From assembly GCA_044225175.1 (NCBI GenBank), contig JBGAJA010000007.1, positions 13,492 through 77,491 of the forward strand: a stretch of DNA of 64,000 nt, given 5' to 3'. The stretch is from Candidatus Omnitrophota bacterium (GTDB lineage Bacteria; Omnitrophota; Gorgyraeia; Zapsychrales; Fredricksoniimonadaceae). Made by a program: the position numbers and the translations under genes. The notes beneath the pieces are model-generated. The model was not told the origin of the DNA and searched no databases. It was given only the letters and a program-made list of their open reading frames with translations. Below, piece after piece: positions 1 through 64,000 of this stretch (the stretch's first letter is position 1; the number at the start of each line of letters is the position of its first letter).

Positions 1-3000
1 CAATTTATTGTGGATACGGGCAATTCAGGATTATCCGTAGAGACGCAAAATTTTGCGTCTTTCCAAAATGAATCCCAAAGATTAATCAAATACTTCCTAG
101 CGGGCCTAACGATTCCAGAGGGAGATCTATGGGTGAATTTAAGCCCCTATGAGAAAGACAGAATCACGCCTACAGCCTTAGGAGAAACCGAGCTAGGACA
201 CGATTTGCTGGCGCAAGACTATATCTTAAAGCAGTTAACTGCATCGCTTATTTATCCAGAGAAAGACTTAGGTAAGGAGTTCTGGAGCCGGGTGTACCAA
301 CAGGCAAAAGAGAAGTTTGGGACAGCAAACGTGCCAGTTAACACCTTTAACAAAGTATGGATATTGCCGGATGAGGCCCAGGTATTTGAGAATAAAGGTG
401 CTGTGTATGTGACGAAATCGACGTTGAAGGTGATGTTGGATGAGGATTACCTGGCGATGAATAAACATAATGTAGGGGTGGGTTCCAAACCCACCCACAT
501 GAGGGCAGGCCTGCCTGATGTAGGGGTGGGTTCCAAACCCACCCACATGAGGGCAGGCCTGCCTGCCGGACAGGCAGGTTTAGAACCTGCCCCTACGGAT
601 TCAAATTATATCGGATCCAAAATCATCCGTGATATCGTCATTCCCGAAATCACCAAAGAAATTAATACGGGAAAGAATTTCGCACCTTTGCGTCAGATCT
701 ATAGTTCTCTTATCTTGGCTAAGTGGTACAAAGAAACCATCCAAAACGGCCTTTTAGACTCAATTTATACGAATAAGAGCAAGATATTAGGAATTAACCT
801 CTCAGACCCCGCTATGAAGCAAAAGATCTATGAACGCTACCTTCAGGCTTATAAGAAGGGGGTATTTAACTACATTAAGGAAGATGAAGCACCTACAGGG
901 CAAAAAACCCCAAGGAAGTATTTCTCAGGTGGGGCAGTTATAGATATTGATCTTAAAAGAACTAACAATAAAGGTATGATCAGTAGTGAAGGTTCGTTGC
1001 TAGCTTTGCAAGTGAGACTCAATTTGCCTAACGCTGCAATGACAGTCTTAGAAGAATTCATGGTATATCCCCAAAGGGCGATGAGTTTTGATGAGTTTGG
1101 GTTGGGATTGCTGGAGGAATTAGAGCAAGGTCATAGGGTACGCGTTCATGTCTTTGCGCCTCACACAATACAAGAATATATTTCTTGGCAGAAGGTTATG
1201 CCATTTGATACTCCTCAACAACGACTAGCCCATCAAATTGTATTAAATCTTTATAAACAACAAAAGATTAAAAGTATTCAGCTAAAAGCTGATGAGATTA
1301 TTTTAACTTTGAAAGAAAGGGTGATGATCAATGATAAGTCATTGGGTGAGATTCATTTGTATTGGCCAGATTCCCAGGAAATTGCAAGGCCGATCAAACA
1401 GAGATTTAAATCTGTCACGGAAATGGATTTGTTATTAGATTCTGAAAAGTTGACTGATTCTGATTTTATTGGTAAGAATTTCACATCACCTAACGCAGCA
1501 ATCCAAAAGTTATTAGCTTTGCTAGGGAATTTTTATGTCTTAGGGATTTATGATTATCAAGTCCAGACAGCGGAAGATCGAAGTGTACTTTTGCAGGAAT
1601 TAACGAACGATCAAGCAGAACGTGAAAAATATGCTCAACTGATTATTGCGGAAGAAGAATATGCTAAAGTAAAGCGTGATCTAGAATTAGCAGAAAAAGA
1701 AGTGCAACAAAAATTAGAACAACTAAGGTTGGTAGCAATAAAAGAAGCGGAAGAGCAAAGAAAAAGCCAAGAAAGACTTATTAAGCAAAGAGCTAGAGAA
1801 AAATTTGAGAAATATTTTAAAAAGATTTCACACTCTACGTATGTTGTTCCTTCCTTTTTGATTCCATTTTTTCAGAAAATGAAAGAAACAAGAGGTTCAA
1901 AATCCATTTATTTAGCATTGGAAGATTACGTGTCTGACGGGAGTATTGTTAGGATGTATCCTGATTTGCAAGGATTTAAAGTGGATTTTTATGATGGAGA
2001 ATTAAAGGATCCTAATGCCAAAGAGGTATTGATGGATTTGTTGGGTTCAATCAATCCTTTAAATGTGATTGATCAAGAGAATTTGTTAAAGAATCCAGAG
2101 AGTTTGTATGATTTCTTAATATCCGCAGCTTGGGAGGAAGAAACAAATGATTTAAGACTAAACGATAAAATTTATTATGATCAGTATGTCTTTGTGGGGC
2201 AGTATTTACATACTATATTTAAAAGAGACAGGGAAGAGATGATTAATAAGTTGTTAAATAGTTATAAAAGCACTGGGGATGAGTTGGATTTAGTAATGAA
2301 ATTATGGGGATTTCCTCATTTTATTCATTCGGAGGATATGGGAATATTTGATCAATTCTTTCAATCTGTATTAACAGAAACTAATATGATTAGTCTGGGT
2401 GGTTTTATTAAATATGCCGATAAGAGTGCGCCGCATAATATAAATATTTTAAAACTTTTAGGGGAGCGTTATCGGGGGTGGGTAGATGAAAGGTATATGA
2501 GTACCTTTTTGTGTATGGTCTTTATGGAACTTCCTAATCAGGTTATAAATCGATTTGAGCTAATGAAGCAAAGAGTTTTTGATTTGTTTTCTATAGAACT
2601 TAAAGTAAATATGGTGAATATTGAATATTACATTAGAGAACGGCAAATAAGAAATGAAAAGACAGTGATAAAATGGCTGGGAGGCGCTGAATCAAAATTA
2701 GAAGTCTTAATGGGGGGTGCTGTGGGAAGGCAGAAACGTCTTGCTGGCTCATCAAAATCTCTCAATCAAGCGATGATTGTGAAGAATAAAGAAGATTTTT
2801 CTACGGGTGCAGATTTAGCAATGGCTAATGAAGGTGGGGTCATTCAATTTGATAGTTTTGACCATTTTGAAGCGGCGGTTAAGAAGGGCGATTTGGATGC
2901 TAAAGCAAGGATTATAGTTGCAAGTTCGGCTGTTTTAGATGCTCTATTAATTGAATTAAGGGAAGCTTTTTCGGATGGAGTGGCTTTTAATATATTGATT

Positions 3001-4026
3001 AATGCGGTGGCCAAGCTTAAGGGTGAAGATCGAAAGGTATTTAAAGATGGGAAGTATGCTTGGGTAGAAGCATATTTTATTACAAAAGGTTTGTTGTCTA
3101 AAGGTCACCCCTCGCCTCTTCCTCGGGGAGGTATTAAGAGTGAGCTGCGTATAATCTTACAGGCCGCTATAGAAGGTTATTATAAAAGTTTGATTGATTT
3201 TAATGAGGCGCCTGAATTTCTTTTAGGTGATCACATTCCACCCTATATTCGGATATTCGGTTGGGCCAAGAGTATTTATACCTATACGCACAGCCCAAAG
3301 ATTAATAAACGGGTGTTTTCTACAAAGAAAGCAGCTACACAATACATAAAAGATTATATGATGAATCAAAAAATTACTGATGAGTCCTTGATTAGGGGAA
3401 TTATCAACATATTGAATCCTTGGAAATCTTTGAATAAGAAAGAAAAGTTATGGTTCTTTACAGAGCCAGAGTTAAAAATCAATCATACAGATAAAGAAAT
3501 TCTAATTGGGCTTATGGAAAAAGAAGTAAGAAAATATGATCCAAGGACCATCGCTAAAGCTTTAGAGATGGGAGATTCCTTGGAAAATCAAGCAGATAAA
3601 GAAGAGATATTAGGTATTATAAAGAATACGATCTTAGAAAAGTTAACGAGTGGTTTTTCTCAGTTCCAAGATGATAAGTTAGATCGAGTTATTGAAGAAA
3701 AAGCTAAGAAAGTTGGGGTGTTTCTACGATTAGAGAAGATTGAAAACGGATATAATCAGGATAGATTTGGTTTTAAATTAGTAGATATGGCTATGATGAA
3801 TAAGTCTCTTAATGCTCCTGGGGGTATTGATCTTAATCCAGTCCATATTCATCGTACGGGAAAAACAATTGCTGTTCAATTCGATCCTGCCCAACTCAAT
3901 GCGCTTATGCAAGGGGGTTTTGAAGGCTTTTCTCCTGTGATCATCAATATAAGACCTATTGAAAGCCCTTTACCATTGCTTGGAGTTGCCTCCCGCAGGG
4001 AAGAATCCGACTTGGCTAAGATCTGA
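1..4026 (+). CDS. Giant hypothetical protein, paralog A (5' end outside window; more than 1338 aa); conserved N- and C-terminal domains shared with the ORF at 45091..49689; central KE-rich coiled-coil
   Basis: Reading frame is open from nt 1, and the ORF track starts at 10 with no upstream stop. Residues 26-300 align with residues ~105-380 of the 45091 ORF (LIKYFLA[GS]LTIPEGDLWVNLSPYEK..., ...RYLQA[YF]KKGV[FY]NYIK). The C-terminal ~70 aa are also shared (GGID...F.PVIINI.P). Confidence 0.8.
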   Translation, partial: QFIVDTGNSGLSVETQNFASFQNESQRLIKYFLAGLTIPEGDLWVNLSPYEKDRITPTALGETELGHDLLAQDYILKQLTASLIYPEKDLGKEFWSRVYQQAKEKFGTANVPVNTFNKVWILPDEAQVFENKGAVYVTKSTLKVMLDEDYLAMNKHNVGVGSKPTHMRAGLPDVGVGSKPTHMRAGLPAGQAGLEPAPTDSNYIGSKIIRDIVIPEITKEINTGKNFAPLRQIYSSLILAKWYKETIQNGLLDSIYTNKSKILGINLSDPAMKQKIYERYLQAYKKGVFNYIKEDEAPTGQKTPRKYFSGGAVIDIDLKRTNNKGMISSEGSLLALQVRLNLPNAAMTVLEEFMVYPQRAMSFDEFGLGLLEELEQGHRVRVHVFAPHTIQEYISWQKVMPFDTPQQRLAHQIVLNLYKQQKIKSIQLKADEIILTLKERVMINDKSLGEIHLYWPDSQEIARPIKQRFKSVTEMDLLLDSEKLTDSDFIGKNFTSPNAAIQKLLALLGNFYVLGIYDYQVQTAEDRSVLLQELTNDQAEREKYAQLIIAEEEYAKVKRDLELAEKEVQQKLEQLRLVAIKEAEEQRKSQERLIKQRAREKFEKYFKKISHSTYVVPSFLIPFFQKMKETRGSKSIYLALEDYVSDGSIVRMYPDLQGFKVDFYDGELKDPNAKEVLMDLLGSINPLNVIDQENLLKNPESLYDFLISAAWEEETNDLRLNDKIYYDQYVFVGQYLHTIFKRDREEMINKLLNSYKSTGDELDLVMKLWGFPHFIHSEDMGIFDQFFQSVLTETNMISLGGFIKYADKSAPHNINILKLLGERYRGWVDERYMSTFLCMVFMELPNQVINRFELMKQRVFDLFSIELKVNMVNIEYYIRERQIRNEKTVIKWLGGAESKLEVLMGGAVGRQKRLAGSSKSLNQAMIVKNKEDFSTGADLAMANEGGVIQFDSFDHFEAAVKKGDLDAKARIIVASSAVLDALLIELREAFSDGVAFNILINAVAKLKGEDRKVFKDGKYAWVEAYFITKGLLSKGHPSPLPRGGIKSELRIILQAAIEGYYKSLIDFNEAPEFLLGDHIPPYIRIFGWAKSIYTYTHSPKINKRVFSTKKAATQYIKDYMMNQKITDESLIRGIINILNPWKSLNKKEKLWFFTEPELKINHTDKEILIGLMEKEVRKYDPRTIAKALEMGDSLENQADKEEILGIIKNTILEKLTSGFSQFQDDKLDRVIEEKAKKVGVFLRLEKIENGYNQDRFGFKLVDMAMMNKSLNAPGGIDLNPVHIHRTGKTIAVQFDPAQLNALMQGGFEGFSPVIINIRPIESPLPLLGVASRREESDLAKI
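472..596. mobile_element. In-frame palindromic (MITE/RPE-like) element inside giant gene A; GTAGGGG...CCCCTAC termini, two perfect hairpins, internal 48-nt tandem duplication (472..519, 520..567)
   Basis: GGGTGGGTT-cca-AACCCACCC gives a 9-bp perfect stem. GGCAGGCCTGCC is a palindrome. The unit gtaggggtgggttccaaacccacccacatgagggcaggcctgcctg occurs twice in tandem. The outer termini gtagggg / cccctac are inverted. It encodes NVGVGSKPTHMRAGLPDVGVGSKPTHMRAGLP... Confidence 0.55.
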
Positions 4027-4038
4027 GAGAAAAATAAA

Positions 4039-4066
4039 TTGACAAATAAAGTCTTTTTGCGATAAT
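4039..4066 (+). promoter_or_regulatory. Sigma70-like promoter upstream of rpsA (TTGACA, 16-nt spacer, GATAAT)
   Basis: ttgaca at 4039-4044 and gataat at 4061-4066, about 70 nt upstream of the rpsA ATG. Confidence 0.4.
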
Positions 4067-4138
4067 GGCCGTCACTTTGAAACCACAGCAGCGCCTGTCT
4101 TCAAAGAATCTAATCAAAAGAAAGAGGATCACAAGAAC

Positions 4139-5692
4139 ATGAGTACTACAACAACACCAAAATCAGTTATGGAGGAGCTCTACGAGAGCACCTTAAAAGA
4201 TATAAAGGAAGGAGAAATCATCAAGGGCACAGTTGCCGCGGTGAATGCGAAAGAAGTTATCGTCGACATCGGGTTTAAATCTGAAGGATTTGTGCCTATT
4301 GAAGAGTTTCGCAACTTAGCAGATTTTGCCGTAGGTAGTCAAATCGAAGTTCTCATTGAGAACATTGAAGATGATAACGGTCGCTTAATCCTTTCTTACG
4401 GAAAAGCTGAACGCCTCAAAGGTTGGCAGAAAATTTCCGATGATATTAACGAAGGCGATATTGTTGACGGTCGCGTTGTTCGCGCAGTCAAAGGTGGATA
4501 TATCGTCGATGTATTTGGCATTGAAGCATTCCTACCAATGTCACTTTCCGCATTTAAAGGCATTTCCAACAACGATATTACAGTTAAGAATTTCAAATTC
4601 GTCGTAGCTAAAATGAATAAGCAAAGACGCAATTTGATTCTTTCACGCCGTGAGATGGTTCAAAAAGAACGCGAAGAAGTTCGTGAAAAGCTTTGGGGCG
4701 ATCTTAAAAAAGGTCAAAAACGCAAAGGAACTGTTAAGGGTATTACAGATTTCGGTGCGTTTATTGATTTAGGCGGGGTTGATGGTCTTCTTCATATCAC
4801 AGATATGAGCTGGAGCCGTATCAATCATCCTTCTGAAATTGTATCTGTTGGGCAAAAGATCGAAGTGTTGATCCTTGATTTCGATCAAGCCAACGCTAAG
4901 GTGTCTTTAGGTCTTAAGCAAATTGTAGCTAATCCTTGGGATGAAGCTGCTGCCAAGTTCCCTGCTGGAGCTAGAATTAAGGGAAAGATTGTTAATATTA
5001 TGCCATATGGTGTGTTTGTTGAAATCGATCGTGGCATTGAAGGTTTATTACACGCTTCTGAGATTTCTTGGCAAAAGAAGATTGTTAATCCTCAAGAAAT
5101 GTTCAAATTAGGCGATGTTCTTGATGTTCAGATCATCAACGTGGATAAAGATGCAAAACGTATCTCCTTAAGTATGAAACAGTTAGAAGAAAATCCTTGG
5201 GGGAATGCAGCTGCTAAGTTCAATGTTGGCGATAAGATCAAGGGTGTTGTTCGTGGATTTACCGATTATGGAGCTTTCATTGAATTAGAAAGCGGGTTAG
5301 AAGGTATGATCCATGTTTCTGATATGTCTTGGACCAAAAAAGTCAATCATCCTCAAGAAGTTCTTCAAAAAGGACAATCTTTGGATGTGGTTGTTCAGGC
5401 AGTGGATGCTGAGAATCGTAAGATTACTTTAGGTCTTAAGCAATTAGAATCTAATCCTTGGAATGAAATTGCTCAGAAGTTTCCAGTTGGTTCTGAAGTA
5501 GCCTCCGAAGTTGTGATGAACTCAAACTTTGGTGTGTTTGTTAAATTAGAAGGTGATATCGAAGCTTTGGTATACTCCTCTGAAATTGATAAACAACAAG
5601 CTGCGTCATTGAAACCAGGTGATAAGCTTCAAGTTAAGATTATTAAAGTTGACGTCGAAGGCATGAAAATCGGCGTTTCAGCTAAATTGTAA
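4139..5692 (+). CDS. rpsA: 30S ribosomal protein S1
   Basis: 517 aa with repeated S1 domains (GDIVDGRVV..., GQKRKGTVKGITDFGAFIDLG..., HASEISW..., HVSDMSW...). Confidence 0.85.
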   Translation: MSTTTTPKSVMEELYESTLKDIKEGEIIKGTVAAVNAKEVIVDIGFKSEGFVPIEEFRNLADFAVGSQIEVLIENIEDDNGRLILSYGKAERLKGWQKISDDINEGDIVDGRVVRAVKGGYIVDVFGIEAFLPMSLSAFKGISNNDITVKNFKFVVAKMNKQRRNLILSRREMVQKEREEVREKLWGDLKKGQKRKGTVKGITDFGAFIDLGGVDGLLHITDMSWSRINHPSEIVSVGQKIEVLILDFDQANAKVSLGLKQIVANPWDEAAAKFPAGARIKGKIVNIMPYGVFVEIDRGIEGLLHASEISWQKKIVNPQEMFKLGDVLDVQIINVDKDAKRISLSMKQLEENPWGNAAAKFNVGDKIKGVVRGFTDYGAFIELESGLEGMIHVSDMSWTKKVNHPQEVLQKGQSLDVVVQAVDAENRKITLGLKQLESNPWNEIAQKFPVGSEVASEVVMNSNFGVFVKLEGDIEALVYSSEIDKQQAASLKPGDKLQVKIIKVDVEGMKIGVSAKL

Positions 5693-5703
5693 TTAAGTTT
5701 ATA

Positions 5704-5755
5704 GGGGTAGGACATAAGGAATACCCGTTGTTCCTTATCTCTTACCCCTTATCTT
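5704..5755 (+). terminator. Hairpin terminator after rpsA
   Basis: ggggtagga...ataaggaa-tacccgttg-ttccttat...tcttacccc is a nested imperfect stem, followed by a T-rich ttatcttttt. Confidence 0.4.
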
Positions 5756-5765
5756 TTTATCCCTT

Positions 5766-6914
5766 ATGTCATCCCAAGACGCTATTCAAAAAATCTCCCG
5801 TGGCACAACCGAAATCATCTCCCAAGAAGATTTAGCTAAGAAATTAGCCCTTAAACGTCCATTAGTGATTAAAGCTGGTTTTGATCCAACTGCACCCGAT
5901 ATTCACCTAGGGCATGTGGTTTTATTGAAGAAAATGCGTCAATTTCAGGATTTGGGACATAGGGTGGTCTTTTTAATCGGAGATTTTACAGCCCAGGTAG
6001 GGGATCCAACAGGCCGTAATGAGCTTCGTAAGAAGATGACGCTCGAAGATATTGAACAAAACGCTAAAACCTATAAAGTGCAAGTGTTTAAGGTCTTAGA
6101 TCCACAAAAAACAGAGGTCGTTTTCAATAGTCATTGGCTTAGTAAGCTAACTCCTCAAGATTTATTAGAACTCTCCGCAAGGTCTACGGTAGCTCAGATG
6201 CTAGCCCGTGCAGATTTCAAGAAACGTTTTGAATCAGGTCGTGAAATAAGCCTTTTAGAGTTTATTTATCCCTTATTGCAGGGCTACGATTCAGTCCATT
6301 TGAAGGCAGATGTGGAATTAGGGGGTAATGACCAAAAGTTTAACTTGCTAATGGGGCGTCAATTACAAGAAAGCTATTCACAAACCCCTCAAGTAGTTGT
6401 CATGACTCCATTGCTTGAAGGCACCGATGGTGTTCAAAAGATGAGCAAGTCACTAAATAACTATATTGGGATTAATGAGAGTGCGAATGATATCTTTGGT
6501 AAGGTGATGTCAATCAGCGATGTTCTGATGCTTCGCTATTATGAACTTTTAACTGATGTAGATTTAGAGTCAATCAAGCAAATGCATCCTAAAGATGCTA
6601 AGATGCAATTAGCTCAAATGATTGTTGAGATGTTTCATCCAACAGGTGAAGGACTAAAGGCTCGTTCTTATTTTCAAGAAACATTTAGTCAGCACCAAAC
6701 GCCACAAGATATTCCAGAAATTAAATTCTCACAAGAACAAAAATTATTGGATTTGCTCATCTTAGAGAAAATAATTGCTTCCAAAAATGAAGGTCGTCGT
6801 TTGCTTAAAGAGGGGGCTGTTTCTCACGATGGTTTTGTTATATCCGACGAGAATTGGCCTTTAAAATCAGGCGTCATTAAAGTGGGAAAGCGTCGTTTTT
6901 TAAGATTATTGTAA
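5766..6914 (+). CDS. tyrS: Tyrosyl-tRNA synthetase (type with KMSKS and C-terminal S4-like domain)
   Basis: HIGH motif (HLGH), FLIGDFTAQVGDPTGR, KMSKS, C-terminal S4-like RNA-binding domain. Confidence 0.75.
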   Translation: MSSQDAIQKISRGTTEIISQEDLAKKLALKRPLVIKAGFDPTAPDIHLGHVVLLKKMRQFQDLGHRVVFLIGDFTAQVGDPTGRNELRKKMTLEDIEQNAKTYKVQVFKVLDPQKTEVVFNSHWLSKLTPQDLLELSARSTVAQMLARADFKKRFESGREISLLEFIYPLLQGYDSVHLKADVELGGNDQKFNLLMGRQLQESYSQTPQVVVMTPLLEGTDGVQKMSKSLNNYIGINESANDIFGKVMSISDVLMLRYYELLTDVDLESIKQMHPKDAKMQLAQMIVEMFHPTGEGLKARSYFQETFSQHQTPQDIPEIKFSQEQKLLDLLILEKIIASKNEGRRLLKEGAVSHDGFVISDENWPLKSGVIKVGKRRFLRLL

Positions 6915-6941
6915 GTAGTTGATAATAGTTGAATTTTACTC

Positions 6942-6970
6942 TTGACAAAAAAAAATTCAGCAGATATACT
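6942..6970 (+). promoter_or_regulatory. Sigma70-like promoter upstream of tRNA-Thr (TTGACA, 17-nt spacer, TATACT)
   Basis: ttgaca at 6942-6947 and tatact at 6965-6970. Confidence 0.45.
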
Positions 6971-7034
6971 TTTCGCTCATTTGTTTCACGCTGCAGGCGG
7001 CGGTATATCTGGTGATAAATAAACTTAATCACTT

Positions 7035-7107
7035 GCCCCTGTAGCTCAGTTGGTAGAGCACGTCCTTGGTAAGGACGAGGTCAGCGGTTCAATACCGCTC
7101 GGGGGCT
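7035..7107 (+). tRNA. tRNA-Thr (anticodon GGU)
   Basis: Cloverleaf: acceptor gcccctg/cgggggc, anticodon stem cgtcc/ggacg with loop ttGGTaa, T-arm agcgg-ttcaata-ccgct. Confidence 0.8.
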
Positions 7108-7190
7108 TAAAATTTAGTAGTTCACAATAATCTTCATGTGACCCGGCAAAATACAGACCGGGGAGCGCGAAAATAAGTTCGGAATAAAAT

Positions 7191-7343
7191 ATGCGCGAGA
7201 CAATTCATTTTCAATGCACACAGTGCAATCGTATCATGTATACCAGCACCAAAGACAAGAAACAACATCCTGAAAGAATTGAACTTAAAAAATTTTGTTC
7301 TTTCTGTCGCAAGCATGTTGTTCATAAGGAAACGAAAAAGTAA
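7191..7343 (+). CDS. rpmG: 50S ribosomal protein L33 (50 aa; absent from ORF track because it is shorter than 60 aa)
   Basis: MRETIHFQCTQCNRIMYTSTKDKKQHPERIELKKFCSFCRKHVVHKETKK carries the Cys4 zinc ribbon and the LKKFC..CRKH..HKE signature of L33. It sits at the conserved position before tRNA-Trp-secE. Confidence 0.8.
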   Translation: MRETIHFQCTQCNRIMYTSTKDKKQHPERIELKKFCSFCRKHVVHKETKK

Positions 7344-7365
7344 TTAAGGCTGTAACGTACACATA

Positions 7366-7438
7366 GGCCAGTAGCTCCAATTGGTAGAGCGACGGTCTCC
7401 AAAACCGTGCGTTGCAGGTTCAAATCCTGTCTGGCCTG
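7366..7438 (+). tRNA. tRNA-Trp (anticodon CCA)
   Basis: Acceptor ggccagt/ctggcct, anticodon stem acggt/accgt with loop ctCCAaa; conserved position before secE. Confidence 0.8.
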
Positions 7439-7496
7439 TTTAATTTATTTTACTTAGAGTAATTAACATAGCCAAAATTTTGGGTAAGTATTACAA

Positions 7497-7682
7497 ATGA
7501 TCGTTAAAGTTCAAAATTTTATTGGTGAAGTTTTAGCAGAAATGAAAAAAGTTTCTTGGGTTACTCGTCAAGAACTTTGGGATTCAACTCTGATTGTTTT
7601 AGCAAGTGCTTTGCTTTTAGGGGTATATGTCACTCTTATCGATTTTTTTCTTTCAAAAGGAGTCGCTCACCTGATTAGGTGA
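7497..7682 (+). CDS. secE: Preprotein translocase subunit SecE
   Basis: 61-aa single-TM protein with the SecE motif (VSWVTRQEL...TLIVLAS) located immediately before nusG. Confidence 0.8.
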   Translation: MIVKVQNFIGEVLAEMKKVSWVTRQELWDSTLIVLASALLLGVYVTLIDFFLSKGVAHLIR

Positions 7683-7689
7683 AATTTAT

Positions 7690-8214
7690 ATGAAATGGTT
7701 CGTTGTTCATACTCAAACAGGTGCAGAAGAGAGAGCTAGAGCAGGTTTAGAAAGTCGTATGGCTACGACAGCTCTAAAACAATATATAGGTGAAGTAGTT
7801 GTTCCTACCGAACAGGTTTCTGAAGTTCGTGGTGGAAAAAAAAGAATTACAAGTCGTAAATTTTTTCCTGGTTATATTTTAATTAAGATGGAGATGAATA
7901 AAGAGAGTTGGTATTTGGTTAAAACAACTCCAGGAATTACAGGTTTTATTGGTCCAGGTAATCAGCCTCAACCTTTGACTGATACTGAAGTAGATAATAT
8001 TTTAAAACGTACTGAAGAGACAGGTTCAAAGCCAAGTCCAAAGATTGTGTTTGAAGTTAGTGAAGCTGTTCGCATCGCGCAAGGGCCGTTTGCGAACTTC
8101 AATGGTTCTGTGATGGAAGTTTATCCAGACCGAGGAAAATTAAAGGTAAGTGTCTCCATATTTGGTCGTTCAACATTGGTTGAACTCGAATATTGGCAAG
8201 TTGAAAAGATTTAG
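7690..8214 (+). CDS. nusG: Transcription termination/antitermination factor NusG
   Basis: KWFVVHTQTGAEERA... NGN domain plus C-terminal KOW domain; secE-nusG-rplK context. Confidence 0.9.
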   Translation: MKWFVVHTQTGAEERARAGLESRMATTALKQYIGEVVVPTEQVSEVRGGKKRITSRKFFPGYILIKMEMNKESWYLVKTTPGITGFIGPGNQPQPLTDTEVDNILKRTEETGSKPSPKIVFEVSEAVRIAQGPFANFNGSVMEVYPDRGKLKVSVSIFGRSTLVELEYWQVEKI

Positions 8215-8221
8215 GTGAATT

Positions 8222-8647
8222 ATGGCAAAAGAAGTCGTCGCTCAAATTAAACTCTACGTACCTGCAGGTCAAGCGAATCCTGCGCCTCCGGTTGGTCCTG
8301 CTTTAGGTCAACATGGTGTAAACATTATGATGTTCTGTAAGGCCTTTAACGATAAAACTAAAGGCAAAGAAGCGCTACCTCTCCCAGTTATTATTTCCGT
8401 ATACAAAGACAAATCATTTGATTTTGTCATTAAAACACCACCAACCTCAGCTTTAATTAAGAAGTCAGCTAAATTAGCTAAAGCTTCTGGTACAGCTGGT
8501 AAGGAAGTCATTGGAACATTAACAACTAAGCAAGTAGAAGAAATTGCAAAGTTGAAAATGGATGACTTAAACACCATCGATATGGCCGAAGCAATTATCA
8601 CCATCTCTGGTACAGCCCGTAGTATGGGGATTGAAGTCAAAGGGTAA
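8222..8647 (+). CDS. rplK: 50S ribosomal protein L11
   Basis: [36 protein letters not shown]. Confidence 0.95.
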
Positions 8648-8650
8648 ACA

Positions 8651-9335
8651 TATGTCAAGAATAAGTAAAAGAATGAAAGAAGTAAATCGTATCGTAGAAG
8701 GAGTGGTAAATCCAATTTCCTTAAATGAAGCTATTTCTTATTTGTCTAAGTCTCCTAAAGTCAAATTTGATGAGACTGTTGAAATGCATTTTAATTTAAA
8801 TGTAGATATGAAATCTTCAGATCAAGGTGTTCGTGGAACTGTCGTACTACCACACGGTAGTGGTAAAACTGTAAAGGTCGCTGTGTTCTGTAAAGGGGAT
8901 GCAATTGCTAAGGCAGAAGCTGCTGGTGCTGATTATGTGGGCAGTAATGACTTAATTGATAAAGTTTTTGGTGGTTTTATGGATTTTGATGTTGTCGTTG
9001 CAACTCCTGATATGATGCGTGATATCAGCAAGTTAGGTAAGGTTTTAGGTCCTCGTGGTCTTATGCCAACACCTAAGGCCGGAACCGTTACAACGGACGT
9101 CGAACGTACGATTAAAGAAGTTAAAGCTGGTCGTGTAGAATTTAAATCTGATAAACAAGGCGGAATACATCTTGGTATCGGAAAAAGATCTTTCGATCAA
9201 GCAAAGTTAATTGAAAACGCTCAGCAAGTCATTGAAGCTATCAATCATGCTAAGCCATCAACTGTTAAAGGTAACTTGATTAAAAGTTTGTCTGTGGCAA
9301 CCACTATGGGCCCAGGAGTGAAGGTGGTCATATGA
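8651..9335 (+). CDS. rplA: 50S ribosomal protein L1 (start taken at the ATG at 8651; the ORF track's 8631 start overlaps rplK)
   Basis: L1 family sequence in the rplK-rplA-rplJ-rplL context. Confidence 0.9.
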
Positions 9336-9856
9336 AAGTCGGACAATTATTTCGTCAAAGAATTTCTACTTCAGTTAAAGAAGGTGTAACAAAGAAAAGT
9401 AATGCTTTTGTTGTTACTTGGTCTGGAATTTCTTCTGCAAAGATGGACTCTTTGCGTAAAGATTTGAGACGAAAGAAAGCTAGCGTATTAGTTTCTAAGA
9501 CATCAATAGCTCGTCTTGCTTTGAAGGAATCCAAATACGAAGCTTTAGCCAACCGTCTTAATGGACAAATGGCTTTGGTTTTAAGTGATTCGGATGCAAG
9601 TGAAGTTTCAAAAGTTTTGATGAATTTCTCAAAAACTTATGAAGGATTTGTTGTTCAAGGTGGTTTGTATAATGGTGCAGAATTAAGCCCAGAAGAAGTG
9701 AAAACATTATCAGATCTGCCTTCAAGAGAAGTGCTTTTAGCCCAATTTATCGGTACTCTGCAAGCTCCAATTACTCGTTTTGCAGGTGCTTTAAACGCCA
9801 AGTCACGAGATTTTGTCTCGATATTAAAACAGAAAAGTGAAAAGGGAGGAAATTAA
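9332..9856 (+). CDS. rplJ: 50S ribosomal protein L10
   Basis: Position between rplA and rplL; L10-like sequence. Confidence 0.85.
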
Positions 9857-9857
9857 G

Positions 9858-10265
9858 ATGTCCGACACAGCCGTTAAAGAATTAGCCCCAAAATTAGAGG
9901 GGATTTACAAGGAAGTTACAGGTTTAACCGTCTTGGAGTTGGCCGAGTTGGTCAAAGCTATGGAAGATAGGTTAGGTATTCAAGCTGCTGCTCCAATGGC
10001 TGTTGCTGCCGTTGGTGCTGGTGGTGCTGCAGCTGCTCCTGCCGAAGAAAAAACATCATTTGATGTTATCTTGAAGGAAGTAGATCCTGCCAAGAAGATC
10101 GGTGTTATCAAAGAAGTTCGCGCGGTGACTAACTTAGGTTTAGCTGAAGCCAAAACATTGGTTGAATCAGCTCCTAAGACCATCAAAGAAGCTGTTCCCA
10201 AAGCCGAAGCTGAAGAACTTAAGAAGAAAATCGAAGCTGCTGGTGGTAAAGTAGAATTAAAATAA
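9858..10265 (+). CDS. rplL: 50S ribosomal protein L7/L12
   Basis: MSDTAVKEL...Ala-rich hinge...[25 protein letters not shown]. Confidence 0.95.
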
Positions 10266-10293
10266 AACAGCTTTCACTTCATTAACCAAGAAT

Positions 10294-10322
10294 ACCAGGA
10301 AATGGACTCTTCATTTCCTGGT
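10294..10322 (+). terminator. rplL-rpoB intergenic hairpin (attenuator-type terminator)
   Basis: Perfect 11-bp stem accaggaaatg/catttcctggt with a 7-nt loop, followed by ttatctggttt. Confidence 0.5.
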
Positions 10323-10386
10323 TATCTGGTTTAAAGCGCCCGTCTATCTTTAGGGAAATGCTTAGACCATAAATCGGCGGAAAAAT

Positions 10387-13300
10387 ATGGACAAACTAAA
10401 AATCAAAGATTTTAGTAAATTCCTCGATAATTTTGAATTACCTAAATTGCTTGATATACAAACCATTTCTTATGAAGAATTTCTTCAAAGAGATATCCAT
10501 GCTGAAAAGCGTAAAGACCAAGGGTTGGAAGAAGTTTTTAGAGAAGTGTTCCCCTTAGAAAGTTATGACGCTCAAATTCGTTTGGAATATATTGGTTACA
10601 CAATAGGAAAAGAAAAATATTCACGCTTTGAATGTCAGCGACGAGGAATGACATATGCTGCGCCTTTAAAGGTAAAATTGCGTTTAATTTCACCAGTTGA
10701 TATTAAAGAGCAAGAAGTTTACTTTGGGGATTTTCCTTTAATGACTGAAACAGGAACTTTCATTATCAATGGTGATGAAAGAGTTGTTGTTTCTCAAATT
10801 CAACGTCCGCCAGGCGTTTCTTTTGAAGAAGAAACCCATCCCACTGGTAAGAGTATTTATCACGGTCGTATTATTCCTTCCCGCGGTGCTTGGTTTGAAA
10901 TTAAATATGATCTTAATGATGTTTTGATTGCATATGTTGATCGTCGTCGTAATTTTCCAGCGACACAAATTCTTCGAATCATGGGGCTTGCTAGCATCGA
11001 TGATATGAAAAAGTTGCTTGGAGATCAGGCGGATAAGTTAAAAAATACCTTAGAAAAAGATCATACAACAAATAAAGAAGAAGCATTGCTCGATTTCTAT
11101 CGTAAAATGCGTCCTACTGAACCTGCGACGGTAGAAGTGGCTGAAACGCTCTTTTTCCGTTTGTTTTTTGATCCAAAACGATATGATTTGAGTAAGGTTG
11201 GTCGTCACATTGTTAATCGTAAATTAAACACGAATGTATCTATGGATAATCGTGTTTTAGATATTGATACAGTTGCTTCCGTTATCAAATACCTTATGGG
11301 TCTTCGTGAAGGTATTGGTGAATGTGATGATATCGATCACTTGGGAAATCGTCGCATTAAATCTGTTGGTGAACTAGTCCAAAATCAAGTTCGTATTGGT
11401 TTGGCTCGTCTTGAAAGATCTATCAAAGAACGTTTAGTTGTTATGGGTTCTTTTGAAAATTTAACAGTTCACCATTTAATTAATTCTCGTTTATTTTCAA
11501 ATCAAATTCAAGATTTCTTCTCAAGAAGTCAATTGTCTCAATTTATGGATCAAGTCAATCCTCTTTCTGAAATGACCCATAAGAGACGTATGTCAGCTCT
11601 TGGACCTGGTGGTCTTTCTCGTGAACGTGCTGGTTTCGAAGTGCGTGACGTTCACCCAACTCACTATGGTCGTGTATGTCCAATTGAAACTCCTGAAGGT
11701 CCAAACATTGGTCTTATCGCTTCCTTAACAACATGTGCTCGTGTCAATGAGTTAGGTTTCATTGAGACACCATACCGTAAAGTTGTTGATGGTAAAGTCG
11801 GGAAGAAATATGAATTTTTGACTGCTGATGTTGATCAAAATAAATATATTGCCCAGGCTAACTCAACATTTGATGAGCAAGGTAATTTAACAGAAGCTTT
11901 AGTCGCTTGCCGATATAAGGGTGACTTCCCTCGTGTAAAACCTCAAAAGGTTGAATACATGGATGTTTCTCCCAAACAGTTGGTTTCTGTTGCAGCTGCT
12001 TTAATTCCTTTTCTTGAACACGACGATGCTAACCGTGCCTTGATGGGTTCTAACATGCAGCGTCAATCTGTGCCTTTAATGATTCCAGAGGTTCCTTTAG
12101 TTGGAACAGGTATGGAAGGTAAGGTTGCTCGTGATTCAGGCGTCATGGTCTTAGCTAAAGAAGCTGGAGTTGTAACTAAGGTTGATGGTCGCGAAATTAC
12201 AATCGGCAAAAACGTTTACACATTGAAGAATTTCCAACGCTCAAATGCGAATACCTGTGTTCACCAACGTCCTTTAGTTAAACTTGGACAAAAAGTTCAA
12301 GAAGGCGACGTTATTGCTGACGGTATTGGTACAAGTCATGGACGTTTGGCTTTAGGTCGAAATGTTTTGGTTGCCTTTATGCCATGGCGTGGTTATAACT
12401 TCGAAGATGCGATTTTGCTTAATGAAAAAATCGTCCGTGAAGATGTGTTTACCTCTATACACGTCGAACGCTTTGAATGTGAATGTCGTGAGACTCGTTT
12501 AGGTAATGAAGAAGTCACGCGTGATATTCCAAACGTTGGTGATGAAGCGCTTAAAGATTTAACTGAAGAAGGTATTATTCGTGTCGGAGCTGAAGTTAAG
12601 TCCGGCGATATCTTAGTCGGTAAGGTTACTCCTAAAAGTGAAAAAGAGCTTTCTCCTGAAGAACGCTTATTGCGTGCGATCTTTGGTGAAAAAGCCGCTG
12701 ATGTTCGTGATACTTCTTTAACTCTTTCACCTGGTATTGAGGGTGTTGTTGTTAATGTTGAAGTCTTCGCTCGTAATGAACGTGGACGTAAATCTAAACA
12801 AGATAAGGTTAAGGAAAATTCTGCAATTAACAAAATTAAAGAATATTACCGACAAGAAATCGAATTTATCAATGTTGAAAAAGATAATAAATTGAGCAAA
12901 ATCTTAGGTATTGATAAAAAGCGTGTTGGAAAATTAACTCTCGAAGATATCGATGAAGGTTCTGAAGCTCGTGAAGTTATGAGTTTCTATATGGATAAAA
13001 TAGCTCAATTGATGGAAGAAGAAGAGCGTGAGCTTGATTTAATTCGTCGTGGTGATGAGCTTCCAGCTGGTGTTTTGAAACGCGTGGTTGTATATGTTGC
13101 AACTAAGCGTAAGGTTTCAGTTGGAGATAAAATGGCGGGGCGACACGGAAATAAAGGTATTGTTTCTCGTATTCTTCCTGTAGAAGATATGCCTTTCTTG
13201 GAAGATGGCCGCTCAGTCGACATAGTTTTAAATCCATTAGGTGTTCCTTCTCGTATGAATGTTGGGCAACTATTGGAAACTCATCTTGGCTGGGCTGCAA

Positions 13301-13839
13301 AAATATTAGGATTTCATGCTGAAACACCCGTTTTTAATGGTGCTACCGAAGATGAAATTCGTAAAGATTTAAAATTAGCTGGCTTACCAGAAGATGGTAA
13401 GGCGGTTGTTTATGATGGTCATACAGGTGTTGCTTTTGAGCAAAAGGTAACCGTAGGTTACATTTATATGCTTAAACTTAATCACTTGGTTGATGAAAAG
13501 ATTCACGCTCGTTCTATTGGACCTTATTCGCTCGTCACCCAGCAGCCCTTAGGTGGTAAGGCTCACTTCGGTGGTCAGCGTTTTGGAGAAATGGAAGTTT
13601 GGGCTTTGGAAGCTTATGGTGCGGCCTATACACTGCAGGAAATGATGACCGTCAAATCTGACGACGTCAATGGTCGTAGCCGTATTTATGAAGCAATTGT
13701 CAAGGGTGAACAGGCTCTGTCTTCTGGAGTGCCTGAATCCTTTAACGTTCTTGTAAAAGAGTTGCAAGGACTTTGCCTGGATATTCGTATGGAGAAAGCT
13801 GAATCCGCACAATCCGAAAAGGAAGAGGCCAAACAATGA
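10387..13839 (+). CDS. rpoB: DNA-directed RNA polymerase subunit beta
   Basis: 1150 aa; conserved beta-subunit blocks ([21 protein letters not shown], etc.). Confidence 0.97.
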
Positions 13840-16800
13840 CAACAAAAATTGATATCACAAAACAAGATCGTATCACAATTAGAATAGCTTCTCCTGAAAT
13901 TATTTCTTCTTGGTCAACAGGTGCTGTTAGAAAAGCTGAAACGCTTAACTATCGTACGTTGAAACCTGAGAAGGATGGTCTTTTCTGTGAGAAGATCTTT
14001 GGACCTATCCGCGATTGGGAATGTAATTGCGGAAAGTATAAAGGTATTAAATTTAAGGGCATCACTTGTGATCGTTGTGGTGTTTTAGTTACCCGTTCTT
14101 CCGTCAGACGTGAACGTATGGGGCATATTGATTTGGCTTGTCCTGTAACTCATATCTGGTTCTACAAAGCGGTGCCTTCGCGTTTAGCTGCGCTTTTACA
14201 AGTTGGCTTGCGTGATCTAGAAAAATTAATCTACTACGAAGAATATGTCATCATTGATCCAGGTACTTCACCTTTGAAAAAGAAGCAATTCCTTTCTGAA
14301 GATGAGTATCAAGAAGCAATGGTCAAGCATGGTGGATCTTTCAAAGCCAGAATTGGTGCTGAAGCTGTTCGTGATTTATTGAAAGAAATTGATTTGACTG
14401 TTCTCACTAAAAAGTTACGTAAGGATCTAGCTGATGCTAATCCAACCGGAACTAATTTCAAAAAATATGCAAAGACATTAAAAATCGTGGAAGATTTCAA
14501 AGCTTCCGGAAACAAGGCTGAGTGGATGGTTTTGGAAGTTTTGCCCGTTATCCCACCAGATCTTCGTCCTTTAGTTCCTCTAGAAGGTGGACGTTTTGCA
14601 ACATCTGACTTAAACGATTTATACCGACGTGTTATTAACCGTAATAACCGTTTAAAGAAGCTTATCGATTTAAACGCTCCAGAAATCATTATTCGTAATG
14701 AAAAGCGTATGCTCCAAGAATCTGTAGATGCGCTTTTAGATAATGGTCGTCATGGTCGTCCAGTGTTAGGGAGTGGAAATCGGCCTTTGAAATCTCTTTC
14801 AGATATGTTGAAGGGTAAACAAGGGCGTTTCCGTATGAACCTTCTTGGTAAACGTGTCGATTATTCTGGTCGTTCTGTTATCGTTGTCGGTCCAGAGCTT
14901 CAATTGCATCAATGCGGTTTGCCTAAGAAAATGGCTCTGGAACTCTTTGAGCCATTTATCATTCGTAAATTGCGTGAAAAAGGTTTTGTGCATACAATCA
15001 AGGGCGCTAAACGTATGGTTGAGCGTGCTAAGATTGAAGTTTGGGATATCTTAGATGAAGTTATCCAAGATCACCCTGTTATGCTTAATCGTGCACCAAC
15101 GCTACATAGACTTTCTATTCAAGCATTCCAACCAGTTTTAATTGAAGGTAAGGCAATCAAATTGCATCCTCTAGTTTGTACGGCTTTCAACGCTGACTTC
15201 GATGGGGATCAAATGGCTGTGCATATTCCACTTTCTTTGGAAGCACAAATCGAATGCCGGCTTCAATTGTTATCAGTAAATAACTTATTCTCACCTGCTG
15301 ATGGTCGTCCTGTAATGTCTCCAACACAGGATATAGTTCTTGGATTGTATTATTTGACCAAGGAGCGTCCAGGGGCTGAAGGTGAAGGGCATTTATTTGG
15401 CAGCCTTAATGAAGTTAAAATTGCTTATTATGATGGTTATTTAAATCTGCATGCACGCATCAAGCTTCGTTTAGATGCCATGGTGTGGGGTCAAGAAAAA
15501 CCATCATTAATTATTAATCCTAATGCAAAGGGAAAGGCAACTGGAGAAGAGAGTAAGCCAAGTACAAGTCATATCATTGAAACAACTGTTGGCAGAGTTT
15601 TCTTTAACGACATCCTTCCTGAAAATTATGGTTATGTGAATGATTTGTTAGATAAAAAACGTATTGGTGCTGTCATTGCTGATTGTTATAAACGCTTTGG
15701 TCAAAATCGTACTGTTAAGTTGTTGGATGATGCTAAACAGTTAGGATTTGCTAAATCAACAGAAGCTGGTATTTCAATTGCCATGTCTGATTTAACTATC
15801 CCTGAAGACAAACCAAAGATTATTACTGCTGCTAAGCAAGAAGTTGCTAAGGTTGATGATCAATATCGCAAAGGTATTATTACTGGGCGTGAGCGTTACA
15901 ATAAAGTTATTGACGTTTGGACCCATACCACTGAAACGCTTTCAGACATGGTGTTCAAGAAGATGGATCCATTTAACCCTGTGTATATCATGGCTGATTC
16001 TGGTGCTCGTGGTTCTAAGTTACAGATTCGTCAGCTTTCTGGTATGCGTGGACTTATGGCTAAGCCTTCTGGTGAAATTATTGAGAACCCCATCACAGCT
16101 TCTTTCCGAGAAGGTCTAACCGTTTTGGAATACTTTATTTCTACTCACGGTGCTCGTAAGGGGTTGGCTGATACTGCTCTTAAAACTGCCGACGCAGGGT
16201 ATTTAACCCGTCGTTTAGTAGACGTTGCTCAAGAAGTTGTTATCTCTGAGCCTGATTGCGGAACGGTTAATGGTATTACTGTTGCTGCAATTACTGAAGG
16301 TGATGAGGTTGTTGTTTCGCTAAAAGAAAGAATAGTGGGACGTGTTGCTCTTGATAATATCGTTGACATTGTCACGGATACTCAAGTTGTTGGTGCTGCA
16401 GAAGTTATTACTGAAGAAAAAGCAGATATGATCGAACAATTAGGAATCGAAAAAGTTCGTATCCGCTCAGTTTTAACTTGTGAGGCTGATACAGGGTTAT
16501 GTGTTAAATGTTATGGTCGTAATTTAGCAACTCATCGATTGGTTGAAATCGGGGAAGCTGTAGGAACAATCGCTGCTCAAAGTATTGGTGAGCCTGGAAC
16601 ACAGTTAACCATGAGAACCTTCCACATCGGAGGAACTGCTTCTCGTACAATTGAACAATCCTTTATTAAAGTTAAACAAGACGGTGTGGTGAAATATCAT
16701 CAACTTCGTGTTGTTCAGCGCGGTAAGGAATTTATTGTTTTGAATCGTAATGGAGCTGTGAGTATTAACAATGAATATGGACGTGAATTTGAACGTCACA

Positions 16801-17939
16801 TTCTTCCTCAAGGTTCTGCGTTAGCATATTCTGATGGACAGGCCATTAGCAAAGGGGATGTTGTTGCTACATGGGATCCTTATACAATTCCTATTATCAC
16901 TGAAGCAAAAGGTAAGGTTTCGTTTGAAGATCTTATCGAAGAATCTACTTTCCAACGTGAAGAAAATCCTGTTACAGGGATTGTTGAACGCGTTGTTGTA
17001 GAACATAAGCAAGAATTTCATCCTCAGATCATCATTAATGATGATCAGGGAGAAGTTGTAGGGATCTATTCAATTCCTGTAGGCGCGCACATCTTAGTTA
17101 ACGATAAGAGTGGAGTAAACGCAGGGGAGTTGATTGCTAAAATTCCTCGTGGTGCAAGTAAAACGCGCGATATCACAGGGGGGCTTCCTCGAGTTGCTGA
17201 ATTATTCGAAGCTCGTCGTCCAAAGGATCCAGCTGTTATTTCTGAAATCGACGGGATCGTTGAATTCGGTGAAGACAAAAAGGGTCTTCGTACGATTGTG
17301 GTGAAAAGTTCTACAGGTATGACTAAGGAATACACAATACCTCATGGTAAGCACCCTAACGTTTATAAAAATGATCATGTCTTCGCTGGTCTTCAGTTAA
17401 CTGACGGACCAGTTGTTCCTCATGATATTCTTCGTGTTAGTGGGGATAAGGCGTTGCAAGAATATTTGTTAAATGAAGTTCAAGAAGTTTATCGTCTTCA
17501 GGGTGTTCGTATTAACGATAAACATATTGAAATTATTATTTCACAAATGTTGAAAAAAGTTCGTATTGATGATTCTGGTGACACCGAATTTTTAATTGGT
17601 GATCAAGTTGATCGTATAGTATTTAAAAAAGCAAACGAAAATGTTCTTAAAAAGAAAGGGAAACCAGCGCAAGCAACGCCGTTATTGCTTGGTATTACAA
17701 AGGTTTCTCTGACGACAGAAAGCTTTATTTCTGCTGCGAGTTTCCAAGAAACAACAAGAGTCTTGACAGAAGCAGCAGCATCTGGTAAAGTCGACCTCCT
17801 TCGTGGGTTGAAAGAGAACGTTATTGTGGGTCATTTAATTCCGGCGGGGACTGGAATTAGCGAATATAACAAAATTGAAATGGTGAAATATGCCGACGAT
17901 ATCACAGTTAATCAGACACCGCAGACAGCTGAAAATTAA
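13836..17939 (+). CDS. rpoC: DNA-directed RNA polymerase subunit beta'
   Basis: 1367 aa; zinc-binding CNCGKYK...[17 protein letters not shown] catalytic motif. Confidence 0.97.
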
Positions 17940-18267
17940 GCGCAGCAAATCTCCTGCCTTGACCAGTTGTCCACAACGACGTGGTGTTTGTTTGCAGGTT
18001 AAAACAATGACGCCAAAGAAGCCGAATTCGGCGTTACGTAAAATTGCTCGGGTACGTCTATCTAATAAAATTGAAGTTACATCGTATATTCCTGGAGAAG
18101 GTCATAATTTACAGGAGCACTCAATTGTATTAGTTCGTGGTGGACGTGTTAAAGATTTGCCAGGTGTGCGTTATCACATTGTACGTGGTACACTTGATAC
18201 TTCAGGCGTTGCTAATCGTAATAAAAGCCGTTCCAAATATGGAACAAAGAAACCTAAAGGTAAATAA
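17890..18267 (+). CDS. rpsL: 30S ribosomal protein S12 (overlaps the 3' end of rpoC by 50 nt)
   Basis: [12 protein letters not shown]...[10 protein letters not shown]...; the conserved N-terminus begins at the ATG at 17890. Confidence 0.9.
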
Positions 18268-18271
18268 GTAA

Positions 18272-18742
18272 ATGAGAAGACATCGTGCAGAAAAAAGAAA
18301 AGTTCCTGGAGATCCTAAATACAACAGTGATTTGGTGACTCGTATGGTTTCAATCATTATGACCGAAGGTAAAAAAACAATCGCTGAGCGAATTGTTTAT
18401 AACGCTTTAGACATTTTGAAAGAGAAAACTCAAGAAGAAACTGCAATTAAAGCTTTAAATAAAGCTATTGATAATGTTCGTCCACGCCTGGAAGTTAAAG
18501 CTCGTCGTGTTGGTGGTGCAACATATCAAGTGCCAACAGATGTGGTTCCGGCTCGTGGAATGGCTTTAGCAATGCGCTGGATTCGTGATTATGCTCGTAA
18601 TAAAAAAGGTAAACCAATGGACGTTAAATTAGCTGAAGAATTAGTCTCGGCTTATAAATCTGAAGGTCCAGCAATTAAAAAACGTGATGAAGTTCATAAG
18701 ATGGCTGAGGCCAACAGAGCTTTTAGTCACTTGAGATGGTAA
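18272..18742 (+). CDS. rpsG: 30S ribosomal protein S7
   Basis: MRRHRAEKRKV...; conserved str-operon position. Confidence 0.95.
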   Translation: MRRHRAEKRKVPGDPKYNSDLVTRMVSIIMTEGKKTIAERIVYNALDILKEKTQEETAIKALNKAIDNVRPRLEVKARRVGGATYQVPTDVVPARGMALAMRWIRDYARNKKGKPMDVKLAEELVSAYKSEGPAIKKRDEVHKMAEANRAFSHLRW

Positions 18743-18748
18743 AATAAT

Positions 18749-20851
18749 ATGGCCTCCAATACAATTCCCCTCAATAAGTTTCGTAATTTCGGTATCATCG
18801 CTCACATCGATGCTGGTAAAACTACAACCACTGAGCGTATTCTTTATTATTCTGGCGCTATCCATCGCATGGGTAATATTGATGATGGAAATACCACCAT
18901 GGATACCATGGCTCAGGAGCAGGAACGAGGTATTACCATTACTGCAGCTGCTATTACTACTTTCTGGCGTGATCACCGTTTAAATATTATCGATACTCCT
19001 GGACACGTTGATTTTACAATTGAAGTTGAGCGTTCTTTAAAAGTTCTTGATGGTTGCGTTATCGTTTTGTGCGGATGTTCTGGTGTCCAGCCACAAACAG
19101 AAACAGTATATCGCCAAGCAGATAAATACGCCGTACCTCGTATTTGCTTTATTAACAAAATCGATCGTTTGGGTGCTGATTTTGATCGTGTACTTGGTGA
19201 AATGCGTGAACGCTTTGGTGCGAATGCAGCTGGTATTGAATTTCCTGACGGAACAGAAGATAAATTTAAAGGTATTATTGATATTATTAATGAAGAATAT
19301 ATTCAATACACTGATAAAGATGGTATGGAATTTGATCGCCTGCCTTTGCCTGAAGAATTTAAAGAAAGAACTGCAAAATATAAACTTGAATTAATTGAAA
19401 GATTAGCTGATGTTGATGATGAAATGGCTGACTTGTTCTTAAATGGTAAGGAACCAACCAAAGACCAATTAATGAAAGCTATTCGTCGTACTGTTATTGC
19501 ATGTAAATTTATTCCTGTATTAGTTGGAACAGCTCTTAGAAATAGAGGAGTCCAGATGGTTTTGGACGCAATCGTAGATTACTTACCAAGTCCTATTGAA
19601 AAATCTGCGATGAAGGGGCATGATCCTGATGATAAAGAAAAAGTGATTGAATTAAAATCAGATTCTAATCTACCTCCTGTAGGACTTGTATTTAAAATAG
19701 CCTCCGACCCTTATGTAGGAAAGATTTTTTTCACACGTGTTTATCAAGGCACCTTTGTTCCTGGTCAAAATTATTTAAATTCTTCTAATGGAAAACAAGA
19801 AAAAATTGCCAAAATTGTTTTGATGCACTCTAACAAGCAAGAAATTATTTCTTCTGCATCAGCAGGAGAGATTGTTGCTTTGGTAGGTTTAAAAGAATCT
19901 AAATCTGGTGATACGCTATGCGCCGAAAATACACCTATTTTATTGGAAGGTTTAAAACCACCTGAAGCTGTCGTGTCTTTGGCTATTGAGCCAAAAACGA
20001 AAGCTGATCAAGATAAAATGGGTATGGTCTTGCGTAAGTTCTTAGATGAAGATCCTTCATTGCGCGTAAAATTTGATACAGAAACATCACAAACAATTAT
20101 TTCTGGAATGGGTGAATTGCATTTGGAAATTATTGTTGATCGTATGAAGCGTGAAAATAATTTGGATGCAAATGTTGGTCGCCCTGAAGTTGCGTACAAA
20201 GAAGCGATCACTAAAAAGGTCGATGATATCGTTGGAAAATATGTTCAACAAAGCGGTGGTCGTGGAAAATATGGTCATTGCGTTATTAATGTTGAACCTG
20301 GCGAACCTGGAACTGGCTTTGTCTTCGTCGACAAAATTAGAGGGGGAGCAATCCCACGCGAATTTATCAAGCCTATAAAAGAAGGTATTGAAATTGGCGC
20401 ACAAAATGGTATACTTGCGGGCTATCCAGTTACAGATTTCACTGTAACCTTGATAGATGGTTCGTATCACGATGTTGACTCTGATGAAATGTCATTCAAA
20501 TTGGCAGGAAAGCAAGCAATTAAAGAAGCTTTTCGTAAGGCGAATACAGTATTTCAAGAACCAATTATGAAGTTAGAAATTACGGTCCCAGAAGATTATT
20601 GGGGAAATGTCATTGGAGATTTAATGACACGTCGTGCTCAGATTAAAGAAACAGGCAATCGGGGTGCTTTAAAGACAGCAATTGCAAATGTTCCTTTATC
20701 AGAAATGTTTGGCTACGCGAATGCGCTGCGGTCTCTCACGCAGGGACGCGCATCATTCTCAATGGAACCTTCGTTTTACGCTCAGGTTCCTAATCAACTC
20801 GCTGAAAAGATCATAGGCGCTCGTCAAGAGTTCGCCGCAAGAAACAACTAA
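18749..20851 (+). CDS. fusA: Elongation factor G
   Basis: 700 aa; G-domain AHIDAGKTT, DTPGHVDF, NKIDR. Confidence 0.97.
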   Translation: MASNTIPLNKFRNFGIIAHIDAGKTTTTERILYYSGAIHRMGNIDDGNTTMDTMAQEQERGITITAAAITTFWRDHRLNIIDTPGHVDFTIEVERSLKVLDGCVIVLCGCSGVQPQTETVYRQADKYAVPRICFINKIDRLGADFDRVLGEMRERFGANAAGIEFPDGTEDKFKGIIDIINEEYIQYTDKDGMEFDRLPLPEEFKERTAKYKLELIERLADVDDEMADLFLNGKEPTKDQLMKAIRRTVIACKFIPVLVGTALRNRGVQMVLDAIVDYLPSPIEKSAMKGHDPDDKEKVIELKSDSNLPPVGLVFKIASDPYVGKIFFTRVYQGTFVPGQNYLNSSNGKQEKIAKIVLMHSNKQEIISSASAGEIVALVGLKESKSGDTLCAENTPILLEGLKPPEAVVSLAIEPKTKADQDKMGMVLRKFLDEDPSLRVKFDTETSQTIISGMGELHLEIIVDRMKRENNLDANVGRPEVAYKEAITKKVDDIVGKYVQQSGGRGKYGHCVINVEPGEPGTGFVFVDKIRGGAIPREFIKPIKEGIEIGAQNGILAGYPVTDFTVTLIDGSYHDVDSDEMSFKLAGKQAIKEAFRKANTVFQEPIMKLEITVPEDYWGNVIGDLMTRRAQIKETGNRGALKTAIANVPLSEMFGYANALRSLTQGRASFSMEPSFYAQVPNQLAEKIIGARQEFAARNN

Positions 20852-20903
20852 AATATCTGATATTAAAATATAAAAGATAACAAAATACTCAGGAGGATTA
20901 GCA

Positions 20904-22100
20904 ATGGCAAAAGAAAAATTTGAACGTAATAAACCTCATATTAACATCGGAACCATTGGTCACGTTGATCATGGTAAGACAACATTGTCCGCTGCTATCG
21001 CAACTGTTTTAAGTAAAAAAGGTTTAGCTCAAGCTCGCGCATATGATTCTATTGATAATGCTCCTGAAGAAAAAGAGCGTGGTGTTACAATTAATATTTC
21101 ACATTTGGAATATGAAACAGAAGGTCGCCATTATGCTCACATTGACTGTCCAGGGCATGCTGACTATATCAAAAATATGATTACTGGTGCTGCTCAAATG
21201 GATGGAGCAATTCTCGTCGTATCCGCAACTGATGGTCCAATGCCACAAACACGTGAACATATTCTTTTAGCTCGTCAAGTTAACGTTCCTCGTATTGTTG
21301 TCTTCATGAACAAATGCGATCAAGTCGAAGATAAAGAATTGTTGGATCTTGTTGAACTAGAGGTTCGCGACTTATTAACAAAGTATAAATTTGATGGTGA
21401 CAACACACCAATTATCCGCGGCTCCGCATTAGAAGCTCTAAACAATCCTACTGATTTTGAAGGTAAAGCTAAACCAATCCTTGATTTAATGAAAGCTGTT
21501 GATGATTATATTCCAGCTCCTTTACGTGAGCTTGATAAACCTTTCATCATGGCTGTCGAAGACGTTTTCACCATCTCTGGTCGTGGAACAGTTGCCACCG
21601 GACGTGTTGAACGTGGACGTGTCAAAGTTGGCGAAGAAGTTGAATTAATTGGTTTGCGTCCAGACATTAAAAACGTTGTTGTAACTGGCGTTGAAATGTT
21701 CCGTAAGGAATTGGATGAAGGTCAAGCAGGTGATAATCTTGGTTTATTACTTCGTGGTGTTACAAAAGAAGATGTAGAACGGGGTCAAGTTTTAGCTGCT
21801 AAAGGCTGTATTAAACCACATACAAAATTCAAGGCATCTGTTTATATTTTAACTAAAGAAGAAGGCGGTAGACATACCCCATTCTTTAAAGGATACCGTC
21901 CTCAGTTTTATTTCAGAACAACTGACGTTACTGGAACAGCAGAGTTGCCAGCTGGTGTAGAAATGTGTATGCCAGGGGATAATGTTGTTTTAGAAATTGA
22001 ATTAATTGCACCTGTTGCTATGGATAAAGAATTACGTTTTGCTATCCGTGAAGGTGGACGCACCGTTGGTGCCGGCGTTATTTCGGAGATCATCAAGTAA
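20904..22100 (+). CDS. tuf: Elongation factor Tu
   Basis: [22 protein letters not shown]. Confidence 0.98.
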
Positions 22101-22402
22101 TGCAAAAAATACGCATAAAACTCAAAGCATTTGATCATCGTTTGATTGATCAATCAACACAAGAAATTGTTGATACAGCAATTCGTACTGGTGCGCAAGT
22201 TTTGGGACCCGTGCCTTTGCCAACGAAGAAAGAATTGTTTACTGTTCTTCGTTCACCGGTCATCGATAAGAAAAGCCGCGAACAATTTCAGTTAGCCACA
22301 CATAAACGTTTAATAGATTTAGTTAATCCCACATCTAAAACAGTTGAAGCTTTACGTAAGTTAAACTTACCTGCTGGTGTTGATGTTGAGATCAAACAGT
22401 AA
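22100..22402 (+). CDS. rpsJ: 30S ribosomal protein S10
   Basis: [17 protein letters not shown]...; TAATG overlap with tuf. Confidence 0.95.
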
Positions 22403-22417
22403 TTTAAGGAGCTTGTC

Positions 22418-23131
22418 GTGATTAGAGGTTTAATGGGCAAAAAAGTGGGGATGACCCAGATTTTCGATCAAGAAGGTAACATTACTCCTGTTACAGTTGT
22501 CGAAGCTGGTCCATGTACTATCTTAGGGTTGAAAGAAAATCCTAATAAAGTAGTATTAGGATATCAACCTGTTAAAGAAGCTAAACTGAATAAGCCACAA
22601 GCAGGTTTTTTCAAGAAGAATGGAATGACGCCTTTAAAACGCATTCGTGAATTTTCTAGCACAGACAATAAAGATTATAAGGTCGGTCAGGAAATTAAAG
22701 CCGATTTCTTTCAAGCTGGTGATTTCGTTGACGTGACAGGTACTTCTATTGGTAAAGGTTTCCAAGGTGGTATGGTTCGTTGGAATTGGAGCGGTGGTCC
22801 AGCAGCTCATGGTTCCATGCATCATCGTCGCATTGGTTCTAATGCTCCTTCGTCAGATCCTTCACGTACTTATAAGGGCAAGCATATGCCTGGTCATATG
22901 GGGATGGATCAAGTAACTGTTCAAGGTTTACGTGTCATGAAAGTGGAAGCCGATCAGAATATTATTTTGGTAAAAGGTGCAGTTCCTGGATCTAAAAATG
23001 GTTTTATCATTATTAGTAAATCAAGAAAGAAAGCTTTTCGTTCATTGGATGATAAGCGAGAAAATATTGTGGTTAATCGTAACCCAATGAAACAAAGTAA
23101 AGCTGCTGCTGGTAAAACAGCTAAAAAGTAA
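22418..23131 (+). CDS. rplC: 50S ribosomal protein L3 (GTG start)
   Basis: MIRGLMGKKVGMTQIFD... Confidence 0.93.
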   Translation: MIRGLMGKKVGMTQIFDQEGNITPVTVVEAGPCTILGLKENPNKVVLGYQPVKEAKLNKPQAGFFKKNGMTPLKRIREFSSTDNKDYKVGQEIKADFFQAGDFVDVTGTSIGKGFQGGMVRWNWSGGPAAHGSMHHRRIGSNAPSSDPSRTYKGKHMPGHMGMDQVTVQGLRVMKVEADQNIILVKGAVPGSKNGFIIISKSRKKAFRSLDDKRENIVVNRNPMKQSKAAAGKTAKK

Positions 23132-23146
23132 TATTAGGATAAGTCT

Positions 23147-23770
23147 ATGCCAGAATTAAATGTTGTAGATAGTAAAGGTAAAAAAGCTAATAGCATTGAA
23201 CTTCCAAAAGAGAAATTCGGTGTTCATGTTAATGATGCGGTTATTCATCAAGCAGTTGTGATGTATCATGCTAATACTCGTCAAGGAACGGTTTCTACCA
23301 AAGGTCGTGCTGAAGTTTCCGGTGGTGGAAAAAAACCCTGGCGTCAAAAGGGAACAGGTCGTGCTCGTGCTGGATCCAGCCGTTCTCCTTTGTGGAAAAA
23401 AGGTGGTATTACTTTTGGCCCAAAACCAAGAGATTTCTCGATTGAAGTTCCTAAGAAAGTTCGTATTGCTGCGCTGAGAGAATCTTTAAATGCAAAATTC
23501 TTAAATAATGAACTTATCTGTGTAGATAATGTTGATGTAACATCTGGAAAGACAAAAGAGTTTGCAAAAATTCTAGAAAATTTAAAACTTACTGGCAGAG
23601 TCTTAGCTATTTTAGATGGTTGTGATGAAAAAACATTCTTAGCATCACGTAACATTGCGCGTTTGAAATTAAATCGTGCTAGTGATGTGACAGCCCGCGA
23701 TATTTTAAGCAATAAGAACTTATTAGTAACCAAAACGGCCTTAGAAACATTACTTAAGAGAATTCAATAA
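23147..23770 (+). CDS. rplD: 50S ribosomal protein L4
   Basis: S10-operon order; L4-like sequence. Confidence 0.9.
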   Translation: MPELNVVDSKGKKANSIELPKEKFGVHVNDAVIHQAVVMYHANTRQGTVSTKGRAEVSGGGKKPWRQKGTGRARAGSSRSPLWKKGGITFGPKPRDFSIEVPKKVRIAALRESLNAKFLNNELICVDNVDVTSGKTKEFAKILENLKLTGRVLAILDGCDEKTFLASRNIARLKLNRASDVTARDILSNKNLLVTKTALETLLKRIQ

Positions 23771-24048
23771 TGATTACTTCATACGATATTATCAAAGGTT
23801 TAGTGCGTACTGAAAAAAGTACAGATCAAGAAAAGCAACGTAAATATTTATTTCGTGTAGCAACTGATGCTACGAAAATTGATATTAGGCGTGCTGTTCA
23901 GGAAATTTACAAAGTTAAAGTCCAAGATGTCAATACCGTTCATGTGATTGGAAAATTAAAGCGTGTGCGTGTGAGATCTGGATATACTACTTCCTGGAAA
24001 AAAGCTATTGTCTCTTTACAAGAGGGACAAAAAATTGAGGTTGCATAA
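23770..24048 (+). CDS. rplW: 50S ribosomal protein L23
   Basis: S10-operon order; L23-like sequence. Confidence 0.9.
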
Positions 24049-24887
24049 TGGGTATTCGTCGATTTAAACCTATTACTAACGGTCTTCGTCACGCAGCACT
24101 TCCAGATTTCGCTGAAATCACAAAGGGTAAGCCGGAGAAGTCTTTATTACGTCCTTTGAAGAGTTCAGGTGGTCGTAACTCTTATGGTCGTATCACATCA
24201 AGACATCGTGGTGGTGGTCATAAACGTATGTATCGTGTGATTGACTTCAAACGTACTCGATTGGATGATATTGCGACTGTTCTAGCGATTGAGTATGATC
24301 CTAATAGAACATGTCGTATTGCACTTATTGAATATAAAAGTGATAAAACCAAATCTTATATTTTAGCTCCATTAGATTTAAAAGTAGGAGATCAAATTGT
24401 AAGTACCGATTCTGCAGATGTTGAAATTACTCCTGGAAATTGCTTGCCATTATCAAAAATTCCTTTAGGAACAGGGATCCATAATATTGAATTGAAAGCT
24501 GGCAAAGGTGGACAGATTGTTCGTTCAGCTGGGGCTACTGCTCAGTTGATTGCTCGTGAAGGGGCTTTTGCTCACGTCCGTCTTCCATCCAGTGAAGTTC
24601 GTAAAATTGCGGTCGAATGTCGTGCTACTATTGGGCAATTAAGCAATGTTGAAAATGAAACAGTTTCCATTGGTAAAGCAGGACGTAGTCGTTGGTTAGG
24701 TCGTCGTGGTCAATCTCGTGGTGTTGTTATGAACCCCGTAGATCACCCACACGGTGGTGGTGAAGGTAAAGCTCCACAAGGTAATCCTCATCCAGTTACA
24801 CCATGGGGTAAACCAACTAAAGGTGCTAAAACTCGTAAACCGAATAAATATTCTAATCACTTAATTGTCAGAAGAAGGACTAAATAA
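24048..24887 (+). CDS. rplB: 50S ribosomal protein L2
   Basis: ...[19 protein letters not shown]..., PHGGGEGK. Confidence 0.95.
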
Positions 24888-24890
24888 GCT

Positions 24891-25178
24891 ATGTCACGTT
24901 CCATTAAAAAAGGTGCATACGTCGAAGAATCTTTAAAACGCCGTTTTGATAAATCAGTAGCTAGCGGCACACGTCAACCCATTAAAACATGGTCTAGACG
25001 ATCAACAATTATTCCAGATTTTGTCGGATATTCTTTTGCTGTACATGATGGACGTAAACATATTCCTGTATTTGTTACAGAAAATATGGTTGGGATGAAG
25101 TTAGGGGATTTCGTCGGAACTAGAACATTTAAGGCGCATGGTGGTGTCAAAGCTAAAAAAGCCATGCAGAAGAAGTAA
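24891..25178 (+). CDS. rpsS: 30S ribosomal protein S19
   Basis: [11 protein letters not shown]..., HDGRKHIPV. Confidence 0.95.
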
Positions 25179-25188
25179 GGACTGAACA

Positions 25189-25524
25189 ATGATCGCACAA
25201 GCCAGAGGAAAATTTTTAAGAGTTTCATCTATGAAAATGCGTCAAGTTATTGATGCTATTCGAGGAAAAGACATTGCAACATCACAAGTTCTTTTAGAGC
25301 AAATCCATAAAGGATCTTGTGCTTATGTAAAGAAGGTTTTAGATTCTGCAGTGAGCAATGCAAAACAAAAAGGTGTTACTGAGGAACAATTATTTATTTC
25401 TCGCATTACGGCAAATCATGGTGGGGCATGGAAACGTTTTAGGGCAGCTTCTTTTGGTCGTGCAACACCAATTTTGAGAAGGACCACTCATTTAACTGTT
25501 GAACTAGATCTTAAAACAAAATAG
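25189..25524 (+). CDS. rplV: 50S ribosomal protein L22
   Basis: Operon order; L22-like sequence. Confidence 0.9.
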   Translation: MIAQARGKFLRVSSMKMRQVIDAIRGKDIATSQVLLEQIHKGSCAYVKKVLDSAVSNAKQKGVTEEQLFISRITANHGGAWKRFRAASFGRATPILRRTTHLTVELDLKTK

Positions 25525-25535
25525 GAGAAATTCAC

Positions 25536-26270
25536 GTGGGACAAAAAGTTAGTCCGTTAGCATTGAGACTTGGTTATACAAAAAATTGGCGAAGCCTTTG
25601 GTTTGCAGAACGCCGTGAGTTTTCTAAAAATATTCAAGAAGACTATAAGATTCGTAAATATATTAATGCTAAATTTAAACAAGCTGCTGTTTCATTAATT
25701 GTTATTGAACGTTTGGCTGATCAGATTAAAATTCGCATTCATTCTGCTCGTCCAGGTGTAATTATTGGTCGTCGTGGTGCTGATATTGATCGTTTACGTG
25801 GAGATTTAGGCGGTATTACAAAGAGAGAAATTCAAGTCGACATACAAGAAATTAAGAATCCATCTATTGATGCGCAATTGGTTTCTCAGAATGTTGCTTT
25901 CCAATTAGAAAAACGCGTTGCTTTTAGACGTGCTATGAAACGTGCTATGGAACAAGCTCGCGCTTCTGGAGCAAAAGGTATTAAGATTCGTTGCTCAGGT
26001 CGTTTAGGGGGCGCTGAAATGGCTCGTACCGAAAAATATTATGAAGGTAAGGTTCCTTTACAAACTTTGAGAGCAGATATTGATTATGGTTTTTCGGAAG
26101 CCTTAACAACATATGGGCTTTTGGGTGTTAAAGTTTGGATTTATAAAGGGGACGTGATTAAGGATCAAGAAGAAATTGAGGCGTTAGCAGCTGCGCAAAC
26201 TCAAACACAGCCACAGACAGCAGTTGTATCTGCAGTCGAAGCCGTCCCAGAAACTCAAAGCGTTAATTGA
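25536..26270 (+). CDS. rpsC: 30S ribosomal protein S3 (GTG start; Q/T-rich C-terminal tail)
   Basis: MGQKVSPLALRLGYTKNW... Confidence 0.93.
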   Translation: MGQKVSPLALRLGYTKNWRSLWFAERREFSKNIQEDYKIRKYINAKFKQAAVSLIVIERLADQIKIRIHSARPGVIIGRRGADIDRLRGDLGGITKREIQVDIQEIKNPSIDAQLVSQNVAFQLEKRVAFRRAMKRAMEQARASGAKGIKIRCSGRLGGAEMARTEKYYEGKVPLQTLRADIDYGFSEALTTYGLLGVKVWIYKGDVIKDQEEIEALAAAQTQTQPQTAVVSAVEAVPETQSVN

Positions 26271-26289
26271 TTAGAGAAGAGGAAATAGT

Positions 26290-26706
26290 ATGTTGTTAAT
26301 GCCAAAAAGAGTAAAATTTCGTAAAAGTCAAAAAGGTAAAACCCGTGGTATTGCTGTTAAGGGAAGTCAAATGCATTTTGGTGAGTTTGGTCTTAAAGCT
26401 TTAGAAAATGGATTTATTCCATCTCGTCAATTAGAAGCATCTCGTGTTGTAGTTGCTCGTAAATTACGTGGTACAGGCAAGCTTTGGATCAATGCTTTTC
26501 CACATAAATCAATTACCAAGAAACCTGCTGAAGTTCGTATGGGTAAAGGTAAAGGAGATATAGATCATTGGACAGCTGTAGTTCGTCGTGGAAAGATTGT
26601 TTTTGAATTAGGGGGTGTTCCTGAAGATTTTGCTAAACAAGTTTTACGTTTGGTTGCTTTTAAATTGTCTGTAAAGACTAAGTTTGTAACTCGTGGGGAG
26701 CATTGA
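26290..26706 (+). CDS. rplP: 50S ribosomal protein L16
   Basis: [12 protein letters not shown]... Confidence 0.95.
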
Positions 26707-26912
26707 TTATGAAACATAAAGATTTAAAAGAATTTAATGATCAAGAATTAGCTGAAAAAGAAACTCAGCTAAAAAAAGAACTCTTTGAGCTTAATGGTCA
26801 ACGTCAATTGGGTCGTGTTGAAAAGCCGGCAAGTTTTCGTACTATTAAAAGAGATATTGCCCGTATTTTAACAGTTTTAAGTGAAAGAAAAAATCATGGA
26901 AAAAAGAATTAA
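26703..26912 (+). CDS. rpmC: 50S ribosomal protein L29
   Basis: Operon order; 69 aa. Confidence 0.85.
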   Translation: MIMKHKDLKEFNDQELAEKETQLKKELFELNGQRQLGRVEKPASFRTIKRDIARILTVLSERKNHGKKN

Positions 26913-27159
26913 TCGTCGTCGATTACTGACTGCAACCGTCGTAAGTGACAAAATGGATAAGACTAGAGTGGTTAAAGTGCAGAATGTTGCTAAGCATGCT
27001 AAATATTTAAAACCAGTGAGAAGTATAGCTACTTTCAAAGCGCATGATGAAAAAAACAGTACTAAAGTAGGCGATATAGTTCGCATCATGGAAACTCGTC
27101 CTTTATCAAAAGATAAACGTTGGATTATTCAAGAAGTCGTTGCCGGATCAAAAGCATAA
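26896..27159 (+). CDS. rpsQ: 30S ribosomal protein S17 (start taken at the ATG at 26896; 17-nt overlap with rpmC)
   Basis: MEKRINRRRLLTATVVSDKMDKTRVVKV... Confidence 0.85.
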   Translation: MEKRINRRRLLTATVVSDKMDKTRVVKVQNVAKHAKYLKPVRSIATFKAHDEKNSTKVGDIVRIMETRPLSKDKRWIIQEVVAGSKA

Positions 27160-27175
27160 AGAGCGGAGTAATATT

Positions 27176-27544
27176 ATGATTCAACTTAAAACAATTTTAG
27201 ATGTAGCTGATAACACTGGAGCTCGTAAGGCTTCTGTAATCAGTGTTTTAAAAAGTAAGGGGAAGATGTGGGCGCAAATAGGTGATATTGTGAGAGTTAA
27301 TATTAAAGAAAGTGCTCCAGAGGCGGCTGTAAAAAAAGGAACGATGGCAAAAGGCATTGTTGTTCGCACTACAAAACAAACCCGTCGCTCTGATGGTACA
27401 TATGTGCGTTTTGATAGTAACGCTGTTGTTATTATTGATGATGCTGGAAATCCTAAAGGTACTCGTGTATTTGGTCCAGTTGCACGCGAGCTTCGTAATA
27501 TGGATTATATGAAAATAATTTCTTTAGCACCTGAGGTTGTTTAA
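27176..27544 (+). CDS. rplN: 50S ribosomal protein L14 (start at MIQ, ATG 27176)
   Basis: MIQLKTILDVADNTGARK... Confidence 0.93.
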   Translation: MIQLKTILDVADNTGARKASVISVLKSKGKMWAQIGDIVRVNIKESAPEAAVKKGTMAKGIVVRTTKQTRRSDGTYVRFDSNAVVIIDDAGNPKGTRVFGPVARELRNMDYMKIISLAPEVV

Positions 27545-27545
27545 T

Positions 27546-27857
27546 ATGTTACGCATAAAAAAAGATGATCAAGTCATGGTAATGGTAGGCAAGGAAAAGG
27601 GAAAGACTGGCAAAGTTGTTCGTGTGTTTCCAAAAGAAAACCAAGCCATTGTAGAAAATTTAAATATCATTAAACGTTCTGTTAAAAAGAGCGATACATT
27701 TCCACAGGGTGGTTATGTAGAAAAAGAGAAACCAATTGCATTAGCTAATTTAATGATTTTGGATAAGAAAGAAAATAAGCCTACCCGTTTTCAAGCTAAA
27801 GTGTTGAAAGATGGTTCAAAGCTTCGTATCGCAAAATCAAATGGTGAAACAATTTAA
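27546..27857 (+). CDS. rplX: 50S ribosomal protein L24
   Basis: MLRIKKDDQVMVMVGKEKGKTGKV (KOW domain). Confidence 0.9.
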   Translation: MLRIKKDDQVMVMVGKEKGKTGKVVRVFPKENQAIVENLNIIKRSVKKSDTFPQGGYVEKEKPIALANLMILDKKENKPTRFQAKVLKDGSKLRIAKSNGETI

Positions 27858-27877
27858 GAAAACAAGAGGTTATCAAA

Positions 27878-28447
27878 GTGCCAGCTCGTTTATTAGAAAA
27901 ATATCGTAAAGAAGTAATTCCAGAAATTCAAAAGAAATTTGAAGTCACAAACCCTATGGCTGTTGCCCATTTAGAAAAAGTGGTTGTCAACATGGGGGTT
28001 GGAGAAGCTATTAGCGACGTCAAGATTCTTGATCGTGCTGCGGCTGATTTAGCTTTAATTACAGGCCAAAAGCCAATCCTGCGTCGAGCAAAGAAAGCTA
28101 TTTCTAATTTTAAATTACGTGAAAATTTACCTGTGGGCTGTAAGGTAACATTGCGCCGTGCCCGTATGTATGAATTTGTTGATCGTTTAGTGAATGTCTC
28201 TTTGCCTCGTATCCGTGACTTTAATGGGACTTCTCGTAAAGCTTTTGATCGTGAAGGGAATTACACTTTAGGCATTACTGATCAGGGTATTTTTCCTGAA
28301 ATTGATCCTGGTGCTCGCGATCATCGTATTCAAGGGATGGATATTACCTTTGTTTTTAGAAATGGTAATAAAGATCAAAATTTCGAAGTTTTAAGATTGT
28401 TAGGCATGCCTTTTGCTAAAGAACCTAATAAGGAAAAAGCTGGATAA
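27878..28447 (+). CDS. rplE: 50S ribosomal protein L5 (GTG start)
   Basis: Operon order; L5-like sequence. Confidence 0.9.
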
Positions 28448-28451
28448 AATT

Positions 28452-28637
28452 ATGGCTAAAAAAGGATTAGTAAATAAATCATTACAAGAACCAAAGTTTT
28501 CAGTCCGTCAGCACAACCGCTGTGGACTTTGCGGCCGCTCACGCGGATATTTAAGACGCTTCGGTGTCTGCCGCATATGTTTTAGAGAACTTGCCTGGAA
28601 GGGTGAAATTCCAGGAGTTAAGAAAGCGAGCTGGTAG
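28452..28637 (+). CDS. rpsZ: 30S ribosomal protein S14 type Z (zinc-binding, 61 aa)
   Basis: MAKKGLVNK...[23 protein letters not shown] has the Cys4 zinc motif of the short S14 form. Confidence 0.9.
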
Positions 28638-29033
28638 ATGTCAGTTTCAGATCCAATTGCCGATACACTAACCATTATTCGTAATGCAATTCACGTCAAG
28701 AAAGAAACCGTTGAGTTTCGAGCTTCTAAATTGCTAGAACGTATTCTCATTATTTTTAAGAATGATGGTTACATTGAAGATTTTCGTCTTCTGAAAGATG
28801 ATAAGCAGGGAATTTTGAAGGTTTATTTAAAGTATGACAACAATCAACCATCTATTATGGGAATCAAACGTGTCTCGAGACCAGGTTTAAGAGTTTATGC
28901 AGACAATGCTAGAATTCCTCGTATTCTTAATGGTTTAGGTACAGCCATCTTATCTACTTCTAAGGGAGTTATTTCTGATCGTGAAGCTAGAAAACTTAAA
29001 GTTGGTGGTGAAGTTATCTGTGCGATTTGGTAA
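28638..29033 (+). CDS. rpsH: 30S ribosomal protein S8
   Basis: MSVSDPIADTLTIIRNA... Confidence 0.95.
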   Translation: MSVSDPIADTLTIIRNAIHVKKETVEFRASKLLERILIIFKNDGYIEDFRLLKDDKQGILKVYLKYDNNQPSIMGIKRVSRPGLRVYADNARIPRILNGLGTAILSTSKGVISDREARKLKVGGEVICAIW

Positions 29034-29051
29034 AAATAAAGGAATATTGTA

Positions 29052-29591
29052 ATGTCTAGAATTGCTAAAACCCCAGTGATTGTTCCAAAAAATGTTAAGA
29101 TTGCTTTCGATGCCAGTAAAGTTAATGTCGAAGGACCAAAGGGTAAATTGTCTATTAATTTACCCGCAGGCGTCAAGCTTGAACAAAAAGAGGATCAACT
29201 TTTTGTTAATCGTTTAAATAATACTAAACAATCAAAATCCAATCACGGTACCACCAAAAGATTGATTGTCAATATGTGTGATGGTGTAACTAATGGACAC
29301 AGAAAAGACTTAGAAGTTCAGGGAGTTGGTTTTCGTGTTGCTGTTCAAGGGCAAAAACTTGTATTAAACGTTGGTTTTTCTCATCCAGTAGAATTTGAGA
29401 TTCCCAAAGATGTTAAAGTAACAGCTGCCAAACCAACAGAAATTTCTGTCGAAGGTGTTGATAAGGCTTTAGTTGGTTTAGTTGCAGCAAAGATTCGTCA
29501 AATCAAACCTCCAGAACCTTATAAGGGTAAAGGTATCCGATATCAAGGTGAAGTCGTCAGACGTAAACAAGGTAAACAAGTTACCAAGTAA
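29052..29591 (+). CDS. rplF: 50S ribosomal protein L6
   Basis: MSRIAKTPVIVPKNVK... Confidence 0.93.
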   Translation: MSRIAKTPVIVPKNVKIAFDASKVNVEGPKGKLSINLPAGVKLEQKEDQLFVNRLNNTKQSKSNHGTTKRLIVNMCDGVTNGHRKDLEVQGVGFRVAVQGQKLVLNVGFSHPVEFEIPKDVKVTAAKPTEISVEGVDKALVGLVAAKIRQIKPPEPYKGKGIRYQGEVVRRKQGKQVTK

Positions 29592-29607
29592 AATAAAGGG
29601 TAGTGAT

Positions 29608-29970
29608 ATGTTAAGTATTAAAGAACAACAAAGGCTTTTTAGACATGAGCGTCTTCGTAAAAATATTGTAGGAACATCAGTTCGTCCACGTTTATGTCTT
29701 CATAAAAGTGTAAATAACATTCAAGCTCAAATTATTGATGATTCGATTGGAAAAGTAATTTTAGGTAAGTCTACATTAGCTAAAGATGTTCGGTCTAAAA
29801 TCAAAACGGGTGGTAATGTTAATGCTGCTCAGATTTTAGGTGAAGCATTGGCAGCTGAAGCAGTAAAAAAAGGTATAACAAAAGTTTGTTTTGATCGTGG
29901 CGGATATATGTATCATGGCCGTATTAAAGCTTTTGCCGAAGCCGCACGTAAAGCTGGATTGGAGTTTTAA
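29608..29970 (+). CDS. rplR: 50S ribosomal protein L18 (start taken at the ATG at 29608)
   Basis: MLSIKEQQRLFRHERLRK...RPRLCLHKS... Confidence 0.9.
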   Translation: MLSIKEQQRLFRHERLRKNIVGTSVRPRLCLHKSVNNIQAQIIDDSIGKVILGKSTLAKDVRSKIKTGGNVNAAQILGEALAAEAVKKGITKVCFDRGGYMYHGRIKAFAEAARKAGLEF

Positions 29971-29973
29971 TCA

Positions 29974-30621
29974 ATGAAAGAAAATAAGAAAAACGAAGAC
30001 CCAAACGAACAAGAAGTCAAGAATGTTGCTCAGGCTGAGCAAATACTTGAACAAGAAGAAGCTTTAAAGAAGGCCCCGGCTGATGAAGTTGTTGCGGGAC
30101 CTGCTCCAACAAAGGGTGGTCGTAGGCGTGGTGGAGAAAGAGAACGTAAGCCAGCTGCTAAGAAGTCTTCTTTAACTGATAGCGGTTTAATTGAGAAAGT
30201 TGTATCCATTAATCGTGTTTCTAAGACTACAAAAGGTGGAACTCGTTTGGCTTTTTCAGCTTTAGTGGTTGTTGGTGATGCAAAGGGAAAAGTTGGATAT
30301 GGATTAGGCAAAGCTTCTGAAGTTGCAACTGCAATTAAAAAAGGTCTTAATGCTGCACGTAAAAGTATGATCTTAATCAATCGTCGTGGAACAACAATTA
30401 CTCATCAGATTTTGGGTGAATGTGGTTCAGCTAGCGTTCTTCTTAAGCCTGCATCTGAAGGTACGGGCGTTATTGCTTCTGGTGCTGTCCGCGCTGTTTG
30501 TGACGGAGCAGGAATTACAAATATTTTGACAAAATGTCATCGTTCTAACAATCCAATCAATGTTGTTAAAGCAACGTTTGATGGATTATCACGTTTGAAA
30601 ATTTATAAAGAAAATAATTAA
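29974..30621 (+). CDS. rpsE: 30S ribosomal protein S5 with a ~50-aa charged N-terminal extension
   Basis: S5 core (...EKVVSINRVSKTTKGG...) preceded by a KE/R-rich extension. Confidence 0.9.
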   Translation: MKENKKNEDPNEQEVKNVAQAEQILEQEEALKKAPADEVVAGPAPTKGGRRRGGERERKPAAKKSSLTDSGLIEKVVSINRVSKTTKGGTRLAFSALVVVGDAKGKVGYGLGKASEVATAIKKGLNAARKSMILINRRGTTITHQILGECGSASVLLKPASEGTGVIASGAVRAVCDGAGITNILTKCHRSNNPINVVKATFDGLSRLKIYKENN

Positions 30622-30630
30622 GGAACTCAT

Positions 30631-31080
30631 ATGCAATTGCATCAAGTTAGATCTCCTGCAGGTTCTCGTAAGCGTAAAGTTATTGTTGGTCGTGGTCGTG
30701 GGTCGGGCCATGGTAAACGTTCTGGTAAAGGACAAACTGGTCAGAATTCTCGATCTGGTCGTGCTGTCATGTCAGGGTATGAAGGTGGGCAAATGCGCCT
30801 GTTGCGTCGTTTGCCAAAAGTTGGATTCAACAGCAAATGGCCAGCAGATTATCAAATTGTTAATATCGAATCATTAAATAATTTCAGCGATGGCACTACC
30901 GTTAATCCTGAATTGTTAAAAAGCAAAAATTTAATTAAAACACTTCGTCGACCGGTCAAAATTCTAAGTGAAGGGGCAGTTACTAAGAAGCTAACAGTTG
31001 TGGCTCATCGTTTTTCAAAAACTGCTTCTGATGCGATCACTAAAGCGGGCGGAAAAGTTCAAGTGATTGGAAAAGAATAA
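30631..31080 (+). CDS. rplO: 50S ribosomal protein L15 (follows rpsE directly; no L30 gene)
   Basis: MQLHQVRSPAGSRKRKVIVGRGRGSGHGKRSGKG. Confidence 0.93.
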   Translation: MQLHQVRSPAGSRKRKVIVGRGRGSGHGKRSGKGQTGQNSRSGRAVMSGYEGGQMRLLRRLPKVGFNSKWPADYQIVNIESLNNFSDGTTVNPELLKSKNLIKTLRRPVKILSEGAVTKKLTVVAHRFSKTASDAITKAGGKVQVIGKE

Positions 31081-31082
31081 GA

Positions 31083-32450
31083 ATGATTTCACAGTTTGTT
31101 AAAGGTTTTGCGAACTGTTTTAAAATTGAAGAGCTGCGTAATAAGATTTTATTTACCATTGGAATTATTGCCGTTTATCGTTTGGGATGTTATATCCCAA
31201 CCCCAGGCATCAATGGAGCAGCTTTAGCAGAGTTCTTTCAAAGAATGAACACGAATACCGGTGGTGGTAACGTGTTTGGAATTATGGATATGTTTTCGGG
31301 TGGGGCACTTGGGAAAATGACCATTTTCTCATTAGGGGTAATGCCTTATATCTCGAGTTCCATTATTATGCAGCTTTTGACAGCTGTTATTCCAGCTTTA
31401 GAAAAACTATCCAAAGAAGGCCAAGCGGGTTATAAGAAAATTAATCAATATACTCGTTATGGAACGGTTGGATTAGGTGCTATACAGTCATTTTTTATTG
31501 CTCTTTGGCTTGAAAGTCCGTCTACATTTGGTGGGTTACAAATTGTGAGTGATCCTGGTTGGGGTTTTCGTTTAACAACCATGGCTACCTTAACAACTGG
31601 AACTGTATTTTTAATGTGGCTAGGAGAGCGTATTCAAGAACGAGGTGTTGGAAATGGTACCTCGCTTATTATTACAGCAGGTATTTTATCCTCTGCTCCA
31701 ACAGCTTTTCATTATCTTAAACTTCTCTTATCACCTTCATCGGGTGGAGCGCAGCTTCAACCAATGGCTCTTGTTTTAATGATTTTCTTCCTAATCACGG
31801 TTATCTTAGGTGTCACATTAATTTCACAAGGACAAAGAAGAATTCCAGTTCAGTACGCAAGACGTACTGGTGGAACACAAGTGCCAGGAGCTCAGGGAGC
31901 AGGCACATTTATTCCTTTGAAGGTTGATACAGCAGGTATTATTGCTATTATTTTTGCACAGTCTATTATTTTGTTTCCAGCGACGATTGCCAGTTTTATG
32001 CCTAACTCCCATTTGCAGCATTTTGCAACTTGGATTTCTCGTGGGCATATGCTGTATTATTCTATTTATGGCTTTTTAATTATTTTCTTTTGTTATTTTT
32101 ATACTGCGATTGTGTTTAATCCTGTAGATGTTTCGGAAAATTTGAAGAAACATGGTGGATTTGTTCCAGGTATTCGTCCAGGAAAAGAAACAGCAGATTA
32201 TCTAGATTATGTTTTAACGCGTATTACGTTAGTAGGCTCTTTATTTATTTGTATTATTGCGGTTATGCCTGATGCCATTATGGCTTCATTTAAGGTGCCA
32301 TATCTTGTTGCATCATTCTTTGGTGGTACTGGGGTTTTGATTACTGTTGGGGTTATGTTAGATACTATGAAACAGATTGAATCTCATTTGCAGATGCACC
32401 ATTATGAAGGTTTTATGAAAACGGGTCGTCTGCGAGGTCGTACAACATGA
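31083..32450 (+). CDS. secY: Preprotein translocase subunit SecY
   Basis: 455 aa polytopic membrane protein in the conserved position. Confidence 0.95.
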   Translation: MISQFVKGFANCFKIEELRNKILFTIGIIAVYRLGCYIPTPGINGAALAEFFQRMNTNTGGGNVFGIMDMFSGGALGKMTIFSLGVMPYISSSIIMQLLTAVIPALEKLSKEGQAGYKKINQYTRYGTVGLGAIQSFFIALWLESPSTFGGLQIVSDPGWGFRLTTMATLTTGTVFLMWLGERIQERGVGNGTSLIITAGILSSAPTAFHYLKLLLSPSSGGAQLQPMALVLMIFFLITVILGVTLISQGQRRIPVQYARRTGGTQVPGAQGAGTFIPLKVDTAGIIAIIFAQSIILFPATIASFMPNSHLQHFATWISRGHMLYYSIYGFLIIFFCYFYTAIVFNPVDVSENLKKHGGFVPGIRPGKETADYLDYVLTRITLVGSLFICIIAVMPDAIMASFKVPYLVASFFGGTGVLITVGVMLDTMKQIESHLQMHHYEGFMKTGRLRGRTT

Positions 32451-33124
32451 GAATTGTTTTGTTAGGCCCTCCAGGGGCTGGGAAAGGTTCTTTGGCATCA
32501 TTAGTAAAAGAGACTGTCGCAATTGAGCATCTTTCCTCGGGAGATATGCTTCGTGAAGAAATGAAAAAAGGATCTGGTTTGGGCCTTGAAATTAAAGCTT
32601 TGATTGAAAAAGGTGTATTAGTTCCAGATGAGATGATTACTAAGTTAGTTGAGTTGAAGGTGACTGGAGATTTAAAGAATTCTAATGGTTATTTTTTAGA
32701 TGGTTTTCCAAGAACAACTCAGCAGGCTCGAGATTTAGATAAGATTCTAGCTAACATAGGTCAGCCAATTGATTTTGTTTTATGCATGGAAGCTAGCTTA
32801 GATATTATTTTAAAAAGATTAGCTGGCCGTCGACTATGTCGCAAATGTGGAGCAGTGTATCACATTCATAATAAACCTTCAAAAGTAAGTGCTGTATGTG
32901 ATGCTTGCGGGGGTGAATTATATCAACGTGCTGATGATAATGAAGAAACAATCAAGAAGCGTATGCAGGTGTATGAATCGAGCACTAAGCCAATTATTGA
33001 ATATTATGCGTCCCAAGGCAAATTGAAGAAAATTGATGGCAATAAAGAGACGGCTGATCTTAAAGATGAACTATTGAAGATTTTAAATGAAGACAAGTCA
33101 CATCAAAATCAAAACGTCAGATGA
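32447..33124 (+). CDS. adk: Adenylate kinase (zinc-lid type)
   Basis: GPPGAGKGS P-loop; CRKCG...CDACGG lid. Confidence 0.95.
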   Translation: MRIVLLGPPGAGKGSLASLVKETVAIEHLSSGDMLREEMKKGSGLGLEIKALIEKGVLVPDEMITKLVELKVTGDLKNSNGYFLDGFPRTTQQARDLDKILANIGQPIDFVLCMEASLDIILKRLAGRRLCRKCGAVYHIHNKPSKVSAVCDACGGELYQRADDNEETIKKRMQVYESSTKPIIEYYASQGKLKKIDGNKETADLKDELLKILNEDKSHQNQNVR

Positions 33125-33842
33125 AATTGACATTTTAAGAAAAGCTGGTAAGATTCTCGCCTCAATTATTAGAGAATTAAAGAGCTCTTTAACAGTAGGA
33201 ATGACGACTAAGGATATAGATGAACAAGCTTTTATCCTGATGCAGAAAAATGGTGTAAGGCCAGCATTTAAAGGTTATAGAGGCTTTCCAGCTAGTACAT
33301 GTATATCCGTCAATGAAGGCGTAGTGCATGGTATTCCCGGGCAGCGAGTAATTCGTAAAGGTGATATTGTTAGTATAGATGTAGGCATCATTTGCGAAGA
33401 TTATTATTCTGATACAGCATTGACAGTAGCGGTTGATCCAGTGAATCCTCAGTCTCAAAAACTTCTGCAAGTTACAGAAGATGCTCTTTATAAAGGAATT
33501 GAACAAGCTCGTGCTGGACGGCATTTATCAGATATATCATATGCAGTTCAGAGTTTTGTCGAATTAAATGGCTTTTCAGTAGTGAGAGATTTTGTTGGCC
33601 ATGGAATAGGTCGTCAGTTACATGAAGATCCGGAAATTCCAAATTATGGCCCAGCGCATGAAGGACCTATTTTAAAAGAAGGTATGGTATTGGCGATTGA
33701 GCCAATGGTTAATATGGGGGGTCGTCGTACCCGAGTCTTGAGTGATGGATGGACGGTTGTTACAGATGATGGTAAGCCTTCTGCCCACTTTGAACATTGT
33801 GTTTTAATTACAGCTAATGAAGCTGAAATATTAACACGCTAA
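33087..33842 (+). CDS. map: Methionine aminopeptidase type I
   Basis: M24A fold motifs ([23 protein letters not shown]). Confidence 0.9.
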
Positions 33843-33844
33843 AT

Positions 33845-34063
33845 ATGGCCAAAGAAGATTTAATAGAAGTTGAAGGTACAATTGAAGAGGCGTTGCCCAA
33901 CGCAATGTTTAGGGTTGTGTTGGAGAATAACCATAAAGTATTGGCTCATGTGTCAGGTAAAATTAGAATGAATTTTATTCGTATTTTACCCGGAGATAAA
34001 GTTAAGCTTGAATTGTCTCCATATGATTTATCTCGTGGCCGAATAACGTTTCGCTTGAAATAG
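33845..34063 (+). CDS. infA: Translation initiation factor IF-1
   Basis: [53 protein letters not shown]. Confidence 0.95.
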
Positions 34064-34072
34064 GATATTAAA

Positions 34073-34186
34073 ATGAAAGTAAAATCATCAGTTAAAAGAA
34101 TTTGTGGAAGTTGTAAAATTGTTCGTCGATCAGGGGTTGTACGAGTGATTTGCTCTAACCCTAAACATAAGCAAAGACAAGGATAA
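34073..34186 (+). CDS. rpmJ: 50S ribosomal protein L36 (37 aa; absent from ORF track)
   Basis: [37 protein letters not shown]. Confidence 0.9.
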
Positions 34187-34188
34187 TT

Positions 34189-34584
34189 ATGCCAAGAATT
34201 TTAGGTATTGACCTACCCAAAGAAAAACGTATTGAAGCTGCTTTGCCATACATCTATGGTATTGGTTTAACAAGATCTAAAGAAATTTTAACTCAAGCTA
34301 AGATTAGCGGAGATAAGCGTGCTAAAGATTTGACCGAAGAAGAAATCTCTCGAATTACTAGTATTGTTCAAAAGAGTTTTGTTACTGAAGGGGACTTAAG
34401 AAGAGATATTAATGAAAATATTCGTCGACATATGGAAATAGGAACTTACCGCGGATTACGTCATCGTAAAGGTTTGCCTTGTCGTGGCCAAAGAACCAAA
34501 ACAAATGCCAGAACACGAAAAGGTAAGAAGCCAGTTGTTGGTCATATTATTAAGAAGGAAGCCGCACCAGCTAAAAAAGGATAA
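34189..34584 (+). CDS. rpsM: 30S ribosomal protein S13
   Basis: [26 protein letters not shown]. Confidence 0.95.
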
Positions 34585-34592
34585 TTTTATTT

Positions 34593-35018
34593 ATGGCAAC
34601 AAAACCAGCAGATAAAGATAACGCAATTGTCAATAAAAAGACAGCTAAAGCCAAGAAGAAATCCCTCAAAGGGATCACTTCAGGAATCGCAACAATTCAA
34701 GCAACATTCAACAATACAATCGTAACTATTGCAGATAAACAAGGAAACGCCATTGTCTGGGCTTCTCCAGGGTTGGTTGGTTTCAGTGGTTCTAAGAAAT
34801 CAACACCTTTTGCTGCTCAAATTGCTGCTACAGATGCAGCAAGAAGAGCTAAAGAGCTTGGGCTTATGAGTGTAGATATATTAGTAAAAGGGCCAGGTTC
34901 TGGTCGTGAATCAGCGATACGTGCAATTTCTGCTGCTGGAATTTCGGTGACATCTATTAGAGATATCACACCTATTCCGCATAATGGTTGCCGTGCACGC
35001 AAAAAGAGAAGGGTTTAA
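34593..35018 (+). CDS. rpsK: 30S ribosomal protein S11
   Basis: ...[29 protein letters not shown]... Confidence 0.95.
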
Positions 35019-35031
35019 GGGGAGATTTTTT

Positions 35032-35640
35032 ATGGGTAGATATATTGGTCCACGTTGTCGTTTAATGAGAAGAGAAGGAACTAATCTCGACTTAAAGAAG
35101 AATTGGTCGCTTGAGAGACGCGAATCTCCTCCTGGACAGCACGGTCTTCAAAAAACAAAGCTTTCTAACTACGGTGTTCAGTTAAGAGAAAAACAAAAAG
35201 CTAAGCGTTATTATGGTATTTTAGAAAAGCAATTTAGAAATTATTTCAGAAAAGCAGCATCTTCCAAAGGTGTTACTGGCCACACATTATTACAATTTTT
35301 AGAAGTTCGTTTGGATAATGTGGTTTATCAAATGGGATTCGCTTTGACTCGTTCACAAGCTCGCCAAATGGTAAGTCATGCCCTGGTTAGACTTAATGGT
35401 AAGAAAGTAGATATTCCATCTATTCAAGTTAAACCTAATGATGTTATTACTATTAAAGATAAACCTGCAACAGTAAAGTTAGCTCAAACTAATATTGAAT
35501 TAAATAAAGGTTGGGCGGCTCCTGCATGGTTAGAAGTTAATGCTGATAAGTTAACAGGCAAAGTTGTTCGTTTGCCAATGCGTGAAGATATTAAAGCGCC
35601 AGTTAATGAACAGTTAATTGTTGAATTGTATTCAAGGTAA
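35032..35640 (+). CDS. rpsD: 30S ribosomal protein S4 (start at the ATG at 35032)
   Basis: MGRYIGPRCRLMRREGTNL...; S4 domain. Confidence 0.93.
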   Translation: MGRYIGPRCRLMRREGTNLDLKKNWSLERRESPPGQHGLQKTKLSNYGVQLREKQKAKRYYGILEKQFRNYFRKAASSKGVTGHTLLQFLEVRLDNVVYQMGFALTRSQARQMVSHALVRLNGKKVDIPSIQVKPNDVITIKDKPATVKLAQTNIELNKGWAAPAWLEVNADKLTGKVVRLPMREDIKAPVNEQLIVELYSR

Positions 35641-35705
35641 CAGTACAGACGCAGCATTGCTACGTCTCAACATTTATTAATTCGTATGACCTTCTCCGCC
35701 ATAGG

Positions 35706-35740
35706 CGGATCCGCCTCCGGTGGAGACCCAAGAAGGGGAC
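35706..35740 (+). promoter_or_regulatory. Two-hairpin motif (CCGCC-nnn-GGCGG plus a second 6-bp hairpin) in the rpsD-rpoA spacer; copy 1 of 2
   Basis: ctccgccataggcggatccgcctccggtggag; the same architecture, with compensatory substitutions, occurs at 49843..49872. Confidence 0.4.
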
Positions 35741-35759
35741 ATAAAACAAGGAGAATATC

Positions 35760-36752
35760 ATGGGTGTAAAATGGCGCGATTTTCAAATGCCTAAAAGATT
35801 AGATTGTGATGAATCTAGCTACACAACGACATATGGCAAATTTGTTGCTGAACCATTTGAACGTGGTTATGGCGTTACTTTAGGAAATTCTTTACGTCGT
35901 ATTTTGTTGTCTTCCATCGAAGGTTCTGCAGTCACTGCAATTCGTATTGAAGGCGTTTCTCATGAATTTTCCACTCTTCCTGGAGTGCTAGAGGCTGTTA
36001 CAGAGATTGTGTTGAACGTCAAAGGTTTAGTTGTCCGTTCACATTCAAAGGCACCTAAAAGTGTTTATATTAAAGCTAATAAAAAAGGTGAGATCAAAGC
36101 TAAAGACGTCATTTTTGATGAGGTTATTGAAGTTTTGAATCCTGAACATCATATTGCAACTTTAACGCAAGATATTCCTTTTAATATGGAGCTAGAAATC
36201 TCTCGTGGTCGTGGGTATGTGCCTGCAGATCAAAACAAAAGAGAAGGTTCTCCAGTTGGAACTATTGCAATTGATTCCATTTTTACACCTATTGAAAAAG
36301 TTAATTTTACTGTAGAAAATACACGTGTTGGACAAAGAACAGATTATGATCGTTTGATTCTTGAAATTCATACCAATGCGGCCATTAATCCCAAAGAAGC
36401 CCTTTTATATGGAGCTAATATTCTTCAACGCCATTTGGATGTGTTTGTTTCTTATGGTCAGCTTCCAGAAGAAGATGTGGAAGAAGAAGAAATTTCTGCA
36501 GAAGAAGAAGCTTTATATACCAAATTACGTTTACCAATTTCTGAGTTGGAATTATCAGTTCGTTCCTCCAATTGTCTTAAAGATGCAAACATCAAGACAA
36601 TTGGCGATTTAGTTCGTCGTCAAGAACCAGAACTTTTGGAATTCCGCAATTTTGGTAAGAAATCATTGACCGAAATCGGTGACATTCTTAAGGCCATGGG
36701 GCTTTCATTAGGAATGAAGGTTGATACGAAAAAATTGAAATCCAAGGCCTAA
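35760..36752 (+). CDS. rpoA: DNA-directed RNA polymerase subunit alpha
   Basis: N-terminal dimerisation domain ([17 protein letters not shown]) and a C-terminal domain. Confidence 0.95.
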
Positions 36753-36778
36753 GTAAGGGCTAAAGAGTAAGAGGCAAT

Positions 36779-37330
36779 ATGAGACACAAAGTATCGGGAA
36801 ATCGTTTAAGTCGAAATCAGAGTTTACTTAAAGCTACTTTGCGTGATTTAGCGAAGTCTGTTTTGATTGATCAGCGTATATGTACCACACGTTCTAAAGC
36901 AAAAGAAGGGCGTAAGCTGGTTGAAAAATTAATTACATTGGCAAAAAAAGACACTTTGGATGCGCGTCGTCGTGCTTTTGCGATTCTTTGTGATCATGCT
37001 TTAGTTTCCTCTCTTTTTAAAGAAACTGCTCCACGCTTTAAAAATAGAATGGGTGGCTATACTCGTATAATCCCTTTCAATAAGCGTATGGGAGACAATG
37101 CTGAGATGGTGTTTTTAGAATTAACTGAAAAAGATAGAACTATTATTAGTGGTCAGAAAATCAGTAAATCGACCAAAGATAAAGTTGCTAATAAAGTCGA
37201 AGATGCTCAAACAAAACCTGTTATAGAAAAGCCTGAGCATCATAAGGATGACATTAAAGCTGCTACCAAGACTGCGGCAAAACCAACTGGAACAAGAAAA
37301 TTGTTTCAGCGTAAAACGGGTAGTGAGTAA
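36779..37330 (+). CDS. rplQ: 50S ribosomal protein L17 with a ~60-aa C-terminal extension
   Basis: MRHKVSGNRLSRNQSLLKATLRDL... Confidence 0.9.
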   Translation: MRHKVSGNRLSRNQSLLKATLRDLAKSVLIDQRICTTRSKAKEGRKLVEKLITLAKKDTLDARRRAFAILCDHALVSSLFKETAPRFKNRMGGYTRIIPFNKRMGDNAEMVFLELTEKDRTIISGQKISKSTKDKVANKVEDAQTKPVIEKPEHHKDDIKAATKTAAKPTGTRKLFQRKTGSE

Positions 37331-37351
37331 AGTTATAGATTAGTATAAAAA

Positions 37352-37380
37352 CCCTCCTAGAACATAGGAGGGTTTTTTTA
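37352..37380 (+). terminator. Rho-independent terminator after rplQ
   Basis: Stem ccctccta-gaaca-taggaggg followed by ttttttt. Confidence 0.8.
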
Positions 37381-37442
37381 TTGTTATTTAAAAGAGTAAT
37401 TTTTACTATACTCGACAGAAAGGATTTGATATATTAACCGCC

Positions 37443-38624
37443 ATGCTTAAAATCAATCGTAGAATCAAAGATATCGTCGGTTCAACCACACTTGCAATCA
37501 CCGCTCGCGCTAAAGAATTAGCTTCTCAAGGTCATGATGTTGTTAATTTTGGAGCAGGGGAGCCAGATTTTGATACTCCAGATTTTATTAAAGAAGCTGG
37601 AATCAAAGCAATCAAAAGTGGTGTCACCAAATACACTCCTTCCATTGGAACTCAAGAATTAAGAGAAGCAATCGCAGCTAAATTTCAAAGAGATAACAAT
37701 CTGACCTATAAGCCAAGCCAAATTGTAGTTTCTTGCGGTGCTAAACATTCTTTATTTAACATTATTCAAGTTCTTGTTGACGACGACGACGAAGTTATTT
37801 TTCAAGCACCTTATTGGGTGAGTTATCCTGAGATGGTAAAAGCAGCTGGTGGAAAATCTGTCATTATTCAAACTAACGCCTCCACAGGCTATAAGATCAC
37901 GGCAGATCTTTTAAAAAAGAACATTACCTCTAAAACCAAGATTCTCATCATTAATTCACCTTCAAATCCAACAGGCGTTATGTACACACAGCAAGAACTT
38001 GCTGCAATTGCAAAAGTCTGTGTGGAGCATAAGATTTACGTTATTAGTGATGAAATTTACGAAAAGCTGATCTATGATGATGATATTAAATTTTGTTCGA
38101 TTGCTTCTTTGGGAAATGAGATTTTTGATTTAACCATCACCGTAAACGGTGTCTCAAAGGCATACGCAATGACCGGTTGGCGTATTGGTTATGCGGCAGG
38201 TCCCGTTGAAATTATGGAATACATTAAGAAATACCAAGACCACTCTACTTCAAATCCAACCTCCATTAGCCAAGCAGCAGCTGTAGCGGCTCTGGGTGCT
38301 TCGAATGATACAATTGATGCTATGTGTAAAGTTTTTAAAGGGCGTCGGGATTTAATCCTTCAATGTTTAGATCAAATTCCTCAGATCAGCTATATTCGGC
38401 CTCAAGGGGCTTTTTATGTGTTTTGTGACGTGTCTAAGGTTACAGATGGCAATACTATGGCTAAAGCCATGTTAGATGATATTAAAGTCGCTGTAATACC
38501 TGGTGATGGTTTTGGAACTCCCCAGTTTATTCGTTTGAGTTTTGCAACTTCTGAAGTCAAAATCAAGGAAGGTGTAAGTCGTATAGGTTCTTGGATTCAA
38601 TCTAATTCTAAACAAAAGAAATAA
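37443..38624 (+). CDS. Pyridoxal-phosphate-dependent aminotransferase, class I (aspartate aminotransferase-like)
   Basis: NSPSNPTG, SKAYAMTGWRIGY (PLP-lysine region). Confidence 0.8.
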   Translation: MLKINRRIKDIVGSTTLAITARAKELASQGHDVVNFGAGEPDFDTPDFIKEAGIKAIKSGVTKYTPSIGTQELREAIAAKFQRDNNLTYKPSQIVVSCGAKHSLFNIIQVLVDDDDEVIFQAPYWVSYPEMVKAAGGKSVIIQTNASTGYKITADLLKKNITSKTKILIINSPSNPTGVMYTQQELAAIAKVCVEHKIYVISDEIYEKLIYDDDIKFCSIASLGNEIFDLTITVNGVSKAYAMTGWRIGYAAGPVEIMEYIKKYQDHSTSNPTSISQAAAVAALGASNDTIDAMCKVFKGRRDLILQCLDQIPQISYIRPQGAFYVFCDVSKVTDGNTMAKAMLDDIKVAVIPGDGFGTPQFIRLSFATSEVKIKEGVSRIGSWIQSNSKQKK

Positions 38625-38627
38625 ATT

Positions 38628-39698
38628 ATGAGTAAACTGAATGCTTTGCGTGAATTGCTTCTTCTAACCATCCAAAAAGGTGCTTCAGATCTTCATTTAA
38701 CTGAAAATACTCCTCCAATTTTACGTATTGATGGCGCTTTAGTTAAGACGGACCATGCGCCTTTAAACCGCGAACAATTACAAGAGCTTATTTTTGATAG
38801 TCTTTCTCCCAATCAAATGAAAATATTTGAAGAAGCAAAGGAGCTTGATTTTTCACTGGCCCTCAGCGGCTTGGATCGTTTTCGTGTGAATGTTCATATG
38901 CAAAGAGGAGTTGTCGAGGCAGCGCTGCGACGTGTTTCATTATTTATCCCCTCTATGGAAGAATTGCAATTACCTTCAATTGTGGGTGATCTGGCTCGTA
39001 AACAAAATGGCCTGGTATTGTTAACGGGGGCAACTGGTACAGGTAAAAGTACAACCATGGCCTCCATGATTAACTTAATCAATACCGAACGTTCTTGCGT
39101 CATTGTAAGTATTGAAGATCCTATCGAATACGTTCATCCTAATAAAAAATCTATCATTAAACAGCGTGAAGTTTATCGTGATACCCATTCTTTTGCTGAA
39201 GCGCTTCGTCGATGCTTGCGTCAGGACCCTGATGTTATTGTAGTAGGGGAAATGAGAGACTTAGAAACCATCTCAACGGCTTTAACTGCTGCTGAAACAG
39301 GCCACTTAGTTTTAGCAACGCTTCACACACCAGATGCTCCTCAGACAATTGAACGTATTATTGACGTTTTTCCTCCATATCAGCAACAACAGGTTCGTCT
39401 CCAGTTAGCGGCAGCGTTGCAGGGAATCATTTCCCAGCAATTGGTCCCCAGAGCTTCTGGAAAAGGAAGAATCATGATTCCTGAAATAATGACCGCCACA
39501 ACAGGGGTTCGTAACATGATCCGTGAACAGCAGGTCGAACAATTACGTACAGCAATTCAAACAGGGGCCCAGTATGGGATGAAGACCATGGATAAATCAC
39601 TCAAAGAAGCCTATGAAAAAGGACTTATCACGTACGAAACAGCAATAACCTATGCTCACAATATTGATGAGCTCAAAAGTTTATTAGGAAGAAGGTAA
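38628..39698 (+). CDS. pilT: Type IV pilus retraction ATPase PilT (twitching motility)
   Basis: 356 aa; Walker A GATGTGKSTT; secretion-ATPase Asp/His boxes. Confidence 0.8.
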   Translation: MSKLNALRELLLLTIQKGASDLHLTENTPPILRIDGALVKTDHAPLNREQLQELIFDSLSPNQMKIFEEAKELDFSLALSGLDRFRVNVHMQRGVVEAALRRVSLFIPSMEELQLPSIVGDLARKQNGLVLLTGATGTGKSTTMASMINLINTERSCVIVSIEDPIEYVHPNKKSIIKQREVYRDTHSFAEALRRCLRQDPDVIVVGEMRDLETISTALTAAETGHLVLATLHTPDAPQTIERIIDVFPPYQQQQVRLQLAAALQGIISQQLVPRASGKGRIMIPEIMTATTGVRNMIREQQVEQLRTAIQTGAQYGMKTMDKSLKEAYEKGLITYETAITYAHNIDELKSLLGRR

Positions 39699-39701
39699 AA
39701 T

Positions 39702-40781
39702 ATGGCACACAAAGTTACACTCTTACCAGGTGATGGAATCGGACCCGAAGTAACCAATGCAATGAAGTTATGCGTGGAAGCAACAGGTGTCAAAATTGAT
39801 TGGGATGTTCAAGAAGTTGGTGAGAAATCCATGGCTAAACATGGTAAACCTTTAACAGATGAGGTTTTAGATTCTATTCGTCGCAATAAAACTGCAATCA
39901 AAGGGCCAATAACGACTCCAATTGGAAAAGGTTTCAGATCTGTGAATGTTCAATTGCGTCAATCATTGGATCTTTTTGCCTGCGTTCGTCCTTGCGTGTA
40001 CTATGAAGGTACTAAGACTCCAATTAAAAATGTAAATTTGCTGATCTTTCGTGAAAACACCGAAGATCTTTATGCTGGAGTTGAATTTGATATCAACACT
40101 CCAGAAGTGGACCGTCTACGTAATCTTATTAACGAAATGTCTGCTAAGAAGGTTAAGGAAGACACAGCAATTTCAATTAAACCAATTTCAGTGAGTGGTT
40201 CTAAGAGAATTGCTAAGTTTGCTTTTGATTGGGCTGTTAAGGCAGGGCGTAAGAAGATGACAGCTGTTCATAAGGCCAACATCATGAAGTTCTCCGACGG
40301 TCTTTTCCTTAAGAGTGTTTCAGAAGTAGCAGAACAATATAAAGGTAAGATCGAATTTGGTGATTGTATTGTGGATAATATGTGCATGCAGTTGGTGCAA
40401 TATACTTCTTTGTATGATTGCTTAGTGCTTCCTAATCTTTATGGAGATATTGTCTCCGACTTATGTGCTGGTTTGGTTGGAGGCTTAGGTGTTGCGCCAG
40501 GGGCTAACTATGGTGACGAGATTGCTTTATTTGAGCCTGTGCATGGATCCGCTCCTAAATATGCAGGACAAAATAAGGTTAATCCTACGGCAACCATTCT
40601 TTCAGCCGTATGGATGCTTCGCCATTTAAAAGAAGATGATGCAGCTAATCGTCTCGATAATGCAGTGAAGATTATTTTAAGGGAAGGTAAGGAAGTTACT
40701 TACGATCTTAAAGATAATAAAAATGATCCATCTGCCATTGGTACAATGCAAATGGCTGAGGCGATTTGTAGAAAGATCTAA
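39702..40781 (+). CDS. Isocitrate/3-isopropylmalate dehydrogenase family protein
   Basis: [28 protein letters not shown]. Confidence 0.8.
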
Positions 40782-40807
40782 ACAATTGAATTGAATGGAT
40801 TGTCTCT

Positions 40808-40837
40808 AACCCCCTCTTTAATCAAAGAGGGGGTTTC
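40808..40837 (+). terminator. Rho-independent terminator
   Basis: ccccctcttt-aatc-aaagaggggg then tttc. Confidence 0.7.
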
Positions 40838-40851
40838 TATTAGGAACTCAG

Positions 40852-41490
40852 ATGGACTTGCTTATTGAAGATTGGGGTATAATTGACTACGAGAGTGCTT
40901 TTGTGCGTCAAAAAGAACTCGTTCAAGCTGTCATTGGGGGAGCCCAGGGCCGTTTGATTTTTTGTGAACACCCTCCGGTGCTTACCTTGGGGCGTTTATT
41001 TAAAGAAAACAGCCTTCTATACACCCATGAAGAAATTCAAGCCAAAGGAGTAAGTATTAAATCCATTGACCGTGGGGGGGATGTTACGCTTCATGCGCCG
41101 GGACAATTAGTTGTTTATGTGATTCTAGACTTGAACGTTTTGGGTAAAGATTTAAAGGTTTATCTCGAGAAACTCGAACAAGTTGCCGTTGATTTATTGA
41201 AGGATTTTGGTATATTGGCTGTAAGTATTCCGGGAAAACGTGGTGTTTTCGTCAAGCGAGATAAGATTATTTCAATCGGCATTGGAGTTCGCAAATGGGT
41301 CAGTTATCATGGCCTAGGCATTAATGTAAATACAGATCTTTCTTTATTCTCTTTAATCAAGCCCTGTGGTTTAGATGTGAACATGACCTCTCTCTCAAAA
41401 CTACTGGGGCGCTCAGTTGACATGTCAAAAGTAAAAAATAAATGGATTGAGCATTTTAATCGAGTTTTTAAGGTTAATAGTCGCATATGA
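40852..41490 (+). CDS. lipB: Octanoyltransferase (lipoyl(octanoyl) transferase) LipB
   Basis: BPL/LPL catalytic domain motifs (GGDVTLHAPGQLVVY, RKWVSYHGLGINV). Confidence 0.8.
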   Translation: MDLLIEDWGIIDYESAFVRQKELVQAVIGGAQGRLIFCEHPPVLTLGRLFKENSLLYTHEEIQAKGVSIKSIDRGGDVTLHAPGQLVVYVILDLNVLGKDLKVYLEKLEQVAVDLLKDFGILAVSIPGKRGVFVKRDKIISIGIGVRKWVSYHGLGINVNTDLSLFSLIKPCGLDVNMTSLSKLLGRSVDMSKVKNKWIEHFNRVFKVNSRI

Positions 41491-41717
41491 AAGAAATTAT
41501 CCTGCCAGAATTAGGTGAAGGTATTACAAAGGCTACAGTTGCCCTTTGGCATGTTAAAGAAGGCGATATTGTAAGCCAAGATGATGAAATTTGTGAAGTT
41601 ACGACGGATAAAGCAACGTTTAATGTTGAAGCTCCCGCAGCTGGACGAATAAAGTCTATTTTGATTCCAGTAGGCAAGGAAGGTCAAGTGGGCGGGGTTT
41701 TAGGATTAATAGAATAA
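41487..41717 (+). CDS. Stand-alone lipoyl/biotinyl attachment-domain protein (76 aa)
   Basis: EVTTDKATFNVEAPAAGRI has the hallmark (E/D)TDKA lysine motif. Confidence 0.65.
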   Translation: MKEIILPELGEGITKATVALWHVKEGDIVSQDDEICEVTTDKATFNVEAPAAGRIKSILIPVGKEGQVGGVLGLIE

Positions 41718-41719
41718 GT

Positions 41720-42844
41720 ATGACGCATTTCAAGCCTAAGCGTGTCCTTCTGCTATATATCTCCCAGGTTTCAGGTCATCGACATGGTGCAGTAGCCATA
41801 TCAAAGGCCCTCAAAGAGCTTAATCCTGACTGTGAAATTAAAAGTCTGAATGGATTTGGCTATACCTATCCCTTAATGGAGAAAATTATCAATACCGCAT
41901 ATATGGGGGTAATTAAACGTGCTCCTCAGATTTGGGAGTATCTTTATGATAATCCTAAGGTCATTAAAGCTTCACAGAAAATCAAAGAAAAGATCCATAA
42001 ATCTTCCCATAAGAAATTCAAACCACTTTTTGATGAATTTAAACCCGATGTCGTCGTTTGCACTCAAGCCTTTCCATGCGGCATGGTTGCAGATTTTAAG
42101 AACGAAAATAAGCTTCCTGTCAAAGTTGTCGGTGTTCTTACAGATTTTGCTCCCCATATGTATTGGCTTCATGATGGAGTAGACTATTATGTGGTTCCTT
42201 TTGAAGATGCGAAAAAAAGATACATGGACGAAGGAATTGAAGCAGATCAAATTAAAGTCTTTGGAATTCCTATCCGTACGAAATTTTCAGAAAAAGGAGA
42301 TGTACAGACAATTGCCCGTAAATTGCATTTAGATGTACAAATTCCTACTGTTCTTGTTATGGGTGGGGGACAAGGTTTGGGCCCCATGAAGGAAGCTGTC
42401 AAATCTTTGGTAGCATTAAATCGACCTTTGCAGATCATTGTGATTGCAGGAACTAATACAAAACTTTTGGCTTGGATTAAAAAGATCCAGCGTAAAACCT
42501 CTAAAAAAATCATCGCTTATGATTATGCCAATAATGTCGATGAATTAATGGAAGTTTCAACATTGATTATTACAAAGCCAGGAGGTATGACAACCTCTGA
42601 ATGCCTAGCTAAAGGGTTACCGATGGTTGTCATTGATCCAATTCCTGGACAAGAAGAACGTAACTGTGATTTTTTGGTTAAAAGTGGCATTGCTGTACGC
42701 GTATACAATAAAAAGGAAATTGCGCATTGCGTTGAAATGCTTTTGAATGACCCTGCTAAACTTCAGTCTATGAAGGAGTCTGCTTTAAAGTTTGCTCGTC
42801 CTAATGCGGCCCAAGACATTGCACGGTTGGTGCTCAGTGGGTAA
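41720..42844 (+). CDS. Glycosyltransferase, MGDG-synthase/UgtP-like (GT28 family)
   Basis: N-terminal KRVLLLYISQVSGHRHGAVAISKAL resembles the MGDG-synthase/UgtP motif (G-G-H in a Rossmann N-domain); C-terminal GT-B domain. Confidence 0.6.
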   Translation: MTHFKPKRVLLLYISQVSGHRHGAVAISKALKELNPDCEIKSLNGFGYTYPLMEKIINTAYMGVIKRAPQIWEYLYDNPKVIKASQKIKEKIHKSSHKKFKPLFDEFKPDVVVCTQAFPCGMVADFKNENKLPVKVVGVLTDFAPHMYWLHDGVDYYVVPFEDAKKRYMDEGIEADQIKVFGIPIRTKFSEKGDVQTIARKLHLDVQIPTVLVMGGGQGLGPMKEAVKSLVALNRPLQIIVIAGTNTKLLAWIKKIQRKTSKKIIAYDYANNVDELMEVSTLIITKPGGMTTSECLAKGLPMVVIDPIPGQEERNCDFLVKSGIAVRVYNKKEIAHCVEMLLNDPAKLQSMKESALKFARPNAAQDIARLVLSG

Positions 42845-43703
42845 TTATTATCTATATCAAATTGCAGCATTTATTACTCGATTTTTACCGTTGAAGGCGA
42901 GTTATGCGTTAGGTGTTTTTCTCTCCGACTGTCAGTATCTTCTTTCTAAAGCAGACAGACAAGCTGTGCGGGACAATCTTAGTATTATCCTCAAAACTCA
43001 ACAAGTACCTTCTGCCAAGGTTCGTGAAGTGTTTCATAATTTCGGAAAGTATTTGGTAGATTTCTTTACGATGACCCAGAGAGTGGACCAAGAATTTATT
43101 AAAAAATATGTGCAAATCTCTGGTGCGGAATATTTTAATGAAGCTCGTTCTCATGGAAAAGGAGGGATTTTAATAAGCGCCCACCTAGGGAATTGGGAAA
43201 TGCCGGCGGGAGTTATTAAGTATTTGGGTTATCCATTATCTGTAATTGCTTTGTCCCATCGGGATCAAAGAGTCAATGCTTTCTTTAATAAACAAAGAGA
43301 ATTCTTTGGAATCAAAGTCATTCAAACTAATGTTGCTGTTCGTCGATGCGTGGAACATCTTAAAGAGAATCGTTTGGTTGCTATTTTGGCAGATAGAGAT
43401 TTTGGGAATCATGGGATACCTATGGATTTTTTAGGAAGAAAAGCTTTAATTCCAAAGGGGGCCGCCCTTTTTTCTATTAAAACGGGAGCGCCGGTTATTC
43501 CAACGTTTTTTTTAAGAACTCCACAGGATGGTTTTAAATTTATTATCGGAAAACCTATTTATCCCTTTGTAGTATCTAAGGAGCATAAAATTACTGACAA
43601 GGATTTAGAGAGTTTTATTGAGCAATACCTTAAGAAAATTGATGAGCAAATTCAACAAAATCCGACACAGTGGTTAATATTTCGACGTTTTAATATTGTA
43701 TGA
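42837..43703 (+). CDS. Lipid A biosynthesis acyltransferase, LpxL/HtrB-like (start uncertain: GTG at 42837 or TTG at 42891)
   Basis: Motif SAHLGNWEM; length about 290 aa. Confidence 0.65.
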   Translation: MGNYYLYQIAAFITRFLPLKASYALGVFLSDCQYLLSKADRQAVRDNLSIILKTQQVPSAKVREVFHNFGKYLVDFFTMTQRVDQEFIKKYVQISGAEYFNEARSHGKGGILISAHLGNWEMPAGVIKYLGYPLSVIALSHRDQRVNAFFNKQREFFGIKVIQTNVAVRRCVEHLKENRLVAILADRDFGNHGIPMDFLGRKALIPKGAALFSIKTGAPVIPTFFLRTPQDGFKFIIGKPIYPFVVSKEHKITDKDLESFIEQYLKKIDEQIQQNPTQWLIFRRFNIV

Positions 43704-44365
43704 AAACAGCCATTCTTATTCCGGCGCATAATGAAGCTAAAGCCATTGGTTCTTTAGTCAAATCTCTTGTGGATCTTAGGTTTGATGTGATTGTTGTGGA
43801 TGATGGCTCTGTAGATGATACAGGTCTTTTAGCTAAGACGCAGGGTGCTATTGTTCTATCAACTCACAAAAAAAGTGGTAAGGGAAATGCTCTTCGTTTG
43901 GGCTTTGATTACGCAATTGTTCAGAACTATGATGCTCTTATCATGATGGATGGAGATGGACAGCATTCACCCTCAGATATTGCTTATTTTTTGGAATGTT
44001 ATGATAAAAGTCGCGTGGATATCGTTAATGGGAACCGTATGCTAAATCCTCGAGGAATGCCGTGGTTAAGGCGTGTGACCAATCATTTTATGTCAGCATT
44101 GATCTCTATGATCTGTCATCAAAGAATTGCAGATACTCAATGCGGTTTTCGATTTGTTACAACAAAAGTGCTTAAAGCGATTGAGCTTCAAAGCACTGAT
44201 TATGAAATTGAGACTGAGATTCTTATCAAGGCTAGTCGTAAAGGTTTCCGAATTGCGTCTGTACCCATTGAAAGTATTTATGGGGATGAAGTAAGTAAAA
44301 TCAATCCTTTGAAAGATACAGTTAGATTTATTCGTTATATCCTTAAAGAAATGTTTCGATCATGA
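43700..44365 (+). CDS. Family 2 glycosyltransferase (Dpm1/ArnC-like polyprenyl-phosphate glycosyltransferase)
   Basis: ILIPAHNEA...VVDDGSVDDT and the DGD.Q acceptor motif of GT2. Confidence 0.7.
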   Translation: MKTAILIPAHNEAKAIGSLVKSLVDLRFDVIVVDDGSVDDTGLLAKTQGAIVLSTHKKSGKGNALRLGFDYAIVQNYDALIMMDGDGQHSPSDIAYFLECYDKSRVDIVNGNRMLNPRGMPWLRRVTNHFMSALISMICHQRIADTQCGFRFVTTKVLKAIELQSTDYEIETEILIKASRKGFRIASVPIESIYGDEVSKINPLKDTVRFIRYILKEMFRS

Positions 44366-45015
44366 CAGCTAATAATTTCTTATATAAGGCCTTGTTTGTT
44401 TCGTTGACCATACATACTATTTTTGTTTGTAGCAGCTATTGGATGAAAATGCCTGATATTAAAAAAGTGAGAGATAAAAGAGTTGAAATTACGTATAAGC
44501 CTATAGCTCCTAAAACATTGGATATCCGTCAGCATGCCATTAAGCCGGCTCAAAAGTTAGATCTGCAAAATTCTATGGTTTCTAGTGATACAATTGGGGT
44601 TAAATTAACTAAAGAATCAGAAAGTTTAAAAGGGCTTACTGATTTTGAGCGTAAACCTAATCAAATTAAATCTGATCCTGCCAATTATGTGACAGTCACT
44701 CCTATCAGCTCAGAAAAGATTAATAGTCCTATTTATACGTCGTACCAAGATCGCATCCGTGAAAGCATTAAAGAAAGGGTGTATGCTAATTACAGCAAGC
44801 TAGATAAAGGAACGGTTTATTTGACCTTTATTATTTCTTCTGATGGGAGTTTAAAAGATTATCAGATTATTTCTGAAAAAAGCAATGCCAGCCAGAATTT
44901 GCGCTACATTTCTACTAAAAGCCTCAAAGAAGCCAGATTTCCACCATTTCTCAAAGGTATGAGTCTTCCTGAATATACCTTTAATATTGAAATTGAATAT
45001 CAATTAAGCGAGTAA
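44362..45015 (+). CDS. TonB-like C-terminal-domain membrane protein
   Basis: N-terminal TM helix; the C-terminal pattern GTVYLTFIISSDGSLKDYQII..S....L...A...L....FPP resembles the TonB C-terminal domain. Confidence 0.45.
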   Translation: MTANNFLYKALFVSLTIHTIFVCSSYWMKMPDIKKVRDKRVEITYKPIAPKTLDIRQHAIKPAQKLDLQNSMVSSDTIGVKLTKESESLKGLTDFERKPNQIKSDPANYVTVTPISSEKINSPIYTSYQDRIRESIKERVYANYSKLDKGTVYLTFIISSDGSLKDYQIISEKSNASQNLRYISTKSLKEARFPPFLKGMSLPEYTFNIEIEYQLSE

Positions 45016-45090
45016 GCGCTTTCTCAGAGTCGCCTTTAAGCCCTTGAAATAAGGTTTTTCTATGGCATATTTATATAAAGGTATATAGAT

Positions 45091-48000
45091 ATGCTAAGAA
45101 CCCCATTGATCACAATTATTTTAGTGAGCTTTATCGTCACAGGAACTATAGGCCCTATGCCTGTGAATGCTCAGGAAATACGTTTGCCTAAGCCTGGGGT
45201 AATGGTCCATTTAAGTCCCCCTATAAATCCTTCCATGTTAAAGGGAATTAAAGTTAATCCAGATAATCCGTTTCGGTTTGAATTCGTGCTGGACACCGGT
45301 GATGAAAATGTCAACCGTAGGGGTTTGATTCATCAAACCCAAGCAGAGGGCATGATGAATCATGCCCCTACGGATTTCAAATCTGAATCCGTGAAATTAA
45401 TCAAATATTTCCTAGCCTCATTAACTATACCGGAGGGTGACCTATGGGTAAACCTAAGCCCCTATGAAAAGAACCGTATGGTTCCTGAGAGCTTTGGGCA
45501 GACAGAGATGGGACGTGATCTACTAGCCCAGGACTATATGCTCAAACAGATCACCGCGAGTCTTATCTATCCAGAAGATGAGGTAGGAAAAAGATTCTGG
45601 AAGAGGATCTATGAGGAGTCAGCCAAGAAATATGGCACAACCAATATCCCAGTCAACACATTCAACAAGGTCTGGATAGTTCCTGAGAAGGCAGTTATTT
45701 ATGAGAATGCAAAGGCAGGAACGGCCTATGTGGTGGAATCCAGGTTGAAGGTGATGTTGGAATGTGATTATTTGGCGATGGATAAAAATATCGTAGGGGC
45801 GACCCACCGTGGTCGCCCTTTACCAGGGCAGGCACAGGGGCCTGCCCCTACGGAAACAAATAACATCGGATCCCAAATCATCCGCGAAATCGTCATCTCC
45901 GAATTAACCAAAGAGATTAACTATGGCGCGAACTTCGCCCAGCTTAGACAAGTCTATAGTTCCTTGATTCTAGCCACATGGTACAAAAAGAAGATCAAAG
46001 ATTCGATTCTTTCCCAAGTCTATGCAGATAAAAACAAGATTGAAGGAATCAAATACGCAATGCCAACCAGGGGACATGCTCTTAACCAAAACAACAAGAG
46101 CGTGTCCCCAAGCAGTTTGCTAAGCAATAAAGCCTTGGATGTGAAAGCGACCCAGATGAACGAACCAAACGATGTTGAATCTATCTACCAACGCTACCTG
46201 CAAGCCTTCAAAAAAGGCGTCTACAACTACATCAAACAAGACATTGACCCGGCGACACAACAGGCTGTGCCCAGGAAATATTTCTCTGGCGGTATGGCTT
46301 TAGCCATGAATGTCACTAATTTAGGATCAACAGAATTACGAACAGTCGATAGGATGGATTTTGCTCAAATAAACCAAGATAACTTGAGAATTATCTCCAG
46401 TGAATTTACTTCTGTTAATTCAGTCTTGTCTAATCAGGCGATGAAGGCAGGAGAATCAAGTGCTGTGTCCCCAGATCCCCTGAAAACTCCTGCGCGGTCT
46501 TCATTTGTGATCGAAGATTCTCCTGATTTCAAACAGCGGTATTTGGGTGCTGCGAATAATCATGATCGAATAGCTTTATTAAAAGAAGAGTATGGATTAA
46601 GGGATGTTGAAATCGAAGTTTCAAGCATTAGGGGGGGATTTGGAGTCACTAGGGGTACTGGTTTATTGCAGAAAGCGGGTGACCATAAATATACATTAAC
46701 TTTATATGGGGTTGAGGGTGATTATGAGGCTTATTTATTATTTCATGAATTTATGCATGCATATTTTGAAGAAAAAGGTCTTCGATTTAATTGGGACTCT
46801 CAAGGTGCGGAAGCAGATAATTTTATTTTTCAAATAAAGAATATGCTTTTGGATTATATGATCGAGCAGGAGAATAAGCGCAGATTTGAAGATCAATTTC
46901 AAGACATCACTCAAGATATGCGTGACTATAATTTAAGAGGTGTTTTAAAGGATAGAGCCATATTTCCTTCTTCCTTAATTGTCTTAGCTTTGAACGGAAA
47001 ATTAGTCACAAATCTTTATCCAGCTCTATCAGCATGTTATTCGCAGTCTTTTATTGGCAAAATTGTAAAAATCCCTTATTACGATGAGCTGGTAAAAGAA
47101 TTTGATAAACTGTCAGTTTCAAGTTCTGTTTCTGATTGGCAAAATGGATTTATGAATGTTTACAAAATAATGGTTGATTCTGATGTGAAGATGCAAGCTA
47201 ATAAGTTAGTAGTGAATATTCAGAAATTGAAAAAAGTGATAATGAATATAAATGGTAATTTAGAAATGCTTATTCAAACGGTCCAACGGACAATGGCCGA
47301 ACAAATAAAGCCTGAACAACAAACCATGCCCGATCAGATATGGGATGCTTTAGTATCAGAATTAGACAACTCCAAATGGCCGGATGATTTTAGAATCATA
47401 TTAAAATATCATCTGGACGCTCAGAAAAGAAAACTAAATGTTAAAAGTCTTTTTGATACTTTGCGTAAATTTCATATCGGGCCTACCGTAAACATCATAT
47501 ACATGTTAAATGGCATCTTTGAGAATGCGAATTTGAGCGTGAGAATTTATAATGATGAGCAGAGGAAGATTCAAAAAGTTAATGATGATTATGGTTTCTT
47601 AGAGAATCTAGATTTTGCAATGCTTGAGACAATAGAGGGCAGCGCCCAATTATTTAAGAAATCTGATCAAGCAATGAAGGCAGAAGAATTAAGTGCTGTG
47701 TCCCCAGATTTGCAGAATATATTTGGTAAACCCGTGAATGAAGATTTACCTGAAGAGATTGCTAATTTACCAGCAGATCAGTCTTCTACACGAGGGACTT
47801 TAACCAAGAGGCCATTCGGTGAGAAGACTATTGAACAAGAAAGGTTAGAATTAGAAATGTTGGTGGGTGTTGAATCTCTTGAACCGCAGGTTGCATGGGC
47901 TGTGCAAATGTTAACGATTAAGGGGTATGGTAGTAAATCTTCAGGGTTTTATTATGAGCATCCTAGTCAAATTCACGGTGGCACTATGGAGAGACACAGT

Positions 48001-49689
48001 ATTGAAGGTTTTTCAAGATCATTGTCTCCGGAAGAAATAAGGATTATTGAATCTGTCCCTGGGGCTAAATATGATGTCTCTAAAAATGGAATATTTGTTG
48101 ATTCTAAAGGTAAAACACTAAAAGAAGTCAAAGCTGTTTTTGATGAAATTGCTAGAAGACTTCCTGATCATGGAGCGCAAAATAGAGAGCAATTTTTGAT
48201 GTTTCAACAGGTGTTGGGTGCTCCAAATCGGCATTTTATAATAAAAATAAACGCAACTGATGGGTATCAGGATAGAGAGATATATGTCAACCGATTTGTA
48301 CGTCATTTAAAGAAGTTTAAACTCACAATGACAACAGATGTTATTTCATTATGGGAGACTATTATTGGTCAGCAAGAAGGTGCATCGCAAATCGAAGTTG
48401 TTCAAGGTGTATTTAAGGACGCAATTGTTAATGGAAAAGCATTGGTGATTGCGGGAGATAGTCTTAAGAGATTTGATTTTTCAATTCAAGACTTAATTAA
48501 ATCAGTACTTAGTCAGCAAGGAGAGACAGTAGCATTTAACCATGAAACTTTAAAGGTGCATCCTGGATTTCGTTTGGTATTTCTACTAGATGACTCTTTA
48601 GCTAAGAAGTTAATGGAAGAGCTAGAAAGAAGCTTTCTTCAATTTAACTATCCTGTAACCTCTCAGAAAGTGGACAGTGCTTTGCCTGCCGAACATAGAA
48701 ATGGAACAGATAATCTAGTCTTAGAATTTGAAAGAGAGCTTACTGAAGCATGGAGAGCGATCCCATTATTTTACGATACGGAGTTTACAGACAATCAACC
48801 ATGGATTATGGATCATAGAACGTTGTGGGATGATGTATTAAAAGTAGCATCTAAGCATCAGTTATTAGCTCATGGCACATTGAATAGTTATTATCAATCC
48901 AATGGCATTGGGATTTCACCTCTTAATCTTCACTGGGCCATGTTGGGTATTATGCTTGAAGGTAGTGTTCGTTTTGGTGAATTGGGAAATTTCTCTTCCA
49001 ATATTGGAATAGATGATATGTACAAAAATGCTGCTCGTTTTGGCCCCTACTATGTTCTTTTTCGTCCAGGTAGTGGAGTTCCAGGTGAAAAACAATTTAA
49101 GTTTCGAGAACATCCTTCTAAAGAAGAGGATCATTTAATCTATCTTGTACCAGAAGAGAACGCACGGAAATTCTTTGAATTGGGTCTGATTAAAGCAAAG
49201 GAGCGAGGTTTTATTACTCCTGCGCAAGAACAGATAGTTCGTTCTAAGATTTTAACGTATGCTGAATTTGTAGCGAGTGACAGTCAGATAGAGGACATAA
49301 TTAGAGGAAGAGTTCCAGCGCGACGGACGGGAAATGACGCTCAGACAGCAAAGGACACGGATAGAGTGATGAAGACAGAAGAATTAAGTGCTGTGTCCCC
49401 AGATTATAAACATATTGCTTTGGGGACGGTTGTACCTCCGGGAGATGCTGCAATGAGGGTAGGAAAGGCTTTGACGAATAAAGGTGGTATCGACTTTACC
49501 GCCACCAAAACACCTTTGGAAGTTCATAACGCAGGAGAGGGTATAAAGTTCCAGCTGGATCCAGCTATGTTGCAGCAGCTCCAAAATGCCCCAGGCTTTG
49601 TGCCAGTCATTATTAATATTGAACCCATGATCAATCTGCGGGAATTTTTGGGTATTAATCAGCAACAAACTACCTCTATTTCTGCATAA
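45091..49689 (+). CDS. Giant hypothetical secreted protein, paralog B (1532 aa): signal peptide, shared N-terminal ~300-aa domain, three modules delimited by an identical repeat, HExxH motif, shared C-terminal ~70-aa domain
   Basis: N-terminus MLRTPLITIILVSFIVTGTIGPMPVNAQE looks like a Sec signal peptide; homology to the 1..4026 ORF at both ends; HEFMH at 46744..46758. Confidence 0.85.
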   Translation: MLRTPLITIILVSFIVTGTIGPMPVNAQEIRLPKPGVMVHLSPPINPSMLKGIKVNPDNPFRFEFVLDTGDENVNRRGLIHQTQAEGMMNHAPTDFKSESVKLIKYFLASLTIPEGDLWVNLSPYEKNRMVPESFGQTEMGRDLLAQDYMLKQITASLIYPEDEVGKRFWKRIYEESAKKYGTTNIPVNTFNKVWIVPEKAVIYENAKAGTAYVVESRLKVMLECDYLAMDKNIVGATHRGRPLPGQAQGPAPTETNNIGSQIIREIVISELTKEINYGANFAQLRQVYSSLILATWYKKKIKDSILSQVYADKNKIEGIKYAMPTRGHALNQNNKSVSPSSLLSNKALDVKATQMNEPNDVESIYQRYLQAFKKGVYNYIKQDIDPATQQAVPRKYFSGGMALAMNVTNLGSTELRTVDRMDFAQINQDNLRIISSEFTSVNSVLSNQAMKAGESSAVSPDPLKTPARSSFVIEDSPDFKQRYLGAANNHDRIALLKEEYGLRDVEIEVSSIRGGFGVTRGTGLLQKAGDHKYTLTLYGVEGDYEAYLLFHEFMHAYFEEKGLRFNWDSQGAEADNFIFQIKNMLLDYMIEQENKRRFEDQFQDITQDMRDYNLRGVLKDRAIFPSSLIVLALNGKLVTNLYPALSACYSQSFIGKIVKIPYYDELVKEFDKLSVSSSVSDWQNGFMNVYKIMVDSDVKMQANKLVVNIQKLKKVIMNINGNLEMLIQTVQRTMAEQIKPEQQTMPDQIWDALVSELDNSKWPDDFRIILKYHLDAQKRKLNVKSLFDTLRKFHIGPTVNIIYMLNGIFENANLSVRIYNDEQRKIQKVNDDYGFLENLDFAMLETIEGSAQLFKKSDQAMKAEELSAVSPDLQNIFGKPVNEDLPEEIANLPADQSSTRGTLTKRPFGEKTIEQERLELEMLVGVESLEPQVAWAVQMLTIKGYGSKSSGFYYEHPSQIHGGTMERHSIEGFSRSLSPEEIRIIESVPGAKYDVSKNGIFVDSKGKTLKEVKAVFDEIARRLPDHGAQNREQFLMFQQVLGAPNRHFIIKINATDGYQDREIYVNRFVRHLKKFKLTMTTDVISLWETIIGQQEGASQIEVVQGVFKDAIVNGKALVIAGDSLKRFDFSIQDLIKSVLSQQGETVAFNHETLKVHPGFRLVFLLDDSLAKKLMEELERSFLQFNYPVTSQKVDSALPAEHRNGTDNLVLEFERELTEAWRAIPLFYDTEFTDNQPWIMDHRTLWDDVLKVASKHQLLAHGTLNSYYQSNGIGISPLNLHWAMLGIMLEGSVRFGELGNFSSNIGIDDMYKNAARFGPYYVLFRPGSGVPGEKQFKFREHPSKEEDHLIYLVPEENARKFFELGLIKAKERGFITPAQEQIVRSKILTYAEFVASDSQIEDIIRGRVPARRTGNDAQTAKDTDRVMKTEELSAVSPDYKHIALGTVVPPGDAAMRVGKALTNKGGIDFTATKTPLEVHNAGEGIKFQLDPAMLQQLQNAPGFVPVIINIEPMINLREFLGINQQQTTSISA
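45317..45371. mobile_element. In-frame palindromic element, copy B1, in giant gene B (GTAGGGG...CCCCTAC with two perfect hairpins)
   Basis: gggtttga-ttca-tcaaaccc and gggcatgat-ga-atcatgccc are flanked by gtagggg / cccctac, then ggatttcaaat. Confidence 0.5.
45793..45851. mobile_element. In-frame palindromic element, copy B2, in giant gene B at the position homologous to 472..596 in gene A
   Basis: gtaggggcgacc-cac-cgtggtcgccc, ...gggcaggcacaggggcctgcccctac; termini GTAGGGGC / GCCCCTAC. Confidence 0.5.
46441..46475 (+). repeat. Intragenic repeat copy 1 (encodes MKAGESSAVSPD)
   Basis: atgaaggcaggagaatcaagtgctgtgtccccagat. Confidence 0.8.
47674..47708 (+). repeat. Intragenic repeat copy 2 (encodes MKAEELSAVSPD)
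   Basis: atgaaggcagaagaattaagtgctgtgtccccagat. Confidence 0.8.
49369..49403 (+). repeat. Intragenic repeat copy 3 (encodes MKTEELSAVSPD)
   Basis: atgaagacagaagaattaagtgctgtgtccccagat. Confidence 0.8.
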
Positions 49690-49842
49690 TCCATACGTTC
49701 CAGTAGATTTTTAGTTACTGACACATCACAAGAATTTGACAATCCCAACCATCTTTGTTAAAGTGTCGATACTTTTTTGCTGAAAGCATCCTAAGCTTAG
49801 ATTGATTATAATACATTAAGAACTTATTAACTTCCGCCAAAG

Positions 49843-49872
49843 GCGGACCAGCCTCTGGCTGGGAAAGGTCAT
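49843..49872 (+). promoter_or_regulatory. Two-hairpin motif, copy 2, immediately upstream of the 49874 ORF
   Basis: ttccgccaaaggcggaccagcctctggctggg; hairpin 1 is identical to the copy at 35706; hairpin 2 differs by compensatory changes (C-G/G-U becomes A-T/G-C). Confidence 0.4.
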
Positions 49873-49873
49873 T

Positions 49874-50269
49874 ATGGATTTACATAATCGTTTTGGTGAC
49901 AAGCTTGGAGACGAATCTGGCGGACTTATTGGTCCCGATGGTCAACCCCTTACAAGCAAACCTGAAGAACAATCCCCTCAAGAAGCAGAAACAGAACCTC
50001 AATTAGACTTTTTTAACTATATCGCCAGCCTTGGTTTTCAAGCCATGATTTTCTTAGGCGAGATGCCCAATCCCATTACAAATCAAGTAGATAAGAATTT
50101 GAAACAAGCTAAATTCTTGATTGATACCATGGCAATTATTAGGGAGAAAACAACTGGTAATTTATCCAAAGAAGAAGCTGAACTTTTAAATGGCTCTATT
50201 TATGAGCTTCAAATGCGCTATGTGCAGGCGCGCTTAAGAAAGACCAGCCTAATTTATGATAGATGCTAA
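49874..50269 (+). CDS. Hypothetical protein (131 aa), acidic N-terminus
   Basis: ORF with good coding-like composition; family not confidently recognised. Confidence 0.5.
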   Translation: MDLHNRFGDKLGDESGGLIGPDGQPLTSKPEEQSPQEAETEPQLDFFNYIASLGFQAMIFLGEMPNPITNQVDKNLKQAKFLIDTMAIIREKTTGNLSKEEAELLNGSIYELQMRYVQARLRKTSLIYDRC

Positions 50270-50411
50270 GCTTTTAGAAATTCTTGCATGTCCAGCTTGT
50301 TTAGGGGATGTGCAGCTTAAAGATAATTTTGTGGTGTGTGTGAAGTGTGGACGTAAATATCCCATAAAAAACGGTATTCCTGTACTGTTAGCTGATCAAG
50401 CTGAAAAATAG
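50256..50411 (+). CDS. Trm112/YcaR-like small zinc-ribbon protein (UPF0434; 51 aa; absent from ORF track)
   Basis: MIDAKLLEILACPACLGDVQLKDNFVVCVKCGRKYPIKNGIPVLLADQAEK has C.AC...C.KC and IP.LL, characteristic of Trm112-like proteins. Confidence 0.7.
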   Translation: MIDAKLLEILACPACLGDVQLKDNFVVCVKCGRKYPIKNGIPVLLADQAEK

Positions 50412-50414
50412 TCT

Positions 50415-51473
50415 ATGAATAATCGCCTTAAACGATTGGTCGATGAGTTTCCTCGTCATCGAGGGATTGATGCACTTTTGATCACCCAAGATGTTAATAT
50501 TCAATACCTTACTGGATTTCCTGCCGGTGAGTCCTGGCTGCTCGTTACCCCAGCCAAAGCAATTTACATTACTGATTTTCGCTATATTCAAGAGGCAAAA
50601 GAAGGGCTCAAGGGTATTGCTGTTGTTAAACAACATACTCAATGTCTAGCTGCTACGCTTTTTGAGCTGGTTAAAACTTTAAAAATTAAACGCCTTGGAT
50701 TTGATGAACAAAAGACTTCTGTAGCTTGTTTTAAGAAATTGAAAAGTTATTGCCCCCGTAGATCCAAACTAGTTCCTGCCAATGGCTTAGTTGAGCTTTT
50801 AAGAGAAATTAAAGATGAAAATGAGATAAATACCATCCGTCAATGCCTCAAAGTTCATTTTAAGGCTATTCAAATGCTTAAAAAAGTGGTGAAGCCTGGC
50901 CTTTCTGAACTTCAAGTATTGGGTCATTTGGAGGGATTTATTAAAAAAGAGGGGGTAAAGTTTTCTTTTAGTCCCATTATAGCTTCGGGGCCAAATTCTG
51001 CCTATCCTCACGCCAAGGTCAGCGAGAGAATTCTCAAAAACAATGAACCTTTGTTGATCGATATTGGGATTGATATAAAAGGTTACAAGTCTGACTTGAC
51101 ACGTAATTTCTTTTTAGGTAGAATGACGCCTCATTACAAGCAAGTACTTGAAGCTACAACACTTGCGCAACAGGAGGCGATCAAATTGATTAAACCTTCT
51201 GTAAAGGTTGCAGATGTTGATCTTCATGCACGTAAAGTATTGAGAAGATTTGGGTTAGCAAAATATTTCGGTCATTCTTTAGGGCATGGCGTCGGGCTTG
51301 AAATTCATGAGAATCCAAGACTTTCGACTAAAAGCCCGGCAGTTTTGGAGTCAGGGATGATTGTAACGGTTGAACCAGGAGTTTATATTCCTGGGAAGTT
51401 TGGGGTTAGAGTAGAAGATATGGTTTTAGTTAACAAAGAAGGATGTGAGGTGTTAAGTGGTAATTACTATTAA
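50415..51473 (+). CDS. pepP: Xaa-Pro aminopeptidase / M24B family peptidase
   Basis: HGVGLEIHE, Creatinase_N-like N-terminal domain. Confidence 0.8.
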   Translation: MNNRLKRLVDEFPRHRGIDALLITQDVNIQYLTGFPAGESWLLVTPAKAIYITDFRYIQEAKEGLKGIAVVKQHTQCLAATLFELVKTLKIKRLGFDEQKTSVACFKKLKSYCPRRSKLVPANGLVELLREIKDENEINTIRQCLKVHFKAIQMLKKVVKPGLSELQVLGHLEGFIKKEGVKFSFSPIIASGPNSAYPHAKVSERILKNNEPLLIDIGIDIKGYKSDLTRNFFLGRMTPHYKQVLEATTLAQQEAIKLIKPSVKVADVDLHARKVLRRFGLAKYFGHSLGHGVGLEIHENPRLSTKSPAVLESGMIVTVEPGVYIPGKFGVRVEDMVLVNKEGCEVLSGNYY

Positions 51474-52023
51474 TGAACTAGAAACGGGAATGGTGCTTTT
51501 GATTGATGGAAACCTGTACTTTGTGACAGAACTTAATCATGTTAAGCCAGGAAAAGGTAGTGCTTTTGTTCGTGTTAGACTTAAAAATATTAAAACTGAT
51601 GCTGTACTTGAAAGAACATTTCGAACTGCAGACACCCTAGAAGAAGCTGATTTAGAGCGTCGTCGTATGCAATATACGTATTCTTCAGGCAATGAATACC
51701 ATTTTATGGATCAAAGTACCTTTGAAGATACAGTCATTACTAAAGAGCTTTTAGGAGATGGCGTTAAATATCTTCAAGATAATATGGAAGTTGAAACCAT
51801 TATCTATAAGGATCAAGTCATCAAAGCAGAAGTTCCCACCTTTATTATTGCTGAAGTTATTGAATCTGACCCTGGTTTAAAGGGAGATTCTTCCAAAGCA
51901 GGTTATAAGCCAGCTAAAATTGATACCGGAGCTTCTGTTCAGGTACCTTTGTTCATTATTCAAGGAGAGACTATTAAAGTTGACACTAGAACCGGAGTTT
52001 ACGTTGAAAGGGTCAAACGATGA
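51457..52023 (+). CDS. efp: Elongation factor P (GTG start; true start may be downstream)
   Basis: KPGKGSAFVRVRLKNIKTD... Confidence 0.9.
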   Translation: MVITINELETGMVLLIDGNLYFVTELNHVKPGKGSAFVRVRLKNIKTDAVLERTFRTADTLEEADLERRRMQYTYSSGNEYHFMDQSTFEDTVITKELLGDGVKYLQDNMEVETIIYKDQVIKAEVPTFIIAEVIESDPGLKGDSSKAGYKPAKIDTGASVQVPLFIIQGETIKVDTRTGVYVERVKR

Positions 52024-52487
52024 ATTTAAAAGAAATTAAGGAAATTATCGCGCTTATGAATGAAAACGGTTTAGGCGAGATCGAAATTGAGCGTGAAGGC
52101 CTTAAACTGAAACTTAAAAAATCCGCACTTGAAGCTCATCTTCAAGCGCCAATCCAATATGCTATTGAATCACTTCCTGCCCCTAAAGCTGTTGGCTCTT
52201 CTCCAAGCGGTTCTTCCTCCAAAGATGTTAAAACAGATGCTAAATCAACCAAAGACATCAAATCTCCTATGGTTGGAACGTTCTACAGATCACCTTCACC
52301 AGAAGCTGCTCCTTTCATGGAAATAGGTCAAACAGTTGAAATAGGTCAGGTGGTATGTATCGTTGAAGCGATGAAGCTCATGAATGAAATCAAATCTGAG
52401 ATTCGTGGTAAGGTTGTTGAGGTTGCTGTGTCTAATGCCGAACCTGTGGAGTTTGGTCAAACCCTTTTTGTGGTTGAACCCATATAA
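52020..52487 (+). CDS. accB: Acetyl-CoA carboxylase biotin carboxyl carrier protein
   Basis: Biotinyl motif EAMKLMNEI. Confidence 0.9.
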   Translation: MNLKEIKEIIALMNENGLGEIEIEREGLKLKLKKSALEAHLQAPIQYAIESLPAPKAVGSSPSGSSSKDVKTDAKSTKDIKSPMVGTFYRSPSPEAAPFMEIGQTVEIGQVVCIVEAMKLMNEIKSEIRGKVVEVAVSNAEPVEFGQTLFVVEPI

Positions 52488-52490
52488 TTT

Positions 52491-53840
52491 ATGTTCTCAA
52501 AAATTCTAATCGCCAATCGTGGTGAAATTGCCCTTCGTGTCATTCGTGCTTGTAAAGAATTAGGTATTCGAACAGTTGCTGTTTACTCAGAAGCGGATCG
52601 AAATTCTTTGCATGTTCGTTTTGCGGATGAAGCGGTCTGTATCGGAAAAGCCACCAGTAAAGAAAGTTATTTGAATATTCCAGCTATTATTTCTGCTGCT
52701 GAGATTACTGATGTGGAAGCCATTCATCCTGGTTATGGTTTCTTGTCAGAAAATGCTCATTTTGCCGAAATTTGCGAATCCTGTCATATCAAGTTTATTG
52801 GTCCTAAGCCAGACTCCATCCGCAAGATGGGAGATAAGATTGTTGCTAAGGAAACAGTCAAAAAAATAGGCGTTCCTTTAACTCCTGGTGGAGATGGAAT
52901 CATTTCTTCTCAAGAAAAGGCTTTAGAAATTGCTCAGAAAATTAAATATCCTGTCATCATCAAAGCAGCAGCGGGTGGTGGTGGAAAAGGAATGCGTGTT
53001 TGTCATAATGATGTGACATTGATCAACTCTTTTAAAATGGCACAAACAGAAGCGGAAGCTAATTTCGGACGTGCTGATGTGTATATTGAAAAATACATTG
53101 AAGGACCTCGCCATGTGGAATTTCAGATTTTAGCTGATCAACATGGAAATGTTATCCATTTAGGTGAACGTGATTGTTCTCTACAACGAAGACACCAGAA
53201 ATTGCTTGAAGAAGCCCCATCTCCAGCGCTTGATGCTGGTTTGAGAAAGAGAATGGGCGAAGCTGCAGTTAAAGCGGCGAAAGCTGTTAATTACCATGGT
53301 GTGGGAACTATTGAATTTCTTTTGGATGTGAATAATAACTTCTATTTCATGGAAATGAATACCCGTATTCAAGTTGAGCATCCTGTCACCGAAATGGTCA
53401 CTGGAATTGACTTGATTAAAGAACAGATCAAAGTAGCCAATGGTCAGAAGCTTAAGATCAAGCAAGAGGATGTCAAAATTAAAGGACACTCGATCGAATG
53501 TCGTATCAATGCGGAAGATCCTTATAATAATTTTATTCCTTCTCCTGGCAAGATCGAAGAGTTAAACCTGCCAGGGGGACCCGGAGTTAGAATTGACACT
53601 CATATTTATCCTGGATATACTATCAGTCCCTACTACGATTCCATGGTAGCTAAGCTTATCGTCCATGGCAAAGACCGGGAAGAGGCTATACGAATCATGC
53701 GAAGAGCATTAGATGAATTTTATATATCTCCCATTAAAACCACAATTCCATTACATATGGAAATCATGCATCATCCAACCTTTCTCCAAGGAAAAGTCAC
53801 GACCCATTTCTTGGAAAAGATGATGAAAAATGATGGCTAA
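52491..53840 (+). CDS. accC: Acetyl-CoA carboxylase biotin carboxylase subunit
   Basis: 449 aa; ATP-grasp region; conserved biotin carboxylase blocks. Confidence 0.95.
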
Positions 53841-53853
53841 AAAGGAGTTTCTA

Positions 53854-54228
53854 ATGTCGATCGGAGAAAAAGTTGATTTAGGAAATGTTCAAATTCATAA
53901 GAAAGTCATAGGTGACATTGCTGCAGCATCTTTGCGTGATATTCCTGGTGTCAGCCTTGCCGGATTTGGTATTATTGGTGGTTTTTGTGAGTTATTTGGT
54001 TATAAAAATTTTCCTGGCGTCTATGTGAGAGTTGATCAATCTGGCCAAATTTCTATGGAAATTCGAGTAGAGATTGATTTTGGAGTTAATATTCCACTTG
54101 TAGCCCACGAAATTCAAGATAAAGTTCAAGCGGCAATTGAACAAGCGTTAGATTTAGAACTTAAAGAAATCAATGTCAGCGTTCAATCTGTGACAAGGGC
54201 CATGCCTAATAGCAGGGGAGGTATCTAA
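53854..54228 (+). CDS. Asp23/Gls24 family (alkaline shock-like) protein; start taken at the ATG at 53854 behind an aaaggag RBS
   Basis: MSIGEKVDLGNVQIHKKVIGDIAAASLRDIPGV... Confidence 0.75.
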   Translation: MSIGEKVDLGNVQIHKKVIGDIAAASLRDIPGVSLAGFGIIGGFCELFGYKNFPGVYVRVDQSGQISMEIRVEIDFGVNIPLVAHEIQDKVQAAIEQALDLELKEINVSVQSVTRAMPNSRGGI

Positions 54229-54827
54229 TGTGGTTGATGACTCGTTTTGCGATCATTTTCTATGTGTGTGTTATTTGGATGACAAGCCTGATTGTTATTC
54301 TTTTTGTCTTACATGGTTTTGAATATCAAACTATTCAACATCTTTTAGCTATGATCTATACAGATCACAATCTTCGGCTTATTGCGGGTTTGATTGCTTT
54401 AGGTTTTATTCTAGTAAGCATTTTATTAGAGAACCTCATATATGGCCGCAGACGTATGGAACGTACGATTGCCTTTGATAATGATTCTGGTGAGGTAACT
54501 GTTTCTTTGGTCGCTTTAGAGGATTTGATTAAGTCTTTAACTTATCAAGTGCCTGAAGTTAAAGAGATTAAACCATTTTTGATGGCTGATAAAAAAGGTA
54601 TTGATGCCCAAATTAAATTGACCTTGCGAAGTCAGGTCAATATTCCTGAATTAACATCCCGATTACAGGATTTGATCAGACGTAAGATTGAAGAGACAAT
54701 TGGTATGGAAGGCAGAGTTAATATTCGCATTCATGTGGCAAAAATGAATTTGGAAGAGACTAAATCTAAAAGGCCAAGTGATTCAGTTAAAGATCCACAA
54801 GTTCCTTTTCATGGGTATAGGGCATAA
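54228..54827 (+). CDS. Membrane protein, AmaP-like Asp23 anchor candidate
   Basis: Two N-terminal TM helices; directly follows the Asp23 gene. Confidence 0.5.
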   Translation: MWLMTRFAIIFYVCVIWMTSLIVILFVLHGFEYQTIQHLLAMIYTDHNLRLIAGLIALGFILVSILLENLIYGRRRMERTIAFDNDSGEVTVSLVALEDLIKSLTYQVPEVKEIKPFLMADKKGIDAQIKLTLRSQVNIPELTSRLQDLIRRKIEETIGMEGRVNIRIHVAKMNLEETKSKRPSDSVKDPQVPFHGYRA

Positions 54828-54840
54828 ATGAGATTAGAAA

Positions 54841-54880
54841 TTAGAGATTTGAAATTAGATATCAAATTTCAAATTTCTAA
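54841..54880. terminator. 16-bp AT-rich perfect hairpin between the Asp23 operon and pfk (terminator or operator)
   Basis: ttagagatttgaaatt-agatatca-aatttcaaatttctaa (one G-U pair); the loop contains the gatatc palindrome. Confidence 0.5.
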
Positions 54881-54912
54881 TATCACTGAAATTAGCAAGT
54901 AGAATAAAATAT

Positions 54913-55950
54913 ATGAAGAAAATTGGAATACTTACGGGCGGTGCAGATTGTCCAGGGCTTAATTCAGTCATCCGGGCTGTTGTGCGTAAAGGCATGCAGG
55001 AGGGATTTGTCATTACTGGGATTAAGAATGGCTGGCTTGGTCTTATTGAAAATGACATGCGTGTATTGGATGTCAAATCAACTACAGGAATCTTGGATAA
55101 GGGCGGTACCATTTTAGGAACAAGCCGCGTTAATCCTTTGAATGATGAGGATCAAATTAAGAAAATTAAAGAAAATTATGCCAGAAGCGGTATTGATGCG
55201 TTGATTGTTGTTGGAGGAGAAGAAACTTTAAAGGTAGGATTAGCTTTGCATAAGCGAGGAATTATTCAAGTAGTAGGCGTCCCTAAATCTATTGATAATG
55301 CTCTTTCAGGGACTGATTATGCTTTTGGATTTGATACAGCTGTAAATGTAGCGACCGAATGTATTGATCGTTTACATACAACAGCTGAATCTCATCATCG
55401 TATTATGGTTGTTGAAGTCATGGGTTTATATACCGGTTGGTTAGCTGTTCATGCAGGAATTGCTGGCGGTGCAGATATTATTCTTGTTCCAGAAATTCCA
55501 GTTGATTTAGATGAGGTTTATGAGCTTCTGCGTGAGAGACATAAGCGTGGAAAGCCTTTTAGTATTATTGTAATATCTGAAGGGACGAAATTGGAAGGTT
55601 ACTCCATTCCAAACATGGATCCCAGCTCTTTTATTGTGGAAAAAAGACGATTTGGCTCAGTGGGAGAATTTTTAGCTAAATCTATTGAAGATAACACTGG
55701 TTATGAGACGAGAGTAAGTGTTTTAGGGTATATCTTAAGGGGTGGTTCACCTACGGCTTTTGATCGTGTTTTGGGAACTCGTTTTGGAGTTAAGGCTGTT
55801 GAACTTATTAAAGATAATAAATTAGGTAAGATGGTTTCTTTGCGGGAAAATAAGATTCGTTTTGTAGATATGGAAGAAGCTGTGCGCGAACGTAAGCAGG
55901 TTAATATGGACTTGGTTGATATTGCGAATGTTTTCTCGGCTAAGAACTAA
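54913..55950 (+). CDS. pfkA: 6-phosphofructokinase
   Basis: MKKIGILTGGADCPGLNSVIRAVV...; PFK fold. Confidence 0.85.
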   Translation: MKKIGILTGGADCPGLNSVIRAVVRKGMQEGFVITGIKNGWLGLIENDMRVLDVKSTTGILDKGGTILGTSRVNPLNDEDQIKKIKENYARSGIDALIVVGGEETLKVGLALHKRGIIQVVGVPKSIDNALSGTDYAFGFDTAVNVATECIDRLHTTAESHHRIMVVEVMGLYTGWLAVHAGIAGGADIILVPEIPVDLDEVYELLRERHKRGKPFSIIVISEGTKLEGYSIPNMDPSSFIVEKRRFGSVGEFLAKSIEDNTGYETRVSVLGYILRGGSPTAFDRVLGTRFGVKAVELIKDNKLGKMVSLRENKIRFVDMEEAVRERKQVNMDLVDIANVFSAKN

Positions 55951-55965
55951 ACATAAGATTTTTCT

Positions 55966-56535
55966 ATGGAAAAACTTGTAGAACAGATTTTTGCCCAATC
56001 TATTGGGGTCAAACAAGAGACCCTTAAAGTCAATCTCCCTAAGATTGTTGAGTCTGCTCAAACAATCATTGATGCCTTAAATAATAATCACAAACTCTTT
56101 TTTTGTGGAAATGGTGGCTCTGCTGCGGATAGTCAGCATATTGCCGCTGAGTTTGTAGGACGTTTTCAAAAAGAACGAAAAGCTTGGCCTGCCATTGCTT
56201 TAACGACAGATACATCGGCTTTAACAGCATTAGGAAATGACTATAGTTTCGACATTGTCTTTTCACGTCAGCTCCAGGCGTTAGGGCAACCAGGAGACGT
56301 GCTAATTGCCATCACAACAAGCGGCAATTCCAAGAATGTTCTAGAGGCTGTTAAAGAAGCGAAAAAGATGGGAATTAAGACTATAGGAGTAACAGGAGGT
56401 ACGGGTGGATCTCTTGTAACTCTTTGTGATATTACACTTATTGCAGCTTCACCAATTACGGCTCGTATACAAGAATCTCATCTGGTAATTTTTCATTCCA
56501 TTTGCGAACTTGTTGAAAATGCTTTAACGAAATAA
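55966..56535 (+). CDS. gmhA: Phosphoheptose isomerase (D-sedoheptulose-7-phosphate isomerase, SIS domain)
   Basis: FFCGNGGSAADSQHIAAEF. Confidence 0.85.
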   Translation: MEKLVEQIFAQSIGVKQETLKVNLPKIVESAQTIIDALNNNHKLFFCGNGGSAADSQHIAAEFVGRFQKERKAWPAIALTTDTSALTALGNDYSFDIVFSRQLQALGQPGDVLIAITTSGNSKNVLEAVKEAKKMGIKTIGVTGGTGGSLVTLCDITLIAASPITARIQESHLVIFHSICELVENALTK

Positions 56536-56578
56536 ACTTTTACCGGCCTCCCATAGGGATGTCGGTTTTTTATTTATT

Positions 56579-57049
56579 ATGATTTCATTAGAATCCAAAA
56601 TTATTTCTTTGCAATCACTTAAGAAGAAATTAACCTCTTTGCGCCGCTCTGGAAAAACCATTGCCTTTACCAATGGCTGCTTTGATCTGATGCATATTGG
56701 TCATGTCAAATATCTTGAAAAAGCAAAAAAACAAAATCGTATTCTCATTGTTGGATTAAATAGTGACCGCTCAACTAGCCGTCTTAAAGGACCTACCCGT
56801 CCTATTTGTCCCCAAAAATCTAGAGCAGCGGTCTTAGCTGCTTTGGAAAGTGTCGATTTTGTTGTCCTTTTTGATGAAGAAACACCTTATAAGTTAATCC
56901 AAGCCGTCAAACCTGATATTTTAATCAAAGGCGGAGATTATAAAGGTAAAGATGTTGTAGGAAGTGATGTGGCTAAAAAGGTTGAGTTAATTAAGTTTGT
57001 TAAGGGTTTTTCAACTTCGAATATTATAGAAAAAATTAAGAAGTCTTAA
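56579..57049 (+). CDS. D-glycero-beta-D-manno-heptose-1-phosphate adenylyltransferase (RfaE domain II-like cytidylyltransferase)
   Basis: AFTNGCFDLMHIGHVKYL (nucleotidyltransferase HxGH). Confidence 0.8.
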   Translation: MISLESKIISLQSLKKKLTSLRRSGKTIAFTNGCFDLMHIGHVKYLEKAKKQNRILIVGLNSDRSTSRLKGPTRPICPQKSRAAVLAALESVDFVVLFDEETPYKLIQAVKPDILIKGGDYKGKDVVGSDVAKKVELIKFVKGFSTSNIIEKIKKS

Positions 57050-57051
57050 AT

Positions 57052-57462
57052 ATGACCAAAAATGATCCTCTTTTTCGCATTTTAGATGCAAACCTTAATA
57101 GGTCTAAGGAGGGATTGAGAGTTTGTGAAGATATTAGTCGGTATATTTGGAATCAAAAAGCTCTAACTAAGCAAATAAAACAAGTCCGTCATGAATTAAG
57201 TAGTACTATGTCCAAGATAAGCATATTGCGGATTTTGGATGCCCGTGCTGTAGAAAGTGATGTGGGCAAGGGAACCATACCTAGTGAGCTTAAAAGAAGT
57301 GATGTGGGGGCTGTTTTTTTAGCAAATGCGCAGCGAGTCAAAGAGTCGTTAAGGGTTTTGGAAGAAATTTCCAAACTCATAAACAGCTCAGTATCCAAGA
57401 ATATTAAATCGTTACGCTATAGGTTTTATGTCATTGAGCAAAAAGCTTTTAAAAAGAGCTAA
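57052..57462 (+). CDS. Hypothetical protein; overlaps thiE by 35 nt and may be a ThiE-associated N-terminal-type domain
   Basis: RILDANLNRSKEGLRVCEDISRY; family assignment uncertain. Confidence 0.4.
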   Translation: MTKNDPLFRILDANLNRSKEGLRVCEDISRYIWNQKALTKQIKQVRHELSSTMSKISILRILDARAVESDVGKGTIPSELKRSDVGAVFLANAQRVKESLRVLEEISKLINSSVSKNIKSLRYRFYVIEQKAFKKS

Positions 57463-58057
57463 TTTATACTTAATTTTAGATGCAGAGGTCCTTTCTTATA
57501 AAGATTTGCTAAAGACCTTAAAACCAGCTGTACGTGCAGGAGTTGATATAGTACAATTGCGGAACAAAAAAGGTCATGCAAAAGATATTTTAGAGTTTTC
57601 TAAAGAAGCAAGACGTATTTTATCAAAAAAAGCGCTCTTTATTATGAATGACCGAGTGGATTTGGCGATTTTATCAAAAGCTGATGGGGTTCATTTAGGT
57701 CAACAAGATGTCAGTTATGCTCAAGCTAGAACATTGATGGGATCTCAATCGATTATAGGAGTATCTTGTCAAGATCTAGAACATGCTAAGAAGGCTCAAA
57801 GGCAAGGTGCTAGTTATATAGGATTTGGCTCAGTTTTCAAAACTCAAACAAAGCCAGAGCGTCAACCTATGAAATTGGAACTACTTAAAACTGTTGTTCA
57901 GACTATTAAAATTCCTATTTTTGCTATTGGGGGTATTAATTTAAGTAATTTAGGTAAAGTAAAAGAAGTAGGGGTTAGTCGAATTGCGGTTTGTCGGGAT
58001 ATTTTATTAGCTAAAGATGTAGATAAGAGAGTTAGAGAATTTAAAAGATCATTGTAA
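57428..58057 (+). CDS. thiE: Thiamine-phosphate synthase
   Basis: TIM-barrel ThiE motifs (LYLILD..., VQLR.K, GADGVHLGQ.D, IGVS, ASYIGFG.VF.T.TK, IPIFAIGGI). Confidence 0.85.
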   Translation: MSLSKKLLKRANLYLILDAEVLSYKDLLKTLKPAVRAGVDIVQLRNKKGHAKDILEFSKEARRILSKKALFIMNDRVDLAILSKADGVHLGQQDVSYAQARTLMGSQSIIGVSCQDLEHAKKAQRQGASYIGFGSVFKTQTKPERQPMKLELLKTVVQTIKIPIFAIGGINLSNLGKVKEVGVSRIAVCRDILLAKDVDKRVREFKRSL

Positions 58058-58074
58058 CAAGGGGTTTGCAGTTT

Positions 58075-58148
58075 GCGGGGGTCATACAGTGGTAGTATGT
58101 TAGCTTCCCAAGCTAACTGCGCGGGTTCGATTCCCGTCCCCCGCTCCA
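58075..58148 (+). tRNA. tRNA-Gly (anticodon CCC), CCA encoded
   Basis: Acceptor gcggggg/cccccgc, anticodon loop ttCCCaa, T-arm gcggg-ttcgatt-cccgt. Confidence 0.75.
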
Positions 58149-58154
58149 TAAAGG

Positions 58155-58886
58155 ATGAAAATGGTAAATAACCATAAGAATTTTGAAAAGAATATTTTAG
58201 GGGCCTTATTGTTAGCTAGTATTGTGATGATTTCTGGTTGTGCGACAACAGAATATAATCGACTTCCTGAGACCCCTAAAGTGATCGTTCCTCCTAAGGT
58301 TGAGAAACCTCAAGGCATTTATCATAAGGTTCAAAAAGGCCAAACTCTTTGGCAAATTTCCAAAACATATGGATTATCTGTTGAAGAGATCATTTCAGCT
58401 AACAATATTCCCAACGCAGCGGCAATTGAAGTCAATCAGCTTCTTTTAATTCCTGGAGCGAAACAAGTTAAAGATATAGTGATGCCTCCTGCTTCATCAG
58501 CAGCAACGCCCGATCAAAACAAAGATGAGTTTGCTTGGCCGCTTAGGGGGAAAATTATTTCTTATTTTAAAGACCCCAAGGGTGAGGGGGTCAATCGAGG
58601 GATCGATATTGATGCAGCTCAAGGCTCTTCCGTCAAAGCTTCCAGAGAAGGAAGGGTTGTTTTAGCTGATAAAATGAGTGAATATAACCAGACAGTCATG
58701 ATTGATCACGAAGATGGTTATGTTTCTATTTATACCAATAATCGTAAGCTTCTTGTGAGCCCAGGCCAGAGGGTTTATAAGGGAGACGTGATTGCTGAGG
58801 TGGGTGCTACAGCAAATAAGAGTTTTTTACATTTTGAAATTAGAAAAGGGAAGGAAGCAACTAACCCATTATTTTATTTGCCATGA
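58155..58886 (+). CDS. LysM-domain M23 peptidase lipoprotein (NlpD-like)
   Basis: Lipobox ...MISGC; LysM (YHKVQKGQTLWQISKTYG...); M23 C-terminus. Confidence 0.8.
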   Translation: MKMVNNHKNFEKNILGALLLASIVMISGCATTEYNRLPETPKVIVPPKVEKPQGIYHKVQKGQTLWQISKTYGLSVEEIISANNIPNAAAIEVNQLLLIPGAKQVKDIVMPPASSAATPDQNKDEFAWPLRGKIISYFKDPKGEGVNRGIDIDAAQGSSVKASREGRVVLADKMSEYNQTVMIDHEDGYVSIYTNNRKLLVSPGQRVYKGDVIAEVGATANKSFLHFEIRKGKEATNPLFYLP

Positions 58887-60520
58887 ACTTAAATGATCCT
58901 ACATATAGTTTTTTTGGAAGAAGAGAGATTTCTGAGCTTTTAACTAAGCGTGTTTTAGGGCTCAAAGATGGATACCGTCAAAATTTGGCACTTTTAGGCA
59001 GCCGTTATGTAGGAAAAACCTCTATAGTGGAACGATTTATTATGAATTTTGAAGATAAAGACGTGCTTGTTCTTTATCTAAATTTGGAAACCCATGATTT
59101 TAAGCACTTTGTGTTACAGTTTAGCAAAGGGATTTTATATCATTTTCTCAAAAATCAAGGTCAGCCTGTCCAAGAAGATTTAAAATTACTCCTAGAATCA
59201 AGTCGTCCTTTAATTCCTGCAACAACTGCAGGAGTGGAGGCCATGCAGGAATTATTAAAAGAGGGGAAAACAAATGAAGCTTATTTTCAACTTTTGAATT
59301 TGCCTGAAGTCTTTTCACAAGAAACCAAAAAGTCTCTTGTTTTAATCTTAGATGAATTTCAGAATTTAGAAAGTTTCCCTGTGACAAATGTTTTTGTTGA
59401 ATTAGGAAAGCGTATCATGACCCAGAAGAACTGTCTTTATATTACAACCAGTTCCAATGAAGTTCAGGCCCGCGCTATTCTTTCAGAGAAGCTTTCTTTG
59501 CTTTTTGGAAACTTTGAGATTATAGAAGTGTTGCCTTTGGATCTGCCAACAAGCCAAGGATTGTTAGATCACAATCTTCAGGACATTAAAATTGGATTGT
59601 ATTTAAAGAATTTTCTGGCTGATTTTACAGGTGGATACCCCCTTTATATTAATATGCTTTCTCAAGAAATGATTTCGCTCACAGCCCTCCATCGTCAACA
59701 GGAAATCTATGCGCCTATTGTGTCTCAAGCTATTGAAAATCTTGTTTTTAATCCTTGGGGAGTCATTAGCCGTCATTTTGAATTGATTATGAGTGATTTA
59801 CGAAGAGGGAAAACCGGGGGGAATTTGTGCTCTTTGCTCGTTGCTCTTTCTGAAGGCAAGCATCGCATGGCTGATGCGGCACAATATTTAGGTCTTAAGC
59901 TTACCCTTGTGAATCAAAGAATTAATATCTTGCTGGAAGCAGACATTGTTGAGAAGAACGGTAATTACTATCATATCAAAGACAAACTTTTTAAGTATTG
60001 GATCAAGTATGTTTATCAACGCCGCATGAAAACAATTGATTTAGAACCTGGCCGCGGACGCAAGATGTTTAAAGAAGAAATCAATCGTTGTGTTAATGAA
60101 TTCCAGATGGTGGCTCGAAAAGATCTATCATCCAGGATGATGGATCTGCTGCATAAATTTGATGAAGAGTCTTTTGAATTAAGTGGGCGAAGATACAAAT
60201 TATCTTCCTTTAAAGATGTCTCTATGATGAAAATGCGTTTAGGCTCAGGAAATTTCTTAGACGCCTTATTGGCTGATTCTCCAGATGGGCAATGGCTCGT
60301 CGTTCTTAAAAAAGATCCTGTTTTTGAACATGATTTAAATCATTTAGCTGAAGAAATTAAGAAACTTGATTTTAAGCCTGGTCGCTGTGTTCTTGTATGT
60401 TTAAAAGGTCTGGATGAAAGTGCTAAGGTAAGGGCATTACAGGACAAATGGTGGATTTGGAGTGAAGAACAAATTAATACTTTGATGCATCTTTATGATG
60501 AACCCTACTTAACTCGATGA
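58883..60520 (+). CDS. AAA-family ATPase (PF01637/DUF234-like ATP-binding protein)
   Basis: Walker A GSRYVGKTS, Walker B LILDEFQNL; C-terminal wHTH-like region. Confidence 0.6.
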   Translation: MNLNDPTYSFFGRREISELLTKRVLGLKDGYRQNLALLGSRYVGKTSIVERFIMNFEDKDVLVLYLNLETHDFKHFVLQFSKGILYHFLKNQGQPVQEDLKLLLESSRPLIPATTAGVEAMQELLKEGKTNEAYFQLLNLPEVFSQETKKSLVLILDEFQNLESFPVTNVFVELGKRIMTQKNCLYITTSSNEVQARAILSEKLSLLFGNFEIIEVLPLDLPTSQGLLDHNLQDIKIGLYLKNFLADFTGGYPLYINMLSQEMISLTALHRQQEIYAPIVSQAIENLVFNPWGVISRHFELIMSDLRRGKTGGNLCSLLVALSEGKHRMADAAQYLGLKLTLVNQRINILLEADIVEKNGNYYHIKDKLFKYWIKYVYQRRMKTIDLEPGRGRKMFKEEINRCVNEFQMVARKDLSSRMMDLLHKFDEESFELSGRRYKLSSFKDVSMMKMRLGSGNFLDALLADSPDGQWLVVLKKDPVFEHDLNHLAEEIKKLDFKPGRCVLVCLKGLDESAKVRALQDKWWIWSEEQINTLMHLYDEPYLTR

Positions 60521-60993
60521 AAATTGGCGTAATTTCTGACACTCATTCTTTACCTATTCCCCGAAAACTGTGGGACGTGTTGTCTCAAGTTGATTTGATT
60601 GTCCATGCAGGGGATGTTTGTGATATTGAGACGCTTAAGAAATTAAAGGCAATCAAAGAGGTCAAGGTTGTTCAAGGTAATATGTGTGATCCTCAACTTA
60701 AGAAGAAACTTCCTTTAAAAGAATATTTTGAGTGTGAGGGGATTCGCATTGGAGTCCATCATGGTCATATTGGGGGAAAGGATGCTTTGAGTAATGCCGC
60801 TGAGCAATTTAAAGGTCAGCCTTTAGATATTATTATTTATGGTCATTCTCATCATGCTTTTAATCAAGAAATTAATCATATTCTTTTTTTTAATCCTGGA
60901 AGTCCCAATGATGTAGTTAAAGCAAAATTCTTTTCTTATGGCGTCATTGAAATTCACAACGGCAAATTTCAAGCCAATATCATTAAATTATAG
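60517..60993 (+). CDS. Metallophosphoesterase, YfcE/MJ0936 family
   Basis: GDTH-type motifs (ISDTHS, HAGD, GNMCD, GHSHH). Confidence 0.8.
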   Translation: MKIGVISDTHSLPIPRKLWDVLSQVDLIVHAGDVCDIETLKKLKAIKEVKVVQGNMCDPQLKKKLPLKEYFECEGIRIGVHHGHIGGKDALSNAAEQFKGQPLDIIIYGHSHHAFNQEINHILFFNPGSPNDVVKAKFFSYGVIEIHNGKFQANIIKL

Positions 60994-61041
60994 ATGTAGC
61001 TATTCATTTCTTTGAATCTCACCTAAAATAGCATCCAACTT

Positions 61042-61989
61042 ATGGTCTCTATTTCCTTTCAAACAGCTTTTGTAGCTATTTTTCAAATTTTTTTAATGGG
61101 GGGCGTTGGTTTCTTTCTATTGCGACGAAAGCTGCTTCAAGAAGAGGGTTTGAGAATCCTTTCATGGCTGAGTATTAATGTTACATTTCCGCTTTTTATC
61201 TTTTATCAGATCATCAATAACTTTAATCCGTCCTCTCAACCTTATTGGTGGACATATCCTTTAATTAATTCGGGCTTATGTGTAACGGGTGCGGCGCTAG
61301 CGAGTGTGATAGTTTATATCTTTTCAAAAAAACAGTCTAAAGAGTGGGTTGCCGTAAGTTCTTTGCATAATGCCGGTTATATACCGCTGTTGCTGGTGAC
61401 TATGTTGCCATTTGGAGAAAAGACTGCAGAAGTATATGCCTATATTATTCTTACAATTGTAGGGTTTGATTTATGTTTATGGACCCTTGGAGTGTGGTTT
61501 ATCTCTTCTCACCAAAAGCCAAAGATGAGTTTATCTAACTTTATTAATCCTCCACTGATCAGTATGTTTCTCGCATTTGTGCTTATTTTGGTAGGGGGGA
61601 AGTTTCTATTACCTGAAATTGTGATGAAGCCAATCAAGATTATTGGAGATAGTTCTTTGGCGCTTGCAATGATCACAATCGGGGGCAATTTAGCTTTAAC
61701 GCATTTTAAAAAGATCCAATGGAAGCAAGTTGGAAGTGCTGTTTTGATTAAAATTGTGATCTTGCCTTTATTAGCTTTATTATTTATAAACTTCTTTCAT
61801 ATCTCAAGTCTTTGGGGATTCATACTCATGATTCAAGCTTGCATGCCCACATCTATAACTCTTTCTGTTCTTGGAAGGTATTATGAAAGTCCTAACCAGA
61901 ATTTAATCAACCAAACCATTTTTATAACACATTTACTATGTGGTTTGACAATTCCATTGTTCTTGGCATTGTATGCAAAGGGATTTTAA
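61042..61989 (+). CDS. AEC-family (auxin efflux carrier-like) membrane transporter
   Basis: 315 aa, about 10 TM helices, AEC-like N-terminus. Confidence 0.6.
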   Translation: MVSISFQTAFVAIFQIFLMGGVGFFLLRRKLLQEEGLRILSWLSINVTFPLFIFYQIINNFNPSSQPYWWTYPLINSGLCVTGAALASVIVYIFSKKQSKEWVAVSSLHNAGYIPLLLVTMLPFGEKTAEVYAYIILTIVGFDLCLWTLGVWFISSHQKPKMSLSNFINPPLISMFLAFVLILVGGKFLLPEIVMKPIKIIGDSSLALAMITIGGNLALTHFKKIQWKQVGSAVLIKIVILPLLALLFINFFHISSLWGFILMIQACMPTSITLSVLGRYYESPNQNLINQTIFITHLLCGLTIPLFLALYAKGF

Positions 61990-61992
61990 GAC

Positions 61993-62445
61993 ATGAAGAT
62001 CATTGCAACTAATAAAAAAGCTTACCATAACTATAATTTGCTGGATAAATTTGAGTGTGGTATTGCATTGATTGGTCCTGAAGTTAAGTCTTTACGTAAT
62101 TCTCAAGCGTCATTTACAGATAGTTACGCTCGTTTCGAAAAAGGAGCGCTATATCTTCATAATTTGCATATTACTCCTTACGAACAGGCCAGTTATAACA
62201 ATCAGGACCCCGTTCGCAGTCGTAAACTTCTTCTTCATAAGAAGGAATTGGAGAAGCTAAACGGCATTATGTCTAGAAAAGGGCTTACGTTGGTTCCAAC
62301 TAAGATTTATTTTAATGTTCGTAATTTTGTTAAAGTGGAATTAGCCGTTGGTGAGGGAAAGAACTCGTATGACAAGCGTAAAGACATTAAGAAAGCTGAA
62401 GTGACACGAGAGATTGATCGAGCTATGAAGAACAGGAGAAAATAA
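61993..62445 (+). CDS. smpB: SsrA-binding protein
   Basis: KKAYHNYNLLDKFECGIALIGPEVKSLR... Confidence 0.95.
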   Translation: MKIIATNKKAYHNYNLLDKFECGIALIGPEVKSLRNSQASFTDSYARFEKGALYLHNLHITPYEQASYNNQDPVRSRKLLLHKKELEKLNGIMSRKGLTLVPTKIYFNVRNFVKVELAVGEGKNSYDKRKDIKKAEVTREIDRAMKNRRK

Positions 62446-64000
62446 TGAGCTCCCGTAGAATTTTACTGTTGCTATTTTTTCTTGTGTTGGCTTTTGAGCT
62501 GGCTATGACAGCTTTTTTGATTTTTGATAAGAGATTGGTTATTGGTCATGATGGTTTTGAAATGCTGGCTCATCAATGGTTCTTTCTTAATGGCAGAGTG
62601 TCTTATGGTGAATACCCTCTTTGGACCCCGTACATGTCTCACGGCATTCCTATGTGGTGGAACTTTATTAGGATGGATGTTTTTTTAAATTCTCTTATGG
62701 TGTTTGCAGATTCTCTTAAAGGAATGAATTTTCTGCCTTTTTTTTATACGGGATTGTTCTTTGACAAATTTATTCTTTTGGTCGGTGTTTGGCTTCTAGG
62801 GAAAAGGTATTTTAATAATCCACTTACCATATTTTTTGTTGCGGTTACGGTTATGGCCTCCACCGTGACATTGTCTCAAGTTTCCTTTCCTTTGGTCCTT
62901 TTTTATAGCATTCCTCTGACCCTTTATCTTTTGCATCGTTTTTTTGATACGTATAATTTTAAATGGCTGTTCCTTGCAGTCTTTTTATTTTGTGTGTTGA
63001 GTATCAATATTTATTATTTTATTCCCATCATATCGCTGGCTATTTTCTTATATTTCTTGGTATATCATTTTTCATCTGGAGAGGGGCTGTTTAAACATGC
63101 AAGGATAGCTAAAAAAGATTTCTTATGGTTGGCAGGCATTTTTGCAATTGGAATATTGTTAGTTGTCATAGCGTCTCTTGTGCGTGATCCATTGATGCAT
63201 ATGAATACAGTTGGCAGACAGTTGGATGGGAATAATTCTTTGGAAATATTTCTGAAATACGCGGGAAGGACAGATTTATTAAAATGGTGGGAACTGTTCT
63301 TAGGTATGTCCCCACAATTAGACTATACCGTTTACATGGGTCTTTTGAGTCTGCCATTGATTGTCATTGGTTGTACATATAGCAAAAATCCCTATAAATA
63401 TCCCATTCTATTTGGGGCAGTTTTCTTCATATTGTTTGCCTGCGCCACTCCAGTCAGTTTGGTTTCGTATTATATCTGGCCACTCATGAAGCTTTTTAGA
63501 CATATTGGATTGATAGCGCCTCTAATTAAATTATATTTATGCTTCCTAGCGGGATTTGGATTTGAGCAATTATTTGATTCAGCTAAAGCAGGGAATTCGA
63601 AAAGTGTTTTTCAAAAAAGCATCATAGGATGCATCATTCTTTTGTTAAATGGTCTTTTTCTATGTCAATTGATTAAGAACCCTCAAGCGGCAAATTTCAT
63701 GATGACTCAATTAGGGGAGTACTATCAATCCTCTATTGTGGCTAATTTTTCACAGGATTTTATATCGGATAGTTTGTTTTATATGGCAGTTTTTTCATTT
63801 GTCGGGGCGGCCATTTTTCTTGTCAGATCTCTGGTGGGATTCCCTCGCTATGCGGCTTCTTTTATCTTTGTTTTGATGCTTGTTCATGTGACGGACTTGT
63901 ATTGGTATGCTTCTCAGCAAGTAAGATTGCGTTCATTTCCTTTGACTCAGGAGCAGTATCAATTATTCGATTTTCAGAAAATCCCATTTGAGAAGAGACG
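62445..64000 (+). CDS. Large polytopic membrane protein (YfhO/GT-C-like?), 3' end outside the window
   Basis: Uninterrupted + frame from the ATG at 62445 (TAATG overlap with smpB) to the end of the window; many hydrophobic segments. It is absent from the ORF track because no stop occurs inside the window. Confidence 0.6.
   Translation, partial: MSSRRILLLLFFLVLAFELAMTAFLIFDKRLVIGHDGFEMLAHQWFFLNGRVSYGEYPLWTPYMSHGIPMWWNFIRMDVFLNSLMVFADSLKGMNFLPFFYTGLFFDKFILLVGVWLLGKRYFNNPLTIFFVAVTVMASTVTLSQVSFPLVLFYSIPLTLYLLHRFFDTYNFKWLFLAVFLFCVLSINIYYFIPIISLAIFLYFLVYHFSSGEGLFKHARIAKKDFLWLAGIFAIGILLVVIASLVRDPLMHMNTVGRQLDGNNSLEIFLKYAGRTDLLKWWELFLGMSPQLDYTVYMGLLSLPLIVIGCTYSKNPYKYPILFGAVFFILFACATPVSLVSYYIWPLMKLFRHIGLIAPLIKLYLCFLAGFGFEQLFDSAKAGNSKSVFQKSIIGCIILLLNGLFLCQLIKNPQAANFMMTQLGEYYQSSIVANFSQDFISDSLFYMAVFSFVGAAIFLVRSLVGFPRYAASFIFVLMLVHVTDLYWYASQQVRLRSFPLTQEQYQLFDFQKIPFEKR

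Follow-up and report, generated by a model that had tools for sequence, protein, structure and literature searches.

A large Omnitrophota protein family with conserved terminal domains and interchangeable internal modules introduced by a [DN]xAM motif

Background

What are two long genes of an Omnitrophota genome whose products are alike at both ends and unlike in between? The question is raised by ORF A and ORF B of the window (the whole stretch of DNA that was analysed, 64 kb), which an earlier note had described as a pair of giant secreted proteins with common N- and C-terminal domains around divergent middles. Omnitrophota are widespread, uncultured and ultra-small bacteria, thought to be predators or parasites, and attention has so far been on their giant proteins.

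Results

The two genes share whole terminal domains around unrelated middles

The coordinates and content of ORF A and ORF B were as the earlier note gave them. ORF A is open from base 1 of the window and ends with a stop codon at 4024-4026; the full-length protein (P0219, 1407 aa), encoded on a 97,420-bp NCBI contig that also bears ORF B, has its own signal peptide (MDNIFKRLLVAILCLNFLFGNADLSFSA, followed by SS at the cleavage site). The features of the two genes are as follows.

1..4026, + strand: ORF A, A-subtype family member, 5' end cut by the window edge and 66 codons short
1..933, + strand: ORF A conserved N-domain, window aa 1-311, ending PRKYFSGG; 49% identity to the N-domain of B (E 4e-98)
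472..596, + strand: ORF A in-frame GC-rich palindromic insert, GTAGGGG...CCCCTAC, in variable loop 2 of the N-domain (fold z -4.6)
1030..1041, + strand: ORF A junction motif NAAM, aa 344-347, past the N-domain
1042..2763, + strand: ORF A cargo module 1, aa 348-921, with a KE-rich coiled-coil-like stretch
2764..2823, + strand: ORF A double junction, NQAM (aa 922-925) and DLAM (aa 938-941)
2824..3783, + strand: ORF A cargo module 2, aa 942-1261, an orphan
3784..4026, + strand: ORF A junction DMAM and C-domain (GGIDL ... FDPAQL ... GFSPVIINIRP), then stop
45044..45071, + strand: promoter-like site of ORF B, TTGAAA, 16 nt, TG-CATATT, 20 nt 5' of the ATG; a similar trend is seen across the family
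45091..49689, + strand: ORF B, B-subtype family member, 1532 aa (P0001)
45091..45171, + strand: ORF B Sec-type signal peptide, aa 1-27, MLRTPLITIILVSFIVTGTIGPMPVNA followed by QE; cleavage site placed by the family-wide AxA pattern
45172..46293, + strand: ORF B N-domain, aa 28-401, LPKPGVMVHLSP ... PRKYFSGG
45317..45371, + strand: ORF B in-frame palindromic insert, N-domain loop 1 (fold z -8.1)
45793..45851, + strand: ORF B in-frame palindromic insert, N-domain loop 2 (fold z -4.6)
46423..46477, + strand: ORF B linker 1, junction NQAM, aa 448-451 (nt 46432-46443), copy 1 of a 55-nt DNA repeat
46444..47664, + strand: ORF B cargo module 1, aa 452-858, with HEFMH at aa 552-556 (nt 46744-46758)
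47611..47622, + strand: ORF B additional junction DFAM
47656..47710, + strand: ORF B linker 2, junction DQAM, aa 859-862 (nt 47665-47676), copy 2 of the 55-nt repeat
47677..49359, + strand: ORF B cargo module 2, aa 863-1423, of which aa 1227-1403 resemble P0003 aa 553-730
49351..49405, + strand: ORF B linker 3, variant junction DRVM, aa 1424-1427, copy 3 of the 55-nt repeat
49444..49689, + strand: ORF B junction DAAM and C-domain (GGIDF ... IKFQLDPAMLQQLQNAPGFVPVIINIEP ... FLG), then stop

The two proteins align by BLASTP in an N-terminal block (A aa 1-318, B aa 64-408; 180 of 367 positions identical, 49%, E 4e-98) and in a C-terminal block (A aa 1262-1336, B aa 1452-1529; 31 of 80 identical, 39%, E 2e-9), and outside these blocks no match is better than E 14. 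This bears out the claim of common ends and unrelated middles, and both ends are whole domains, more than single motifs. The C-domain comprises aa 1262-1341 of ORF A and aa 1452-1532 of ORF B, and the N-domain of ORF B is about 375 aa long including three variable loops. We confirm that the N-domain is shared, but not its proposed start at about aa 105 of ORF B, since it begins right behind the signal peptide with LPxPGVMVxLSP. Searching the window with tblastn, we found no third copy of either terminal domain, and the middles of A and B matched only themselves.

Within the window, palindromic inserts are confined to the N-domain loops of A and B, and the insert of ORF A contains a perfect 48-nt tandem duplication (470-517 and 518-565). 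These inserts resemble the Rickettsia palindromic elements in being short hairpin-forming palindromes that lie in frame, in surface loops of conserved proteins, although, compared by description only, those of A and B are shorter (55-125 nt), GC-rich and bounded by GTAGGGG/CCCCTAC ends. No Shine-Dalgarno-like sequence was found ahead of ORF B.

A and B belong to a very large family with a fixed frame

The earlier note had called for a count of other proteins with the same terminal domains and different middles. The N-domain is present in 7,953 protein clusters at 50% identity (5,874 with E ≤ 1e-30), always in N-terminal position, with more than 4,200 matches for B and likewise more than 4,200 for A, and at 590 or more loci in species-representative genomes. 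The 80 loci for which taxonomy was listed all belong to Omnitrophota MAGs (30 assemblies, at most 9 loci per assembly). An association with viruses was ruled out, with only 3 matching contigs among 2.9 million viral ones. A and B are therefore not a pair but two of thousands of members, drawn from two old subtypes, and "giant" is a relative term, since members are between about 690 and more than 3,400 aa long and 1.4-1.5 kaa is mid-sized among them. As genomes carry many copies, it is unremarkable to find two within 64 kb, where they take up about 13% of the window.

Members follow one frame, in which a signal peptide is followed by the N-domain, the variable modules and, at the extreme C-terminus, the C-domain. 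Among the best 120 matches of B, both domains are present in 120 of 120, and the C-domain lies within the last 110 aa or fewer; in a wider set both are found in 195 of 218 proteins, the remainder being mostly fragments. The C-domain is encoded in the N-domain's own ORF at 48 of 53 loci, and at the other 5 it stands in a separate ORF, four times behind an interrupted gene and once as the 3' end of an adjacent family gene that the locus edge truncates. A few members are interrupted by in-frame stops or by a frameshift. The Sec signal peptide predicted for these proteins holds across the family, with a hydrophobic N-terminal stretch in 299 and a basic n-region in 285 of 304 members surveyed, and with Ala preferred at positions -3 and -1 before Q-E/D-F-x-LPxPG. 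The window also holds a lipid A acyltransferase gene, which speaks for a diderm context.

The N-domain, of about 350 aa, bears the hallmark LPxPGVMVxLSP ... WVNLSPYEK ... SLILATWYKKK ... PRKYFSGG, and the C-domain, of about 70-80 aa, the hallmark GGID ... [IV]xF/VxxDPA[MQ]L ... GF.PVIINIxP ... FLG; A and B conform to both. N-domains of different MAGs are 54-78% identical (59-64% for the matches of ORF A in other MAGs) with unrelated middles. The arrangement of conserved ends around variable cargo that had been noticed in two genes is an invariant rule of a very large, lineage-specific family. At the level of protein sequence, these searches show a family that is restricted to Omnitrophota and universal in its architecture, and we are highly confident in the family and architecture as described here.

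Two subtypes, A-type and B-type, can be told apart by either terminal domain, and the assignments agree (86 + 175 concordant against 2 + 2 discordant). Members of both co-occur on single contigs. The two subtypes are ancient, and the agreement shows that their N- and C-domains are inherited together. We also considered co-variation between individual residues of two similar motifs, GIKVHPDNPF of the N-domain and GIKFHLDPAML of the C-domain. Taken over all members it is strong, whereas inside the B-subtype it disappears (p 0.14), and because the residue-level signal is lost there we report the coupling at subtype level only.

One might ask whether A and B owe their similarity to a mobile or repetitive DNA element, or to faulty assembly, and not to a functional protein family, given the in-frame palindromes of the N-domain loops, the 55-nt linker repeats of B and the few interrupted members. 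This reading, which we regard as hardly credible, is in our judgement refuted because the pattern of conservation is one of proteins: DNA identity between A and B is just 73-79%, over stretches of at most 160 nt, yet the terminal domains keep dozens of invariant residues; thousands of intact ORFs come from independent assemblies and sources; and the palindromes are restricted to loops.

The terminal domains match no named family

The earlier note did not recognise either end as a named family, and this holds against Pfam, NCBIfam, PHROGs, PADLOC, PDB sequences and three fold libraries. Searches of A and B against Pfam (E ≤ 1), NCBIfam, PHROGs and PADLOC returned only sub-threshold chance matches, and the N-domain profile and four cargo modules matched nothing among PDB sequences. 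The AlphaFold model of the N-domain is mixed alpha/beta (pLDDT 63.5) and, with a query model of only that quality, had no Foldseek match at E ≤ 0.001 in PDB or BFVD. The C-domain model is of low confidence, with one short helix and no confident beta-sandwich; in the model of a short full-length member (P0211, 694 aa), made for docking of the two domains and too poor for that purpose (pLDDT 54.6), it is mostly coil. We did not find a description of these terminal domains or of the junction motif in the literature. Present annotations of family members ("ribosomal protein L21E", "glycosyl hydrolase", "protein kinase") are wrong and derive from cargo or chance matches, and both large domains merit Pfam or InterPro family definitions.

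The neighbourhood offers no conserved partner. Ribosomal protein S1 is encoded downstream of ORF A; ORF B is followed, at a distance of about 0.7 kb, by an M24 peptidase as the next ORF with 150 aa or more; and the other neighbours of both are housekeeping genes. At 80 related loci we found no conserved secretion-system, protease or immunity neighbour, and no neighbour cluster recurred in more than 5 loci; the bracketing of the ribosomal superoperon, which the earlier note had pointed out, is probably incidental.

A junction motif introduces the modules

Between the terminal domains, the motif [DN]xAM is enriched 16-18 fold (the B-type set has 852 occurrences where 53 are expected, and the A-type set has 500 where 30 are expected), and the most enriched 4-mers of the middles are DQAM (89 fold) and DRAM (81 fold). 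A and B together contain 10 against 0.6 expected (NAAM, NQAM, DLAM and DMAM in A; NQAM, DFAM, DQAM, the variant DRVM and DAAM in B), and there is no enrichment in non-family proteins (1 against 2.3 and 18 against 18.7 expected). The motif is placed 0-10 aa past the N-domain, 5-15 aa ahead of GGID and every 300-550 aa between. The third position of its Ala codon is free, the flanking nucleotides are uninformative, and Shine-Dalgarno-like sequences are not enriched upstream (11% against 9%). On these grounds we rejected both an internal translation start and a DNA recombination signal. The results show that selection on the motif acts at the protein level.

The modules so introduced, one to several per protein, are about 250-550 aa long. 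P0327 has homologues of cargo module 1 of ORF A at different positions, and P0302 has three of them; cargo module 1 of ORF B is 46% identical to P0002 aa 1861-2242, there just ahead of the C-domain. Such relocations show that modules are shuffled between members. In a word-indexed search the middle of ORF B matched only ORF B itself, and by local BLAST its modules are common only to P0002, P0003 and L080. The HExxH motif reported in ORF B is indeed present, as HEFMH, in a module to which neither Pfam nor the PDB sequence search assigns a family. Cargo module 1 of ORF A likewise matched no known family in Pfam or among PDB sequences, nor did cargo module 2 of ORF B among PDB sequences.

Many modules resemble entire genes that have been captured. 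Signal peptides of the Sec, Tat or lipoprotein kind are over-represented right behind the motif Met (odds ratio 3.3, p 1.6e-7; Tat-like signals 6 against 1), with a signal-peptide- or TM-like segment behind only 5.2% of internal junction Mets family-wide, and in P0059 the guanylate kinase Pfam model starts 14 aa past the motif Met. Recognisable cargo includes enzymes that use ATP, SAM or NAD, peptidases, glycosidases (together with the peptidases presumably M23, M28, M48 and GH26) and ankyrin, HEAT or WD40 repeats. Most of the recognisable set is related to ATP, GTP, SAM, NAD, DNA or RNA (kinases, GGDEF, SNF2 helicase, MutS, methyltransferases, NDK), and housekeeping-type metabolic enzymes also occur (hexokinase, PFK, PGI, NDK, GDH). 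One member contains an RHS repeat (PF05593).

Discussion

A proposed mechanism of cargo export, delivery and processing

We give a probability of roughly 0.45 to our main reading as a whole, in which the frame defines a family whose purpose is the export, delivery and processing of cargo. The mechanism in itself is tentative, and in our judgement falls short of even odds. The signal peptide would take the chain through Sec; the invariant N- and C-domains would be recognised by, or built into, a conserved envelope or translocation structure; the modules would be interchangeable cargo, destined for the cell surface or for the inside of an attached prey or host cell; and the DxAM junctions would be proteolytic processing sites that free each module with a Met N-terminus. 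We know of no protease that cuts between the Ala and the Met of this motif. Against the mechanism stand the terminal domains, which resemble no known secretion, anchoring or translocation domain, the lack of a secretion-system, protease or immunity gene as conserved neighbour, the moderate N-domain and poor C-domain models, and the housekeeping-type metabolic enzymes among the cargo, which might work for the producer. The suggestion that the ends are trafficking or anchoring devices, and the proteins effectors or adhesins, is accordingly kept here as an inference from sequence. Ultra-small size and a host-dependent or predatory way of life characterise the Omnitrophota (PMC10066038); the giant proteins of the phylum have a similar domain set (HEAT, HATPase_c, NUDIX, GGDEF, HAD), mostly bear signal peptides and have been interpreted as extracellular effectors (10.1101/2023.11.21.568195; 10.64898/2026.06.07.730766); and predator RNA has been detected within dead prey cells (PMC13153191).

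The internal signals bear on where processing would occur. Tat signals make no sense inside an unfolded chain exported by Sec, unless processing takes place in a cytoplasm. We consider rather unlikely a bolder form of the delivery reading, in which the N- and C-domains define an unrecognised pathway of a predatory or episymbiotic phylum by which Sec-exported polyprotein effectors cross the predator outer membrane into the prey and are cut there ahead of the motif Met into complete enzymes and repeat proteins, some of which would then use the Sec or Tat system of the prey, the cargo pool being renewed by in-frame capture of whole genes. Such use of prey export would explain the internal Tat and lipoprotein signals.

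The modules may instead be displayed. The N- (and C-) domains of paralogues would then co-assemble into a surface or periplasmic lattice or filament, a scaffold or "enzymatic coat" for prey contact from which nothing is delivered. N-domains that remain 54-78% identical around unrelated middles fit the constraint that mutual assembly would place on many paralogues; the signal peptide and the many copies per genome are equally in keeping with it, and glycosidases and peptidases would act outside the cell. However, most recognisable cargo needs ATP, GTP, SAM, NAD, DNA or RNA and would be idle outside a cytoplasm, and the internal Tat and lipoprotein signals are left unexplained. We regard a coat of this kind as unlikely.

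Another possibility is that the ORF is a polyprotein device for the producer, translated and cut ahead of the motif Met in the cytoplasm or co-translationally, with modules that stay or leave by their own Sec or Tat signal and with N- and C-domains that serve processing or regulation. Several observations favour this: modules that resemble entire genes begin at the motif Met, some of them with Sec, Tat or lipoprotein signals that look functional; a kinase domain begins 14 aa behind it; central-metabolism enzymes are among the cargo; and conserved partner genes are lacking. Yet the family-wide signal peptide would route the nascent chain to Sec before the downstream modules exist, the N-domain has no protease fold and, among its invariant residues, no catalytic His or Cys (its invariants include neither residue), internal translation starts are unsupported by the data examined, and the constant need for a conserved C-domain is not accounted for. 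This makes the device improbable in our view.

The likeness to polymorphic effectors drawn in the earlier note stands in so far as conserved ends surround a variable middle. A classical polymorphic toxin system for interbacterial competition, in which a trafficking N-terminus carries exchangeable toxins matched by cognate immunity genes, would also be in line with the multiple paralogues per genome, the single RHS repeat and a junction motif reminiscent of VENN or DPxGL. The likeness goes no further, because the variable part is internal and the extreme C-terminus conserved, no small, immunity-like downstream gene recurs, most of the cargo consists of enzymes and repeat proteins that are not known to be toxins, and no known toxin-trafficking domain is present; we hold such a system to be very improbable.

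On the whole of this evidence, the family seems to be a device by which very small predatory or host-dependent bacteria export or display cargo. It is far more numerous than the giant proteins: clustering at 50% identity gives about 8,000 clusters, and a genome has several to many of its genes. Its simple, fixed grammar makes testable both the machinery that would recognise the invariant ends and the cleavage of the junctions. The family can also be read as a list of candidate activities directed at prey. Should the frame prove to be a new signal for export or translocation, it would stand for a new principle of secretion and might be used as a tool for protein delivery; should it prove to be a polyprotein device, it would be an unusual bacterial strategy of gene expression.

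Comparison with known systems

Judged by its architecture, the family appears closest to the MARTX toxins and homologous to no known system. MARTX toxins of Vibrio and relatives are large secreted proteins with conserved N- and C-terminal regions around a strain-variable effector mosaic; their modules are freed by cleavage at inter-module linkers, and the conserved ends probably convey the cargo through a target membrane. Conserved ends that flank interchangeable modules are thus common to both. The family differs in having no glycine-rich RtxA repeats, C80 cysteine protease domain or RTX/T1SS signal (Pfam and NCBIfam negative), in an N-terminal Sec signal peptide where MARTX uses type I secretion with rtxBDE/tolC nearby, in a DxAM junction where that of MARTX is Leu-X, and in its many dispersed paralogues per genome where MARTX has an rtx operon.

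Cargo of type IX secretion, a system of the Bacteroidota group, combines in a similar way a Sec signal peptide, variable domains and, as its sorting signal, a conserved domain of about 70-100 aa at the C-terminus. However, the NCBIfam models of that domain (TIGR04183 and TIGR04131) fail to match A or B, the C-domain of the family shows no confident beta-sandwich, and type IX cargo lacks a conserved 350-aa N-domain. For type V secretion, the C-domain of about 70-80 aa contrasts with a Va beta-barrel, which has 250 aa or more, Pfam gives no Autotransporter or Haemagg_act match, and the N-domain is predicted to be mixed alpha/beta, unlike the beta-helix of a TPS domain. The family is set apart from LapA-like RTX adhesins, which combine an N-terminal retention module lacking a Sec signal with RTX nonapeptide repeats and a T1SS signal, by the absence of a HemolysinCabind/RTX match and the presence of a Sec signal peptide.

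In CDI/CdiA, Rhs and MafB systems, a conserved trafficking part is joined to cassettes exchanged by recombination, with the boundary marked by a short conserved motif (VENN or DPxGL) and with several paralogues per genome (PMC3482391). The variable region of the Omnitrophota family is internal and its C-terminus conserved, it has no recurrent immunity-gene neighbour, its cargo consists largely of ordinary enzymes and repeat proteins, and A and B have no TPS, LXG, PAAR or RHS-core domain (no Pfam or NCBIfam match at E ≤ 1).

The giant proteins of the same phylum are likewise long chains that tile unrelated enzyme domains, mostly with signal peptides, and have been read as extracellular or prey-directed (10.1101/2023.11.21.568195; 10.64898/2026.06.07.730766). 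The repertoires overlap (HEAT, HATPase_c, methyltransferase, GNAT, HAD, NUDIX, GGDEF, hexokinase). The giants are described as proteins of at least 10,000 aa, usually with many transmembrane helices, often beside T2SS, T4P or Tad genes, and largely sequence-unique (10.1101/2023.11.21.568195; 10.64898/2026.06.07.730766). By these descriptions the family stands apart, since its members are 0.7-3.4 kaa long, usually lack internal TM segments (A, 1407 aa, and B, 1532 aa, have no obvious internal hydrophobic segment) and conserved neighbours, and are built on a fixed N/C frame with a junction motif.

Two genes that share only their ends

The window, with a GC content of ~38%, has 48 ORFs that reach 150 aa or more. 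The two large genes considered here, both for predicted secreted proteins, are the following:

1-4026, + strand: ORF A, reading frame open from base 1
45091..49689, + strand: ORF B, 1532 aa

BLASTP aligns A with B in an N-terminal block (49% identity, 367 columns, E = 4e-98) and a C-terminal block (39%, 80 columns, E = 2e-9), with no alignment outside them, and tblastn with each part separately finds no third copy of any part in the whole window, the middles being unique. The earlier note had described common terminal domains around unrelated middles, and these searches confirm it. It had also called ORF A 5'-truncated; only 66 codons are missing, and the identical full-length protein (P0219, 1407 aa) has an N-terminal signal peptide and is encoded on the same 97,420-bp contig as B.

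A large family with a fixed frame

Rather than a pair of paralogues, as first proposed, A and B belong to a very large family. An exhaustive HMMER scan of 1.84 billion representatives of 50%-identity clusters, with B aa 25-405 as query, found the N-terminal domain (N-domain) in 7,953 clusters, 5,874 of them at E<=1e-30; no match begins beyond the first ~120 residues, and in most of the 150 listed clusters it begins at residues 1-60. With B as query, the matches listed include more than 4,200 significant proteins; each match is confined to the first 26-33% of B, with 53-67% identity, and all that carry a name come from Candidatus Omnitrophota/Omnitrophica MAGs. At least 590 loci emerged when one genome of each prokaryotic species was scanned, and the best 80 of them lie in 30 assemblies (up to 9 loci each), all Omnitrophota, some of them titled 'uncultured Planctomycetales'; the restriction to this phylum is based on these best 80 loci and on source names. 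The shortest members have about 690 aa and the longest more than 3,400. The N-domain occurs in only 3 of 2.9 million viral contigs. We regard an explanation of the family as artefact or mobile DNA as extremely improbable. The IMG/VR contigs L081-L083, classed as viral, carry a divergent member (48-49% identity to the N-domain of B) and may represent host DNA that was misclassified, or regions flanking a prophage.

The arrangement of the ends is constant. In each of the 120 best hits of B, the N-domain comes directly after a hydrophobic N-terminus and the C-terminal domain (C-domain) falls in the last <=110 residues, and 195 of 218 proteins carry both domains, the remainder being mostly short fragments. 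At 48 of 53 genomic loci a single ORF carries both the N-domain and the C-domain; at the other five a second ORF of that locus contains the C-domain. In one of these five it belongs to a neighbouring family gene of which the locus edge has left just the 3' end, and the other four are interrupted genes in other MAGs (three by a single in-frame stop, one by a frameshift), which may represent paralogue decay and turnover, or sequencing errors:

Locus L011, ~4691: in-frame stop (TAA)
Locus L035, ~7383: in-frame stop (TAA)
Locus L073, ~2448: in-frame stop (TGA)
Locus L019, ~8870-8898: frameshift

A hydrophobic N-terminal stretch is present in 299 of 304 members and a basic n-region in 285 of 304, and the preference for Ala at -3 and -1, ahead of Q-E/D-F-x-LPxPG, makes the predicted cleavage site a standard signal peptidase I pattern. 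The N-domain starts straight after the signal peptide and shows exceptional conservation, dozens of its columns being invariant (e.g. WVNLSPYEK, NTFNKVW, SLILATWYK, KYFSGG); three variable loops break it up. It matches no family in Pfam, NCBIfam, PHROGs, PADLOC or PDB sequence profiles, in agreement with the earlier remark that neither terminal domain was recognisable as a named family; a sub-threshold Pfam match to L21e on the YNYIK...PRKYFSGG stretch probably explains why proteins in JGI data are wrongly named 'ribosomal protein L21E'. The C-domain consensus is GGIDLT..NMNLQTQN.G..IKFHLDPAMLQQLQNAPGFVPVIINIQP...L..FLG. In a full-length model, from a set of moderate to poor quality, it is one short helix and otherwise coil at low confidence, and its folding may require a partner.

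Two subtypes, each with its own pair of ends

The N-domain of A is 49% identical to that of B and 48-64% (mostly 55-64%) identical to those of a different set of proteins in other MAGs, a set rich in ankyrin, HEAT and metabolic cargo. When the N- and C-domains of 265 proteins were each assigned to the nearer of A or B, 86 + 175 were concordant and 2 + 2 discordant (Pearson 0.95). Because the ends agree and A-type and B-type members are found on the same contigs, we infer that the two subtypes are old paralogous lineages that kept both ends together while the middle was replaced. The N motif GIKVHPDNPF resembles the C motif GIKFHLDPAML, with co-variation at the subtype level only.

Cargo modules and their junctions

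The middles consist of modules that resemble whole genes and have been shuffled. The HExxH-containing module noted earlier in B is found as HEFMH in B module 1 (aa 452-858), which has a 46%-identical copy just before the C-domain of family protein P0002; the modules of B, and those of A, whose middle had been described as having a KE-rich coiled coil, match no known family. P0003 carries a match to part of B module 2, and A module 1 has one homologue in P0327 and three in P0302.

Cargo across the family, from precomputed Pfam hits and source names; some accessions carry the names that we take them to denote
Protein kinases, ABC1, HATPase_c, response regulators, GGDEF
SNF2 helicase, MutS, many methyltransferases
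GNAT, NUDIX, HAD
Guanylate and uridine kinase, NDK, hexokinase, PFK, PGI, GDH, PPDK_N
M23, M28 and M48 peptidases, glycosyl hydrolases
Ankyrin, HEAT, WD40 and TPR repeats

The modules meet at a [DN]xAM (DxAM) motif, which is 16-18 times more frequent in the middles than expected (B-type set, 852 observed vs 53 expected; A-type set, 500 vs 30). The most over-represented 4-mers there are DQAM (89x) and DRAM (81x), and DSAQL is over-represented 85x. A and B together contain 10 (0.6 expected), and there is no enrichment in the other 45 window proteins (1 vs 2.3) or in non-family ORFs of related loci (18 vs 18.7). About half of the members have the motif 0-10 aa past PRKYFSGG, about half 5-15 aa ahead of GGID, and between the ends its spacing is roughly 300-550 aa. 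All four third bases are used in its Ala codon, the flanking nucleotides hold no information, and Shine-Dalgarno-like sequences are not in excess upstream of its Met (11% vs 9% before other internal Met codons), which indicates that selection acts on the motif at the protein level.

A 45-aa stretch resembling a signal peptide or transmembrane segment follows 5.2% of internal DxAM motifs and 1.6% of other internal Met residues (odds ratio 3.3, p = 1.6e-7). Among the former are Sec sites of textbook form (...PNIVNAQS), lipoboxes (...LSGCYT) and signals of the twin-arginine type (SRRDFL, TRRNFL; Tat-like segments, 6 vs 1). In P0059, the guanylate kinase Pfam model begins 14 aa past the junction Met. 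Native-looking module N-termini and metabolic cargo would suit a polyprotein device for the producer's own proteins, but the N-terminal signal peptide and the lack of any protease signature speak against it, and we consider it improbable.

The inter-module linkers of B (..QAMKAEELSAVSPD..) share a 55-nt DNA repeat with 78-84% identity, of which the window has no further copy:

46423-46477: first linker copy
47656-47710: second linker copy
49351-49405: third linker copy

This sharing suggests that modules of this gene were duplicated or exchanged by recombination at the linkers. Partial internal copies of the C-domain start (GGIDF.., ..IDLTPANMN..), followed by DSAQL and DxAM, stand between modules in homologues (P0003 aa ~735-755; P0034 aa ~1450-1480), and the linkers may therefore be degenerate C-domain remnants. 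The C-domain core DPA[MQ]L itself contains a DxA[MQ] motif.

Palindromic inserts in the N-domain loops

Three GC-rich palindromic inserts with GTAGGGG...CCCCTAC ends, the only ones in the 64-kb window, lie in frame:

472-596: insert in A
470-517 and 518-565: perfect 48-nt tandem duplication in the A insert, encoding VGVGSKPTHMRAGLPD twice
45317-45371: insert in B
45793-45851: insert in B

Each forms two hairpins, with different sequences, within the variable loops of the N-domain, is translated as VG...APT[DE], and has a much more favourable fold than its shuffled controls (z -4.6 to -8.1). They are reminiscent of Rickettsia palindromic elements. In homologues from other MAGs, these loops and also a loop of the C-domain carry different inserts of the hairpin type (e.g. 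VIPAKAGIH, SPSLVKEGDRGSL; in P0020, SRFRGNDREGGGND). The perfect duplication is evidence of a very recent local expansion in A.

Genomic context and expression signals

The + strand carries all 48 window ORFs and GC skew is positive across 1-64000, a pattern that points to extreme co-orientation of genes on a single replichore; the rpoBC-S10-spc-alpha ribosomal region lies between A and B. The earlier note had remarked on this bracketing. It is most likely incidental, since the neighbours are housekeeping genes (S1, TyrRS, lipid A acyltransferase, glycosyltransferases, M24 peptidase, EF-P, biotin carboxylase) and no neighbour family recurs in more than 5 of 80 related loci. The lipid A acyltransferase gene indicates a diderm envelope. 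Ribosomal-protein operons are reported to recur within read-based 'hypervariable region' calls in Omnitrophota genomes (10.64898/2026.06.07.730766), and the ribosomal region here has family paralogues on either side (1-49689). Recombination between A and B seems unlikely given their low DNA similarity (73-79% over stretches <=160 nt).

We compared upstream regions, using window 45044-45090 and those of family genes in loci L001-L083. Shine-Dalgarno-like sequences precede 4/70 family genes vs 20/45 other window genes, and a -10-like hexamer [CT]ATA[CT]T, often preceded by TG and by a CTTG[AT] -35-like box, ends 4-11 nt ahead of the ATG in 25/67 family genes vs 1/45. The scarcity of the former and the position of the latter hint that the mRNAs lack leaders or have very short ones, that each gene has its own promoter, similar to those of the others, and that the genes may be co-regulated.

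A possible export system and its relation to known systems

Comparison of the sequences demonstrates a fixed lineage-restricted frame, a protein-level junction motif, shuffled modules resembling whole genes, and coupled ends. The reading that we favour, with a probability of roughly 0.4, is that Sec would export the chain, a conserved envelope or translocation structure would recognise the invariant N- and C-domains as handles, the modules would be cargo destined either for the surface or for a prey or host cell that is attached, and DxAM would be a processing site releasing modules with a Met N-terminus. It draws on the universal signal peptide, on cargo that needs cytoplasmic cofactors, on repeats of 'host-interaction' type, and on internal Tat and lipoprotein signals, workable only once released in a cytoplasm. 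It also draws on Omnitrophota biology, which is host-dependent or predatory (PMC10066038), on the giant proteins of the phylum, which are read as prey-directed and have many domain families in common with the cargo here (10.1101/2023.11.21.568195; 10.64898/2026.06.07.730766), and on evidence of predator macromolecules reaching prey cells (PMC13153191). A co-assembled surface lattice displaying enzymes is about half as likely.

The published Omnitrophota work describes giant proteins, and within an incomplete literature search we did not find the frame or the DxAM motif there. The nearest analogue in design is MARTX, with conserved ends, a central effector mosaic and processing between modules; T9SS cargo is nearest in combining a signal peptide with a C-terminal sorting domain, and polymorphic toxins are nearest in pairing a junction motif with the exchange of cassettes. 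By their defining tests the family belongs to none of the three, and it is homologous to none of them; a classical polymorphic toxin system is a very unlikely explanation. The N- and C-domains are apparently two new domains, in putative modular secreted cargo carriers.

Follow-up and report, generated by a model that had tools for sequence, protein, structure and literature searches.

The 64-kb stretch of Omnitrophota DNA analysed here (the window) carries two genes, A and B, coding for large, apparently secreted proteins that share a conserved N-terminal domain (N-domain, 49% identity between the two genes). A Pfam search with both proteins gave nothing significant, and a Foldseek search of the PDB with an AF2 model of the host domain found no fold match (best E 0.24). 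Rfam, run on the whole window, returned three tRNAs and nothing else. Two length-variable loops of the N-domain, common to genes A and B, house palindromic elements at homologous sites: loop site 1 contains B1 and the element at 37-60, loop site 2 contains A1 and B2. The features are as follows.

1..4026, + strand: gene A, truncated at its 5′ end by the window edge; ORF with translation for a large protein with the conserved N-domain.
37..60, + strand: putative single GTAG-tagged REP in loop site 1 of gene A; GTAG (37-40) and the 10-bp perfect palindrome AGACGCAAAATTTTGCGTCT (41-60), read as VETQNFAS; the 3′ CTAC is lost.
470..565, + strand: 2 x 48-nt perfect tandem duplication in A1 (TRF: period 48, 2.0 copies, 100% match).
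472..596, + strand: A1, putative GTAG REP head-to-head dimer in gene A, aa 158-199 (loop site 2).
558..578, + strand: extra internal hairpin CCTGCCTGCC-gga-CAGGCAGG, which interrupts the right REP of A1 and is missing from the homologous dimers compared (L201, L203, L143).
40808..40835, unstranded: hairpin AACCCCCTCTTT-aatc-AAAGAGGGGGTT of the CCCCCTCTTT..AAAGAGGGGG family, between ORFs 39702-40781 and 40852-41490.
45091..49689, + strand: gene B; its 1532-aa product starts with a signal-peptide-like segment, followed by the conserved N-domain and a variable middle part, and has a shared motif at the C-terminus.
45316..45372, + strand: B1, putative GTAG REP head-to-head heterodimer in gene B, aa 76-94 (loop site 1); 57-nt frame-neutral insert CGTAG..CTACG.
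45793..45852, + strand: B2, putative GTAG REP head-to-head heterodimer in gene B, aa 235-254 (loop site 2); 60-nt frame-neutral insert GTAG..CTACG.
46062..46161, + strand: B3, member of an unrelated palindromic family in a third loop of gene B (aa 324-357); in-frame insert of ~100 nt, GCCAACCAGGGGACATG..GTGTCCCCAAGC..GAAAGC.CCCAG.

The initial annotation had described three segments bounded by GTAGGGG and CCCCTAC (A1 at 472-596, B1 at 45317-45371 and B2 at 45793-45851), each with two perfect hairpins and each translated as part of its ORF. Coordinates and sequences were correct. The two hairpins per segment were found as 8-9-bp GGG...CCC stems, and genes A and B are open throughout, every element being read through in frame. 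The 48-nt perfect duplication that had been noted in A1 was recovered by TRF at 470-565, and the 20-nt palindrome at 41..60, said to occupy the site equivalent to B1, is real, with GTAG at 37-40 just before it.

A1, B1 and B2 have a common layout consisting of GTAG, a GGG-stem-loop-stem-CCC hairpin, a 6-7-nt spacer, another GGG-stem-loop-stem-CCC hairpin and CTAC, with perfect stems of 8-9 bp. All seven REP units of the window begin with GTAG; their perfect stems measure 8-10 bp and their loops 0-6 nt, depending on the central bases counted as paired. GTAGGGG occurs 12 times in the window, both strands included, as compared to 2.4 ± 1.4 times in dinucleotide shuffles (0 of 100 shuffles reached 12). 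Seven of the 12 occurrences lie within A1, B1 and B2, and five are solitary and not followed by a hairpin. The G+C content is 0.63 in A1, 0.51 in B1 and 0.72 in B2, whereas the window as a whole has 0.38 and the host domains have 0.44. Folding calculations against shuffled sequences gave z = -8.1 for A1, -9.4 for B1 and -4.2/-6.1 for B2 (+/- strand). Both B1 and B2 fold either as separate hairpins or as one large stem-loop. The GTAG..CTAC spans are 55, 59 and 125 nt long, none of them divisible by three. No direct repeat was found at A1 (flanks cataat/ggattc), B1 (tcaacc/ggattt) or B2 (aatatc/ggaaac), and this lack of a target-site duplication is as expected for HUH/Y1 elements.

The sequences of the three dimers all differ. 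In A1, the left REP is GTAG-GGGTGGGTT-CCA-AACCCACCC and the right REP is GGGCAGG..TT-TAG-AACCTGCCC-CTAC; the 48-nt duplication spans the left REP, the spacer and the beginning of the right REP. The same dimer, devoid of the duplication, is found at the same site in L143, L201, L202, L203 and L065. The additional hairpin at 558-578 looks like a local inverted duplication. The hairpins of B1 are GGGTTTGA-ttca-TCAAACCC and GGGCATGA-tgaa-TCATGCCC; alternatively, B1 forms one long REPIN-like hairpin of -35.6 to -40 kcal/mol (z about -9). The left hairpin of B1 is found again at site 2 of L153, in inverted orientation and with a compensatory pair change. B2 is made of GGGCGACC-caccgt-GGTCGCCC and GGGCAGGC-acaggg-GCCTGCCC, and GTAG-tagged REPs of both hairpin types are present in other phyla (loci L091, L023 and L043). 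The element at 37-60 folds with z = -5.5. Its 5′ flank GGATTATCC and the GTAGAGACGC.. type are also present at site 1 of L155, L175 and L177, and the VETQNFAS peptide recurs in P0112 and P0086.

B3 has a 14-bp stem (z = -4.2), and elements of its type are found in homologues at each of the three loop sites and in every reading frame; B3 is absent from the initial annotation. The CCCCCTCTTT..AAAGAGGGGG family, to which the hairpin at 40808-40835 belongs, lies in frame in loops of the homologues L141, L160, L172 and L198. This hairpin is the sole palindromic repeat of these families outside genes A and B in the 64-kb window. The intergenic DNA of the window contains no GTAG element; within the window, such elements occur in genes A and B only.

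At the protein level, the GTAG elements encode loop extensions of 8-42 residues that are rich in Gly, Pro and Ala (VG.G...APT); the insert peptides include VGVGSKPTHMR and GLIHQTQAEGMMNHAPTDFK. APT(D/E) and a GGAT(T)TCAAAT-like sequence had been reported to follow every copy. APT indeed belongs to the element, as it corresponds to GCC-CCT-ACG, that is, to CCCCTAC read in one frame. The D/E residue and GGAT(T)TCAAAT are host codons: the Asp following APT is also present in empty sites, and the two flanks are read in different frames. In the AF2 model of gene B, all three inserts correspond to segments with pLDDT <50 (residues 74-92 for B1, 233-253 for B2 and 316-359 for B3), flanked by confident helices and strands. 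According to this model, the host loops of the inserts are permissive and disordered.

To compare homologous loops, 76 unique loops were collected at site 1 and 71 at site 2, from 70-76 homologous domains. The initial annotation had called for orthologues lacking the element, and about half of the homologues indeed carry no insert. Loops of no more than 51 nt, mostly free of hairpins, make up 36 of the 76 at site 1, and loops of no more than 66 nt make up 36 of the 71 at site 2. The longer loops carry the signature of one of seven palindromic families in 32 of 40 cases at site 1 and in 30 of 35 at site 2. At least seven palindromic repeat families, the GTAG REPs among them, fill about half of the loop copies, and elements are stacked or nested within one loop in L127, L161, L141 and L185. 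Elements are entered in the frames VG.. and RRG.. and left in the frames APT and PLQ, and the peptides of the ~100-nt family also vary with the frame (MPTRGH.. vs RQPGDM..). Because elements are entered and left in several frames, the unit is DNA and not a peptide. Nearest relatives in the domain tree have different hairpins (gene B vs L126), and the element types are scattered over this neighbour-joining tree, which serves qualitatively and is too weak for counting independent gains. Several genes of the family can lie on one contig, as in the window, L161, L187 and L198. Together with the copies found elsewhere, the empty sites bear out the likeness to in-frame Rickettsia RPEs that had been proposed. 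The same linker peptide without palindromic DNA would have spoken for the opposite; all five homologues with a similar peptide (L143, L201, L202, L203, L065) keep the palindrome.

Further copies were sought with the pattern GTAGGGGYRGGTTNNNAACCYRCCC, which matched at least 120 loci in many phyla, as against an estimated ~1 chance match. Among the matches listed, 143 elements were classified by position, ~115 of them falling between genes or at the ends of ORFs. Since stop-to-stop ORFs exaggerate the number of interior matches in high-GC genomes, the 28 interior cases were read by eye; ~8 of them, among the matches listed, are real in-frame copies, namely six elements in three RAYT-like genes and one each in L043 and L051. 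In an Omnitrophota contig, GTAG hairpins lie between housekeeping genes. Close relatives of five of the six window hairpins occur in other loci, several of these from other phyla, and carry the GTAG tag wherever its position is in view. The reported combination of differing hairpins and conserved architecture reflects different REP sub-families. For the right hairpin of B1, no close relative was found among the other loci fetched. Head-to-head dimers are also present in L014, L032, L086, L109, L130, L153 and L165.

The association of tag and hairpin was measured in contigs bearing the family (1.07 Mb in total). Of 225 GTAGGG hexamers, 31 run directly into a perfect hairpin (7 bp or more), as do 18 of 168 GTAGAG hexamers; for ten control hexamers the figure is 0-1 of 124-593. 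In the family contigs, the density of GTAG elements is ~2.9 per kb in the loops vs ~0.2 per kb between genes and at the ends of ORFs (~15x), and no GTAG element was found inside other genes. Passive tolerance alone does not obviously predict an enrichment of ~15x in the loops.

RAYT-like ORFs adjoin or surround GTAG REPs in L025, L072, L090, L091 and L100. Their Pfam Y1_Tnp scores are 30.4, 28.5 and 23.3 bits (cut-off 23), in addition to fragments. In L175, a contig carrying the Omnitrophota family, a GTAGAGACGCC.. REP lies just past the stop codon of a RAYT-like gene, and the same REP type is found in frame in the family gene of this contig. Including L175, GTAG REPs lie beside or within RAYT-like genes in six fetched loci. 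Using E. coli RayT and then its matches as queries, tblastn detected no RAYT-like gene in the 64-kb window and one partial copy only in ~1 Mb of family contigs. A regular expression for the RAYT Y...NP motif, a crude pattern, gave no match. L054 and L020, in which GTAG elements have identical flanks, were considered as transposase-enclosing units and discarded, since only ordinary genes are enclosed.

Overall, the data make it likely that A1, B1, B2 and the 37-60 element are GTAG-tagged REPs, three of them as head-to-head heterodimers, and that they represent non-autonomous REP/REPIN-like DNA kept in permissive disordered loops. In the mechanism that we propose, the elements would travel as single-stranded hairpins, moved by a HUH/Y1 transposase of the RAYT type whose gene would lie in another part of the genome. 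The elements would be inserted, or copied between paralogues via recombination, into the disordered, length-variable N-domain loops of a large Omnitrophota family. In the window, GTAG REPs would have taken two of the three loops and the unrelated B3 the third. Only copies that preserve the host frame without placing TAG in it would survive, and the survivors would therefore be translated into Gly/Pro/Ala-rich loop extensions. Reshaping after insertion would account for the 48-nt tandem and the internal inverted duplication in A1 and for the loss of CTAC at 37-60. RAYT mobilisation in the source organism and neutrality for the host are both inferred, whereas the anatomy, the pattern of filled and empty sites among homologues, membership of a GTAG hairpin class found across phyla, the intergenic copies and the nearness to RAYT-like genes in related loci are observed. 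Against the proposed mechanism weigh the lack of a RAYT-like gene and of intergenic GTAG elements in the window, the single partial RAYT copy in ~1 Mb of family contigs, the ~15x loop density and the unlike sequences of the three dimers. To our knowledge, transposition has never been directly demonstrated for any REP of the GTAG family, and recombination between paralogues could account for these data too.

Two readings place selection on the gene or its product. The hairpins could be selected mRNA or DNA structures at N-domain linkers, as also suggested in the initial annotation, serving ribosome pausing for co-translational folding or secretion, or stabilisation of a long mRNA. The very strong folding (z -4 to -9), the compensatory pair changes between homologous stems (L202 vs the window; L153 vs B1) and a density higher in loops than in intergenic DNA would fit, and an RNA-hairpin role is argued for many REPs in the GTAG REP survey (PMC3733652). 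However, half of the homologues lack the hairpin at each site, the same loops are filled by palindromes of seven or more unrelated families, sometimes stacked or nested, identical hairpins are intergenic in many phyla, and the same DNA is found in different reading frames. Moreover, stem mismatches are G-U pairs on the sense strand in L143 and on the antisense strand only in L126; as G-U mismatches occur on either strand, a strand-specific signal is absent. These observations speak against a selected structure, which we regard as improbable. A selected Gly/Pro-rich linker peptide, with the palindrome as a by-product of amino-acid repeat constraints, is hardly tenable. The inserts do resemble flexible linkers in being Gly/Pro/Ala-rich and lie in predicted disordered loops, but perfect 8-9-bp stems persist despite differing peptides, two or three frames yield unrelated peptides (VGAG..APT, RRG.., ..PLQ), the same DNA occurs at non-coding positions, and all homologues with the A1 peptide retain the palindrome.

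Other readings concern how the loops were filled. The elements may have passed among the family's genes chiefly through gene conversion or recombination of paralogues, or through insertion targeted to hairpins, instead of entering each gene by fresh transposition; an existing palindrome would attract or seed others and make the loops hot spots. This reading concerns the route and not the identity of the elements. It is a possibility to be taken seriously, though not the one that we favour. It is consistent with the ~15x loop density and the lack of elements in other genes, with paralogues that have an identical REP and flank at one site but differ at the other (L155 vs L175/L177; gene A shares GGATTATCC), with the stacked or nested elements of L127, L161, L141 and L185, with several family genes on one contig (window, L161, L187, L198), and with REPs within palindromic targets as reported in PMC3733652. 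On the other hand, the domain tree shows element types dispersed among its branches, and closest relatives carry different hairpins (gene B vs L126). In addition, the REP types of the loops are also found outside the family and beside RAYT-like genes, so that an external source pool exists. De novo formation of palindromes in each loop by template switching during replication (snap-back synthesis) is very unlikely. The tandem and internal inverted duplications of A1 show that such events happen here, but all copies share the GTAG(G)GG/CC(C)CTAC tags, which are also linked to RAYT-like genes, and unrelated phyla contain hairpin cores that closely resemble the ones in A1 and B2. Template switching is contradicted as the origin of the elements and plausible for secondary rearrangements.

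More tentatively, the three N-domain loops could be privileged landing pads for palindromic repeats. Either a targeting preference, for existing hairpins or single-stranded DNA, might be at work, or host REP turnover might diversify the exposed loops of a secreted, cargo-carrying family. The Omnitrophota lineage is reported as host-dependent or predatory.

With REP-type elements as the preferred identity, in-frame insertions of the REP/RPE type extend to Omnitrophota, a phylum known almost wholly from metagenomes. The GC-rich 'linker' peptides of the family would then be repeat DNA rather than conserved protein features, which bears on annotation, alignment and domain definition. Hundreds of paralogous loops, empty or variously filled, offer a data set for the gain, loss and tolerance of selfish DNA in proteins. 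One 29-nt GTAG palindrome has closely similar copies in many phyla, some within RAYT-like genes, and provides leads on the spread of REPs and their transposases. Full-text literature searches did not retrieve the exact palindromes or typical insert peptides, a search on Omnitrophota and palindromic repeats gave nothing relevant, and preprints on Omnitrophota giant proteins do not mention palindromes, hairpins or RAYTs.

Among known elements, MITEs (Nezha, Correia/NEMIS, ERIC; PMC10969869) are small, non-autonomous and co-transcribable, have inverted ends and are occasionally in frame. They derive from DDE insertion sequences and have 15-30-bp terminal inverted repeats and target-site duplications. 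A MITE identity was rejected, since A1, B1 and B2 are not flanked by target-site duplications and end in a 4-nt tag plus hairpin. The closest description is that of GTAG REPs (Di Nocera, De Gregorio & Rocco 2013, BMC Genomics 14:522; PMC3733652), which are defined by an unpaired GTAG or close variant beside a short-looped stem of 6-13 bp, frequent head-to-head ('HH', with outward GTAG ends and unlike stems) or tail-to-tail dimers folding either as two units or as one large stem-loop, a mostly intergenic location and a link to RAYTs. The survey lists 24 GTAG families, with sub-families set apart by complementary changes in the stem, and REP dimers lying in frame, which add 20-30 aa and can occur twice in one ORF, with an Opitutus terrae example. 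Tag, stem-loop, HH dimers and, in related DNA, mostly intergenic copies were all observed here. By this published description the window elements fit the super-family, with a core GTAGGGG(C/T).GGTT. Omnitrophota lie outside the phyla surveyed in PMC3733652. Spacers are 6-7 nt here vs mostly 20-100 nt, also 1-5 nt, in the published dimers, and the insertions concern three loops of one multi-copy family, whereas those described there are scattered with a bias to DNA-repair genes.

The window dimers also resemble REPINs in their inverted REP pair, their short spacer, the possibility of one long hairpin (-40 kcal/mol for B1) and their non-coding nature, and related loci contain a Y1/HUH RAYT-type gene flanked by the same repeats. 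REPINs and RAYTs were reportedly described by Bertels and Rainey (PLoS Genet, 2011) and by Nunvar and colleagues (BMC Genomics, 2010). Classical REPIN populations consist of many near-identical extragenic copies per genome with a dominant master sequence. In contrast, the dimers seen in these 64 kb are all unlike and intragenic, and no cognate RAYT lies in the stretch.

Rickettsia palindromic elements (RPEs) are said to go back to Ogata and colleagues (Science, 2000), cited in PMC3733652 and PMC1779305. As with RPEs, in-frame palindromes lie here in genes that stay open, and their translation adds surface or loop peptides where the protein tolerates them; intact ORFs, AF2 low-confidence loops between secondary-structure elements and empty sites in homologues were all found. 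This likeness is functional, and the window elements are set apart from RPEs by tag and host lineage. RPE-1 is longer (about 100-150 bp), and RPE-4 and RPE-6 of Rickettsia conorii, classed as CGTC-type sister REPs in PMC3733652, carry a CGTC tag instead of GTAG. RPEs enter many unrelated housekeeping genes, whereas the window elements occupy fixed loops of one family. In-frame REP/RPE insertion is already known, and what is unusual here is its strong preference for one protein family.

The initial annotation had described three segments bounded by GTAGGGG and CCCCTAC, A1 (472-596), B1 (45317-45371) and B2 (45793-45851), and all three were found exactly as described. They share one layout, GTAG / GGG-stem-loop-stem-CCC / 6-7-nt spacer / GGG-stem-loop-stem-CCC / CTAC, in which the stems, 8-9 bp each, pair perfectly. 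Counted over both strands of the window, GTAGGGG is present 12 times, where shuffles give an expectation of 2.4. A1, B1 and B2 account for seven copies; the other five are solitary and carry no hairpin. G+C content is 0.51-0.72 in the elements as compared to 0.38 for the window, and the elements fold far more strongly than shuffled sequence. The perfect tandem duplication of A1 (2 x 48 nt, 470-565) is indeed present, together with an extra hairpin (558-578) missing from homologous elements. B1 can form a single long hairpin (-40 kcal/mol) because its left half is related to its right half in reverse complement. At 41-60, the 20-nt palindrome, also noticed earlier, has GTAG directly 5′ and therefore belongs to this class too, as a single unit.

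Every element lies within an intact ORF, in one of two genes.

1-4026: gene A, 5′ end cut by the window edge; holds A1 and the single unit (37-60)
45091-49689: gene B; holds B1, B2 and a third insert
46062-46161: third palindromic insert of gene B, about 100 nt, in a third loop; unrelated to the GTAG elements

A conserved N-terminal domain, about 400 aa long and 49% identical between the two, is common to both genes; searches of Pfam and, with Foldseek, of the PDB returned no match for it. More than 1400 proteins match this domain, and those homologues that are named come from Candidatus Omnitrophica/Omnitrophota. Site 1 is the loop in which both B1 and the 37-60 element lie, and site 2 is that of A1 and B2. 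Gene B residues 1-420 were modelled with AlphaFold (mean pLDDT 60), and segments with pLDDT below 50 include 74-92, 233-253 and 316-359. These match B1 (aa 76-94), B2 (235-254) and the third insert (324-357), each flanked by confident helices or strands. Overall, the elements are GTAG-tagged head-to-head heterodimers of short palindromic repeats (REPs), plus one single unit, carried in frame in permissive disordered loops.

The host genes show further features. In homologues, the N-domain (window 45091-46350; proteins P0001-P0120) is followed by highly diverse C-terminal parts, namely methyltransferase, HAD hydrolase, protein kinase, HEAT repeats or sugar transferase, which points to a shared module for delivery or anchoring whose cargo varies. 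The middle regions of genes A and B are unrelated. Both genes end in a motif of about 75 aa (3784-4008 in A, 49444-49677 in B; ..GGID(L/F)....FDPA.L..L....GF.PVIINI.P..; 39% identity, E 1e-12), possibly a signal that both use for sorting or anchoring. Gene B also carries three copies of a 55-nt direct repeat (46423-46477, 47656-47710, 49351-49405; 78-84% identical) encoding ..AMKAEELSAVSPD.. at apparent module boundaries; this could be a recurring linker or processing site. ORFs of 150 aa or more number 48 in the window (1-64000), every one of them on the plus strand, an unusually complete bias for 64 kb.

The DNA of both loops was then taken from 80 metagenomic loci encoding the N-domain (1.07 Mb, window included).

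Site 1: 76 unique loops, 36 at or below base length (51 nt or less) and 40 longer, 32 of the 40 with a palindromic-family signature; typical base-state peptide KGDSQLSNDxLKDESxK
Site 2: 71 unique loops, 36 at or below base length (66 nt or less) and 35 longer, 30 of the 35 with a palindromic-family signature; typical base-state peptide ..KHEGIQSKQAQTKDTNQL

Base-state loops have a G+C content of about 0.40 and mostly lack a hairpin. Seven palindromic families fill the longer loops.

Family 1: GTAG-type
Family 2: GTCATTCCCGC..GCGGGAATCC
Family 3: GTCATTGCGAG..
Family 4: GTCATCCTGAG..
Family 5: CCCCCTCTTT..AAAGAGGGGG
Family 6: ATCCCCGA..TCGGGGAT
Family 7: the ~100-nt GGGGACA..TGTCCCC element

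A hairpin of the window at 40808-40835, AACCCCCTCTTTAATCAAAGAGGGGGTT, stands between ORFs 39702-40781 and 40852-41490; the same repeat family occurs in frame in loops of loci L141, L160, L172 and L198.

What is inserted is DNA rather than a peptide. Translation runs into GTAG elements in two frames, giving VG.. or RRG.., whereas the third would give a TAG stop, and runs out of them in different frames, giving APT or PLQ. The ~100-nt element occurs at each of the three sites, and between them its copies are read in every frame. A peptide motif was therefore rejected, the same DNA being read in several frames. Orthologues with the linker peptide but without palindromic DNA would, by the initial annotation, have refuted its reading; this did not happen, as all five homologues with the A1 peptide (L143, L201, L202, L203, L065) keep the palindrome, and L202 differs from the other A1-type homologues by fully compensatory pair changes. 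A selected mRNA structure, its other proposal, was likewise rejected.

GTAG units with perfect stems were counted per strand over the 1.07 Mb of family contigs, that is, contigs with genes carrying this N-terminal domain.

Two annotated loops (11.6 kb): 34 units
Rest of family genes (loops missed by anchors, or site 3): 9 units
Intergenic DNA or ORF ends: 12 units
Deep within non-family ORFs: 0 units in 1.07 Mb

Density in the loops is thus about 15 times that of intergenic DNA. Element types are scattered over a rough domain tree, and L126, the nearest relative of gene B, has the same dimer architecture with different site 2 hairpins. These family-specific hot spots may stem from relaxed constraint, the genome being compact (about 6% intergenic by a crude ORF partition), from recombination that spreads elements among paralogues, or from insertion close to hairpins already present.

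The ~100-nt element (GCCAACCAGGGGACATG..GTGTCCCCAAGC..GAAAGCACCCCAGGGAAAC, window 46062-46161) was also seen in L122, L124, L130, L149, L152, L173, L164 and L181. As 11 of the 12 copies seen lie within family genes, it may be specific to the N-domain family, unlike GTAG REPs. Two family loci are unusual. In L203 (138-1028, 1006-2604), protein P0098 ends at 296 aa, its 3′ end overlapped by the following gene call; this may be a family gene frameshifted or split directly after the N-domain. L065 (3814-4905), labelled 'uncultured Planctomycetales', encodes an N-domain 62% identical to that of gene B, whose site 2 contains an A1-type REP dimer; the family extends past Omnitrophota, or else the bin is mislabelled.

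RAYTs, the Y1/HUH transposases thought to move REPs, were sought by tblastn, first with E. coli RayT as the query and in a second round with its hits. RAYT-like ORFs were found in five loci picked solely for containing the palindrome (L025, L072, L090, L091, L100) and in L175, an Omnitrophota-family contig. Pfam Y1_Tnp matched all five ORFs scanned (L025, L090, L091, L100, L175; L072 left out), three above the gathering score and two fragments slightly under. In L175, a GTAGAGACGCCATTTATGGCGTCT unit lies immediately 3′ of the stop codon of the RAYT-like ORF, and the family gene on this contig carries the GTAGAGACGCCATTTATGGCGTCT REP type in frame at site 1. No RAYT-like gene was found by tblastn in the 64-kb window. 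The flanks of A1, B1 and B2 show no target-site duplication, as expected of HUH/Y1 elements and unlike MITEs. The REPs would have been moved by a RAYT in the source organism, and their insertion would be neutral for the host.

Five RAYT-like genes, under differing lineage labels (Gemmatimonadales and Anaerolineaceae were noted), carry in-frame GTAG REPs of their own.

L025, 4448-4909
L072, ~5065-5676
L090, 338-1138, with a second dimer further upstream
L091, 3-479
L100, 100-750, minus strand

The insert is just 3′ of the HUH motif in at least four of the five, for example ..VVMPNHVHGIVLIVDDL[VGAGSEPAPT]MAMV.. Lodging within its own putative transposase gene could help a REP and that gene travel together; we found no mention of this in the literature consulted.

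The other refuting condition of the initial annotation, a lack of copies elsewhere, does not apply either. The palindrome pattern GTAGGGGYRGGTTNNNAACCYRCCC, for which about one chance match was estimated in 596 Gb, matched at least 120 loci of species-representative genomes. The matches listed include Chloroflexota, Thermodesulfobacteriota, Binatia, Nitrospirota, Planctomycetota, Patescibacteria, Pseudomonadota and Omnitrophota. Among them, the commonest form is a perfect 29-nt palindrome, GTAGGGGCGGGTTTSAAACCCGCCCCTAC, beside half forms and dimers with a different second hairpin, and about 115 of 143 elements lie between genes or at the ends of ORFs; in an Omnitrophota contig, copies separate the genes of a housekeeping cluster. 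Hairpins go specifically with the GTAG tag. The B2 hairpins recur as GTAG-tagged units in loci from other phyla, and a close, inverted, GTAG-tagged variant of the B1 left hairpin is found in family locus L153. Copies of GTAGGGGCGGGTTTSAAACCCGCCCCTAC are closely similar across MAGs of many phyla (L001-L120, among the matches listed), and 80 of 80 record titles among these matches denote MAGs. Palindrome contigs often contain other shared hairpin families, recognised by peptides such as VIPAKAGIQ, MDSRLRGND and SFPRRREP (e.g. L020).

We found no report of such elements in Omnitrophota in the literature searched. They match the GTAG REP super-family, defined by the GTAG tag, stems of 6-13 bp and head-to-head dimers with GTAG ends outside (Di Nocera et al. 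2013, PMC3733652). Heterodimers are among its members, and its sub-families differ by complementary stem changes (PMC3733652). In-frame intragenic REPs are known: they are mostly dimers encoding 20-30 aa, sometimes two per ORF, the GTAG type being most numerous in Opitutus terrae and the CGTC type in R. conorii, where it corresponds to RPE-4/-6 (PMC3733652). The likening to Rickettsia RPEs in the initial annotation was right in kind.
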